Source of the DNA: Laetmonice hystrix
Taxonomy: Eukaryota
Reading direction: 5' to 3'
Length of the DNA stretch: 64,000 bases
NCBI GenBank assembly: GCA_965235115.1
Contig: OZ249436.1
Span: forward strand, 36,830,001-36,894,000
Positions 1 to 64,000 of the stretch are shown piece after piece. Numbering within the stretch: position 1 is the stretch's first letter; each line of letters starts with the position of its first letter. The notes below the pieces were generated by a model. The model ran no database searches, was not told the DNA's origin, and saw nothing but the letters and a program-made list of their open reading frames with translations. Made by a program: the position numbers and the translations under genes.

Positions 1-83
1 CGGCTGGTCGCATGCGATTTACGCAAGCGTGCCGTCCATTGCAACGCAATACATTTATTTTCGATCCGTAAATCGCACCCGTT

Positions 84-221
84 TGACGTAGGCCTACGTC
101 TATCGCACCATTTTTACGGACACGTGCTCCCAGCTTTACTATGTACCAGCTCCCGCACATGAATGCCAGCCCCATCCGGGTGACGTACGTCGATGCACCA
201 TTTTGGACGGACATGTGCTCC
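84..221 (+). repeat. Short diverged direct repeat (2 copies, about 45 bp)
   Basis: tgacgtaggcctacgtctatcgcaccatttttacggacacgtgctcc (84-) vs tgacgtacgtcgatgcaccattttggacggacatgtgctcc (181-). Confidence 0.8.
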
Positions 222-3200
222 TTGGTCCCTGCGTTATTTCTTTGAAAGTGTGTTGATGTGGTTTGTAGTACTGAAATTCAGGTTCGGTTCCAATCGAGCT
301 TTTAGCCGTTTCCATGCCATCTCTTCTTGACCCACCCTCTTCATTCTCCGCCATCTTAGTATACTTAGTATCTTCACTCCCTGTTTCGGCTATGTCATTA
401 TTAAGGGCGGATGGTGGGACGTCACAATTACAAAAAAGCTATATTGCCCATTTCATAACATTGATCAAGTATTGAATTAAAACAAAATCCGTGGAGTAAT
501 TTGCCCCGCACTGGATGTTTTAAGTTTCACTGTTACATGTAAAGTAGCGAACTGCCCTGTCCCGTCAGGTATCGCATGATTATTTTATAAAATTGGTCCC
601 TGTCTGTAATATCCTGTGCAGCTGTTTTGCTTCACTTCTTCCGAAGAGAAAGCTGTCCTGTCACACACCGCAGGCTATCAAAATTTAATGACTCCTTGCC
701 CGGCATGTTTTGGGATGAGTGGAGGGGGGGGGGAGTTTGATTCCACTCGAAAAAATATATCCAGTGTTCAAGGGGGCTCGGAAAGAAAATCGAATATCTA
801 GTCCGAAATCTAATGTATGCACTGTCAAAGATCTAGCTGGATGAACTCTGTAGGTTCGTCGTTCTCCCCAAAGCCTAAACCGGCGTATCTTCGTTCAACA
901 TGCGTGAATTTCTGCCATTTATCTCACGTCTAGACTTTTCCCTGATTTCATTTGGTATCTGTGGAAATTAAAGTTGCCGAGACGAAAATCTGCTCTATTT
1001 TGAGTGAATACTGAAATCTGATTGGTTCCTCTACTACCATTTGTTCTCAACGTTGCATTCAATTGAATAAGAAATATTCTAGTGCTCGAAGGAGTACCTC
1101 AACTATTGCCAAAGCATTCACGAATGCCACTCCTCTTTGTCAATTGCTCTAATGGCAGCCCGGTAATTCTAGGAAGTATTATCTGGGGCCTCGTGCAGCT
1201 TCCCTTACTGTCTTATGATAAACGGATAATAAGGTATTCACTGGAAGTAACTTTATACAAGTGAGTCTGTTAGCTCTTATTACGGACGTAATATTACTGC
1301 AGTGCCTTATTAAAAGGAGTAATTCTATAATTCCACATACTAATATTTCACAAAGATTTGCGAACAGAAAAGTTCCCCAGAAGCAGACTCCTTTTGTTCG
1401 TCTACATAACATTAGTGGACGTAAAGGATAGTTTACACCGGTTGGTGTCAATAATAAATCGAGCAAAGAAAAATGGTATGCCGTGCTGCAATGCTGGCCA
1501 AGATCTATAAGGAAGAGCTTTGAGATTCCCGTTCTTTCTATCTACCATAGACTTGGCGTTAATATGACCAGGAACATGCCATGTTTAAGAGAGAACTTTA
1601 AAGGTGTCGTTCATTCCGCACTGTAGAACCTATTCATCTCTTTTCAAAATAAAAATAAAAATATTTGAAAATTTGTTAAACTATTCATGGATTTATCCAA
1701 ATAACATAAATTGGGCCTTTGTCGATATTTTGCGATGGATGATGTAGATTAGGGGAGCGTCCCTGCCATTAACTCGGGAGATCTACGTCTTATGATCAGT
1801 TAATTTTATAGACAATAAGATTTCAACCTTTGTAACTCGGAGCATCATTTGGCCTCGAATTAGCAACTGCGGCAACCGGAGTTTTATACATTTTTCATAT
1901 TCTTAGAACTTGCAATCACGAATCGAATAGAAGTGCCCCCTTTTAATATTTTGTTTTAGCTTGTAACCTTTTCATGTGACAATACAAGCAAAGACAAGTC
2001 CGAGATGGCCCTCTAGTGCCCACCCGATCCGGCCTAGGATACATACATACGGACAGGACCTCAGCACAGCGGAGTCTCAAATATAATGTCAACAATAATG
2101 TCCCCTCCGGCGAATATAGGCAATTTCATATAATAGGATGTGCTAGGAAGTATTGATGTGAATGTTCAGACTACTCCATACTGTTGTAGGCATTATTTTT
2201 CTCATGCATCGTGTTTCCTGTGGCGTCTGGGTACACGTACCAGTAAATTTTTCTCTGGGCTATACAACCTATATGTCACGAATTCTATCAAATTGCAGCG
2301 TGAAAATGTCAAGAACTACATAATAAAAACCTTGTTGTTGGCCTCTTCACGGCGTGAGAATAAACGTCCATCTATTTTCGTATATGTTTAGATACATAAG
2401 GAAACATAATGCTTGAATACGTTTACGATTGTGGAGCAGATGTATTTTGAAAGGTCAGGCGTCAGAGTCGAACAAAGGAGACCGCTCAGTGTACATATGG
2501 CATACGTTGTTCATCACGTGCCTGCTCTGAACGTCTAGAACATGTACGGTATAGGGCTACTTCCAGAGTTTATTGAAACTTCGTATACAGTAAACATAGA
2601 GGGGTTTCTGCTTGAAAGGTTCAAACCAAACATTAAATCCCCTCCCTTGGCAGCTCCACCCCCACCCTTTGACGCCAACCCGGATCTGTCCCCTGGGTTA
2701 TGACAACAATTTATCTATAAGTGCATCGTCAACGTTATGAACGATCAGTTAACAAAATGACCATTTTTCATTAGGTTCTAATAGGTGACTAAACTGAGAT
2801 TAGATCACTTTGAAAACTGTACGTATACACGGCTGTTATGGTGCATTACCAGAATCAGACTACTTAACAACTGTTATAGTGTGAAAGCATGATAAAAACT
2901 CCGAGAGTTATACAAACTTTCGCTTCGAACATGGCTCAAACACCGCTATATTATCTTTGTCCCCCTTCATCAGAGTTTCTGAATTCCTGTTAGAATTGGA
3001 TATTCAAACATCAGTCAAACAAAACCATATTGTTTGTCTTGATCTCACGTTTTTGGAGTAATTAATTCGGTATTCTCCTCTCGATAAAACCACAATGCTT
3101 CGCTGGTTTATAAATGACAATGCAGTCTATAACGCCAAGTTTTAATCAGCATTATTTTAAAGACATAAATGTTCTCGCTGTTATGTGATTACTAACATTA

Positions 3201-4361
3201 TAGTTTTAATCTAATCAGACATTGCGGCGATGACTTATATCCATTCAGAGAATCCCGGCAGGAAAAAATGACCGCAATGTCGTATACTCTTTTTACATGA
3301 CGGTGTTTTAAATAAAAATGATAAAATAAGAGTTTTTCCTTACGGAAAAAGCTGGTTTCCTGGAAGATAATGCAATACGTTATGTGTCGATGCGTTAAAT
3401 GACTCATAATATGTTCGAGATCAGATAGACGCTGGACTTAAGGAACATTAGATCACCACCGGTGGAACTTTTAGCATCTTATTTCGGTGTTTGGACGAAA
3501 CGTTGTTACAGGAGGAAATGACCTTTCCCGGAACACATTCTTTTCTTTCTAGATGGTCCCCAATGGCCTTTTCAACTAGAAGATCTATGCAAGAACTCTA
3601 GTTACCAGCTCTTAGAAATGCCTGTTTGCCCAAGTCATTACTGTCGAGTCAATGGCTTCATAGTTGGAGGTCTCTGGGCTATTCTGGGTTGCCGTCGCTA
3701 TATGAATATTTGACTGAAGGTCGGAGCCCTCTCATCATAAGCAATTTTCTGCAATCTGGAAGGCGAACCTTTTTACGCCATGAATACTTGAGTTCCTTTG
3801 ATATGATCCGTGAACGATGCCGAGCACGCCCTTCGATGGGCCGACTGTAGGGCACTGCATCCAGCGAATCCTTTTTCTGACGCCGCAGTCTTGAAAGCAT
3901 CTCCTTCTCTCGCTCTCAGGGCCCATCTTTAGCGGAGAGACGTTCCGTTCAGTCGCCAGAGGGTTCCTGTTAACAGACCCTCCTCATATTCAATTTTAGT
4001 GTACTCCAATCCGGCCATCTAGTTTATCAAAATGTGGGTGGCGAAAATGACAGGATGTGTCCGTTTTTCAGACAGCAGTCACCTGCGCTCTCGGGAGTTG
4101 CTATGGAAAGGAGCATTGGTGCTAATGCAGCCTTTTCGTCAGATGGAAACGTTTATTGAAGATTACGTGCCTAGCATGCACTTATTAATGTTAATGTAAC
4201 CCTTTCAAGGGCATTACCTTCGGAGCTCCATGTCGCTGTCCCCACCATATGATATTCCCAGCCGTTTATCCCCATGAAAGGTCATGTTTTAGGGGATGGG
4301 ACCTTGCAAATAAAAAAACAGGAAGTGATGGCACAGTCACTTCTATTTCACCCCCCAGCGA

Positions 4362-4640
4362 CCGTCTCATGGCTGGTTGTTGACCTGGCATTGACTGGAA
4401 GAGCCAATGGAATTCATCGGGCGATGAATCGATGAATTTAATTGGCTGTTCAAGTCAATGCCTGGTCAACCAGCCATGAGACGCTCGCTTCATGGCGACA
4501 ACAGGCAGCTGGAATTATAAATTTCATTAGATCTCTCCATTTCTGTGGGTATACATATATTGATTTATATAGCCTAAGGCCTTATCTAACCTAACAGTCC
4601 ATGTCTACATTTTGGAGTCATTGAAATGAGAGATAGTCGG
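4362..4640. mobile_element. Collapsed foldback/MITE copy; its right arm recurs inverted at 8105-8305
   Basis: cgtctcatggctggttgttgacctggcattgact...agtcaatgcctggtcaaccagccatgagacg forms a hairpin; 4440-4640 is the reverse complement of about 8105-8305. Confidence 0.75.
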
Positions 4641-5884
4641 TGTTTGTTTTAAAGACTTACCAAATTCAGATAGATACAAATATGCTCGTCATGTAAATAG
4701 AAATTAAAAGAAAATACTCCAGCAGATTTCATAATTATTATTATACAATGATTGTTTTACACGATCAATCTCATGGCATTTAATATGTTAGATAATGAAG
4801 CGTTCGTAAATCAGTAGCTACCACCAGCTACGAGCATGTGACACGCGTCATTTAGCGTTCCTTCAATCATAATGCTGGCTCCCTCATTGGATTACCTTCA
4901 GCTGTTTCGTGTCGACATTAATGATAATGATTCTTCATGAGCACCAAAACATATTCTACCACCTCTTTACTACCACAGTACATGGCACACAGATTTGGTC
5001 GTCGCCCGCCTGCAGCGGCTGGTATGAATGGCTACAGTACCGTTAAAACATTACAACGATGTGAAAAGCCAATTTTAAGAGGTAAAGTGGATGATCGATC
5101 AGTTACTTGATCCGTATGACAAGGCTATTGTGTTAAGTTCTCCTGAAAATCAATACATATCGTACATAGCACATGGAGCACTTTATTATACAAAGATACG
5201 GGGTTTAACGGCGAGGGACGTGCACGAACTCTCTGGTGGGTGAATACATGTAGATACAATGACAACAAAGGCACTTTCTTATGTGTGATCTAATGTCTTC
5301 GAATTAAACTTGAGCCCGTTACCAAGTCCCCCCCCCCGCTTAACAACCTACGGCATGCCACAATATCCTTACAGTGGCAGGTTTCGTTCAGACTTCTTCC
5401 GAATGTCATCACCCCAGGGACTGTGATTAAATCCTTTCTTCGTCTGAAGACTTGGAAACGTTACTAAAATCCCTTTGTACTAACGGAAACATTCCCATAG
5501 AGTCGCTTCAGTCTGTTTCAGACAGAATCCACCATCATAAAGTCAAAACATGCTGATTGGGAGAAGAAAAAGCGTAAAAGACCGTCCTGAAATATTTACT
5601 GCGACTGAGAGGCAGCCATCACATTCGCCAAGGTAGAACAATTTTTAAAAAAAGGACATATTAGTGAAAGAAAGATGATGGGAGCGAGTGAATTGAATGA
5701 ATGGCAGGGGGGGGGGGGAATTTACACCCTCTCGGCATGATTCAAGGCGATATCAAACAGTTCCATTCAGTCAAGGGAAATATTATATCCCCGAGTCACA
5801 CCGGGTTGATGATGAGGATGACGTGAGAAAGACACCAGCCACCGGGAAGCAGTCCTCTTAAAATGGCAATGGTTCTTTTAGTGT

Positions 5885-6355
5885 ACAGACACTCACCCCG
5901 GGGACAATCGCCCCGGAGACAACCGCCTCCCGGACAACACCCCGGGGACTGTAGGACTATATTGTCCCGTAGGAAAATCCCTGGAGGAATATTGCCCAGT
6001 AGGACACTCCTCCCCGTAGGACAGTTACCCCGCAGAATTAGTTGATATTTTTTAAACGGTGAGGATATATTATGCAGGGATTTCAGCTGGTTATTACCGA
6101 CTTACACCGAGGGTTTATACGGTCGGGGTACTCGAGTGGCCGTTACGGGAAGAGACTCGCATATAAAGAAGGGGAGGGAGATGATTGAGCCGTTCAGACG
6201 GCCGGTCTGGTAATATCTATTGAATAATAAACTGTATAGCAGAACGGGGCGATTTCCCTAAGGGGTAATTGCCCTGTGGGATAATAATTCTATGCAGCAA
6301 TAGGCCTAGTCTATGGTACGTGGCGATTGTCCACGGGGTAACTGCCCCAGAATCG
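5885..6355. mobile_element. Non-autonomous TIR element with ~16-bp subterminal GGACAA..CCCC repeats
   Basis: ggacaatcgccccgg-type units at 5890-6035 and inverted ggggcgatt/ggggtaattgccc units at 6245-6350. Confidence 0.6.
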
Positions 6356-8104
6356 ATTGAACGGGTGAACATACCAAAGCCGTTAACCAGCCAGTTGCGG
6401 GGCACTGTACTGAGAGGGCCAGACAGAAAAATGGTACGCGAATGACAAAAAAAACTCCCAAAACGCATCAAGGCCACGTACTTGATTCTTTAATGGAAGC
6501 TTTGCTACCCCCACGCCCTCGCCCCATCTGTCGCCTCTGGCGAACCGCCGGAGAGTGGGAATGTGCGTGAAGATCATTTTTACCCCTTTCAGCATAAGAT
6601 ATTAGCGTCACACGAATCTCAAAATCAAGTCTCCCCAACCTAATTTATTTTATCTGATAGCCACAGGGTTTGAAATAAGGTCATCCATGTCGCCCTTGCG
6701 GTCTGTCGGAGATAAATACGTATAACATATAATCAATATCACTGTAATACCTGCTATGTTTAAAACTCCCCCCATCTTTTAGCCAGTTACACTGATAGTT
6801 AACTTTAGGCTATCAATATCCGAACTACACTCAGGCATAAAACTAACATCCTCTCTTAATCCAATGGTGGGATTATCCACGCCGTTGGCGGTGATATCCA
6901 TTTTCCAAGACCCAGCTAAATTAGGCTATATAATTAGTTTCGTGAGGTTTTTCAAATATTAGAGGAAGGAAGGTGCGTTAATATCTTTCGAATTTACGTT
7001 TCATTTTCGAATTGAACCGGGACGTATTGAGCAGCCGTCAACATCTTCTTTGCTTTGATAAATTTTTGATACCTAATAAGGATTGTCATTTCTTGCACTG
7101 CTGCATCAAAACACTGCAATGCAGAGAATGTAGAATGACCCCGAGTTCCTCGAAAGACCCAAGGACTCTGGGAAGAGCACAGTGTTATTGAAAACAGAAA
7201 TTTGCCGTTGGAGTGTCTCTTGTAATTTACCCGAATCCCGGCCCACACAGAACGTCATAAAACTAACGTTGCGTTCCTACGTTGTACGTTGTCATTGGTC
7301 AGTTCTCTCAAAAAGATACTCGCTGTATAATTACCTTCCCTATCCCTGAACAATATCTTTATTTCAACTCAGCTTTCCCCTCTCCTCAAATCATGGAAGT
7401 TCACAAAATTAATGAATTGTTGCCCCAGGTTGAAACAGCCAATTAGCTTTGTAGATGAGATTCAGGAGAAGTGTAACACCGATTCTGCAGTCTTCGAGAC
7501 TTTTCGTGGCCCGTCGTATAAAAAGATGACTGCGGGCGAAAGTAACATAAGACGGAGAGGCTCTTGGCTAATGGGACTGGTTGTGTGTCGACAACCCGAG
7601 CATCAACAGGTCCTTGTAGCCGAGACGCTATGCCTGAGCTGAACTTCAAACAACACCTTTCACTAAAAGGATCCCATCATCAGGAGAGTGAAGAAGGACA
7701 TAGGTATTAGCTAGTATCAACCTCTGACTCTCAGGATGCGGACCTTTCTTATAAACTACGTCCTCGAGGTAAATAATCAAAGAAAACAGCGATCGGCCAT
7801 GACAGAAACATACAAATCCATGGGATACAATCATGAAAGGAATGGGGCCTCCATAATCTACGGATGAGGCGACATTATAGTTGTCATGGCAGGCACCTCG
7901 GGTCGTACTCAGCCATCAAAGGGAATCGGAAGCGACTCCCCTTCTCATTAGCATTTACCTGCAAGTGAAAGACATTATATACGTACAATACCTGTACCAA
8001 CATTAGGCTGTCACACTCTGAAGGCATATTGCTATAGGCACAGATTCGCTTGGCTAACTCGAATTGGTCAGAATGCGACATTACGTAAATATTTAAAGCA
8101 ACCT

Positions 8105-8305
8105 GCTAGTATATCTCATTTCAATGGCTCCAAAATGCAGACTTGGTTAGATAAGGCCTTAGACTACACAAATCCATAAAACATGTATACCCACAGAAAT
8201 GGAGAAATCTAATGAAATTCAAAATTCCAGTTTCCTGTTGTCGCCATGAAGCGAACGGCTCATAGCTGGCTGTTGACCTGGCATTGACTTGAACAGCCAG
8301 TGAAT
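8105..8305. mobile_element. Second copy (arm) of the 4362-4640 family
   Basis: Reverse-complement match to 4440-4640 (tatacccacagaaatggaga, tgttgtcgccatgaagcga). Confidence 0.75.
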
Positions 8306-9620
8306 CGGTTTCGGGCCCGATGATCCACGACGGATCAGTTGCCGACCGAGGGTGACATGAGCGTGGTTGTCATGGTCGGCAACCGTCGCCGACCGAGAAG
8401 ATCAGCCGTCGTAGAAGTAGAAATTGTTCAACTTCTGCGCCGCGACGGAACACGATGCAACCAGTAGAGCGATTTTTGTTTGCGTGACCGTCCGCTATAG
8501 CCTACACTACAACGAGTTGCCAGGTATCAGGCGACTGGCGATCAATTTGGGCCAACAAATCGTCCCAAACGCTAAACACTATGGGCAACCAATAGGTCAT
8601 GGCGATCATTCTGTTGCCTCCCAATCGGAACGACCGAGCCATTTCCGGTTTACTTTCCTTTCGGGAACTGGACTCGGACAGTGAAAACGCCATCTTGCTT
8701 TGCTGACGTCACCAAACTATTTTCAAAATGTAAACACAGACATGTGTTGGGGGGGGGGGGGGGGATAGGGGGCCTACACCGCGTATAAGCCCCGGCCGAC
8801 GCGATTCGCTATGCCAGTACGTCTATGGCTATGACAATTGTCATCGTCGTGTGCGTCGATGGTCGTGTGGCTGTGGGCGCCGCCATTATGGTAAAAATCG
8901 GCCTACAAAAATTGTATTGTGACATCAAATTATGTGAACATGTTACTTGTTTGCTCATTATCAACACGTATAGTCGGTGAAATCTTGTTTACAATGCACA
9001 TAACACCTAAAACAGTCGGTCATTCGACTGCACTACATTTTCAATCGGCCAGATCAGAGAGCACACGGCCTATCCGGCGGATTCCCGTTAAATCACCGTC
9101 AAATCCGTACACTTTCACTGTCCGAGGCCTGCCTCGCCCCGGATATGACCTAGAAACAGCCAATCAGAAGCAGCGTCGGTCGTTCCGAGTGGTTGCCTCC
9201 AAGCAGTCCTCCAAAATGGTGGATGCCGATGGAGTACTAGCGTGTGGGTCTATGTAGAAAAACGGGAGGTGGTCACTTATGTTATAATCCAAGGTTCCTG
9301 TTCTTTGTACAAAGTTTGAGCTGGAGAGACATAATTTTAATAAGAGCTGTTTGTGTTAGATATCCTTGTAGTCGATGATGTACTGTTTTAAGGAGGATTC
9401 GCTTCCATTAGTTTTAATTTGGAGTAGCTAAAACTACTCTTCTCGTTTTCCACCAAAAAACCGCGGAATTAAGAAACGCCAAATTAAAGTCTTGAAATAA
9501 AGTCCTGCTTTGGCTGATGGAATGCGTTGTAGCCAAGGAGACTGTTGCCTTCTGTTGAAAGGATGAGTAGTTTTGACATCCGCCAAAAATGAAAAACACG
9601 AAATTTTAATCACGTCGTAT

Positions 9621-9880
9621 GACATTTTTGTGGATTTCTCCAAGGCGTTCGACAAGGTTTCAAGAGCTGCTCTCACTCGTGTACTAAACGCTATGGGATA
9701 CAGTGCCGTTATGCTCTTCGCCATTACCGGCATGCACCTTGACACCAGGATGATATTGGGAGGCGCTATAATCACCACTATCGTAGGAGTTCGTCAAGGC
9801 TCTCCCACATCATGCTTTTTATTTACTGTCTACGTGAAAGAGCTCGTGTGTGATGATGGTTATCTACAATGGTTGCATAG
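9621..9880 (+). mobile_element. Non-LTR retrotransposon reverse transcriptase fragment (truncated)
   Basis: Translation IFVDFSKAFDKVSR...GVRQGSPTSCFLFTVYV matches the LINE RT motifs DxxKAFD and GVRQG; sequence stops before the catalytic xxDD motif. Confidence 0.92.
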
Positions 9881-11226
9881 CTTTTCTGACCCGCTCGTGT
9901 AGCAGGGGTACTCAATCGCCATCATACAGGCATTGTTGTGGGATCTGCTGGGGATTCCATTTCGATGTACATGTATTTGAGTGCCAGCCACCTCAAGCGG
10001 GAGGACGGGAAGCCACTCACGCACCGTCGTGCGTGTGTCGTCTTTGAGTCTCAAGTTGGGCATATTATTACCACATAGTTGTAACATTGACACAACTAAA
10101 TTGATTTGTCAATGTTGTATCATTACACATAAAGTTGATCTGTTATGGTTTAAATTGTATTTTGCCACGTTTGTGTAAGGCTTATATTTTGGACAAATCA
10201 CTTGCGGAGGCATTCGAAACACCTGGACTTCCGGTTCCGCTTCGCTACTGTTGTAGTCTCGGACCTCGCCAGATGAAGAGATATTTGGTAGATTCCACGG
10301 GTGCGGGCACATCACAAATCGCATAGTGCGCAAAGTAGTTCACAGGGGATGGTATCCGGCCTAGCGCGGGATTGTTCATCGGGAGAGATGGATAATTTCC
10401 GAAGATTTGCAGTCTCGATTGTTCTTAGCAGCTGCAACACATTCAGTTTTGCAGTATTTATGAAATCATACGACTTTACCGTGACGTCATATGCCCGAGG
10501 GAATCCCGAGTGACACAGCGCCTCCGTGGGGCGGACGTCAATAGCTGTCAGTGATAGCCATCTAGGCTTACACTTTTTCACTAAAATTCTGTGGTTTCCA
10601 AAAAGTGTTCAATCAATCAAGGTAAGCCAGCGAGCTCCAATAGCTGGGCGTCGATCTACCGTCTGACCATAAACAATGCCAATGGGAATGTCAACATCTA
10701 AAAAAGTATCCATAGTTGACTGAATATATTTTCTTTGACCTCTAATCTGCCTTTTAAACAAGCCAGACAATGCTTGTCTTTCACCTTGCCATGTGCCGGC
10801 CGTTGCCATTTTGACCACTGTGTGTCACGTGATAAAAGAAGATCCAACATGGCGACGACCGTGCGATGGCCGGGAGGAATGTTCCGAACAGTCTCGAGGT
10901 TGGCCGAATGTTGCCGATCTGCACTAGCGTATTAATTTTCGCCCGCTGCTGGAGTGAGTCGGACTGTGGCAAGGAGTTTGTTTTGAGGACAACCGAACTT
11001 CCGGCAAAGGAGTGAAGGCGTGTAACATGAATACATGAGAACAGCCGTGTGGGTCCCAAGATCGTACAATAAAATACATTCTGAAAAAAAAATCATATTG
11101 TAGGGAATACTGGGCGCTCTACACGACTACTGTATGTTACCATGTGATATTATAGTGAAGTGAGGGACAAATAGTGTATAGACAACTATAGAGTCAGACC
11201 AATGCTCCTTTAAACAGTGTAAGTTG

Positions 11227-11425
11227 TGTCTGCAGTGTGGTCTCAAACGAAACACGGCCACTGGACATAAAAATAAAGTAGGCCTGAACGTAATAATTTG
11301 ATTGACTCAGCCGCAGAGCCTCCATGGTAGGTGGCAAACGTCAGTTGTATACATATAAAATGTCTACAGTGCGGTCTCAATCGAAACGCGGCCACTGGAC
11401 ATAAAAATTAAGTGAACGTAATTTA
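11227..11425 (+). repeat. Direct repeat, 2 copies of about 65 bp, 134 bp apart
   Basis: tgtctgcagtgtggtctcaaacgaaacacggccactggacataaaaat (11227) vs tgtctacagtgcggtctcaatcgaaacgcggccactggacataaaaat (11361). Confidence 0.9.
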
Positions 11426-13383
11426 TATTGAATATGTTAGTCATATCAATGCAAAGGATTAAGGGTCGCATGTATGTTGCCTATACAATTGGCCTAAGTA
11501 AGCCCGAAATAAACACAAAAAAGTCCCGAAGCCTTCCCAACACAACTCCCCTAATCGATTAAGTGCATTCACTCCACGGCCGCCATTAGAATTTCACAGA
11601 CTTCCGACGCCATGAAACCCGCGGAAGGCTCAGCTCATTTAGGTATACGCTAATCGACTCCTAAGTAGTGCAACCCGGAATTGAATCCCTTTGGCCAGCC
11701 TTAATGATGTGCCCTCACACCCGCAAGCAATCTGAGGCGCCGGGCCCAGGAACGATGCGCAGAAATTCATTTTCCCCCCGACACCATAGCACATTCCGTC
11801 ATCTATCCCCTTCAAGTCTGCTGTCGCTCGATCCTTACATGTTACAACCTTGGCGGGTGGTACTTGATTTATTTATCGAGGACGCCCTCTCCTGAGCCAC
11901 GTACATACATACAGCGATTGTTAAAACTTCCGCGCGCCTAGAGGACACATAGAAACGTACTTAATTATTAACCTTCTGGTCGAAGCGTAGTCTAGGAGGA
12001 AAGAAGGACATTATTTCTAAACAGAATGTGTTCCTTTATCATTTATCATGCATGTGCAAAGGTCATGCATACCCTGCTGTGTGGAGTCGCCAAAGTCTGT
12101 TAAAGTCATGCCAACCCATCGATCCGAAGTAACGCATTCTTTGATACGCTTGTCTTAGATTTGGTTTTCAGGGATTTATGAATCGTGCCATATATTATAG
12201 TCCAGTCTAGACCAAAGTAGGTTGACCAGTCAGACGGCACAACAAATATCGCTCATTTTCGAACGCATGAGATAATGATGATGTAAATCCATATTTTGAG
12301 TTTTTTTCTGTAATTCTTTGGGAGGTCTTCCAGTTATCTCACAGAAACCATTTTTTCTTCATCCACTAGGTAAGAGGAGACTCCAGGAATAATCATGTAT
12401 AATCATCCCTTATTCTCGAAATTGTAGAAGATTTTTTTTGGAGGTAAAAGTCCACATTTTGTAAAAATCTGGTAATGCTAAGATTTGAGAGAAAAAGTGC
12501 AGAAAAATATAATATTTGCCTGCAGTGGAAGGATTAAAATACTTCCATACTCTAGTAGTCAGAGGTAGATCAGGTACACAATTAATTTTAGTCAATAATT
12601 CCTGAGTTCCTGATTTTCAAAGTTAAGTGGTTGACCCCTAAGTGAGTAACGCCACGCCGGCATCTACGGCCCTTACGGCAAAAAACCAAGTTAGACAGTG
12701 CAGGGTAAAATATACCGTTAAATCATTACGATCGTTATTAACGATTCTCTTATGCAACGAACTCCGGACATACCTCACTAGTTGACACCAATTACATTGT
12801 CCGTATTTATAACATCAAAAGTCCTGCCAAATTCTGCAACGGTGCATGCGCTCGTGTGGGGGGGACGTATGTCGACGGTCGCTTTATGTCACCACCTTGT
12901 CAGGTCACGTCACCACGTCGAACAACCACAAAGTGTGAATCCGAAAGGGGTTACATTAAGGCCGCTTCTGATTGCTAGCTCATGTGTCATACCAAATTTT
13001 CAGGCTATTGTGTGCCTTGTTCCGAGATACATCAGAAAATAGAGAAGGCACTAAGTGTGGGATGAATTGTCCCGGAAGAAATATAATGATTATATAATAT
13101 CAATCAGAAAGAACATTTCAAGTCTTGTAAATTATATCTGTCCATTGAGTTTGGAAATGATTTTCCTAATTGAATGCGCTGCACATTGTTATGTGAAGGT
13201 TATTTACAATAACACCTTCAAATCGGCCGGATGGAGCTGGTGTTTTCCAGGAAAACTGTCAGGACCCAGCGGGACTGAATGTAAATATTTTATTCCACTG
13301 GCCTTGCTCCAGTTTGAGAAAAAGGATCGTCTTTTGTTTGGCCTATGCAGTGGCTCAATTACAAAGAGTTAATGTTCGCTTAA

Positions 13384-14046
13384 AGAGGCATTTCGGGAGA
13401 AAGTAGCAAAAACAATTTCTTTCAGTGCTGCTTTGGTGATGTCTTATTATCGTCACTTTCCGTCAGAAATCAGCATCAGAATCGGCGGTTCACGCCATGT
13501 GCTTTCTTGTCATCACGTGACACGCATATTGTTCTAACCGTGGCGACGCAGGGATTGGGAGGAAGCGCACGTGTCTATTAAATATACTGGTGTACACCAT
13601 AAAGTGACGTTGCACAATCATGGGACGGCCAAATGACCTGCTCAGCCCATACGCATGTTCTCTCCTTTTTCAAGAAGAGAGTTTCGCTCAACGCGCCTAG
13701 TGTTGGGCGCAATGTGTGGAGAATTCCTTCTTCAAATAATTGAGACTAACCCCAAAGCTGACCTTTACGCTCTGTGTTTGGCTAATAATCTCGGGCAAAC
13801 TCTCTTCTTGAAGAAGAAGAGACCAACATAGGCTAATTCTCTCTTCCTCTATAAGAAGGGGAGAACGGCATATCAGAGTATGGCGCCAAGTTAGAATGAA
13901 ACGGTGTGCACCAAATCAATCTTCTTTTACTACATACGCAGTGAACAGACGTCTGTCAGCCCAATGTAATCGGTGCTTTTATATTTAGGGTCGCTTTAAA
14001 CTGTCAGATAGGAGAAAAGCCTATCCGTGTTCCTCGAAGTGTGCCT
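13384..14046. mobile_element. Kolobok-like non-autonomous DNA transposon (TTAA-flanked)
   Basis: TTAA|AGAGGCATTTCG ... CGAAGTGTGCCT|TTAA with imperfect TIRs; diverged reverse-strand relative at about 36710-37110. Confidence 0.6.
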
Positions 14047-14339
14047 TTAATTAAAGGGAAATGCACCAAACCACAGACCATGCGTTTTTCCGGCCCTGTG
14101 ACACTAACATGTTATGTTCGGTTAAAAAAGTCGTCCCAAAATAATCGTCCCAAAATACCGCGGTCTCGTGACTCTCGCCTGCATGCGTGAACAGTGACGA
14201 CACAACCGTCGAAGCCACTTACCACATCTCAGAGTTTGAAGAGATATTAATAATTTTGGCATAATTTAAATAAATATGAAGGAAAACAATTCCTCTGGAT
14301 AGGGGGAAATTCTTAGAGGGAGAAAACGTGTTCTCCTAA

Positions 14340-14496
14340 CCCTTTGAATCTTATTGGCCGAATTTCCGGCCAAAGTACATTTTAAAATATACCGATTGGC
14401 CGGTTTTCCGGCCAGCTCATTAAGCTTAATTTAATGACCAGAAAAAAAGTCCAGGTATATAGAAAAATGATCAATAATGGTTTAGGGTTCAAAGGG
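14340..14496. mobile_element. piggyBac-like MITE, 157 bp
   Basis: CTAA|CCCTTTGAATCTTA ... TAGGGTTCAAAGGG|CTAA; CCC..GGG termini and an identical 4-bp CTAA duplication. Confidence 0.75.
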
Positions 14497-17400
14497 CTAA
14501 TGCGTATGGTGTATTTTTTAAGCAAGGAGTTCACAGCAACTATTCGAATGAGACGGCAAAACTGTTTCCAGATGCTAGTAGGGACAACGACGGGGTTCTC
14601 GACGCAGATGGAAGTAGAACCAGCAGCGAACACAGATGGCGCTTAAGATTGGGTGTGTGCGTGTGTGGGCGGGGGGGGGGGATGGCCAGCACACTACCTA
14701 CCACGGAGAATTATTTGTTTGAAAAGAAACTATAAACCTTGAACTGATTCCAGCATTATATTGCAGAAGCTACCATGTAGAATTATTTGCCAGCTGCAGG
14801 TACAGATTGGACAGTGTTTTGTTACGCCCTGCATATCGTTTCTTAATGTGATGTTTCTCAAGGACTTCAAGTCGTTCGATAAGGCAACCGCCTCACGAGA
14901 ACCTTGACATCTGTTAGCGTGTATGTTTCGAGGAAGCCTCCTCCTGGCTCGAGCACAAAGTGATGAGGGCGCCACCTTGTGTCAATTAAGGGCGCATGCC
15001 AACGACATTAAAAGTCACCGAGACGAAGTATATCTTTTCGACGTCAGGTCGTTAACATTCTCCGTAATAGAAGCGACTTTTACAGGCATAAGGACATCGT
15101 GTATTTAGCCCTATGCCACGTATATTGAAAAAACAACTCCCCTGCCTCCTCTTCGGGAGAAGAAGCCCAGGGGAGTTGTGCAGAAGGAGGTTTGACAAAG
15201 AAAGGAGCCGTGGGAAGGGGGGAGGGGTCCTCAATCGACAGACAACGCATAGGACGCCCCTCTTCCTTTATAAACGGGACATACTCCCCTTTAACTAAGC
15301 CACAGCTACTATGGCCATATAGGGCTGTTTTCAGCAGAATCTTAAAGGGGTACATTGGGAAGAATCGCACTTTTGAACGGCTTTTGAATCTCTTGTGAGG
15401 CATTATAACAGTTAAATGCAAAACGTAAAAAAATTGGATGAAAACAGTTGCTTTGCCTTAGAAATGGCATAACTTCCAACGGGGTCACTTGGGACAACGC
15501 TTTTTTCAGGCCTCTTTACGCTATCCTTTTAGAAAAAGGCAAAGTTTCGACTCTTTGAAATTTCATGCAATATTGTTGAATGACTAATGATACGGTATAC
15601 GTAATTTCAAGTAAACATGTTAAAAAGAAATATTAATTTAAGTGCATGGAAACAGTGTGCGTGCAGTATATAGACACGGTCCAGGTTCATGCAGACGTAC
15701 TGTTCATTGAGGAATGTAAAGATCACTTGATGAGTTGGACCCCGGCTTAGTGAACACATTCTGCCGTCAATGATGTCATATTAATCGGTCCGTGGTATAG
15801 AGGCACACTGGGAAAAGCTAAAATAGGAGGCCTGTTGTTATTTTCCTCCCTAATAAAAAGTCGTGCACTCCACTTGAACCCGCATACGCTTAAATGGTTG
15901 GCTCTGGAGCCAGTAAATAGATTGCTAATAGATCAGCTTTTTATGACTTACCATGCCAGAAGCTCATGTTACCCAGCAATCCATCTGCATAGTTGACCTG
16001 ACACAACATTCTTTGCTTGATGAAGATTCCTTTCACTACTAATTTTACTGACCCTTTCACGCGATATCACCGATCTCGCCAGGAGGTGATGATAAATATG
16101 GCACGAAGTTTTTTTTCTAAAAGTAAAACTTACATCAGAGCACATGTATTATTTTTAGATCACTTGATAACCAGCGTGCTTTGTGACTTAAATCATCTTT
16201 TCATCGTGTGCTCAACATACTTTCCAATTTCGGTATCTCTGCTTCATTAGCTTACCTCGAGTCGATGAGAGGCTAAACGTATGCAAGAGATGAAGTTCAG
16301 ATTTGCAGAACGTGGCACCGGAAGGCCTTACCTCCTCTAGTTTTTTTTTCGCTCACTTCATTAGTTCCAACAAAGGGGTTTTTTTTCATTCGCGAACTTA
16401 GTTCTGCTGATCAAATGCTCGAGGCTGAGCGTGGCAAAATAATACGTGCGTTCATGGAGAACAAGGCGGATTTATTTCTTTTTTCTTTCGGAATTAAAAT
16501 AAAAGGGCTATGTAATTGATAAAGCTCTCTTGTGACTTCATTCTGAGAGAATTGTTGAACGAGCGTCGGTATCAACACAAGTTTAAAAGCAAATAAAGTA
16601 AGGACAGCCGGATTGAAAAACGTAGCAACAAATATAAGTTTGTATACACCTGTTAATTCTCGAGGGAATCGAATCAGAGAACCTCTTTATGTGAACTCGC
16701 TGGCACCCAGTAAAAGCCACCATAGCTTCAAAATGCGAAACAATCGTATGGACTTTGTACTGGAAAGAAAATATAGAAGCAGAAAAATCAGATGGACTTA
16801 AAAATACCAGTTCCTAGCTCTGTTGGAGAGGGCGCGGCACAGTAATTCGAGTTTTCCCGGGGGGGGGGGGGGGGAGACTGGAGGCTGCATTCTTTATTCT
16901 CAATGTTTGGACTCGCGCCAACTCAGTAGGGCTATTGGTAAAAACTTTGATCTCCCCAGAAACTAACTTTACTTCCGTGGCAAACTCACCAGCACACGCC
17001 TACATAATTCCAAATGAGTAAACTTTACTGCCTTGTCCATATGGCGAGAATACAATTGTCAAAACCTGTTTGTACAGGCCAGGCACACAGACCCTGAAAT
17101 TCTGAGCATGTTAGAAAAGATGTTAACACAATTGGTCCTCAAATAGTTAAGATACAAGCCTTTTAGTGCCGGAGCCTGCTCCGCGGGCGGATACCGTCAT
17201 AGCGTCTGCTAGTTTTGGCGTCACAGGGCCTGACCAATCACAGCACGACTGCTCTCCAGTTTGGGAGGAACTAAAAACTGACATACATGTATGTGGCTTT
17301 GAGCGATTCGGTAGGTAGCGGCCGGATAACTACGCTCGGAGGTGTGATGTTGAGGAAGCTCAGCCCGGCTGGGCCCCCACCCTGATTACGAACGGGCACT

Positions 17401-17594
17401 GATATCCGGGCAATGTTGTGGATTCGAAGTTATTCCGTTGAATCGAAGAGAAAGAAATCTAATCCAGACCCCCTAAACCCCCCTGGACCCCCCCCTGGAC
17501 TCGTGCCTGCTGCAGAGACCATTCTATATGGGCAAAACCAGCAACCAAATTTGGGGTCCTGAATGCCCCAAAACGGTACATAAGAGAGTAAGAG

Positions 17595-17652
17595 TGGGAG
17601 AGGGAGGGGGAGGGAGAGGGGGGAGGGGGAGGGAGGGAGAGAGAGAGAGGGG

Positions 17653-17724
<72 letters not shown>
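17595..17724 (+). repeat. Purine tract / (GA)n microsatellite
   Basis: G-rich purine run followed by more than 30 GA units. Confidence 0.98.
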
Positions 17725-17727
<3 letters not shown>

Positions 17728-18354
17728 TCCAACAACGCTACCTTAGGAGCAACCAGAACGGAACACATACAAAATGACAGTAAAGTCACCTGCATGTCAT
17801 TTAGCTCCACTTTCCTTTACGCATCGAAAGGAAAACATGAAGGCAAATGAACGAAAAGAGAGTGAGAAAACATCAGCAAACAACTTCTTACCTCCAGCAT
17901 GGAGAACGGCAGGATGGAGGCCCACCCGTCACCTCTGACAGGAGTAGATCACACAGAATATATTCAACTACCCTTGCGTCAGCAAACATTATACTATCGA
18001 TCCAAAGTGAAAGAGGAGAGACAACAGTACGGTTAAAAAGTAATTGGATACATCGCCTAAAGCGAAAACTAAAGCTTCGTAAAAGGAAAAAAATATGTTC
18101 TTATATGATCGATAGTGATCGCACTGCAAATAAGTCAGGGATGGGTGGTCGAGCAGTTAGAGGCTGTCGCTGCTAGCCAATTCGGGTTCGTGCCTCTTCT
18201 TGCTTGTTCGACTCATACCCCCGCCCACTCCCCCGACAAGGTTATCAAAGCAGGATGTGTAACGCTGTCTTTGTAGGGTTGCACGTGGTGTGCATTTTAC
18301 ACCACCATCATCATCACGGGGAAGAACCCCTGTCCCCCATCCCACAACAAGTGT

Positions 18355-19725
18355 ACGGACAGCCACCCCGGAGACAATATCCTCGTAGGACAACAATGCC
18401 CAGCAGGACTACTGCCCTGTAGGAAATCACCCCGGAGAACAATCGCTCCGTAATACAACCCTACTCCGCAGGACAATGTCTCCTTACGACAATCACTCAG
18501 ATACACAGATCGATTTACGGCAGCTTTTGAGATAGGGCCGATTTTTCTCCATAGGAAAACTATGGAGAAAAGTATAGGTGTTGGTGGGGGTTACGACCTG
18601 GGACTTGGTAAAAGTCGATAGTGATCACCTGTAAGACATCAAGAAATTTGCTGCACATTTACTTTGTATTCAATTGATATAATATTGAATACTCATGAGT
18701 GAGTGATTGCATTGGAGGTTTTACGCCCTAGCTTCTAGAAATAAACCTGCCACCGGGAGGCAATCCCCTACTCCTTTTCGAAAAATGGCAAAGGTTCGAT
18801 TCTATGTCCAGTCGCACAGACACGGTTGGACATACCAAAGCCTTTGATGCCACAGTTGCGGCGCACTGGGGAGAGCGAGGGAGAAAAATGGTTCTGGAAG
18901 GATGGGAATCTATCTGTGGCCGAGTTCCCCAAGTTCCACCGTTAGATTTTACTGTGATTATGAGGTTAGAAACAGGGAAGGCCAGCCAGGGAAAATTGAA
19001 TTGAAAATTGAAAAAAGATTTCACCATTAAAACAAAAATCGCATGGTCAACGGGACGAATAATTGTGAATTCTATAGCAAAACGGGGCGATTGTCCTCAG
19101 GGGGCTGCCCTGCAGCACTCTCAGGACAGAGATCGTGCATTTCATTTAATCTCTGACACAGGCTGGGTACTGCCGTTCGAGTGACCCCCGACCTGACCTA
19201 GAAATCCCCGACCGGGACTGCCGAACATTGCCGAGGTCGAATCGTGGCTGCTCGATTTTGCTGAGGCACTCTTGTTGTTTACTTTTACGGTGCAGACTGT
19301 CACAATATGATGCCATACAAATAAACATCTAAATCTTCGGAGAAATCATCTGCAGTCGCTATGTTGAACGGAAGTACCTAGTCGGAAACACCCGAAGTAT
19401 TTCGAATCATCCCGAAATTGGCCAACCGACTTGCGACTATAGCTGATTTCCCTCCGCAAATGTAGTTCCTAAGATTTCATCAGATATTTCTCTTGTACGG
19501 GGAATGTCACTTGTTATAATCTCGGTTTTGGGATTATATAGATAATATAGATTTTAAAAGTTAGGTGTGGCAGAGGGGTAGTGGAGCGAGCCCCTCTGCA
19601 TTATGGGAGATTGGCCCTACAGGGTAATGGTCCTGCGGGGCAATAACACAGAGTACCCTACGGTAGTCCTACGGGATAGTCCTAAGGGGCAAAAGTCCTA
19701 CAGGGTGATTGCCCCCAGGACTAAT
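18355..19725. mobile_element. Decayed element(s) of the GGACAA..CCCC subterminal-repeat family, with internal insertions
   Basis: Forward units at 18355-18490; inverted units at about 19080-19110 and 19605-19720; same family as 5885-6355. Confidence 0.5.
18694..18930 (-). mobile_element. MetaSINE-like SINE copy
   Basis: Minus strand reads ggtatgtccaaccgtgtctgtgcgactggacat...tcgaaaaggagtaggggattgcctcccggtggcagg...ggcgtaaaacctccaat..cactcactca; homologous to 52170-52410 and resembles the Meta central domain as I recall it. Confidence 0.7.
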
Positions 19726-20929
19726 ACTATTTATGGCCACAAAAACCTTGAGTCCAAAAGAATAAGATGCAAAAGATAATTCGGCAAGTCGTTAGTTTGG
19801 TCCATCATTACATAGCCTACAGCCTTCCCTAAATGACCTGTCCCATTTACTATGCATTCTATAACGCCTGATCCTATAATTGCAATATGTTTACAGTATG
19901 TGTAGTCTACTGTTCACAATTGTATAAGAAATTATTCTAGTAGAAAAAAGTTAATGTAGGCTATTGGGTACATTCCGTTCTGCCCGAAATCCCATTTCAT
20001 CCCGCAATGCTAGAAGGTAGGCCTACAAAACAAATGGCGGAACTGTCGGCCTGAAGCAAACAGAATGGAAGTCGTTGGATGGACCAGATCCTACATTGTC
20101 TCTATCTTTTTAATCAAGAGGTTGCCGTTATTTTTGTCACCCTGTGAAATTGTAGTAGATCTACGTGACTCTTGCCTTAATGTAGACATTCAATCAGTTG
20201 CATGTCTGAGTTTGCAGTCTCCTCTCTAAAGCACTGTGGCGTTACAGTATGCAGAATGACTTTATTTGGCACTTTTGATATTCGGTTTGTTATAGGCATG
20301 CATCACTGTTGCAGAATACAGCTAAGATTCAGTGGCTGACTAGCACAATAGAGTCTAGAGTGTTGGCAATGAAAAGTACAGGCAACTATCATGACTAATA
20401 AACTTCCGCGCTGTCTCTATATGGTTCGATCAATAGCAGTTTAGCGGAGCGTTGCCATGTCAAAGGTTCTCCCCGCTCAAAGTGGCGACCAAATGTCGGC
20501 CATCTAAAAATTGTCACACCCAGATTTCATAGTTACGCTTCCAATTCGGGAACATTATTTGCGATTGCATGCGGTTCTGTTCGGCACTCCCAAAGTTTTT
20601 GCTTTCATGGGACCAACCTCTCTATATAAAGAATACAGCATCTATAGCTCTATTTTGGTCTATAGACGGGACCGTTTTCTAGTGAAGAGAAGCCAAAGTA
20701 ATTTAAAGTAGTGCCCACATTACAAAAGGACCAATTCAGACAGGACTACTCGGTTGTTGAAACTTATTGCACATCTTGCCGGGGCAAACATTGTCACTAC
20801 CTATCATCTTGGTTACAGCTGTCTTCTTATAGATATCCATATGGACAAGATGGTGGCAGCGCCCCTCCAAATCCACTCTCCTAGTGTTCACAAGGGGCCC
20901 ATTCCTTTGCGTGGAAAGGTCTCTCATGA

Positions 20930-21410
20930 TTCGCAAGCTAAGGAAATGAGATTACTGATTTCAAGCAAGAGAAAACAGCGATTTCGTTCGTATCTTTGGG
21001 GAATCCCATGTAGGACAGGACATAGAGATAACAGCATTGGAAGCGTGTAAGTACTTAGGGTGGAAATACGACCACATAATGTGGTGCACAGCACGCATAG
21101 CACTTCAGAGACATTTCGCACAAAACAAGGTCTTCCCATTCCTCTTAGTGATGTTCTTCAGGTCGGTACGCATGTCGTAGACGCCGCCCGACTGCATTTA
21201 CAAACTGCGTGCTTCTGAAATCTTGAGCTGATGAGGAATCATTGGATATAACCTCTCATCCTAAACGGGGTTTCCACTGTTCAGTGGATCAAGGAAATTA
21301 TCTCTCAGAAGTCGGCTAGTTGATATGGTAAATCTATTTTGTAACAGTCCTATTCATCCTTGTTAGGGATATCTTTTTGGCTATAAATTAGGCTTGAATC
21401 TTGAATCTCA
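20930..21410 (+). mobile_element. Highly decayed 3' part of a CR1-group (Rex1/Babar-like) LINE
   Basis: Frameshifted translation AKEM/ITDFKQEK...GQDIEI..EACKYLG resembles the RT C-terminal KTKEMIIDFR...E.V..YKYLG motif; followed by a ttgaatcttgaatct tail repeat at 21394. Confidence 0.5.
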
Positions 21411-22626
21411 ATATTCTTTTTTTAGGTCTTGGATTCGCATTTTAAACCCTATGTAATACATTTTTGCATTGTGCATTCTTATACGCTAATTGTTGTTTAT
21501 CGCGTTTAAAGAAAACAAAAACAACAAACTTAGTACGTTTAGATATATTCTGCAATTTGTTTCAATTGTATTTACTTGGAAATGCAAAAGTGCATAAAGT
21601 TGGTGTTTTTAGTTACAAGTAAATGTCAACAAACATTTGAATAAATAAAATTAAAAAGTAAGAATCCCCCCGACACTCTCAGGCAGTCAGAGATTTAATA
21701 GGCCTAATAGTTCTACACGACAACATGATTGGCCCAGAGAGATTTGTAGGGACATCTCAGGAGCAGGATGCTCTGGGATTAGATGTCTCTACCGGGAAGA
21801 TCATCCTCCCCCGCTCGGGGTTGGCCCGCTTCCAGTGATTCACCCCCTCCCGCCTGCCCGCCTATTCTCAGAAACGCGTAGCTCGCAGCGCCATCTGTTT
21901 TCCACCTTGCTGCGGTACACTGCAGCCCAATCAGATAAACAGCACTGCCTGAGGCGAGATTCATAAAAATCAGCGTGCATGTCTGGTTAGCCAAAAGAAA
22001 CGTCCCCGGCCCAGAGGCCGAGAGCGACAGCCAGCGCCAGTGCTAGCGATCATCCAGACCCTCAGCGGCCCTAGCAGAGGGTCTGGAATCTTTTGTATCT
22101 CCCGGTTGTGAGACTGTTCCGAGACATAAGCGGCTTTCAAAAAGTAGGCTACAGAAATTCTGCATCCGGTCGTCTTGCAGCCGATTGGTTAAATTTAACG
22201 GAAGTCTGCTCATTCTGATCAACGGCTGGTTCTAGCGTTCTAGCGACGTTTTATACAAGCCTCCAACGGCGGCATCATGCATGCACAGACTTCGGTAGGC
22301 CTACCCCGCCTGCAGCCCCGGCCGCCACCTCGGGCTCGGTCACTCCCGCCGGGCTGAGCCTGCAAGTCCGACCTTCCGCAGTCTGCTGCTCAGTGCGGCA
22401 TCTGCCATATTTTCAAGCCTGAGACATCCTCGGTTTAATAGGAAAACCCGTAACTAATATTGGAGCGCTATTGGGCGGAATGTGTGTTTTACATTCTAGT
22501 CTAGAGACGTTTTGCAAGGTCGGCATCATCCCTGCTTGCATGGACTCTGGCGTCCTGCCTGCCTGCCGCCTCGCTCCCCTGCCCCTGGCCCCCACCGGTC
22601 GCTCCCGGCGGGTGAGCCAGTAAGTG

Positions 22627-23416
22627 CAGGTGTACTATGAAATATTGTTGCCTATGAAATATTGCAGCATTGCGTCACTGCAATATTTCATAGCCTATAG
22701 CTATTAAATATTGCTGCCTATGAAATATTGCAGTGACGCAATACTGCAATATTTCATAGCCTGCAATATTTCATAGGTACAGGCTATGAAGTGTTACTGC
22801 CTATGAAATATTGCAGTATTGCATGACTGCATTATTTTATAGGCAGCAATATATCATAGCCTGTAGCTATGAAATATTGCAGTCCGTGAAATATTTCAGT
22901 AGCCTACTAGGCTTTTTCAAGACTTCAATATTTCATAGGCGGCATTATTCCATAGCTATAGGTATGAAATATTGCAGTCCGTGGAATATTGCAGTAGCCT
23001 ACTAGGCTTTTTCAAGACTGCAATATTTCATAGGCGGCATTATTCCATAGCTATAGCTATGAAATATTGCAGTCCGTGAAATATTGCAGTAGCCTACTAG
23101 GCTTTTTCAAGACTGCAATATTTCATAGGCGGCATTATTCCATAGCTATAGCTATGAAATATTGCAGTCCGTGAAATATTGCAGTAGCCTACTAGGCTTT
23201 TTCAAGACTGCAATATTTTATAGGCGGCATTATTCCATAGCTATAGCTATGAAATATTGCAGTCATGAGATGCTGCAATATTCTACGGACTGCAATATTT
23301 CATAGCCTATAGCTATAAAATAATGCCGCCTATGAAATATTGCAGTCATGAAATATTGCAGCATTTTTACGCATTACTGCAATATTTCATGACTGCAATA
23401 TTTCATGGCACACCTG
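22627..23416 (+). mobile_element. CAGGTGT..ACACCTG foldback element built from TGAAATATTGCAG subunits, with an internal 95-bp tandem array
   Basis: Termini caggtgtac / ggcacacctg; 95-bp period (agtagcctactagg at 22898, 22993, 23088, 23183); second copy at 42715-43200. Confidence 0.88.
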
Positions 23417-24349
23417 TCTACCCCCGCGGCCCACTGCCCAGCACGGCATAGGGACCTGGATCACTGCCATATTTAATCGGTCACCTACATATAGGCTAGT
23501 AATATGTCGTTTTATAAGCAATTAACTTTATTGTACGAACCATAGAACTTTAGAAACTGAGTAAGATAGTATTAAGGATTTTTCAAATTTCAACTGACAA
23601 TTGACATGCACACATGTGTTAGATCTAGGCCTACACCGCACAATGCAATCAGTCGGCCTATAGGCCTATAGCCAAAATAGGGGGCCTATATATTGAATGA
23701 AGGAATGACGAGTCATATTTTACACATGATGACGACTTTTTCTTAGTGATATAATAAAACGTAGTCTTGTCGAGCAATTTTATCAAGCGAATTTTCGTGA
23801 AGCGAAAAGGTCGGTTGTTTTGTTTTTCTCTGGCCTCCTCGGGCCGCTCATGTTCCTAAACGTTCGACGCGCCACCATGCGGTAACAATGAAAGAACGGA
23901 AATCTCCCAGACTCTCTTCTCTGAGAGTCTGGCGTTACCGAGACTGCGATGACAGGGCCCCGTTGCATATTTTTTTCCCTTAAGGATCACTAAAACCTTT
24001 ACGATCCTTAATTTTTTGCGACTACTAAGGGCCCTACTGACCGTGCCGTTGCATATCAGATACCCCATGTTGTCACAAGGGTTAGCGCTCGCAATGTTAG
24101 AAGTCGCTATCTGCAACGCGCCCAATATTAGCAGTCGTTACACAATCCCCATTAGTGGTCGTAAAAGTACCTGAGAGCAACACCTCACTGCGACACCAGC
24201 TTCTTGAGGCAGTTCCCTAATTAGTCGTCAGGGGGCGGAATGGGTACACCGGACTGGACCTTGTATGTTGCTTTATGTCAACAATTGTCCATGTTCGTCA
24301 CAGCCGGTCTTTTATGAGTTGTAAAATAACACATAAAAATACATACAGA

Positions 24350-25345
24350 CATTTTGTAAGCCTGTTGACCCATAGGCTACACGACGAAGATTGATATGGA
24401 GAGCGCATTGTGGAACCTGTCAAATTTGACCAGGATAATTGGAAGAGATCTACTTCAAAATCGTACATTTATGTGAGATGTGACGTGTGACCCAGTCCTT
24501 ACGAAGGTCAAAAGTCATCAGTAAAATATTGGTAAAAAATGTACTAATTAGGAACCAGCCCACATATTTTAGTTGCATTCAGTTGTGTGGTCAGAGCCCT
24601 TTAAATAGTGAAACTTCTAGGTCACGTAACTTAGATCTATATCAACAAATCTATACCAAATTGGGCTAAACCCCATGTGCAGTGTATGGGAACTCATTGG
24701 AAGGAGTATTCTCCCTGGGTTAGCGGTCAGCTGTGGGGATGGTTTTCAGAATAATTTGTAGTTCAATAATATTGTGTGCTAAAATTTGGGTCAACATCCC
24801 ACTTGCTTTAAAAGCAAAACTAGTTTCTGTTAAAAACCGCGAGAGATATGATTGATTTCTGGCGAAAGGGCCACAGAGCCCCTCTTTTAGGTCCTATGAG
24901 TGACCATCAAATTGAAAAATATATATATATATAGCTGAATAGTTTTACTAAAAATGTAAATTTGCATTTGGACGTTTACAATACGAAAAGTATCTGATAA
25001 AAAATACTTTTTCATAGTGGGATTCGAACCCATGATAAACAGCCTGTATGACGGGTATGCTACACATTTAGCTATTGAGACTCACAACGAAAGCGTTTGC
25101 ATTTTGACGTTAAGAATACGAAAAAATTCAGAAAAAAAATTTCAACCGTTAGTGGGATTCGAACCAATGATGTCCAGCTTTCCGGTCGGGTGTGTTACCC
25201 ACCCAGCTATTGAGACACACAGACCTACAAGTACGAAGGTCCTATCTAGAATAGATGAATGACGTCATGACGCGAAAAAGTCACGTTACAGGAGAAACTT
25301 TTCATAAATTTGGCTTATCATCCTACCCTATAATAGGGTAGGCTA
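24350..25345 (+). mobile_element. Possible Helentron-associated (HINE-like) interspersed element
   Basis: Short subterminal inverted repeat taagcc/ggctta and a 3' hairpin cctaccctat-a-atagggtagg (25322-25342). Confidence 0.4.
25017..25216 (-). other. Two tandem tRNA-derived segments (Pol III A/B-box-like)
   Basis: Minus strand: tctcaatagctgggtgg...ggttcgaatcccact and tctcaatagctaaatgtg...gggttcgaatcccact, about 135 bp apart; no convincing cloverleaf. Confidence 0.6.
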
Positions 25346-25928
25346 TATAATAAGATAATATAAGAGAAATGTACTGTGTGTCTTGACACATGTACATAGG
25401 CAGCAGTGACACCTTACGATCACAGCTGTCAAATTTACCTGTGAGAGAAAGTCTGTCATTTTGTCTATAGGCCTATCGGTCAACAACTAACAACCGATAA
25501 GGATTGTTAAAATGATCGAAAGTGTTGCACAGATTTAGCAGTCACTAAAATCAGAGTGTTGCATAAGAAAGAGGTCACAAATAGTGGTCCTTATAGGCGT
25601 TGCACAAAGTAGCGCTCCTTAAGCGAGGTCTTTCTGTAGGATCGCTAAACCGCCTAACAGTTGCTAAAATGGTTGCTAGAGGCCTCCGATAAGGCCCACC
25701 TAAAAGGTGCGCGCTAAAGGCTGGAAGAGTGGAGTGTCTCATCTACCTGGAGCCTATACGAGTGGCATAATGGGGTATACGTTGTATTTATGGGTCGAAC
25801 TCTTTGTAGCATGTATAATGCAAGTCCAGATACTAAATTAACTCATAAAGGATGGTCAATTTATAGTAGAATGGGGGAGAAGCTAAGAAATTAGGTTATA
25901 GCAAAAATACCGCCGTTAAAATCGTTTG

Positions 25929-26129
25929 CAGGGGCGGATCGAGGGGCGCAACCCCCATAAAAAAGTGGCTTGCACCCATACTTTGCGCAGCGCACAGTTT
26001 ACCACTTAGACTCCACGCCCCCTCCACCCCACGCCCCCCCCCCCTCCACCCCACCCCACCCCCCCTCCACCCCACCCCACCCCCCTCCACCCCACGCCCC
26101 CCCCTACAAAAATCCTGAACCCGCCCTTG
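25929..26129. mobile_element. CAGGGGCGGATC-type MITE with a C-rich core
   Basis: GTTTG|CAGGGGCGGATC ... GAACCCGCCCTTG|GTTTG, 5-bp duplication. Confidence 0.7.
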
Positions 26130-26779
26130 GTTTGTTCACTGATAACAAAGGATAACATGGAGCTAACAAGGATAAAGCTGGCCACACAGATGGTTGTGAA
26201 AAGAAAGCTATTCCAGGGATCGTATAGGCCTATGTGTGAGTCACTGGTTAGACACTGATCACCGTAACGCGCGTTACGCTGATCATAAATGGAGGATCTC
26301 GATACTCGCTTCGCGTGTTTTTGTCCCTTTTGCAAGGGTTACTCTGCATCAACAACATCAGGACAACGTCTAAATACCATGATAACAGCGTAGACTGCCG
26401 TTTGTCTTATTTCAGGGTCCTAGCAGGGCTTAAATTAAGAGAAAATGGATGCGGCAATGATACCCGTAACGCCAATTTAACACCAATTTAAGTTGGTGAA
26501 ATAATAGACGGTGAATACTTCGACTTATCATTTCAAACTTGTTTGATTTTTTGTTTAAATTTGCATAAGCCTTAGGGCCTAAAAGGAATTGTACCTAGGG
26601 CTAGGCCTACACCTTTTTTAACATCTGCGCCTTTATAGGCCATCCTTCAATATAAAACTATGATATAACATAAATATGGGTCCTCTTTGTTGTCAATGCA
26701 GAGAAATGCTTGAACTACACTAGTTTTAGTTGAAGCGAGACTTGCCTTCCTTCATCTCGGATCGGCGTAACGCGCGTAA

Positions 26780-27037
26780 AGCTGTCACTGGACGCGTGGG
26801 ACGCGAGCGATGCGCGCGTTTTTTTAGAAGTAATGGAAATGAGTGGAGTATCTGCACTGGTCGCGCAAGTTCCTGGACCCGCAAGTGATAGCCGCGCATA
26901 ATATAAATACCTATATGTTCCCAGGCCCGTAGCCTATACGCAGACGTATCACGCGCATCTGGTGAAGATAGAAAAAGATCGCGTCGCACGCATCGCACGC
27001 GTCGCGCGCGTCACACGCGTCCAGTGGGGATACAGCT
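26780..27037. mobile_element. Harbinger/Tourist-like MITE
   Basis: TAA|AGCTGT-CACTGGACGCGTG ... CACGCGTCCAGTGGGGATACAGCT|TTA; the empty site is preserved in the opposite arm (about 26255-26285) of its host element. Confidence 0.85.
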
Positions 27038-29832
27038 TTACGGTGATCAGTGTCATAACCAGTCATTGTGCCGTTGTTGTCTCAACTTGATTGACAGATC
27101 TATAACAAACCACTCTAAAAAAAATTGCGCACTTTGAAAAATATGTTCAAAATGCGTTAAATGTTGAACCACCTCAACGCACTTTGAAAAGAAAATTGAA
27201 AGTGCGTTGACGTGGACCCAATTCTTAACGGACTTTGAACAATGTTTAAGGGCGTAATTTCAAAGTGGGGTTGTTACACATGCACCTTGGCAACAATAGT
27301 TTAGAGCCGGAGTGAAGGGTGGAAGGCCATTTGGGACTGACAAAAAGTGGTCACAATGCGGAGTGGTCTTATTAGAAGTGCCCGCTATTGTGGGGTTTTG
27401 ACAAACATTAAATAGATAAATACATTTGAAAAACATTAAATAAAAAAACGGGACTCAGCCAAACTGGCCGTAATTAAGGGTTGACCTGTAGCTCATCTAT
27501 AAATATTACTGGCGATTGCTCGTAACAGACAGGAACACGATCTATCCTTCGATACAGGCTATATAGACTTTGTGTAGGAGATGAGGGGTATTCCTACATG
27601 AATTCAAGCCTTCTGTATAAACTGTGACATCTGGCTTAGACATTTGTGTGGCAATTGGGGAAATATATACTAAAATATAATAAAATATAATGTCAGCCTT
27701 TTGCAAAAAATCATTAAAATACTTTGAATTAACACTGAAAGTACTTTATTATTATGTTATTTTACGACTCATAAAAGACTGGCTTTGGTGAACATGGACA
27801 AATGTTGACATGAAGCAACATACAAGGCCAAGTCCGGTCTACCCATTCCGCCCCCTGACGACTAATTAGGGAACTGCCTCAAGAAGCTGGTGTCGCAGTA
27901 AGGTGTTGCTCTCAGGTACTTTTACGACCACTAATGGGGATTGTGTAACGACTGCTAATATTGGGCGCGTTGCAGATAGCGACTTCTAACATTGCGAGCG
28001 CTAACCTTTGTGACAACATGGGGTATCTGATATGCAACGGCACGGTCAGTAGGGCCCTTAGTAGTCGCAAAAAAATAAGGATCGTAAAGGTTTTTGGTGA
28101 TCCTTAAGGGGAAAAAATATGCAACAGTGCCGGGAACTGCCTCAAGAAGCTCGTGTTGCAGTGAGGTGCTGCTCTCAGGTACTTTTACGACCACTAATGG
28201 GAATTGTGTAACGACTGGTAATATTGGGCGCGTTGCAGATAGCGACTTCTAACATTGCGAGCGCTAACCTAGTCGCAAAAAATAAGGATCGTAAAGGTTT
28301 TAGTGATCCTTAAGGGGGAAAATATGCAATGGCGCCCTGGTAGATGAGACACACTCCACTCTTCCACTCTTCTCCACTCCACCTTTTTGGTGGGCCTTAG
28401 CGGAGGGCTCTAGCAACCATTTTAGGAACTGTTAGGCGGTTCAGCGATAGTACAGAGAGACCCCCTTAATGAGCGCTACTTTGTGCAACACCTATAAAGA
28501 CCACTATTTGCGACCTCTTTTTTATGCAACACTCTGATTTTAGTGACTGCTAAATCTGTAATATGCAACGCTTTCGAACATTTTAACGATCCTTATCGGC
28601 CGGTTCTTGAATATGCAACGGGGCCCAGGGGAGCTAAACTTTGGAATTTCGCGTGTTAAACCACCAAGTCAGAGTGCTACAAACTGTATTGTTAGGGATT
28701 ACACATTTGTTTATCAGCGAACTGGGCAAGGCTATCAGGCATTTTTGCGAGAAGTAAGCCTTCGGTGAGGACCGTTAGTGCGGGTGGAGCGACGATGACA
28801 GGTCCTATTAATATTCATAAGGTTGACTTCGGGGTCAACTTCTGCCCTGTTAGCATGGGCTGGGCTCAAGGGGTAGAATGCAGGATGCGCGATGCCCCTT
28901 GACAACTCAAGATGCCGGGTAGATATGCCAAGTGTGAATGTTTAGGGTAAGCTCATTGCCATGGGCGTCAATCCAAAATGGCGGAATCTACAGCGGTTGA
29001 TCGTGATACGGAAGCAATATAGTGTGTGGTCTATAGCAACAAAATCATCTTCAGAAGTGGGTAGAGTGGAGAGGCGATGTGTAGCGTCTCGTGTGACAGT
29101 ACATTTGTAGGCCTACTTTATTCACTGGCAGGCATTTCTTGAGGGGCAGCGTGTGTATGTTTTCCACGAAATCATTGACCCCGAGAAGCCGACCTAACGT
29201 CGAGTAACGGTAGTTAGTCATTACGACTATTTTACCTGCTTACTAACTTAGGTCTAGACTAGTCAAATACTTTCTGAGTCTTCTAATATAATATTTACGA
29301 ATCTCGGCTCGCTCTCTTCTGTGCTGATAATGGACTAAGGTAATTAAGACTTTCTAATGTCCGCGGACCATGTTGACCTGCTGGTAATGGCAGCGTTTGT
29401 GTTGCGACTAATGTAATGGGTTGTGTACACAATTCGTAGTGCTTCATGGGATAGCTGGGTGGGCGGAATTCACTTTTAAGACTGCAGGCCTGATGACACG
29501 ATATTCAGTGGTATTTTACAGGTAGGGGCATTTATTTTGGGGCCATCTACGCTATCTCGTAGGAAGTGCCCCTTTAATATATTTCTGAGAAGATTATAAT
29601 CCAGCACTACCCCAGACCCAGGCTGATGACATCAGAATGAAACTTAAAGGCAAAGTCCAGTCAAAAATCATATTGGGACAGCTGCAAGGCCTCTATATTA
29701 TATATAATCACCTTTCAGAGTAGTGGTTGGAAATAAATGTCCCCCCCCCCCCCATTCCAAGAAGTCATAATGTCGAACATGACAACCGTGTCAAAATCAC
29801 TGGCTTCAGCGGCGCAGCCATTTGTGGGGCTG

Positions 29833-30415
29833 TGTTCCGGCTAGATACGTACGAACGGCTAGTCATGTCCGATAGGAGATATGTCCGCAAACACCAGCTA
29901 GATGAGTCCGAAGAAATGGATATGTCCGCAAATATCAGCTAGATGTGTCCGGTACCGGACATATCTGGCTGACATTTGCGGACATATCCGGATTACCGGA
30001 CATATCTTGCTGACATATGCGGACATATCCAGATTACCGGACACATCCAGCTGGGGAACTACCTACTAGTCCGGGGGTCCACTAGTCCGAGGGTTCACTA
30101 GTCCGAGGTTGGCAGTAGGCAATGGCAAGGGAACATGAGGCAAATAGGGAGCTAACTTCAGGGGGCCGTTAGTCCGACAGCCCAATGGTGCGACAGACCA
30201 ATCCCCTATGTTGCCCACTTCGGAATGGTGAACCCTCGGACTAGTGAACCCTACCCTCTAGCTGATATTTGCGGACATATCCGGATTACCGGACACATCT
30301 GGCTGATATTTGCGGACATACATGTATACCGATTACCGGACATATCTAGCTGATATTTTCGGACATTATATCCTCTCGGACATAACTAGCCGTTGGGGCA
30401 TATCTAGCCGGAACA
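29833..30415. mobile_element. TGT..ACA TIR element with internal ~39-bp tandem units
   Basis: GGCTG|TGTTCCGGCTAGATA ... TATCTAGCCGGAACA|GGATG; repeats of gctgatatttgcggacatatccggattaccggacatatct. Confidence 0.85.
30054..30256. mobile_element. GGG..CCC MITE with 15-bp CACTAGTCCGA subrepeats, nested in 29833-30415
   Basis: 8-bp duplication TCCAGCTG/TCTAGCTG of host sequence; ctagtccg units at the left end and inverted cggactag at the right end. Confidence 0.8.
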
Positions 30416-31771
30416 GGATGGCCGAAAGTAATTGCCGTCATTGTGCCGGCTGTTGAGCATGCGCTGAATTCACAGCTATGTTAATACTGCCAGAATCTAT
30501 TTTAACGTGTGCGGGGCACGGGAAATGTTTGACCTGCTCAGACTCACCCGCTTTTCATCATTATTGCTGGTCCCGGAAGATTTCAATCTCTCTCGTACTT
30601 AGCTATACACAGGCTATACATTGTCTGATAGTATAATGAGAATTCGATGCAAATGTATGCTTGATTAGGGACGATGTTTGAGTAAACAAAGGATTCGGAT
30701 AACTTTTGTTTCCTACGCCGTCCGTGTCATGTAACTCGTCAGCCCAACCTTTATATTACAGCTACAGCGTGGATCCGATATCTTCTGTTCTAACCGGTTC
30801 TGCTATATAGTTACCATATTATATCAGGGATATAACAACTGAGGCTGCCATTCGTATCTACAGTATCCAATAGTGACATTGATACTTAGTCTCTATACAG
30901 AATGCCAAACATGATCCCTGGAAGCAGAAACCGCCTATGGTTCGACGACATCCGGATGCAATAAATAATCTGAGCTTACTGTGGTGGGGCAAAGTATCTG
31001 GTATGAGAAAACTTTGATGGATAAGGCCAACTTGACGGTGGCCCCGGAGACTTCATAACGCTTCATATTATGTGATACGGTAGGATAAAAATAACATGAC
31101 AGCTTGATTAGACCTACCCAAATGAACCCAATGCATCTGGATAGGCAAAAAAATTGTTCCTGTTAAAATGGTACCTGTTATGCCTGACTGGCAAGGGACT
31201 TGTCTCTAGGGCAACCAAAGAAAGGCCTTGACAACAAACACAAGTAAAGGCGCTCTTTCAGCTGTATTCATGATAAACTGTTTTCACAATAGTTTGGGCG
31301 GCAACTGTAATTATGACCCATGGAGGCCCTTACAACAATCTTAAATGTCGGCGAGTTTGGCAGTGCCATACCTTATTCTTGGCAAGTGACGTCACACGTT
31401 TATATTCCATTGAACCTGTACAGCGAAATGATGAAATAATGCATACGACCTTAGTGTTGGGAGGACATGACTTCAAACACAGTTTGAGTTATCGTGGTAT
31501 ATATATTACTGACCTATATATATTCATGTACTTAGACGATCGATGCATGATACGATTAGGCCTATGCTAAGCATGGCTATGTGGCGTAAAGCTGGGCTTC
31601 AGCTGCCACACCTACAAGCACAGATCGAGGGTCACCAGCTTGAAACTGTACAGCCTGTGGCCATAAGGGCTACAAAATAAAAGGCGACATTTGGATTTCA
31701 AGGGTAAGCCTAGATGCATACCAAAATGGCGTCCTTTGACGACAAGTGTGAGCCTCCCTGCCGATGCGGCC

Positions 31772-31935
31772 CAGTGGCGTACCCAGAAACTGGACCCAGG
31801 GGGTGCTGGAAATAACCAACGTCGTATGCGCTGCAAATTGGGAGGGGGCTGTGGGCAACAAGCGCACCCAAAAAAATTAGGCAAATTGAGGGGGGTGCTT
31901 GAGCACCCCAAGCACCCTCCCTGGGTACGCTACTG
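31772..31935. mobile_element. CAGTGGCGTACCCAG MITE
   Basis: TIR cagtggcgtacccag / ctgggtacgctactg; target duplication not clear. Confidence 0.75.
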
Positions 31936-34573
31936 GATGCCCCCCCCCCACCTCCGCTGTTTACGTGGGTGGGGTGGGGTTAGCATGAGATTTGGCAGTG
32001 GGTGAGGGTGGGGGTTGTGGCCGGCTGATTGCAGACTGGCTGACTGTCTCACCCCGTCGAGGGCCCAGTCGACTGCCCCGGTTCTTCCCTACGTGTCGAC
32101 AGCGGATCATCTGGACTGTTGCGAGTTATCTCAATTGATTACCGGGTGTTGTGTTCTAGGTCTCCGGTGACCGGTGGGGTCACGGCAGGTCAACAAACAG
32201 AGAGGTCACCTGTCAGTGAGGCAGGACGGAACCTCAGCGTCTGCTGGAACAATAGAGTATTACTCCAAGTCTTGTCTAGCTGACAGCTCATTAAATGCGG
32301 CTGAGGGATAACGGCCATTGGCATTTTGTTCATCTGCCTCGTCCAAAACATTAAGTTCTATATGTTGGGTCCGTCTGCACCTGGCTGCCGGTAGTGGGTT
32401 AAACTGAGCTAGGGTTGAAGGTTGAATTTATTCAAAGCTCTTTGTTTTTACTTTGCCACTCCCCTTGGTTCAGACGCGCCCTGCGTAATCAGGGGCAAGA
32501 ATGATCCTCGGCTTTACCATCAGCTGTTCGTAAACGGCAACGAATGGGGCGAGGGCTGGTGTGGAGAAGTGGTCGAACGTCGGATTGCAGATGAATTAGG
32601 ATCTGTCCAGTTCCATTTCCGTCAATGATCTTCCTGAACGCTCTTCAACTTTGTCATTAAAGGCCGCCTCGGGTTTTCCAGCTACATGCATGTGCAACTG
32701 GGCATATGTTAAAAAAGATACTGCCATTGCTTCCATGTGGTGGGGTTCTTACTAACTTCATGCTCATCCTCGTCATCACCCGCCTCGCCCTCACGCGTAG
32801 GTTTTTGTTGTTGCCCTGAATAGCCCCCTCCCCACCCGACATTCACTCACTTAGTCCGAGTCTCCGCCCTTTGTGACAGTTTGCCTACTGGCGTGAGCTT
32901 TCCTTCCTCTATTGCGTAAAAGCACAGGAGCCTCGACCCCCGGGGGACGAGGCTCCTGTGGTAAAAGACACGATGTTGCCTCTTCCCCCTGGGCAGACCC
33001 ACACCCCATGAGTGATTCGCCTTCGTTTTACATCTCATTAAATTCTTCCTCCTGACGGAGAGTCCGAGTTTGTAGTGATTCTTCAGTTCATCCACTTATC
33101 GAGCAGGGTTAAACATTAACTAATGAAGCCCCTGAGAGATTATTATAGCATGCTGTAGTATAGCGACTGATTACCTGAGGTCCACCAGGGGCCAATTTCT
33201 CTGCTTACCCTGTGCCGTGCTCTGAACCAGGAAGTCGGCTTGCGACCAGCCCCTGTCAACAGAGGTGCTGTCTTATCGGAACTCATTAGTGGGCATCACG
33301 GCCATCCGCTTTAAACCTGTCTAGGAAACTGGCCAGCGGTGGTGGGGCAGCTAATTAGAGGCAGTGTCCAGAGAGGAAGTTCAGATTTAATTAACACCTC
33401 CGTTGACCACCATGTATTTTAATCTGCCACACTTGCTTGTTGTTACTGGAAAGTGAAATAGTTTCTGTGACGTGATTTTACCTTTGCTCTCAATCGGATT
33501 CGGATGGAATTATCCATTACCAAGAAAGGTTAAGATAACTTTCGGAAATTTGGGGAGTTAGGATGCAGGAGTTAGGAGTTCTGGTTTCTCAAATGAATAA
33601 TTTTTGTTAATAGGTTGTGCTTGGTTACCAAAATCACCATTAGCCATGAATATTTAAAGAGAGATCGTGGATGAACAGACAAATTACAAAACTGAAGACG
33701 TTTTCTAATTGATCATTCAACCGGCGAAGCCGGTGATTGGATGATAGTATGAGGGAGCGTGACGGGTCCTTATATAAGAAATCTATGGAATTTTCATTAT
33801 CAAAGGTTTTTGAAGGAAGGAAGGAAGGAACTTGAGAATTAATTGGCTCCTTACAGAGAAGGTATTAAATTAAATTGGTCATACGCCATGACGCTTAAAT
33901 TCGCTGAGACGCCTATCCTGACAGGTGTCATGTTCAACAACTTGCGATATCTTATGACATATTAGTATATCATACATAGGCGCCGCAACCGGGGGGAAGG
34001 TAAGGGGGGAGCCCCCAACAGTTTACACCCACTCTACCCCCTGAATATTATCCGGCGCTAGTGTGCTATCAGCAACGTAGATGGAAGAGGTTAGCCAAGG
34101 CCGAACGTTGTGTATAGGGCCTAACCATTATATTGAACATAGGGGGAAAAACAAACATGATAATATATCGAAATGTGTATACATGACGTCATATCGCCGT
34201 GTACGCACTTCTTCCTTAATATCATCCTTCCATCATCATTTGAAATTTCTCATGTTGCCACCATACACCATTTCACATCTTTCTATATACTCTAATATAT
34301 AAAGGCAACGATGTAATTTATGGGCTATACATGTGCATATGTAATTTATGGGCTAGCAAATACATGTTGGAAACGCTCGCTTGCGCACATGTGGCTGCCG
34401 CGGATACGTCACACTTTTTATTTGAATTCACGGAAGAGCAACCTAAACATATATTTGACGTCCTTTATCTGTCCTCTTCTAGCTTCACCTTGTTCTATCC
34501 GTTCTATCTAACATTAGAAGGACAGAATAAAACTTATACAAATCAAGGACTATCCGAAATAACATATATAATA

Positions 34574-34794
34574 CAGTGGGGGATCCAGGATATTGATAAT
34601 CCAGGGCCTTAATTTTTTTGGGGGGTCTGCTGGACTGAGGAGACCCTTTTTGGCCCGATGTTACTGTCACATACAATATAGGACGGTTTAAAAAAAAAAG
34701 TTGGAATCCTGGTTTCACCGGAATAATACATGATTTCGTAAAAAAGCTAGGTCTAAATCCAAGGGGGACCCGGTCCGCCCTGCATCCCCGACTG
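34574..34794. mobile_element. Decayed CAGTGGCGGATCCAGG-type MITE
   Basis: cagtgggggatccagg / cctgcatccccgactg. Confidence 0.55.
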
Positions 34795-36709
34795 TTAGTA
34801 ATATCACACCGACACGGCGTAAAACTGTCAACACTTACTCGCTTGATTTAAAAAAATGAAAAAAATAGTGCAAAAGCTATCGCCATGAAGATTAGCAAAG
34901 CTGTAGAGCAGCTACGGACATTATAGACCATGGTTTATGCATGGTGAGCTTATCTGTTTTCTTTCATCCCTTCTCCCCTTTTACGTCACGTCACAAATTA
35001 ATCCTTTTCGTCTGCTTCCAACGTCCTCGAAGGATGCAGATGTTCGTGTTTGGATAGTGATAGTTTTTTTTAGTAGGTATGGATGGCATATAGGCAGTTG
35101 AATTACAAATCATGATGATAATGTCATTGCCAATGTATTGCTTATTGCATTTATTTAATTAAACAAATGTCAGGATTAATATATCTACGAACGGCATGTG
35201 AGGCCTTGAGCGTGAATTGTCATACTTTTTTACAATGTTTTGTAAAAGATTAATCTAAACACATGCGACTAAATTCCTGTTTGTCTGCATTCGTTCATGG
35301 TTGACAGTATCCATAATTTTTATTTCTACTGTACTGGTAATAATAATTAAGTAAAGCGTCTTATCTTGTTGGAAAGAATTGATGTTATGTAGAGGTGTGA
35401 GGATTTTGATATGAGGCCTTTCAGACATTCGACACTACAGGCACGCAACTTCTCGTCGGCCGTCAATCAATCTGAGAAACAACGGCATGTCATGAACTGA
35501 TTTTATGGGGCAGGTGCCCGAAAGCTCCGGAGCTATTGGCTTGTTTTTTTCGGAGGATGGGAGATAGATGTGTTCATGACTGGTGACATCCGTAATGTGA
35601 GCACCATGAAAATATGAGCTCCAGGTGGTCGGATTGGAAGGGGGGGGGGGTCCTCCTAGAACAAGCACAAAAAGTGCGGTGGGGGGGGGGGGTCCTCCTC
35701 CCCCGAAGGCGAGTAAACAATGATATCTGGGCAAAGGACCTTCCTGTAGAAATATTAAACCGTTTAAGTGCTGGCACTGTGGAAAATCGTACGCCATCTC
35801 GCGGCGCAAACAGGAGCCCATGCCATCACGCGTACGTCAGAGACCTCTCCCAAATAACGTGAAACTGAGACATGTTCACAACGTCCTCGCTGTCACGTCG
35901 TGTCAAGGCGTGGCCCGTGACTTACCAAAAACTGATGCCGTCGCCGACACGTCATTGTGTTTGATGGCATGCTTAGTTATTGATCTGAAGTATTTGAGAA
36001 TATGATCGGCATATGAGCAAGGTTTGTGGATGCTTATTGCTATCTTCAACAAGACGTGATGTAATATAAAACGTTAAGTGTAGCTCAACGGTCATTCCAT
36101 ATGACCCATTTATAATGTGCATCCAGTTAGAGAGAACGAACCCACCTGACGATATTTATTCTGACTTTATCATGTTAGAAATATCACAGAATGTAGGGTT
36201 TTTCTAACATTAGTCGTGATTTCCTTTGTTTAACATGATCACGACATTGTATTTGGATTATGCGGAGTCTAAAGAACAACAAGCTTACCTTCATGCAGAT
36301 GTGGCCTTTTAGTAAGTACATCCTTACCACATTTCGACGGAAAAATATTTACTCCGTGTCAGGATGTGCCTGTCAGGATGTGGGTGTGTCGAGTAAATTC
36401 ACATCACAATGCATCTGGAAGTGGTACGAATTGTGTGTTTGATAACGACAACAGTGTACTGCTGTCCCGAAACATTGCAGGACTTAATTTGTTACCGCGG
36501 CGCCAACACAGTAAAACGAAACGTACTTAGAGACTGCGTGTTCATTTTCACATTACTTTAGCGTACGTAAAACATGTGATTATGTTACCTACATACATTT
36601 AAGAATACAAGTAATATAATACCATATGTTTCACAATAATAATTTGAAACTACCCGTTAATAAGCACAATAAAGTAGAGTTATTTCGCACACAATTTTGG
36701 ACGGGAGCA

Positions 36710-37110
36710 TGCACGGATTGGCTTCTCCTATCCGGTGGTGTAAAGCGACCCTAAATATGTATATTCATACCGGTTACATCGGGCTGACAGACGTATTTTC
36801 TCTGCGATTCGGTGCGCACCGTTTCATTCTAACGTGGCGCCATATTCTAATATAAGCAGGCCATCTGGCCACTTTATTGTGTACACCAGCATATCAAATA
36901 GAAAACGCGCTTCCTTCCCATCCCTGCTTGGCCACGGTCAGAACAACATGCTGCAGGAAAAAAATCTACTCGACCAAGTCTGATTCGGAGGGAAAATGAC
37001 GATAATCTTGCGCCCTTTGTTTATCAATCAATTCCAACGAAAGACCACATCACCCAAAAAACAGCAAAATAAGTTTTTTTTTTAGGTTCTACCGAAATGT
37101 TTCTTGAAAC
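36710..37110 (-). mobile_element. Diverged relative of the 13384-14046 element
   Basis: aaagcgaccctaaatat, gggctgacagacgt and gcaccgtttcattctaac are reverse complements of segments in 13880-14030. Confidence 0.7.
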
Positions 37111-37283
37111 GATGATGTCGTCGAATTACCGCTCATGAAAATGTTAGTTCCCATTCGAGTGGAATTTGACGAAGATGGTCTGATGAAACGTCTTGTCGTT
37201 ACACTCATGTACTTCAGGAGCCCGTATATCTGAGGTAAAACGGCTGGATACAAATGTTAGCTTACATAATGAAACATGTCAGA

Positions 37284-37402
37284 AGTATAGTATCCCTCCA
37301 ACGGTTCATGTATATTTAATATGCAAAAACCATTTAACATATTAAATGTGTGAAATGGTTTTTGTATATTAAATACATGGTCCGTTGGAGGGATACTATA
37401 CT
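37284..37402. repeat. Near-perfect 119-bp palindrome (hairpin MITE)
   Basis: agtatagtatccctccaacgg...aaaaaccattt / aaatggttttt...ccgttggagggatactatact. Confidence 0.92.
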
Positions 37403-40400
37403 CTTCAAAACCTCCGCCTGCTCCGTTCGACACCTAATTTTGCTGACCTCCTGTAGCCAGCAGATGCCGTACTCCACGGCAATCCAAACAGATGTGTATG
37501 GATCAGGTCCTTACGGTGTTGTAGATCAATACTAACATATTCGATGCTTAACGTAGACGTTCATGTCAGTACTCCGACACCAGACTTTAATGCTGGTCGG
37601 ATCGCCAACATCACTGAGAGAGATGTAAGCTGGGCCCAGCTGGGTGAAACATCACCCAACTGTCAGCAGCCCGACCCTTCAAATCCCTGCCTGAATTAAA
37701 CATTAAAAACACCCAGGACGGCTGCAACGAAGTGTATCTACAATCCAACTATGATCCTGTACTTTGTTTCATATATGTGTTATATTTTCTACATGTTTAT
37801 ATTACTTTGATAATGTATAGGTGTGAACTTCTGCTTAGGCCCCTATATACCAGTGTAGGCCTAATATATAATGTTAAAGACAATTGACATCACAACAAGT
37901 TTTCTATGGATGTCACAGCTCAGTATAAACGCGGTTTCCAATGGAAACGTTATGTAGATTTAAATAAAAATACATGCTCCCATTGTTGGGGGGGGGGGGT
38001 GAATTTCAAGGAGGATCTAAGTCAAAAAAGAAGAAGAATATTAGTGCTGACCCCTTTGACAGAAACCAAAAGAGAATACAACTTGGGAGGTGTTTCATAA
38101 TGAAATAGGCCTAAATAATGAAAGAAAGAAAGATTGGAAAGAAAGAGAAACCCCTTTATACTGAATGGTCAACGTTGGTGTCCCCCCCCCCCGCAAAGCA
38201 AACAACAACAAAAAGTAACCTATTAAATATTACTTTGGATTGTGGGAATGCATGGGGGATAAATTACTGTAAGGGTAGGATGTTATATAGAGTGGGTGAT
38301 GAATTCGAAACTGTTTGACGTCAGGCCTTAAAGATAGGCAAACTGAAGTATATAAATCAACCGACAATAAAATACTATCTCAGTTGTAATCCTTATCCCG
38401 AACATTATCTATCTGCGTGTCCATCTTAAACCCTTGAGGTGACCACTATATATCATTGTTATCAGTACCACTATATTACAGTTAGAATCTTTATGGACGT
38501 AGGCGTGTGGCGCCACACTTGTCACGAACAAGGAAGTGCCATATAGGATCCGAAATGATAATTTAGTACCTTTGATAGCAAAGAATCGGTCCAAGTTTGC
38601 TCCACGTGGGCGCCTTGGGTTGGCTTCAATCGTGCCGCATTCAAGAGTGCGACTCTAGCGACATCTAGCGATGATGAACGAGGGGACCATTGCTATCGGT
38701 CTATTTACAACATAACATGAAGCAATGAGCACTGGACACCGGTGGTTTGGGAGTGGTATCCACACGAGGCGGTAGCCGGTCCGCGTCCGACGCCAAAGCG
38801 TCGGCCAATTTGGCATGGGCGCCAGCCGCACAGGCATGGGTACCGTAAATTGGTAGCATGATTTTATTGTACGGTCATCGCTCATACAAATACAACAACG
38901 GGGATATGTTATACCTCAGGGGTAATAACATAACGTCATTGACAGCGGTCACAAGTTTACATGCTCCAGGGTAATCTACCAAGGACGTCACATGATAATG
39001 GCGTAAATACCCCATCTCTTGTCGCACTAGTTTTCATTGAGAATCAATCAATGGTGTTCTGTCACTTAGTTATTGGCTTACAGGCATCCGGGGTTGAGAG
39101 ACATTGTTGCGTTCCTTCTGATAGATTTGTTAAAAAGTCGGTTGACCTTATTAAATTTAACTACATCTTTCCAAAGACAGTTTTAAATATTAATATGTTA
39201 TAGTCAGTGAAAGATGGAAATGGAAATAAAAGGTCAGAAGGTGACAATGATTCAACCGCCATGGGATATCTGGCTAACAAATGCACTTGGAGACAACCTC
39301 TTCAATCCTTGGACTTCTATCAGAGAAGCCTTTACTCCTTTTGCTCCCTTTAGAGGACTACATCAACAGCGCACTCTGCAGGCACCTGACGCTTGGAACA
39401 CAGAAAATTGACCATCAATATTATGATTGTGATTGAATAGTGTAAAAGGAGACTGGAGTAAAAAAATGCTTGGTCCATTCATTATTATTGTCAGATCTGT
39501 TCCCCTTGGGAGATCTGGGTTGTTTGGTCTTGGAATATTCAAGGTAGGCACTGGCCATTTATATTCCCTCCAGTAAGTACAGCGAGAAGTTTTAAGAATA
39601 AGCAGGTGGGAACAGAAAACTGCATGATTGGAGTGGGAAAGGAACGTTTCGCTATCTTGTCCTAAAACTCCGGTCTAAGCCAAGAGGCGGCGGTGGTCCT
39701 CATCCCTTTCATCAGTAACAGCATAGCGTCTCGTCTGCCATGTGAAGGTCGTCCTATTAGAGTCAGAGGGGCGAGTCCCCACGTCCCCAAAACCACCAGG
39801 GATCAACCGAATTGCGCTGGCAGTCCATCTATCCCCACGCAATCTGCCGCCAATGTTCAGCATTAGGCGACATCATACAGAGAAAACCAGGAGGAGGGGG
39901 AGGGGGGTTGGTGGTAACGTTAGCGGTCCTTGGAGACGGGTGTTACGGCGAACACGTGACGGTTGCCGTGTCGTCTGCTCGACAAGAAACAGATCCCCCG
40001 AGGTTTCCGAGCCGACAGACGTTCCGCTTCATTTTCCAAAAAGGGGGCTTACCGTCTCGAATCACTCTATCTCGCTTGTAGTGGATTGATCTAATTGTAC
40101 GACGCATGAGGGCCGCACAGCGAGTCATAATTACTCCCAGGTTGGTTGACTAAAACTCCATTACAAAACCCCGCATCAAGGGTCCGAATCATTCTGTGCA
40201 TGGGGGCGTTATATATAGACTGGGTGATAAATTCGAAACCGTTGGCGTCGGGCATTAATGAGGCACATGAAGGATACCCATCAACCAGCAAAAATAATAT
40301 CTCAATTGTAACCCTGATATTTATTATTAATGATGGTATTAATCGTTGGTCTGGTAATAATGGTCACCTTCCTGAGAAAACAAACCATGAAGATGTAAAC

Positions 40401-40947
40401 AAAGTAAGTACATCGAACTGTATTGTCCTGCAAACATTGATCAAATCGGACTGAATGGAGAGAAGTAATCGCCTCCTCTCCAGACAATATAAATGTACTT
40501 GTATAAATGAATGTATTAACATCATAGCTCCGGTTAAAATACGACTTGTATTTTTGGATTAATTGATTAACAAAATCAATGAACATAAGATGAGAAATAC
40601 TACAGGATTTCGATGATAATTGATTAACTTTTCAACATAGGACGGGGAAATCTGAATAAGGATTTTTCGAGCTAAAATGTGCCGTCAACGGAAAAAAGGC
40701 GAAAAGAATTATTGGAGGGCGAAGAAATTATCGGCTGTTCATTACAGCTCGGCAGATATGTGCCAACAATTAGGTTAATCCGCATATTTCTCAAGTTAAC
40801 TACTGAGAGAAAGAATACATCATAGATGGCTTGAACAAAACTGACTGTCCATGGAGACGGGGACATTTTAATTACTAAGATACCCGTCCGGTACCTGACA
40901 ACTTAATCACGTAAGTCGTCCGGCTGAAGAGACCTCGCTCGCATGTT

Positions 40948-41081
40948 GAGAGAGAGACAGACAGAGAGAGAGAGAGCGAGAGAGAGAGGGAGAGAGAGAG
41001 AGCGTAGAGAGAGAGACAGAGAGAGAGAGGGAGAGAGGGGGGAGAGACAGGGGGAGAGAGGGGAGAGAGAGACAGAGAGAT

Positions 41082-41122
<41 letters not shown>
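40948..41122 (+). repeat. Imperfect (GA)n microsatellite
   Basis: About 170-bp purine-rich GA run. Confidence 0.97.
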
Positions 41123-41124
<2 letters not shown>

Positions 41125-42714
41125 GGTGGTGTTACTACAAGCATGACGTACCATTCCCCCCAGAAACCCCCATCCCCGAGCCTTGTATTCATATCATAAT
41201 GAATACAAGCCATGCAACTTGCTAACACACCCTCTTGGGTGTACGAGCATGATTAAACTTTCACATCAAAACTTTTGTGAAATACTACAGGACTCTGAGG
41301 ACAATTAAACTTGATAGAATTACCTTAGTATTCTAGTGCACTTAATGTTACAATCGAGTTGTCGGCATTTTCCGTTTTCATCACAGTTAAATTTAATTAG
41401 CCGTACTACATGCAGAGAAGTCGCAGCATGTTGAGACCGGGTGAAAACCAGCCAGCCAGTTTGAGACATGCACACGTTTACAAAGTGTGATCATAAATAA
41501 CGATCTTTAAAAAAGTGGAGTAATCCTTCAGGCCTTTACTCTATAAAACTGTTCTTTCTTTCTTTTCGGTTAATTAATAACATTTCTAATTTATTATTGA
41601 CGTGCGATAATATCCGTTTAGAAAACTATACTGTCAGGGCTGTAGCCTGCGGGGGGGGGGGGGGGGGGGGGGGCAAAGGGGCAACTGCCCCCTGCCCTCT
41701 GGGATTTTCAGTTTTTAAATTATTATTGGGCCTGGATCCCCAACCTTGATACTGGGATTGACACCACTGGTACTTGCTCTGGAGGCACTGCCCCCCGTCC
41801 CCCTAGGTTTGAGCCAGACTACGGCAATGCGTGTGAAAACACAGAACATTGTAGGATGGGTGAAAATAATTAATAACTACTGTCATTCCATTCAGAAATT
41901 TGTAAGTTTCCTTAAAATTTCCATTTATGCCCCAATAATGCAGCATTTTTTCGCAAAGTGTCTCCTGGAACTTGGAATGAATAGAAAGCGAGACACAGTG
42001 AGAGAGAGGTGGTAATTTTACGCCGTATCGGCAGCCAATGCCATCTTCACGGAAAAAAACAAGGTGCAGTCAGAAAAAGACCCGGGACCTATTGTCTCCC
42101 GGGTAGGGGGGAAAAACTCGCACAGCGACACCCAACGTGTCAGATGCGAAATATGACTGATGAAAAATAGTAAGCGTACCGCACAAAATACCGCACACGT
42201 GCACCCCGTCACATCGATCAATTATCGACCCAAGTGCACGTAAGGCATACTAACAGCCTCACTAAATATGTTTATATGAAAATGTAGAACGCCATGAGAT
42301 CATAAACCACTTGATCATCGTATAGGATGATGAAAAGATGGAATGGAAACCAATTCGATCTAGGCCTAAATCTATAACTGAAAAATACAAGAACCGGAAA
42401 CATCCGTTATGTGTTTAAACTCGAACAGTTACTCAGTCACGTGAGAATGATTTCAGTAAAATTATGACACTTAAAATAACGGGTCATATTAATACATTTC
42501 AGGGAGTTTTTCCCCAGTGGATGATGGCACCAAGCATCTGAAGAAGCAGCTGAAGGGAATGAATGGAAGTTACTTTTGTTTATTGATTGACAAAGCGAAC
42601 TGGAAATCAGGTACCAGGTAAGGTTATCTTGGTGGCAAGCTGACAGATTGTAATCTTGGTGGCAAGCTGACAAAAATTATTGCTATCCATCCCGGAATGT
42701 AACTCTGTAAAGAA

Positions 42715-43200
42715 CAGGTGTGCCATGATATATTGCAGTCATGAAATATTGCAGTAATGCGTCAAAATGCGGCAATATTTCATGACTGCAATTTTTCATA
42801 GACATTGGCTATGAAATATTGCAGTCAGGAAATATTGCCGCATTGCGCTTTCGTACTGCAATATTTCATGACTGCAATATTTCATAAGCGGCATTATTCC
42901 ATAGCTACAGCTATATCCATGAAATGCTGCAATATTCCACGGACGGTAATATGTCATAGCTATAGCTGTGGAATAATGCCGCCTATGAAATATTGCAGTC
43001 ATAAAATTGCCTAGTACTACAATATTCCACGGACGGCCATATTTCATAGCCTATGGAATAATGCCGCCTATGAAATAATGCAGTCATGCAATACTGCAAT
43101 ATTTCATATGCAGCAATTTTCCATAGCTACGGGCTATGAAATATTGCAGTGATGCAACGCTGCAATATTTCATAGGCAACAATATTTCATAGTACACCTG
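42715..43200 (-). mobile_element. Second, unexpanded copy of the CAGGTGT..ACACCTG foldback element
   Basis: Reverse complement of both ends of 22627-23416; only about one 95-bp-type unit. Confidence 0.88.
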
Positions 43201-43439
43201 CATAAAATGATTTTCGGCCACCTGCATTCATCGTACAAAATGTACGACGTCGCTTCATCATGGTTTACAGCAGACATCCCAATAACATTTCCCAATAAAT
43301 CATGGCTATGTCAATTAGAAGTTTAGCCCTACACCGCGAGTGAACTCGTTTGTTTGCACCAGCAAGAATTTATGGAGCCCCAGAGTGGCGACGTTGTTGC
43401 CACTGCACGCACAACACTTTTATATCGACTTAGCTTATA

Positions 43440-43455
43440 TACAGGGTGTCCCCGA
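43440..43455 (+). mobile_element. Possible solitary Tc1/mariner-type terminus
   Basis: TA|CAGGGTGTCCC; no partner end found. Confidence 0.3.
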
Positions 43456-46112
43456 AGAGAGAGAGAGAAACAGAGGGAGCTGAGAGAAAGAACTCCTCCA
43501 AAAGTAGCCGTCGCTATTGGATGAATTCAACAAATGTCATACTCATACGTGTCAACATGGTTTGGCGGTGTAAAAGACTATTTGATTGTGTGACCCAGCC
43601 GACAGCATCTCCCGTGTTTCCTGATTGGTGGTCATGCTGCCGGTGATACTTCCGCAACCACTTCAAAATCACATCATCAACTCAAACAAATACAACATTG
43701 TCGGCTGGTTGAATATCTGTCTAATGACAAGGAAATAAGCTGGAACACAACCTTCTAGTAGTGTTTCCCATGTAGCACAACGAAAAAAAGAAGTCTCAGT
43801 ATGGCCATTTCCCATATCGGCAATCCTACTATTTTCCACCTTGACGGTCTGAGATGGCCTTCCTTTACGACGTTGTAAAAAAGAGATCACAAATCAATAT
43901 GTTGCCACTCTTTACCGAGTCCGACTTCCAAGTGAATTTACAGTGCTGCCAATAGCTCTCCACAACGAAATCTTTCCTAGCTGACTTTTTTTTGCCAGAA
44001 TGACAGTACGACGGCCATCAGAGCAGTTAATAGGTTGGGAACGGCAGCTGGAGTCCAAGGGAGCGTTAAATATCTGTCCTGGCGAACTCAGCAGGATGTG
44101 TTTGAACCTGTGTATGACCTTAGAAACAGTACGTCGCTACACGTTCTTCACTATGTCAGTCATGGCAGGCGTATTTTATTGTTCAACATTTACATAAGAT
44201 AGAGAACGCTGTCCCGTATGCGGGTCATCTTTGGGTGATAGACAAAAAGCGAGCGCTATATGTACAAGAAGATCGGGTCGGGTTCATGTAGGCCTATTAT
44301 GTTCTGCGAAACTTACCGAAGTGACGTGACCTTCCGCACTTTCGAGGTAGCTACTTATGCTAACTAAAATACTCCCGTTGTGTTTAATGCTGTTCTTTCT
44401 GCTAACCTGCCAGGTACTTTTCTTTCAGAGACTGACGCTTTTCTTGATTCCCTGCATTTGATGCCCCTTGGGGCCTCTTTTTCCGCTATCCTTTATTTGA
44501 TTTAATTACACCATAACACTTATTACGCGTATGGTCATACGTCTCCGATCATTGCCTCCAGCTGTTTCAAGACGTTGCACAAAGTTTAGTTTTCGGAACA
44601 CAGTTTCGGTGATGAGGTATTCCGCACAAACTGATACGTCGGAGGCAGTTATTCAAGCCGAAGAGATAATAGAGGGAGATGTATGAGCTACTAGAGATGG
44701 CGAACTACAAGGGAACTCATCTAACCCCCAGTCACATGGTTATCAATGCAACGACACATTGAGCAACCGCCTAGCCTTCAGTCTTATTCTCTCCCCTTAA
44801 AAAGCTCCGCATAATAGATGATATCTGCGCCGACCCAGCCTTTCCTTGACATGGTTCATTCGGATGAGGAAAGATAATTGATAGAATTACACCCATATTC
44901 ATCAGATGGCATGAGAGGATATTATAATAGGGCGTATCAATGAGTTATTGTGCCAATGTCAGAACCCTATCGCTGTCTCGGATAAGATCCCAGACAGAAC
45001 ACATCCAGAAATGGCTGAACCTTTGGCTGGCTTGTGGATTCCAATATGAGATATACTGATGCGGGCAGTTCATGGTCGACGGTAACATGCGCCCAACCCC
45101 GTCCAACCCATCAGGGTCTTTAATATGAATCCCTGATTCGCTGTCCTGCCGATTTTCTATTACGGCCTGGGGAAATTCACTGCAGGAAGCAGGCTCATAT
45201 TATTGAAGCGACCTGCGCGCAAATCGGAACTGAAAACGGTCTCATATTTTAAATTCCTTAATGGGTCTGGCAGATCAAGTGGCGGTTCGCATTGCCTGGC
45301 TAACACCTGTGTCCTGTCATTCCAGTCACTATACCACGTTCAAGATCATGTTTATTTCTCTGCGGCTTCTCTTACAACGTAGGAAGCCTTTCATTTTATT
45401 TTGATGGTGCCTCAGCCACCGTAAAGCCACACCAGTTGTAGGATGACACGATATAACATATTCCCGACCCTGCCTTATAATATCTTAGCACGCACATGCA
45501 TGCGCTTGGGAGTATAGCGGGCCATTATACCATCTAAAAAGGTGCGCGCTTATTAGCATAATGGGCATAAGGCCCACGTACATTATACAACCGGGTCCTG
45601 CAAGGTCTTTTCAAGGATTCCGTATTCAATATTTATACCCTACCAGGACACGAGTATTTCGATATTCTTGATGTTTTTGGGTGTGAAATAAATCCTATGA
45701 ACGGAATAGTGTCTACTACCGTCGACAGAGGGTGAGAAATATTCATGTAACTCGGGCCTCTTATCTCAGGTAAGCAGAGACGTAATAGAAACGCCATGGT
45801 ACGTCTTATTCTGTGGCTGAAACATCACACCGATTCCTTCACAGCAGCGAATACGTATTATTGACCGCGTTAAATTCCTTGAAAATGACTTCCATCCATA
45901 ACAAATGGCCGTACTTATTTTCCAGCAGTGTGCTTACATTGAGAATGCATTTAGTGGGCGAGATTGTATGCCATATATTTCCTTGGCTTCCACCCTCTGG
46001 AATATTATAACGACACACACTGTCTATAGACCTCGCCCAGCTAATGCATTATCCACTAGATACCTGCCCTTACAAGAATGTGATGGAAAGGAAGAAAGAA
46101 AGGGAAAGGAAA

Positions 46113-46366
46113 CGGTGGCGGATCCAGGATTTCAGGAAGGGGGAGGGGGGGGGGGGGGCTTTTGGTGGATAATCGGTGGCCCACTATTAGGGTCTCCCCT
46201 AGGAATTTGTGTTGAGTAACGCCGGAGACGTGTTTTCTGAACATATACAATAGAAATTTCTCACAAATCTTTCAACGGAATTCCATTATTTTTATGTATG
46301 AAACATAGAAAATAGGCGAAAGTTTGGAAAATAGAGGGAGGCGAGTGCCCCCTGAATCCGCCACTG
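46113..46366. mobile_element. CAGTGGCGGATCCAGG-type MITE
   Basis: cggtggcggatccagg / cctgaatccgccactg; flanks ggaaa / cgaaa. Confidence 0.75.
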
Positions 46367-49300
46367 CGAAAGAAAGAAAGAAAGAAAGAAAGAACAAAGA
46401 GACACCCCCGGTGATATCATTTGCGGTCAGATTGAGCCAAGCTGTGTCGGGGTCAGGTCCCGTCCGTGTAACCCTGGACGGCGCGTTACGCCAGAATGGT
46501 GGACTGTACATATCTGTGTTGTAACTTACTATAGATGATGAGACAAGTAACCTTAGGCAAGATACATTAGCAGCCTCGAAGCAATTCCCTTCCCGGAGTT
46601 ACCATGGTTCCCACGCAAAAAGTGGTGCACAGCAGGATGCAAGGGGCAGTTTCATAAATGTTCCATTCCCTAAAATTGAAAATAATGGAAGGAAGTTTTT
46701 CAGTGATCCCTAGAGGCGAAGCAAGCAGTGATGCTCTCCACTGACCCACGGCCTCGGCCTGATTTTGACACAGAATACACTGTTGTACTAAAATACAAGC
46801 CCACCCTTCTCTATCTTGACTAAATTGCCATACGATAAAGCGAAGAACTTCAAAGTTGCCTGACATCCATTCCGGGTGACTTCAAAGGGCAATACAATTT
46901 GCTCAAATTCTATGTGGTTGCGGAAAAGTAGCAATTTGTGGTGTAACTCTGCCAGTCACACACCGCTTTACGCGCACGATTGACTATTTTTACGCAGTAT
47001 AAATAAAGGAACTTAAAAAAACCGGCCAACTTTCTTCCTCGGGAAACTGAAGCACAAATCGGCCAGTTCATAAAGTCGGACGACAATCGAAACCTTCCAG
47101 CCCTTAAAAGTGGCACCTGCTCGTAAAAAGGGCACTTTTTGCAACGCAAGGTACGGCCCTGAGAACGTCAGCCTCGATCTTTTATTATTCGATGCCACGT
47201 GTCCTCCCTGTTGGTCGCATAACCGAATACTTGCTTGGAATACGCGATTTTTTAATTTGCACACCAGGGGACGTCTTCAAACCGGGTGCTTGGTTTCTGG
47301 GGGACGTTTGTCCTCCTGGGCATGGTTACCGTATCCGCGGTGATCGAATTCCTAAGGTGACTGACCTACATAACGAGGAGCTAGCTCTCTCTTGTGGTGC
47401 TTGTCCCCAGGGGAGGAAGCTGTCATTTGGACCACTTGTTACAATGTCGTTGAAATAGAAGCAGCCAATTTAACCGGATGGTCGCCTGCTCCGCGGCCAG
47501 TTTTATTAGCTCCAACGAGGAAAACGTGTGACGTTCTTCTGTGATGCGCGATCAAATATTAACGACATCGAACGGTTGAGTGTGAAAGTAATGCGAGTGT
47601 GACGGACAGGTAAGAAGGGTCGACTCGTAATGAGTGACCAGGAAACCCCAGAGGTACATAGGATGATCCCAACTCCGTACCGTGTGACATGGGGTGAAAG
47701 GAAAAGGCTGCAACCTTTCAGGCCACCCGGGATGGGGACAGATTTCCCGACTTTGAAATGGCATTTGGGGAATCCGGGGCACTTAATCTCTACTTCTGCC
47801 TGAGCCTCCATCGCTCTGATGTTCGTAAGAGGTGATGAATGGGGCGAAGTCATTCGGGAATCCTCGGCCATATCTTCGAAAGTAGCCTCGGGTGAAATAG
47901 GCGCAATTTTGAGCATTGCATCGCGGGTACATTTAACCGGGACTCTCGTCAGCATGGCAGTGCTTGCAGTATTTTGCCTGTATCAGGCATGGAAGCAACT
48001 AATTAGGCCTCTAGTGTTTTTCCCAAAGTCAATGGGCAATATTACGATAGTATCATGTTCATGATACAAGTAGTCCTACCATGTGTCGTGGTGTTGTCGT
48101 ACATGGGCGCGGTCATATTGCTTCCCATAATTTGATAAATTACCGTATCACGCCCGTTTAGGTAAATTAGGTGATTCATTTTCTTCTTCAAACGTTCCCC
48201 TTCATACCAGAAATTTATATTTGCACATACAACGCCGAAGGAGCAGGTGTCAATAATGCACTCCTTCCTGGCTCTATGGGATATGACGGTTCACTCAGTG
48301 CCTCGCTACACACCTTCATTTGGCCATGTATCCGGTTGCCAAACATGGCCACTAATCCATCCGAAGGTATATTCGAATAGCAGGAAGTGACGTCATCTGC
48401 CCGAGGGCGTCCCGAATGGGGCGAAGTATGGTACGAGTAACCGGTCGAGCTTTAGAAGTGCAGAATCGGGCGGCACAGATCGGGTTGCGGCCTCCCGTGA
48501 CCTCTCTGATTTGCCCTCGTTATTGCTCCACATCTGGGCCGCCAAAGCTTGGAATGCCCAGCCCTGTCCGTTCGACTCGGCTTACAAAGACTTGCCATTT
48601 TTTCGAAACGGTGGGGATGTCTTTGCAGTGACGGATTGAAAGCGAACTGGTTAACGCCCAGCTGTTTCCAGCGACTCACTCCGTGGTGTCAACGCTGGTC
48701 CAAGGTTAGGGATAAACTCGTATGTGGGTCGAATTTTGGTCACACACGACACACTTTCAACAACCAATCAGCTTTCATTCATCCTGTTGTCAGGCATGGC
48801 CGATTCAGAATCACACCAGAACACGTTCACATTCCACCCAATCTCTGACTGAACCGTTCTGGAGGTTGTTTCTCATAGAAATTACCGTTCACGATGCATG
48901 CCAAAAGAGTGAATATTTCTGAAGTTACAGCTCGTTGTCCCCTCATTCGGAACACCGAGCCCTTTACGATGTAGAGAGACTCGGATACCAATCGGAGGTC
49001 GCCATATTGGGTCAGATGGGGTCAGCGCACTACTGTCGTAGCGTCCCATGTAAACAACAATGGCAGCCACTCGCCAGTGTCTGGGCTGTGGTGCTGTCAG
49101 TAGACGGCTTTCTTCGTTAGTTGGCAAAAAAACTGAAACCGAATTTGTCACGGATTGTAGCCTTTCTTGACAATGACATTAGCCATGAAAACGTGGCCTA
49201 TTCCTTATTTAGCATGTATGATCCGTGCGATAAGAGGATCGAATCAAGGTAGCCAGTCAATTCATGTCAAACCGTTAGGCCTACACGTCACACCCGTTTT

Positions 49301-49984
49301 TCTGTGACGGTTTGAACTTTGACTTGTTTCATTTTACGGGATTGTGACGGTTCATTTTGACGACTTGACTCTCATGTTAAGCATTATGTTGAACACCCTT
49401 GTGTTGAATCCAGTCAAATCAAGGCAAATAATACGGCAAATCCATACTCAAAGTGGTTCAATATTATCAGCCAGGGCGACTCGGAGCCCGCGAACCGCCG
49501 GGCCGCCCTAGCTGTCCCCACCGGGAGCCATCCGTGCGGCACTGCAGTCGTGCAGAGCTGCATGTCGCGAAGTGGCCGGGTCATTTTATTCGATTGATCT
49601 ATGTTTGGTCAAAGTTGTTAACGTACCAACAACTTTATAATGATATCTGATCTATATGAGTTTACTAACACCATTATTAGAGGCCCTAACCACTATATAT
49701 AAGGGACTCAATTTCTGCCGGCATCTCACTACCTGTGCCAGTCTTGTGTCATTGCGCACTGGGGCGATACATGGAATCCATGTATATTAATGCGTCGAGG
49801 GGTGTCCGAGCACAACTACAGCGAAGCGACCGGAAGTTGGGCCGAGGTTTTCCGAATGGTTGTCCCCTCTGTCCTCGGTATATGTTTATGACTTGGAGGC
49901 CGCCGAATAGGCCGGCTTAGTGCTTGCTCCCCGCCCACACGCTGCCAACCGTCTCATGCGCTCATGTCCAGCGTCCCGCGCCGG

Positions 49985-50255
49985 TGTCGCGGTCTGTTTT
50001 CCCCGCCGGTCTGTAATCTCCGGGTGCATGGTTTCCTATTGTTTAGAGGCCGAACCTGACCAAGTGAGCACGCGCGTGTCGCAGTTTGAGCTCACACCTC
50101 CGGTCGTCTGCTTGTTGATGGGCGGTGGAGTTTTCTTACAAACAGTAATAAACGATAGCCTGGATAGGCAAATTGTGGACCAAAACTGACGGGTGAGAAG
50201 ACTCTGCAGCCAACCTCCCGGAGATTTCAGACCGCGGGGAAAACAGACCGCGACA
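49985..50255. mobile_element. Ginger1-like MITE
   Basis: CCGG|TGTCGCGGTCTGTTTTCCCCGC ... GCGGGGAAAACAGACCGCGACA|CCGG; about 40-bp TIR, TGTNR termini, 4-bp CCGG duplication. Confidence 0.85.
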
Positions 50256-50329
50256 CCGGCGCCGGCAATCGGGCCAGTTAGTTGACTTCTCCCGCACCAT
50301 TTAGCCAAAACGCAGTCATACCTCTTCCA

Positions 50330-50695
50330 GTGTTGCCCACCTGGTGGAGCTTGAATTTCTGGAGGTTTAGGCGGATTTAGGAGGTTCTGGAGGATAAATG
50401 GCGTGCATGACGTATATAAAGTCAATCAATCACAAGATAAATGACGTGCATCCTTTCAGTAAGTGGGCTATTCATATTCCGCCTTAATCTCTTATAGCTT
50501 CGCATTCGCATTGTGTGAAAACAACTTTTCTTTCCAGGAATAAAGAAGGCACAGGAGCCTGGGAAAGCTGCAGTCTTCCTTTCCTTTTTACATGGACTTG
50601 TATGACCACCCAGAGTATTGTAAACCGCTGTTACTTTGACCAAAGGAAGAAAGGCTGTCGGCAGAACCTTCCTTACATAATCCTTGGTTGTCGGT
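50330..50695 (+). pseudogene. Decayed protein kinase C-lobe fragment (two exons)
   Basis: Frameshifted LVEL..F..FW / IKKAQE / SIVNRC.FD / EERLSAEPSLHNPWL (subdomain XI-like); GT-AG intron at 50459-50537; AATAAA and an A-run at about 50942-50969. Confidence 0.45.
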
Positions 50696-52029
50696 GGTGA
50701 GACTGTTTAAGTCGACTTGCACAGACTGCTTATTAACGGACGGGTAGGAATGAGGTTTTAGATAGTGGATTTTATAATTATCATGGTAGTACTGTATCCA
50801 GATTCTTAGCCGTTTGACCAGCCTTCTAAAGGCTGAAATAACTGTAGTCGTAGCTTGATCAGTAGCATGGGGCCATCTGGCGTAGTAAATATGCCATTTG
50901 CTTCTATCTATCCTATTGAATGTTTCGTCCTATTGGAATTTAATAAATAATTAAATAATATAAAAAAAACGAAGACAGAAACAGTGAAGTATTTTCTTAC
51001 TCTGTGGTAAGAAATTACGAAAGCGAAAAAAAATGGGATAATTCAGATAAGTCAATGGCATACCTCCCATCCCCATCCCCACCCAACCCCTCTTTACTTG
51101 TTCTCCATATCAATATTCAATCTTCAGCAGTCAGACGAGGCAATAAGGCGGGCTGGAACATGTTGGGAATACATAAAGAAATAACATGGCACATTGACAT
51201 GCCCTTGATCACTAATTGCTCATGCACTTTATTTTTGGCAGCTAGTCGCGAAGGTTTACTCCTATTTGATCCGAAGTGTGTCCCAAGCGAGGCTGATGTT
51301 GCGCGCACAGATCTACACTAAGGCCAAACCGCCCGGATGGTGACGTCATCAGACCACTCTCCCCCATGAGATGGTGCATTCGCTTGTATCCGGTGTACAC
51401 CGTTTCCATCTTTGCTACTCACATTGAACCACTTGATCTTCGCCTGTCTTCCGTCTCGGCCGAGGAATTCCCCCCACCTTTCCATTTTTAACGCTCTGTG
51501 GGGACGTTATCCCACTGTGTGTCAGAAATCAACTCGATAACTTGTTCGGCCGCTCCGTTCGTAACTTTAAGGAACAGTTCTGGATTTAGAGGACTAGTGG
51601 AAACACGGAGGTTACTGTCTCCAAAATGCGATGTCTGGGGCATTTTATTCGAGGCTGACGCATGGCTGTCGACCCATTGCTTATCCTGAAGGTTTCAGAT
51701 ATCTTTCTTATCGACAAGGCCAGCAATTGCTAGGCGGAATGTGGCATTGTTACGATGGGTGACCAGAGATCAGGTAGTCAGGTTCGCTCAAACAGAAAGC
51801 GAAGGAGACACCACCGTCAACGAACCATGCTTCGATAACTGGCATGCGTTGATGGAATGTAGACAGTGGCTGATCTTGCGAGGGCTGGAGGATTGTGGGC
51901 ATTTGTTTCCAGTTGGTGAGTCAATGTGTCAAGGAAGCTTATATCTTTACCGCTTGAGAATTTAGATATTTTTTTTATATTGTTGTTTTCGTTCTTTACC
52001 TTCTTTCTGTACCTCCGCAGGGGGGGGGG

Positions 52030-53808
52030 GGGGTATCTGCGCGCAGCCTGTTTTTCCCACGGCCTGGGATTTATCGTTGGACCGAGGCTCTGTTCAGCAC
52101 CCAATCTTTATATCGTTTTTTTTTATCTTTACTTCTTCATTTCATTCTCCATTCTATCAGTACCATTGTCCTCACTGGCTCTCCCCAGTACTCCACAACT
52201 GGGTCTTCAAAGCCTTGGGTATGCCAAGCCGTATCTGTGCGACTGGGCATATACACTGTATAAGAACCCTTGCAGTATTTCGAAAAGAGTAGGGGATTGC
52301 CTCCCGGTGGCAGGTTTTGTATGACTTGATCCTCCTCGTCACCCATCACCGGGGACTCGGGTATAAAATAAAATGGTTCCTATCGCCCTGAATATGACTG
52401 AAATACAGGGTGTAACAACCACTTTTGTCATTTTTACCACTTTTGTCACAGGTCACCACTTTTGTCACACAAAATGCCCACTTTTGTCACAGGTCACCAC
52501 TTTTGCCACAACGTCGCCCACTTTTGTCGTTCTTAAGGACATCACTTTAGTCATAATTTTTTGACCGGTTTTGTTAAACTTGTCAAGGCCAAAAAAGACA
52601 GCGTGGCAGAAATGAGATGGTTTACGGATAACAGATCCATGAAGTCAGGGGCACATATTGCATTAGTTCATATTAAAACTTTTACTCCGTCGTGAGCAAA
52701 CAATAATCAAGATCTGTGTTGTAAATAGAGTAGGTGAAAGATATGCCAGTATACGCCCTCCTCTAATAAAGTCTTGTGCTATAAATACCAGGTAGTGGTT
52801 TCCATTGCCCAGGTCTGTTTGTCACACCTCACGCCGGCGACTCTGTACGTCAGTCAGTTACAGTTAACAGTTTTACCTGTGGACAGTATGACACCGCCAG
52901 ACATGCTTGGTTGTACGCCTTGTTTTCATTTGGACAGACAGGACGGTGGAAATGGTGTCTTGATTAATGTGAAATATGTTCTACCTGTAAAACCTTCTGA
53001 TGTTTAAGTCGGTGTTCACTTATATTGCTTTGTGGTAAAGAACACACTAAAATACAGCCATGTAGGCAATTTGTTTTGGAGGTGAGATCCTAATTTGTAT
53101 ATAAATGACTGTAACTATGTTGACCTTGACGTTGGGTGACGACTGTCGTATGCAGAACGTCGGTGTCACGTGCCTCATTGTTCATGGTGCCCTTATTTTA
53201 TCATTTTTATTAATATGTTTTAATGAAATCAACTTGCAGGAAGAAACTATGAATGGTCCCCCTATTTTTAGTGCTACAGACGGGATCTACACCTCCAGGG
53301 CTTTGGTTGTTGCCTGTAAAATGTTTTTATCATAGTAAAACAATGTGGTTGTGTGGGACACCACTCTGGAGGTCCAGTTTGACCTCCCCACTATATAAAG
53401 CCAGGAAAGCACTGGTCAAATGTACAGTGAACGGTCACGTCTGAAAGTATCGCTTAGATAGACTCGGGTCTGTCTCCCATGAACTGGCTGATGGGTCGGA
53501 AGGAGCTTGCATGGGTCCACGTTCGGTCGTAGTCTGGCAACACGTGCTGATGGTTCAAACACTGACAGTATGATGAGTCACTTAGTGTCCACTTGGAGGC
53601 GGGAGGGTGCAAGCCTGAGAAAAGTGCGACATGACTCTTCTAAAGGGATGTAGCAATACAACCCGTTCCCCGTCAGTGGGTCGATCTGTGGCATAGTTCC
53701 GTATGGCGGCTACCATTGGGTTATCACGTGTTGTCTCAGACGCCAGATCTTCGAACGGTAGGATGAACGAATCTAGTCGACTAAGACCAAATTCACTTTT
53801 TTTTCTTT

Positions 53809-53856
<48 letters not shown>

Positions 53857-54029
53857 TCTCTCTCTCTCTCTGCATCCCTCTGCCTCTCCCCCGTATCTCT
53901 CTTTCTCCCTCCCTTTCACCCTCCCCCATATCTCTCCTTTCCCCTCTCTCTCTTTCTCCCTCTCTCTCTCTATTGCCCTCCCCATCTCTCTTTCCTCTCT
54001 GTCTGTCTGTCTGTCTGTCTGTATGCCTC

Positions 54030-54120
<91 letters not shown>

Positions 54121-54710
54121 TACATTCTATACTACCACTACTATGCACGGCGCACCGAAGCAGACCTGGCTGGGAAGATCCCCTTTTGTTCAAAATGAAA
54201 TGAAAAAGTTAAAAATACATTTACACGCCTTCTCCGGCCTTTTCTTTTACCGGTGCCAAATTTTATAACTTGCGAGCCTACGCATTATTAGCAGCACGTT
54301 AAGCACACATTTCACACAGCGACATCAATAACTATCCCGACATGGGGAGACTACATACATTGTACGCCAGAATCATACAAGTAGTCAGGTATATCACAGG
54401 AGGAGGGGGAGGAGATTTTTCAGTCGAAAACTAGGTTATTAGGGAGAAATGTTCGGTGTGACAAAAGTGGGCACAGTGCATGGTGCATGACAGTCCGAAA
54501 ATTATGAATAAAGTGGTACCCTCGAGAACGACAAAAGTGGGCTATTTTTGGACAAAAGTGGTGACCTGTGACAAAGGTGGGCATTGTGTGCGACAAAAGT
54601 GGTGACCTGTGACAAAAGTGGTAAAAATGACAAAAGTGGTTGCTACACAGGGCGTAAAACCTCCAATTCTCTAACTAACTGACTTTTTATTTCATTCCTT
54701 CATTCATTCC
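52030..54710 (+). mobile_element. MetaSINE-like SINE interrupted in its tail by the 52411-54647 transposon
   Basis: ggtatgccaagccgtatctgtgcgactgggcatata...gaacccttgcagtatttcgaaaagagtaggg (52218-52295); the tail cagggcgtaaaacctccaat resumes at 54648. Confidence 0.72.
52411..54647 (+). mobile_element. 2.24-kb non-autonomous TGT..ACA DNA transposon (copy 1)
   Basis: CAGGG|TGTAACAACCACTTTTGTC ... GACAAAAGTGGTTGCTACA|CAGGG; TIRs of more than 120 bp made of CCACTTTTGTCAC subrepeats; internal (CT)n/(CTGT)n tract. Confidence 0.95.
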
Positions 54711-57529
54711 CCTGACAAGCTATGCCCGCTACCGTCATGCCTTATTCATACTTTTCTACTACCGGCCGTACATTAACTTTCCATGAATCCGAAAAAATGG
54801 TGCTTTTGGCATTGAGCAGCTCTCTGATTCAGTGATGTCTGAAAATTGTCTCGTATGGACTCCGTAAAACATTCCAGCGGCAACTGGTCTTCGTCAGTGG
54901 TAAGCTGGGCATGAACCAGTGCTGTATGTTTGAAAACCAAGTGTGTAATTTCTGTGAACGTTTGAGAAGAGCGGTGAAATGAAAACTCAGGAGGCGCAAT
55001 ACTTTATTGATAAATCGTTTACCCGCGACCTATACTTCCATTAGGTTAATCGATTTAAGGAAATGTAAGATGTGAAGTTGTCCAATGTCTGCTCCAAACC
55101 AATCATCACTGTGACCTGTGTGCACTGAGGGAAAGAGAGAAATTGCATTGGAACGGGACCTTATTGGTCTTCGATGTAATAGCGGCATAAGACAGTAGTT
55201 CTACCACCCCTGTCCGTCATTAGTCCATAGGGACAATGCTAAATGAAAGCGTGAGAAGTCTGGCGACTAATTACGCTTCATTTAGCGTGATTGTTACGTC
55301 ATAGTGGCCTTATTAATCATTAATGACACTATGACGTATATCATGACGAGATGGAGAGAATCATGAGAAGGGAGTCGACAACTGACCGGGGGGGGGGGGG
55401 GGTCAAACTCGATAAAACAGGTTAGAATACTAATAAATTTCGAGAAATGAACGATATTATTGAAATCGACGTGGGAGAACGGCAATTGATCACGGTGCGA
55501 AGGGCGAGTCGCCCGACTCAAGCACGAGCTCGAGAAGCCCGACCCATAGCACCGCGCAAATATCAATTCCGAATATAGACAAAAAGGACAAATAATATAT
55601 CATTCTAAAGGTCGACATAACAAAAGGGCACTATAACAAACTAACTTAACAAAAGGGCAATATAACTAGCTAATGAAGTAACTAAATTACTGATAACAGC
55701 ATCTGTGCCAAGCTCAAGTTTCAAATCAGTGAAAGGCGTTGTTTTATATTAAAACTCTGGTCACGAAGGTTACACGGCCTCCCCAGCGAGCTGTATGGCC
55801 GCTCGCGCCACGCCAAAGCTGATGTGGTTAATTTGCAAACCCTGTCTCTCATAGCGTTATCACCGACACTGTTAGGAGTCGATGGGCAGCCACATTCCCA
55901 ACTGTGTAGGAGTGGGTATTCTCTATATCCACACATTGCTCATGCCTGTGTTGGGTTAAGAGCAGTTTCAATTTCACTTGGAAGGTTTTTGTTATGCCAA
56001 CTTGCTTCGAATAGAGTGCCATATACCTCATGCTGAGACCTAAATGGATTAATTGCACGGTCTACTGTAACAGGAAGGAATTTACTCCTGAAACGTAAAG
56101 CCGACATTTAAAAGTACAGTGCTACGGTAATGTCGACTGTGTGGCTTGCAAGAATCATTTCCTTTTGTTGGTGGGTGGGACGGGGGTACATTTTTATTAC
56201 TCACCGTTGGAGCTCTGTTTGAAGAAAAGAAAATTAAAAGACGCACAGACAGTGTTGGTTGCTCGCAGTCAATAAAGGGGAGGAGTCTGCGACCAGAAAA
56301 CGTGAGAGTCTTGGAGTCGTGAAGGGTTACGATCAATTATTGTGCCACTTGGAATGAGACGTACATCCGTGAGAAAACCTTCACGTGTGTCCTTTCTACC
56401 ATTGTTGGGGCTACTTGTGAAGTCGACCAGAGGGCGGGTTTCACACGTATCGCCGTTATCTGGTCGTTAGAAATAAACGTGACGAGGTCCAAGTGACTTG
56501 ATTTAAAAAAAGGAAAAGGCTTTAGACCCAACGGTTCGACATATAAGGTTCATGTTGATCCTTATAAGTTGAGTTCAAGTGGTGTTGAACCTACTACGCC
56601 CACTCGGTGGGCGTAGAAGGATCAACATGGGACAATAATATTATGCATGTTGATCCCTATATGCCTAACTGTTCGGCGTATTAGCCTACACATGTTATAC
56701 GATATTCGTTGTAACGTCGAAGGAAATGCAATGTTCTAATTATCTTAATCCAAAGTTCTGCATTTATTAAATCTAGATGATTCTTTATTGTCTACAAAAC
56801 TCTTATGCAGAATTGTACGCTGGGATCTTTCAGTTGGCGGTCTCGACCGTCCGACAGCTCTTCTTTACGAACACAGTGTTATTTTGCTTACAAAAGCTGA
56901 CTAAAGCCTGCACTGAAAAGCAGCATAATGAAAATTCTGCCCCATGCTTCGGTCTGACATCTTCGAGAACGACGTAGAACTGACAAGAGCCAGTTTAGGC
57001 GCCTTATATAGCCGAAATGACCTAATAATTAAAACGGATTCCCATTGGTCAATAGTGGTTGGGCGTAGAAGGGACATGTCATGGCTAATACGCGCAACGG
57101 TTGGGCGTATAGCCACTCCGTATGTAACGACGCCTTCTTCCGCTGCAAGGTCCCATTGTGACCCATCTGGCAGACGTTCTGGATTCGTCTCGGCATTTGT
57201 CACCTTTTTAGGTGCAGACGGAAATTAAACAGCAAATGCAAATTTATCAAATCGCTTTTCAGAATTTATTTCACCACATAGGGATCCGACGGAACACAGA
57301 AGCGAGGGGGGGGGGGGGGGTTACCAGATTTAGGTTTATTTGATTACCCTGAGCGAGTGCGCCGAGTGGGCTATGTCTGCAGTATTTCAACCGGGTTCAG
57401 AGCTATATCAACCAATAGGCCAAGGGACCTATTATACCCCCGAGTCCGGGGAGGGTGGGGTGGGTGGGGCTGTGGGGCGGGAGGGGGGGGGGGCGGTGGT
57501 GACGAGGATGAACTTTCAAGACGTAGTAG

Positions 57530-57620
57530 CCGCTATATCCTCGCACAACCCGTTTCTTCCCACGGCCTGGGATTTATCGTTGACCGGAGGCTCTTTTCAG
57601 CACCCAATCTTCCCAGTTGC
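57530..57620 (+). mobile_element. Fragment of the same SINE family
   Basis: ttcccacggcctgggatttatcgttg..gaggctct.ttcagcacccaatctt matches 52053-52108. Confidence 0.75.
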
Positions 57621-60269
57621 GGGTTGTCCAACTTTTCCTTAAAAAAAACCAATGTTACCATGCACCTGTAACAACACTTTTGAAAGCACTCAAATTGCTT
57701 GTTGCTGTTGAAGATCGATGCATTCCCAACTACGGGGAAATGACAAATTTGGGATACCCGATGCCTTTACTCGAACCCCGGGCCAAATTCATATAGATCA
57801 TAGCAGGCGAAATGACAGGAGAATTGAAACTGGGACAACTCATCAAGAAAAGGCGGGCGCATCACCTGCCAGGCCGCGTGATGGATAAACTGTCAGAACT
57901 GTCAATGAACGCGTGCCCGACACGAGCGACGACCAGCCCACGGCTTGCATCAATCTTAGAGATCTCTTATTACGATCGTGACACATCGACTGCCAATCAT
58001 CGAGTCCATTACTGCAACGTTATTCTTTACAATGACGTGCGACGTGACGTCCATCATAGTCGTGGCATTACGGCATGGAAAGCGGGTTTAAACTGTGTGC
58101 GCCGGGAGCGCTAGAGGAATGCATGTAAATGTTTGGTTTACGTGGAACGACTTTGAGTCTTTGAATGACATGCTTCGTGTCGGCATCATAAATGCTCCGT
58201 TATCTATGATGACAGCGAGAATAACGAAATGTTTGTAATTGCAAGCTCCTAATTGAGTTGCACTTGCATCCTTTTTCAGCCTAGAATCTGCAAAATGCGT
58301 GTCAGGTTTCACGTCAGCATTCCTGACACGACTGTTAGGGAAAGAAGAAGAAGCGTGTTATGCATGCATGCAGTGTCAACCCCGATGGCGAGTTCTTAAA
58401 TGTGTAAAGGGTAATGAATCTAACAGCCAGTATATACAAGTATGGTGCTCCAATAAATGCTGAATGTTCCTGTGCTTATGTTGAAGCCTTGACATATCGC
58501 CTGTAATTGTTAGCGCTATACCAATTACCAACTTGAATCCAATTGCAACTTTACGCAATTATCTACGATTATCTATTGAGGCAGTCACAATGTGTGATGA
58601 GCCGATACAGTAATCGTAATGAGATATTATCAGAACGAAAAGGGCTGACTGACCTCATGCACAGTGGAAGCCGCGACCTTCGAAGCGTTACAGTCGTAAG
58701 TACCCATTTTGTGCGGTATATAGTTTCATGCACGGACATCCATGAAGATGAAATGTTAGCACAATGGAGGTCTTCCAGTAATTAATGATAACGTATAGTG
58801 AGCAGAAAACAACGTGGAATGCTGGCATAATGATATAACAGGGGCACAGTGGTATCCAGGGGTTCTGTTATATGGAAGCCATCCCGGGTACTGGACATTA
58901 TGCATGGTTGCCAACGGTGTGAACCACAATACCAGAGTGGGCATGGAGGGAGGATTCGGTTTTGGCCTGCTATAGGGAGAAAGAAATAAGTCTCCTAAAA
59001 CACTTATTTGGAGATGGCAGGCCAATCCGTCTTAAATAGTTCATGAGAACAAGGACGTTATAAGGCTACAGGAGTACTTTAAAACCTCCAAGTTTCCATA
59101 GTCTTATTTCTTATTACGGTTCGGAGCATATTGGAGAGCTGAAATTTGGGGTGGCTTGTGATGCGATGCTTGCCGCTCATGCAGGGTTCCAAGCCCTATA
59201 GAGTGGGTCCAAGGGGCTTCACCATAAAAGTTCAAGAAATTGATGCGCAATTCTTTAAGGCATTTTGAAAGAGAAGCTGGAAAACATTCCACAAAACATG
59301 TTTGCACTATGGGGCAAGATATTTTGCATTATGTGCCAAGATATGCACAATTCTTTTATGAAGTATTAGCACGTTTTTATCCATTTCTTCATTGTTCTTT
59401 AACAATGTTCGTTACGCCGATCGACACGGCGCATTGACTTGTCTGAGGGGTGATTTAATGAAAACAGGACTTGTGTAAATGATTGATTTTAGCCTATTTC
59501 ATGAAAAGAGGAATTGAACAGTCATCCGTGGAAAACCAGAAATCAAAAGTCCTTTTATTGCCCACAGATTACGAGACACAGTTTGGCGCAGGAGTTTCTT
59601 ACCTAACTCTTTATTTACAACGTTTCCTGTTAAAGGTAATATGTCACGGATTTCAAATAATACGTCGTGTTTCAGCAAAAATAATGTCTGCATTGCGGTT
59701 CTCCGATATGCCCCAAAGGTCACCTACCTGTTTATGCAGCTTTGGCCGGTATTTTTTAAAAAACACCCCGCCAATTCGTAATGCGGTCACTGAAAATGAC
59801 ACACTTAGATTCCGAGACCCCGGGATTTGCAGCCGGCTGTGTTTTGCACCCTTTTCACACGATCGGCGGACGGGCCATAATAGCGCGTGCGAGTAATCAC
59901 AGCGAGAGTCACGTGATCATGGGACCCGTTCAAACGATTCGCGGCGGCCAAAGGGGGCCAAAATGGCGGATTCATCGCACTTTGCGGACACTGCGGCTAG
60001 TTTTATTCATTCTTATACATTAGGGAGAATTTCACAGCTGTCTACTCATAGTATGTGTTAACAGAATCAATATGAAAAACAATCAGTGCCATAAAGTACG
60101 TCAGTGGTGAGCAGGTAAACAGAAAACTGAAGATTTCGGTCGATACCCCCCGTGACATATTTCCTTTAACACTATCAGCATGAAAACTAAAAGGAAAAGC
60201 CTGGCCTTGCACCCTGACGGACACTGGTTCTGCCTAATATCCTAACTGAAGAGAAACATGTAATCTTAC

Positions 60270-60490
60270 CAGATTTGCCCCAAAAGCGATCTATTTACTC
60301 GTAATTCTTGCGAAATTTGATGAGCAAACCTGCACACCGGTTCTGAAAAACCCGGCACGCGTTTTTCAGCAGGATGTTTACACCGCCAAGCACTGTCACC
60401 CACGATGCATTGCGCGAGACAAAAACGAGGCTCGCACCTGCACATGGACGTGGAAGGCTTTCCCAACAACATGCTGCGTGCTAGCTAGTA
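60270..60490 (-). pseudogene. Decayed THAP-like zinc-finger remnant, probably of DNA-transposon origin
   Basis: Frameshifted QH...CRCEPRFCL...GDSAWR...KTRAGF...QVCSSNF resembles C-x-C-x-PPF-x-L ... W ... VCSxHF; gtaag donor directly after. Confidence 0.4.
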
Positions 60491-60794
60491 CTAAATCAAT
60501 TAGTGAAGAAACGCAAGAAGTTTGCTCGGAATCGGGATAGATCGAAACGGCAAGTGTATATCGGGACTGCTTTTAATCGCTTGGTGAATTTAAGGGAAGT
60601 TCTTGGCTGTCGACAGCTTACAGTTACAATGCCGGTGTTACTCCGGTGCCTCCACAAGCACAGCTAACGTTGCCCGCCAAGTCGCCCGGTAGGGTACCGC
60701 CCTGCCGCCTTCGACCACCTCAAGGCACCGATCATTCTTTCCATGTAGCTGGTCAACCACACGTCGTGTAACTCTAGGCGGCAGAGGAGGGCGT

Positions 60795-61502
60795 TGTAGC
60801 AACCACTTTTGTCATTTTTACCACTTTTGTCACAGGTCACCATTTTTGTCGCACAAAATGCCCACCTTTGTCACAGGTCACCACTTTTGTCCCAAAATAG
60901 CCCACTTTTGTCGTTCTCGAGGACACCACTTTATTCATAATTTTCGGACTGTCATGCACCATGCACTGTGCCCACTTTTGTCACACCGAACATTTCTCCC
61001 TAATAACCTAGTTTCCGACTGAAAAATCCCCCCCCCTCCTCCTGTGATATACCTGACTACTTGTATGATTCTGGCGTACAATGTATGTAGTCTTCCCCAT
61101 GTCGGGATAGTTATTGATGTCGTTGTGTGAAATGTGTGCTTAACGTGCTGCTAATAATGCGTAGGCTCGCAAGTTATAAAATTTGGCACCGGTAAAAGAA
61201 AAGGCCGGAGAAGGCGTGTAAATGTATTTTCAACTTTTTCATTTCATTTTGAACAAAAGGGGATCCTCCCAGCCAGGTCTGCTTCGGTGCGCCGTGCTTA
61301 GTAGTGGCAGTATAGAATGTAAGTGAAAGAGAGAGAAAGACAGACAGACAGACAGACAGACAGAGGGGGAAGAGAGATAGGGGAGGGCAATAGAGAGAGA
61401 GAGGGAGAAAGAGAGAGGGGAAAGGAGACATATGGGGGGGGTGAGAGGGAGGGAGAACGAGAGATACGGGGAGAGGCAGAGGGATGCAGAAGAGAGAGAG
61501 CG

Positions 61503-61535
<33 letters not shown>

Positions 61536-61569
61536 AGAGAGAGAGAGAGTGGGAGAGAGAGTGAACGAC

Positions 61570-61647
<78 letters not shown>

Positions 61648-63096
61648 AAAGAAAAAGTGAATTTGGTCTTAGTCGACTAGATTCGTTCATCCTACCGTTC
61701 GAAGATCTGGCGTCTGAGACAACACGTGATAACCCAATGATAGCCGCCATACGGAACCGTGCCACAGACCGACCCACTGACGGGGAACGGGTTGTATTGC
61801 TACATCCCTTTAGAAGAGTCATGTCGCACTTTTCTCAGGCTTGCACCCTCCCGCCTCCAAGTGGACACTAAGTGACTCATCATACTGTCAGTGTTTGAAC
61901 CATCAGCACGTGTTGCCAGACTACGACCGAACGTGGACCCATGCAAGCTCCTTCCGACCATCAGCCAGTTCATGGGAGACAGACCCGAGTCTATCTAAGC
62001 GATACTTTCAGACGTGACCGTTCACTGTACATTTGACAAGTGGTTTCCTAGCTTTATATAGTGGGGAGGTCAAGCTGGACCTCCAGAGTGGTGTCCCACA
62101 CAACCACATTGTTTTACTAAGATAAAAACATTTTACAGGCAACAACCAAAGCCCTGGAGGTGTAGATCCCGTCTGTAGCACTAAAAATAGGGGGACCATC
62201 CATAGTTTCTTCCTGCAAGTTGATTTCATTAAAACATATTAATAAAAATGATAAAATCAGGGCACCATGGACAATGAGGCACGTGACACCGACGTTCTGC
62301 ATACGACAGTCGTCACCCAACGTCAAGGTCAACATAGTTACAGTCATTTATATACAAATTAGGATCTCACCTCCAAAACCAATTGCTTACATGGCTGTAT
62401 TTTAGTGTGTTCTTTACCACAAAGCAATATAAGTGAACACCGACTTAAACATCAGAAGGTTTTACAGGTAGAACATATTTCACCTTAATCAAGACACCAT
62501 TTCCACCGTCCTGTCTGTCCAAATGAAAACAAGGTGTACAACCAAGCATGTCTGGCGGTGTCATACTGTCTACAGGTAAAACTGTTGACTGTAACTGACT
62601 GACGTACAGAGTCGCCGGCGTGAGGTGTGACAAACAAACCTGGACAATAGAAACCACTACCTGGTATTTATAGCACAAGACTTTATTAGAGGAGTGCGTT
62701 TTCTGGCATAGCTTTCACATACTCTATTTACTACACAGATCTTGCTTACTTTCATACAGTAATGCCATAAATTATGCCCAATGGTTAATTAATCACTTGA
62801 TTATTGTTTGTTCATGAAGAAGTAAAAGTTTTAATATCAACTAATGCAATATGTGCCCCTGACTTCATGGATCTGTTATCCGTAAACCATCTCATTTCTG
62901 CTACGCTGTCTTTTTTGGCCTTGACAAGTTTAACAAAACCGGTCAAAAAATTATGACTAAAGCGATGTCCTTAAGAACGACAAAAGTGGGCGACGTTGTG
63001 ACAAAAGTGGTGACCTGTGACAAAAGTGGGCATTTTGTGTGACAAAAGTGGTGACCTGTGACAAAAGTGGTAAAAATGACAAAAGTGGTTGCTACA
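60795..63096 (-). mobile_element. 2.30-kb non-autonomous TGT..ACA DNA transposon (copy 2, inverted)
   Basis: GGGCGT|TGTAGCAACCACTTTTGTC ... GACAAAAGTGGTTGCTACA|GGGCGT; highly similar reverse complement of 52411-54647. Confidence 0.95.
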
Positions 63097-64000
63097 GGGC
63101 GTACATGCCGAGGGAGATTGCAACCGGTGAAATCCTCTCACGCTGGATTGTCAACAGCAAAAAATATCACCCTTGGAGGCCCACTCGTCCCTCCCCCTCC
63201 TGTCTACATAATATGAATACGACATATGGGCTACTTCTGTTGCGTGATCGATATTTGGCTTGCGGGACGATGAGGACGCCATCTTGTTTGGCTGCGTCAT
63301 AAAGTCACGTGAGGGAATTCCCCTCAGTTCAAATCCAATGGTGGTTGAATCACAGCACGTTTTTCTTTCCATTGATCGCGATTTTCGGTACTGCAAGTAA
63401 CACGCAGGTAGTGTCCCTGTTGGACATGGCAAATATTTGTACACGTCTTTGGTAACATGCAGGAAGTAGTATTAGAAAATCGTTAAAATTTTCCTACACT
63501 CCACGCTATAGTATGACTTTAATGTAACATCAATGGAATCCCCTTGGGAGTGGGGTCCTAGAAAGGGCAACCTAACACTGCCGGACCCCAGCTTTGCAGT
63601 CGACTGGCTAACCTCCCTAAGCAGATGTGTAGATAGGAAGAGACACCTGCATTTTATTATCTGCTGTTCGATCAGGTTAAATAATAATTAATAAACTTTG
63701 TTGCTGTTACGGCGATTGAACAAAATACCACTTGTCCCCTCAAAAATTTCGATCTTTCAATCAGCCTTAAAATCTCCATGCCTGTCTTTCGAGTTCCGCC
63801 TGCTGGTTGGATAATCCTTGAAATGATATAAAATGGTACAGGGAATGGTAAAATCCTCTTTGTTCATAAGCACAAATCACTCACAAGTTAGGAAACGACT
63901 GATCCCTGGGCATTGTTTTTGTGGTTGTTGATCTTCGCCAATGAATTCCGTGGCCGTGGGAAGCTATTGTAAAAAAGGAGAGAGATTGCAAATCCTTGAC

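Follow-up and report, generated by a model that had tools for sequence, protein, structure and literature searches.

A six-base insertion at TA in the Laetmonice hystrix genome as a probable excision scar of GG-ended pogo transposons

Excision footprints are already known from Tc1/mariner transposons, in which both copies of the TA are retained and enclose terminal bases of the element. Sleeping Beauty footprints read TACAGTA or TACTGTA (PMC6943129), the Tc1 footprint is given as taCATGta in a citation within PMC3520976, and shorter variants occur as well. A general scheme for excision followed by end joining is outlined in PMC2874221. As described in these sources, Tc1/mariner footprints are known for the most part through assays and reversions of mutants, and they are called rare in C. 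elegans. A footprint origin was also considered for the word TACATGTA in Phytophthora, where a passage in PMC3520976 dismissed it since the word is abundant.

The palindrome TAGGCCTA in the assembly GCA_965235115.1 (Laetmonice hystrix) has the same 2+2 form as the Tc1 footprint taCATGta, which is itself enriched in this genome, and differs from it in having GG/CC where Tc1/mariner elements have CA/TG. We consider TAGGCCTA to be probably the excision scar of a GG...CC-ended clade of pogo elements (IS630-Tc1-mariner group). The window referred to below is the entire stretch of 64,000 nucleotides that was analyzed (contig OZ249436.1, positions 36,830,001 to 36,894,000), and coordinates are those of the window.

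Abundance of the palindrome

The window contains exactly 17 copies of TAGGCCTA, compared with an order-2 Markov expectation of 0.69. This bears out the original prediction, which gave 17 positions, all of them confirmed with no others in the window, and expected about one copy from base composition. The contexts are unrelated, as had been claimed, with a best flank identity of 25/60, and 15 of the 17 sites match no other fetched locus. Genome-wide the word occurs 168,757 times, while a reversed-word control, which contains CpG, occurs 3,469 times. In 70 random 10-kb loci there are 204 copies versus 11.9 expected. Satellites multiply the word (an 860-bp satellite opens C1 and also lies in L007 and L045), and 42 of the 204 copies disappear once tandem repeats are masked. 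The remaining 162 copies (7.4 expected) occur in 49 of the 70 loci, and since the excess outlasts masking it does not arise through one or two repeat families. When the 16 palindromes of the form TA-XY-Y'X'-TA are ranked in the masked random loci, the GG (21.9-fold), GA (7.3-fold), CA (5.6-fold) and CC (3.0-fold) types are on top. The GA-type palindrome TAGATCTA is present in 37,955 copies genome-wide versus 9,864 for its control.

The 7-mers TAGGCTA and TAGCCTA had also been described as common, which holds for the window (21 versus 4.8 expected) but much less so for masked random DNA, where they are only 1.9-fold enriched (88 versus 46); moreover, 7 of the 13 TAGCCTA words in the window fall inside the CTGCAATATTTCATAG repeat at 22635-23417 and 42714-43211. 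Three of the positions listed for the 7-mers are off by one (6806, 23492 and 56682 are correct). The claim that these words are scars does not extend to every 7-mer in the window. The paralogs of the one at 4570 are about equal in length and differ by substitutions, which speaks against its being a scar.

Insertion at TA

TAGGCCTA is a derived insertion of six bases at a plain TA, as had been proposed, and repeat copies, alleles and MITE paralogs all agree on this point. Among indels between repeat copies, GGCCTA is the commonest of 6 bp (15 of 198 clusters) and GCCTA is the top one of 5 bp, so that the anticipated excess of both was found. Nine of the 15 GGCCTA clusters are polarised as insertions and none as deletions, with six unpolarised. 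Filled copies are outnumbered and derived, which contradicts the converse possibility that TAGGCCTA is ancestral and TA arose by deletion. The empty allele or paralog has one TA and the filled form has two, the flanks do not template GGCC, and insertions of TAGGCCTA are also found within young transposon copies (L090 and L176).

Within the window (all features unstranded), both TAGGCCTA sites in 33025-40900 lack six bases in other sequencing runs. The site at 37856-37863 is polymorphic, with the six bases absent from runs X1, X2 and X3, and so is that at 38106-38113, where they are absent from X1 and X3 and X2 has no cover. The sites at 29108-29115 and 31557-31564 are common to other runs, which indicates that not all scars are young; the former is unchanged in X1 and X3 contigs that cover 29038-29469 gap-free and the latter has no 6-base gap in X1 (31402-31797, no gaps) and X3 contigs, where the comparison is with repeat-swamped read contigs and concerns indels among the matches listed. 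At the likely scar at 89-96, one paralog is six bases shorter. Likely scars that have no homolog for comparison are located at 6301-6308, 20018-20025, 21699-21706, 22296-22303, 25468-25475, 26225-26232, 42361-42368 and 44289-44296. The likely scar at 26602-26609 has the variant TAGGGCCTA close by at 26573, and the copy at 49276-49283 has two diverged paralogs with no readable state. The copy at 23626-23633 overlaps a TAGATCTA that starts just before it, at 23620, and which is likely a GA-type scar that was hit again at its second TA. The last copy, at 23661-23668, lies in the context CTATAGGCCTATAG. Three further words belong with these: TAGATCTA at 24632-24639, likely a scar of a GA-ended sister family, whose paralog lacks the six bases; TACATGTA at 30319-30326, likely the scar of a CA-ended element, with 10 paralogous positions that lack them; and TAGGCCTG at 11279-11286, likely a decayed scar, with an adjoining paralog at 11361-11422 that does so too.

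In a host MITE, one particular TA is unoccupied in 1,415 copies, holds a GG pogo element in one and has a short insert in 24 (9 GGCC, 10 other G/C-only, 1 CATG, 1 TA only and 3 other). The nine GGCC-bearing hosts are 9% apart, non-monophyletic and interleaved with hosts of other scars, and this divergence and interleaving point to independent events. The element-bearing copy (L151) groups apart from the scarred copies in a host tree whose "empty" set leans to young copies, as the whole-MITE search gave the best-matching, scar-free ones. What the site appears to offer is three paralogous states rather than a lineal link from element to scar. With 19 G/C scars to 1,415 empty copies, scarring at this TA is comparable in order of magnitude to point mutation of the adjacent base.

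Candidate donor and competing explanations

The predicted TA/GG...CC/TA cut-and-paste family is present in the genome and, as had been reported, absent from the window, where blastn with 13 elements gives no match. Among 39 loci fetched around the transposases of the clade there are 17 complete elements, a count that excludes L134, which was included in the flank test and has doubtful ends. The elements possess terminal inverted repeats and a TA duplication, and a single TA stands at the paralogous empty sites (L145, L151, L136, L165 and L168). Some copies are 99.9% identical, with a frame of 927 amino acids. The clade is characterized by DD35D/DD36D, HTH_psq, Tc5 and DDE_1. Of 14 GG, GA and CC elements, 9 have DD35D and 4 have DD36D (one is too short); HTH_psq and/or HTH_Tnp_Tc5 are found on L119, L115, L137 and L147 and were not detected on L117 and L131. 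The proteins also bear a C-terminal Cys/His cluster that is PHD-like in look; PF00628 (PHD) is present on a few homologs and was not detected on these proteins. The likely donor is this DD35/36D pogo clade, putatively of Fot-like type.

The ends of these elements are G-runs (GGGG, GGGT and GGTA), so the expected GG...CC ends stood and the expected GGC did not. Sister copies finish in 2, 3 or 4 G, and G-run variants of the scar correspond to these ends. A GGC end with a 3-base overhang was dropped, as no pogo end has C in the third position, and since the ends are G-runs the 7-mers, including the TA-GCC-TA that had been taken for an equivalent terminal-base scar, are most readily understood as repair products that came out one base short. 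Four pogo end types were found in the genome, GG, GA, CA and CC, which are the types of the four top palindromes, and the GA-ended elements are nested within the GG clade in a transposase tree restricted to elements of this genome. A purine precedes TA at 29 of 36 half-sites in elements and 249 of 340 in scars (for elements, p = 6e-6 versus all TA and p = 0.07 versus scars). In elements position -2 falls short of significance, and the flank test is weakly discriminating in that CA-ended elements also match the scar profile (lnLR 3.5 versus 8.2). Against the pogo reading, the elements are few beside such a number of scars: the element-end pattern occurs 1,297 times versus 658 for its control, and such ends are absent from the 70 random loci. 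Beside GG elements there are 14 scars in 6.8 kb, half of them from one locus, versus 1 in 4.8 kb. Six further stretches (L156-L161) match neither a transposase nor the element ends.

It is possible, though unlikely, that TAGGCCTA is mostly the scar of another GG-ended, TA-duplicating family (a Tc1/mariner lineage, a MITE or an extinct element) to which pogo adds little. The low copy number of the pogo clade would fit such a donor, as would unassigned short TA/GG inverted-repeat candidates at L034:8410-8802 and L023:6782-9185. The candidates scored were 150 of 216 for DDE_1 and 150 of 232 for HTH_Tnp_4, and the survey covered pogo, with the DDE_3 and Transposase_1 (Tc1/mariner) families outside it. 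However, a direct search for TA/GG...CC/TA in the window and ~0.7-1 Mb of fetched DNA yields no high-copy family, and ~1 Mb shows no high-copy TA/GG boundary. The pairing of GG and GA scars mirrors the GG and GA ends of a single pogo clade, and the match between G-run scar variants and G-run ends likewise argues for pogo.

An origin from an ISL2EU (PHIS) family of this genome, with ends in ...GGCC followed by TAT, is very improbable. ISL2EU ends usually start with GG according to the description in PMC4482050, the loci L255 and L256 combine a DDE_Tnp_4 transposase and a YqaJ gene with GGCC ends, and 8 of 10 listed ends go on with TA. The empty sites nevertheless reveal 4 and 3 additional bases rather than 2. 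This is consistent with AGGCC...GGCCT ends and a duplicated AT, and the scar of this family would therefore be +8 at TATA. Scars are found at GTAC, the two flanks vary independently and A...T is not in excess (26 versus 25 expected), just 9 of 179 read TATAGGCCTATA, the full target context accounts for 113 among 168,757, and genome-wide end matches number only 10. Other families of the ISL2EU type are located at AAT/ATT. In a pairwise comparison of 17 multi-copy families, clear ends lay at AAT/ATT and several families had no resolvable ends; the sole GGCC-ended family failed the empty-site test. ISL2EU is largely refuted as the bulk donor and may contribute a small share, such as the copy at 23661, which could alternatively be an ISL2EU-type +8 scar.

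No more credible is a non-transposon process, either an endonuclease or an error of repair or replication that copies a fixed template, that adds GGCC and TA at TA. The unusual uniformity of the scar, and its unusual abundance compared with that of resident elements, are what such a process might produce, but GGCC is untemplated by the flanks, the insert spectrum and palindrome ranking track transposon end sequences, and no repair pathway known to us inserts a constant GGCC. Least plausible of all is that the abundance comes from a few repeat families, from binding-site selection or from an ancestral TAGGCCTA with TA formed by deletion, for despite satellite amplification and the copies that vanish on masking, this is refuted as the origin by the excess in masked sequence (21.9-fold, in 49 of the 70 loci), by 0 of 15 clusters polarised as deletions, by 9 filled versus 1,415 empty copies of one MITE and by insertions inside young transposon copies, although single sites may have been co-opted later.

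Proposed mechanism and comparison with known systems

In the preferred reading, excision of GG-ended pogo elements, an element enters and duplicates a TA, preferably one in an R-TA-Y context. If the chemistry is that of Tc1/mariner, from which we infer both the 2+2 cut and the end-joining repair, one strand would be cut at the edge of the element and the other two bases inside, so that the left TA keeps GG and the right TA keeps CC. Germline end joining would then fill and ligate both overhangs to give TA-GG-CC-TA. A base lost or gained during repair could produce TAGGCTA, TAGCCTA, TAGGGCCTA and TAGGCCCTA, and slippage of the cut along the G-run would also account for 2, 3 or 4 terminal G. For every resident element there are ~19 scars at one site and >100 genome-wide, which suggests that the majority of insertions have since moved out or been purged, whereas the 6-base scar would stay. 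Certain scars were later multiplied within satellites.

We lean slightly toward a broader proposal, that the GG-ended pogo elements are a low-copy, diverse animal clade, active to this day, with a hit-and-run way of life that has taken it into, and out of, on the order of 1% of preferred TA sites, its fixed 6-base scar being the leading non-slippage small insertion of the genome. TA-XY-Y'X'-TA palindromes would then serve as a ledger of activity per end type in any genome, and some published binding motifs, such as that of Phytophthora, may be scars. Because excision normally goes unseen, there are few good measurements of how often it occurs in nature, of where elements inserted in the past or of what becomes of cut-and-paste elements. 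With ~170,000 copies of a stereotyped scar, many of them still polymorphic, these quantities can be counted, and if the proposal is true the genome is a large natural record of past jumps. Copy number may understate the mutational impact of a family a hundredfold, and scars skew k-mer counts, so that motif finders may take them for regulatory sites. The intact transposases of this poorly catalogued pogo clade are candidate tools.

No report of this scar at this scale or with this donor was found among the papers listed in literature searches, with subscription papers and Repbase/Dfam outside the scope of the search; what sets it apart from the Tc1/mariner record is ~170,000 germline events and the rank of top 6-bp indel. 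Fot and Fot-like pogo elements (Gao et al. 2020, PMC7386202) are alike in DDE_1, DD35D (some DD36D), HTH_psq with HTH_Tnp_Tc5, TA duplication and a length of 2.3-5.0 kb. As catalogued there, Fot-like elements occur only outside animals, and two oomycete entries have GGGTA ends and TAA duplications, whereas the elements described here are from an animal, duplicate TA, have variable G-run ends and carry the C-terminal Cys/His cluster noted above. The transposase of Passer, another pogo element, leaves 0-4 bp footprints (PMC9976928), but Passer belongs to another family and its footprints, as presented, come from a cell-culture assay with no genome-wide record. In a census of rice DNA transposons (PMC4423477), natural excisions were likewise identified by genome comparison. 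The rice excisions are reported as heterogeneous and mariner insertions exceed excisions by ~2.6-2.8 to 1, whereas in L. hystrix a single stereotyped scar outnumbers elements by 19 to 1 or more, on a time scale that differs from that of the rice census.

An abundant palindrome inserted at TA

The palindrome TAGGCCTA, read as TA-GG-CC-TA, occurs 17 times in the window, where an order-2 Markov model predicts 0.69 occurrences; all 17 positions listed in the original prediction are exact, and the flanks of these sites have nothing in common. The 627-Mb genome, in which the window lies at C1:36,830,001-36,894,000, contains 168,757 copies compared with 3,469 of the reversed word, and 70 random 10-kb loci hold 204 versus 11.9 expected. 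The one-base-shorter TAGGCTA and TAGCCTA had also been described as common. They are in excess in masked random DNA, though far more weakly than TAGGCCTA (88 versus 46 expected), but 7 of the 13 TAGCCTA in the window come from one repeat family and the 7-mer at 4570 looks like a substitution variant. This palindromic, internally tandem CTGCAATATTTCATAG family (22635-23417 and 42714-43211; periods of 66, 83 and 95 bp) is present in other loci as well.

All-against-all alignments of random loci and loci picked for transposases yielded 2,069 indels of 4-10 bases in 864 clusters, with polarity assigned by majority rule. TAGGCCTA is the most frequent class among 6-base indels (15 of 198 clusters; 9 insertions, 0 deletions, 6 unpolarised), as are TAGCCTA among 5-base indels (7 of 137; 4 insertions, 1 deletion, 2 unpolarised) and TAGGCCCTA among 7-base indels (4 of 100). 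As predicted, TAGGCCTA is a derived insertion at TA, rather than an ancestral state from which TA arose by deletion.

Three public DNA runs, which carry the label of a single sample, gave contigs that are shorter by exactly 6 bases at both TAGGCCTA sites within 33025-40900. At 37856 the bases are missing in all three runs, with a one-side overhang of 22 bases supported by loose ends of adjoining contigs, and at 38106 they are missing in both runs with cover, within 3.1-kb contigs ~0.5-1% divergent from the window. The shorter contigs may come from other individuals or from the other haplotype; whichever source applies, both sites are allelic polymorphisms. The words at 29108 and 31557 are common to the window and those runs. 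Paralogs verify insertions of TAGATCTA at 24632 and TACATGTA at 30319. An inverted-repeat element at 29833-30415, itself interrupted by a 205-bp insert (30053-30259), recurs at loci L009 and L042, and its L009 copy has GGCCTA inserted at two different TAs. In an 860-bp satellite (G000 C1:19565-90405, L007, L045), one GGCCTA insertion is homogenised across whole arrays and absent from other arrays. The excess of the word is real, the word is derived and partly polymorphic, and it is highly probable that it is a transposon excision scar.

Other window elements include a ~2.3-kb element present in opposite orientations at 52410-54656 and 60795-63103, the two copies being 93% alike; its 150-bp terminal inverted repeats are made of a 19/41-bp tandem unit, it has an internal CT microsatellite, and two of the four ends read TACGCCCTG. 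Another inverted-repeat element, whose ends resemble CAGGGCCCCGTTGCATA, is scattered in rearranged pieces over 23953-24341, 25494-25750 and 27747-28599, a tandem duplication included. An open frame at 9567-9902 (+) resembles, by its motif, a LINE reverse-transcriptase fragment.

GG-ended pogo elements and a proposed route to the scar

Neither the window nor the random loci yielded a TA-bounded GG element; for the window the original prediction had said the same. Pairwise comparison of DDE_1 loci revealed ordinary CAGT-ended families as well as families with GG...CC ends bounded by TA. A protein search gave 107 matches to this GG clade, and 39 loci around it contain 17 complete GG-ended elements of 2.3-5.0 kb with TA at either side, the form predicted; the same loci have 2 GA-ended elements, 1 CC-ended, 1 doubtful and others that are partial or without an end pair. 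The transposases are DD35D or DD36D with HTH_psq and Tc5 domains, and empty sites in paralogs have a single TA, as expected of pogo elements. The L119 and L120 copies share 99.9% identity and a 927-aa frame, and this family is therefore young; non-autonomous copies span 0.6-0.8 kb. The clade is rare (end pattern 1,297 matches versus 658 for the control), its terminal run of G is 2 to 4 bases long inside one family, and its homologs, including named insect and barnacle proteins, are widespread. Long variable tandem peptide repeats separate the DDE domain and C-terminal Cys/His cluster at L117:3497-5881 and L119:3087-5870. Unassigned inverted-repeat candidates bounded as TA|GG...CC|TA occur at L034:8410-8802 and L023:6782-9185 (12-bp and ~23/30 matches, respectively).

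When Tc1/mariner elements excise, the transposase nicks the non-transferred strand at a point a few bases within the element, and end-joining leaves the element's terminal bases between two TAs (PMC6943129, PMC2874221). The Tc1 footprint is taCATGta (as cited in PMC3520976), and footprints of the pogo element Passer have 0-4 bases (PMC9976928). A 2-base stagger on GG...CC ends followed by fill-in would produce TA-GG-CC-TA, and loss of one base would give the 7-mers. Inward slip along the G-run would generate TAGGGCCTA plus an element copy one G shorter; TAGGGCCTA is enriched 4.7x and copies with one G fewer are observed. Each scar also creates a second TA as a fresh target, in keeping with stacked forms like the TAGATCTAGGCCTA found at 23620.

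Connecting scars with probable donors

At locus L151, a GG element has inserted into a MITE, 529 bp long and flanked by TTAA, at one of its TAs. The same TA is empty in 1,415 copies, and a GG element is recognisable in 1 of 85 non-standard continuations among the matches listed. Short inserts occupy it in 24 copies: 9 GGCC, 2 GGC, 3 GCC, 1 GGGCC, 2 GGCCC, 1 CC, 1 G, 1 CATG, 1 bare second TA and 3 others. A host comparison took in 20 of the 24, and since the nine GGCC hosts have a mean divergence of 9% and are interleaved with hosts of other scars, their scars are separate events. L151 is not the ancestor of these nine copies.

Among the 16 TA-XY-Y'X'-TA palindromes, enrichment is highest for GG (21.9x), GA (7.3x), CA (5.6x) and CC (3.0x), followed by GT (2.5x) and TA (2.3x). 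The top four are the four terminal dinucleotides on pogo elements here, GA-ended elements being nested inside the GG clade. TAGATCTA occurs 37,955 times genome-wide versus 9,864 for its control. Elements and scars alike favour a purine before TA, a preference that CA-ended elements share. Scars number 14 in 6.8 kb within 200 bases of GG elements, half from a single locus, compared with 1 in 4.8 kb beside CA elements and 0.29 per kb in random DNA. Dense clusters of stacked scars at L095, L131 and L137 (e.g. TAGGCCTAGGCCTA) suggest that insertion and excision recur at local hot spots.

The GG-ended pogo clade is most likely the donor. A different GG-ended family is a much less probable source, the donor survey having scored part of the domain-search candidates, outside the Tc1/mariner families. 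ISL2EU-type families were examined first, and one with GGCC-like ends does exist in the genome, but it is largely ruled out for the bulk of the scars: its empty sites point to a duplicated AT and to a scar of +8, the flanks of the scars lack the expected A...T pairing, and its full context matches 113 of the 168,757 words. This ISL2EU family is young (L255:2477-9700, L256:2024-9705; copies 99% alike) and has a transposase and a YqaJ gene, AGGCC...GGCCT ends, a CTATAG-like target and ~10 end matches genome-wide; several other young ISL2EU-type families (L089, L091/L243, L099, L095) are 6-9 kb with AATAG.../...CTATT boundaries. Repeat amplification does add copies but is not the origin of the word, since the excess persists after tandem-repeat masking of the random loci (162 versus 7.4 expected, spread over 49 loci).

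Comparison with known footprints

Several processes could each contribute to the excess of scars over elements: frequent germline re-excision with end-joining, the purging of long inserts, and a long stay of many subfamilies in the genome. In rice, mariner insertions exceed excisions by ~2.6-2.8 to 1 (PMC4423477). Excision footprints are already known as a kind; among the openly accessible papers listed by literature searches, none reports this scar or footprints on such a scale, and it is the scale and the ledger of end types that are notable here. In its domains the probable donor is similar to Fot-like elements, of which two oomycete entries end in GGGTA (PMC7386202). The scar would work like the Tc1-type footprint and agrees with it at the sequence level.
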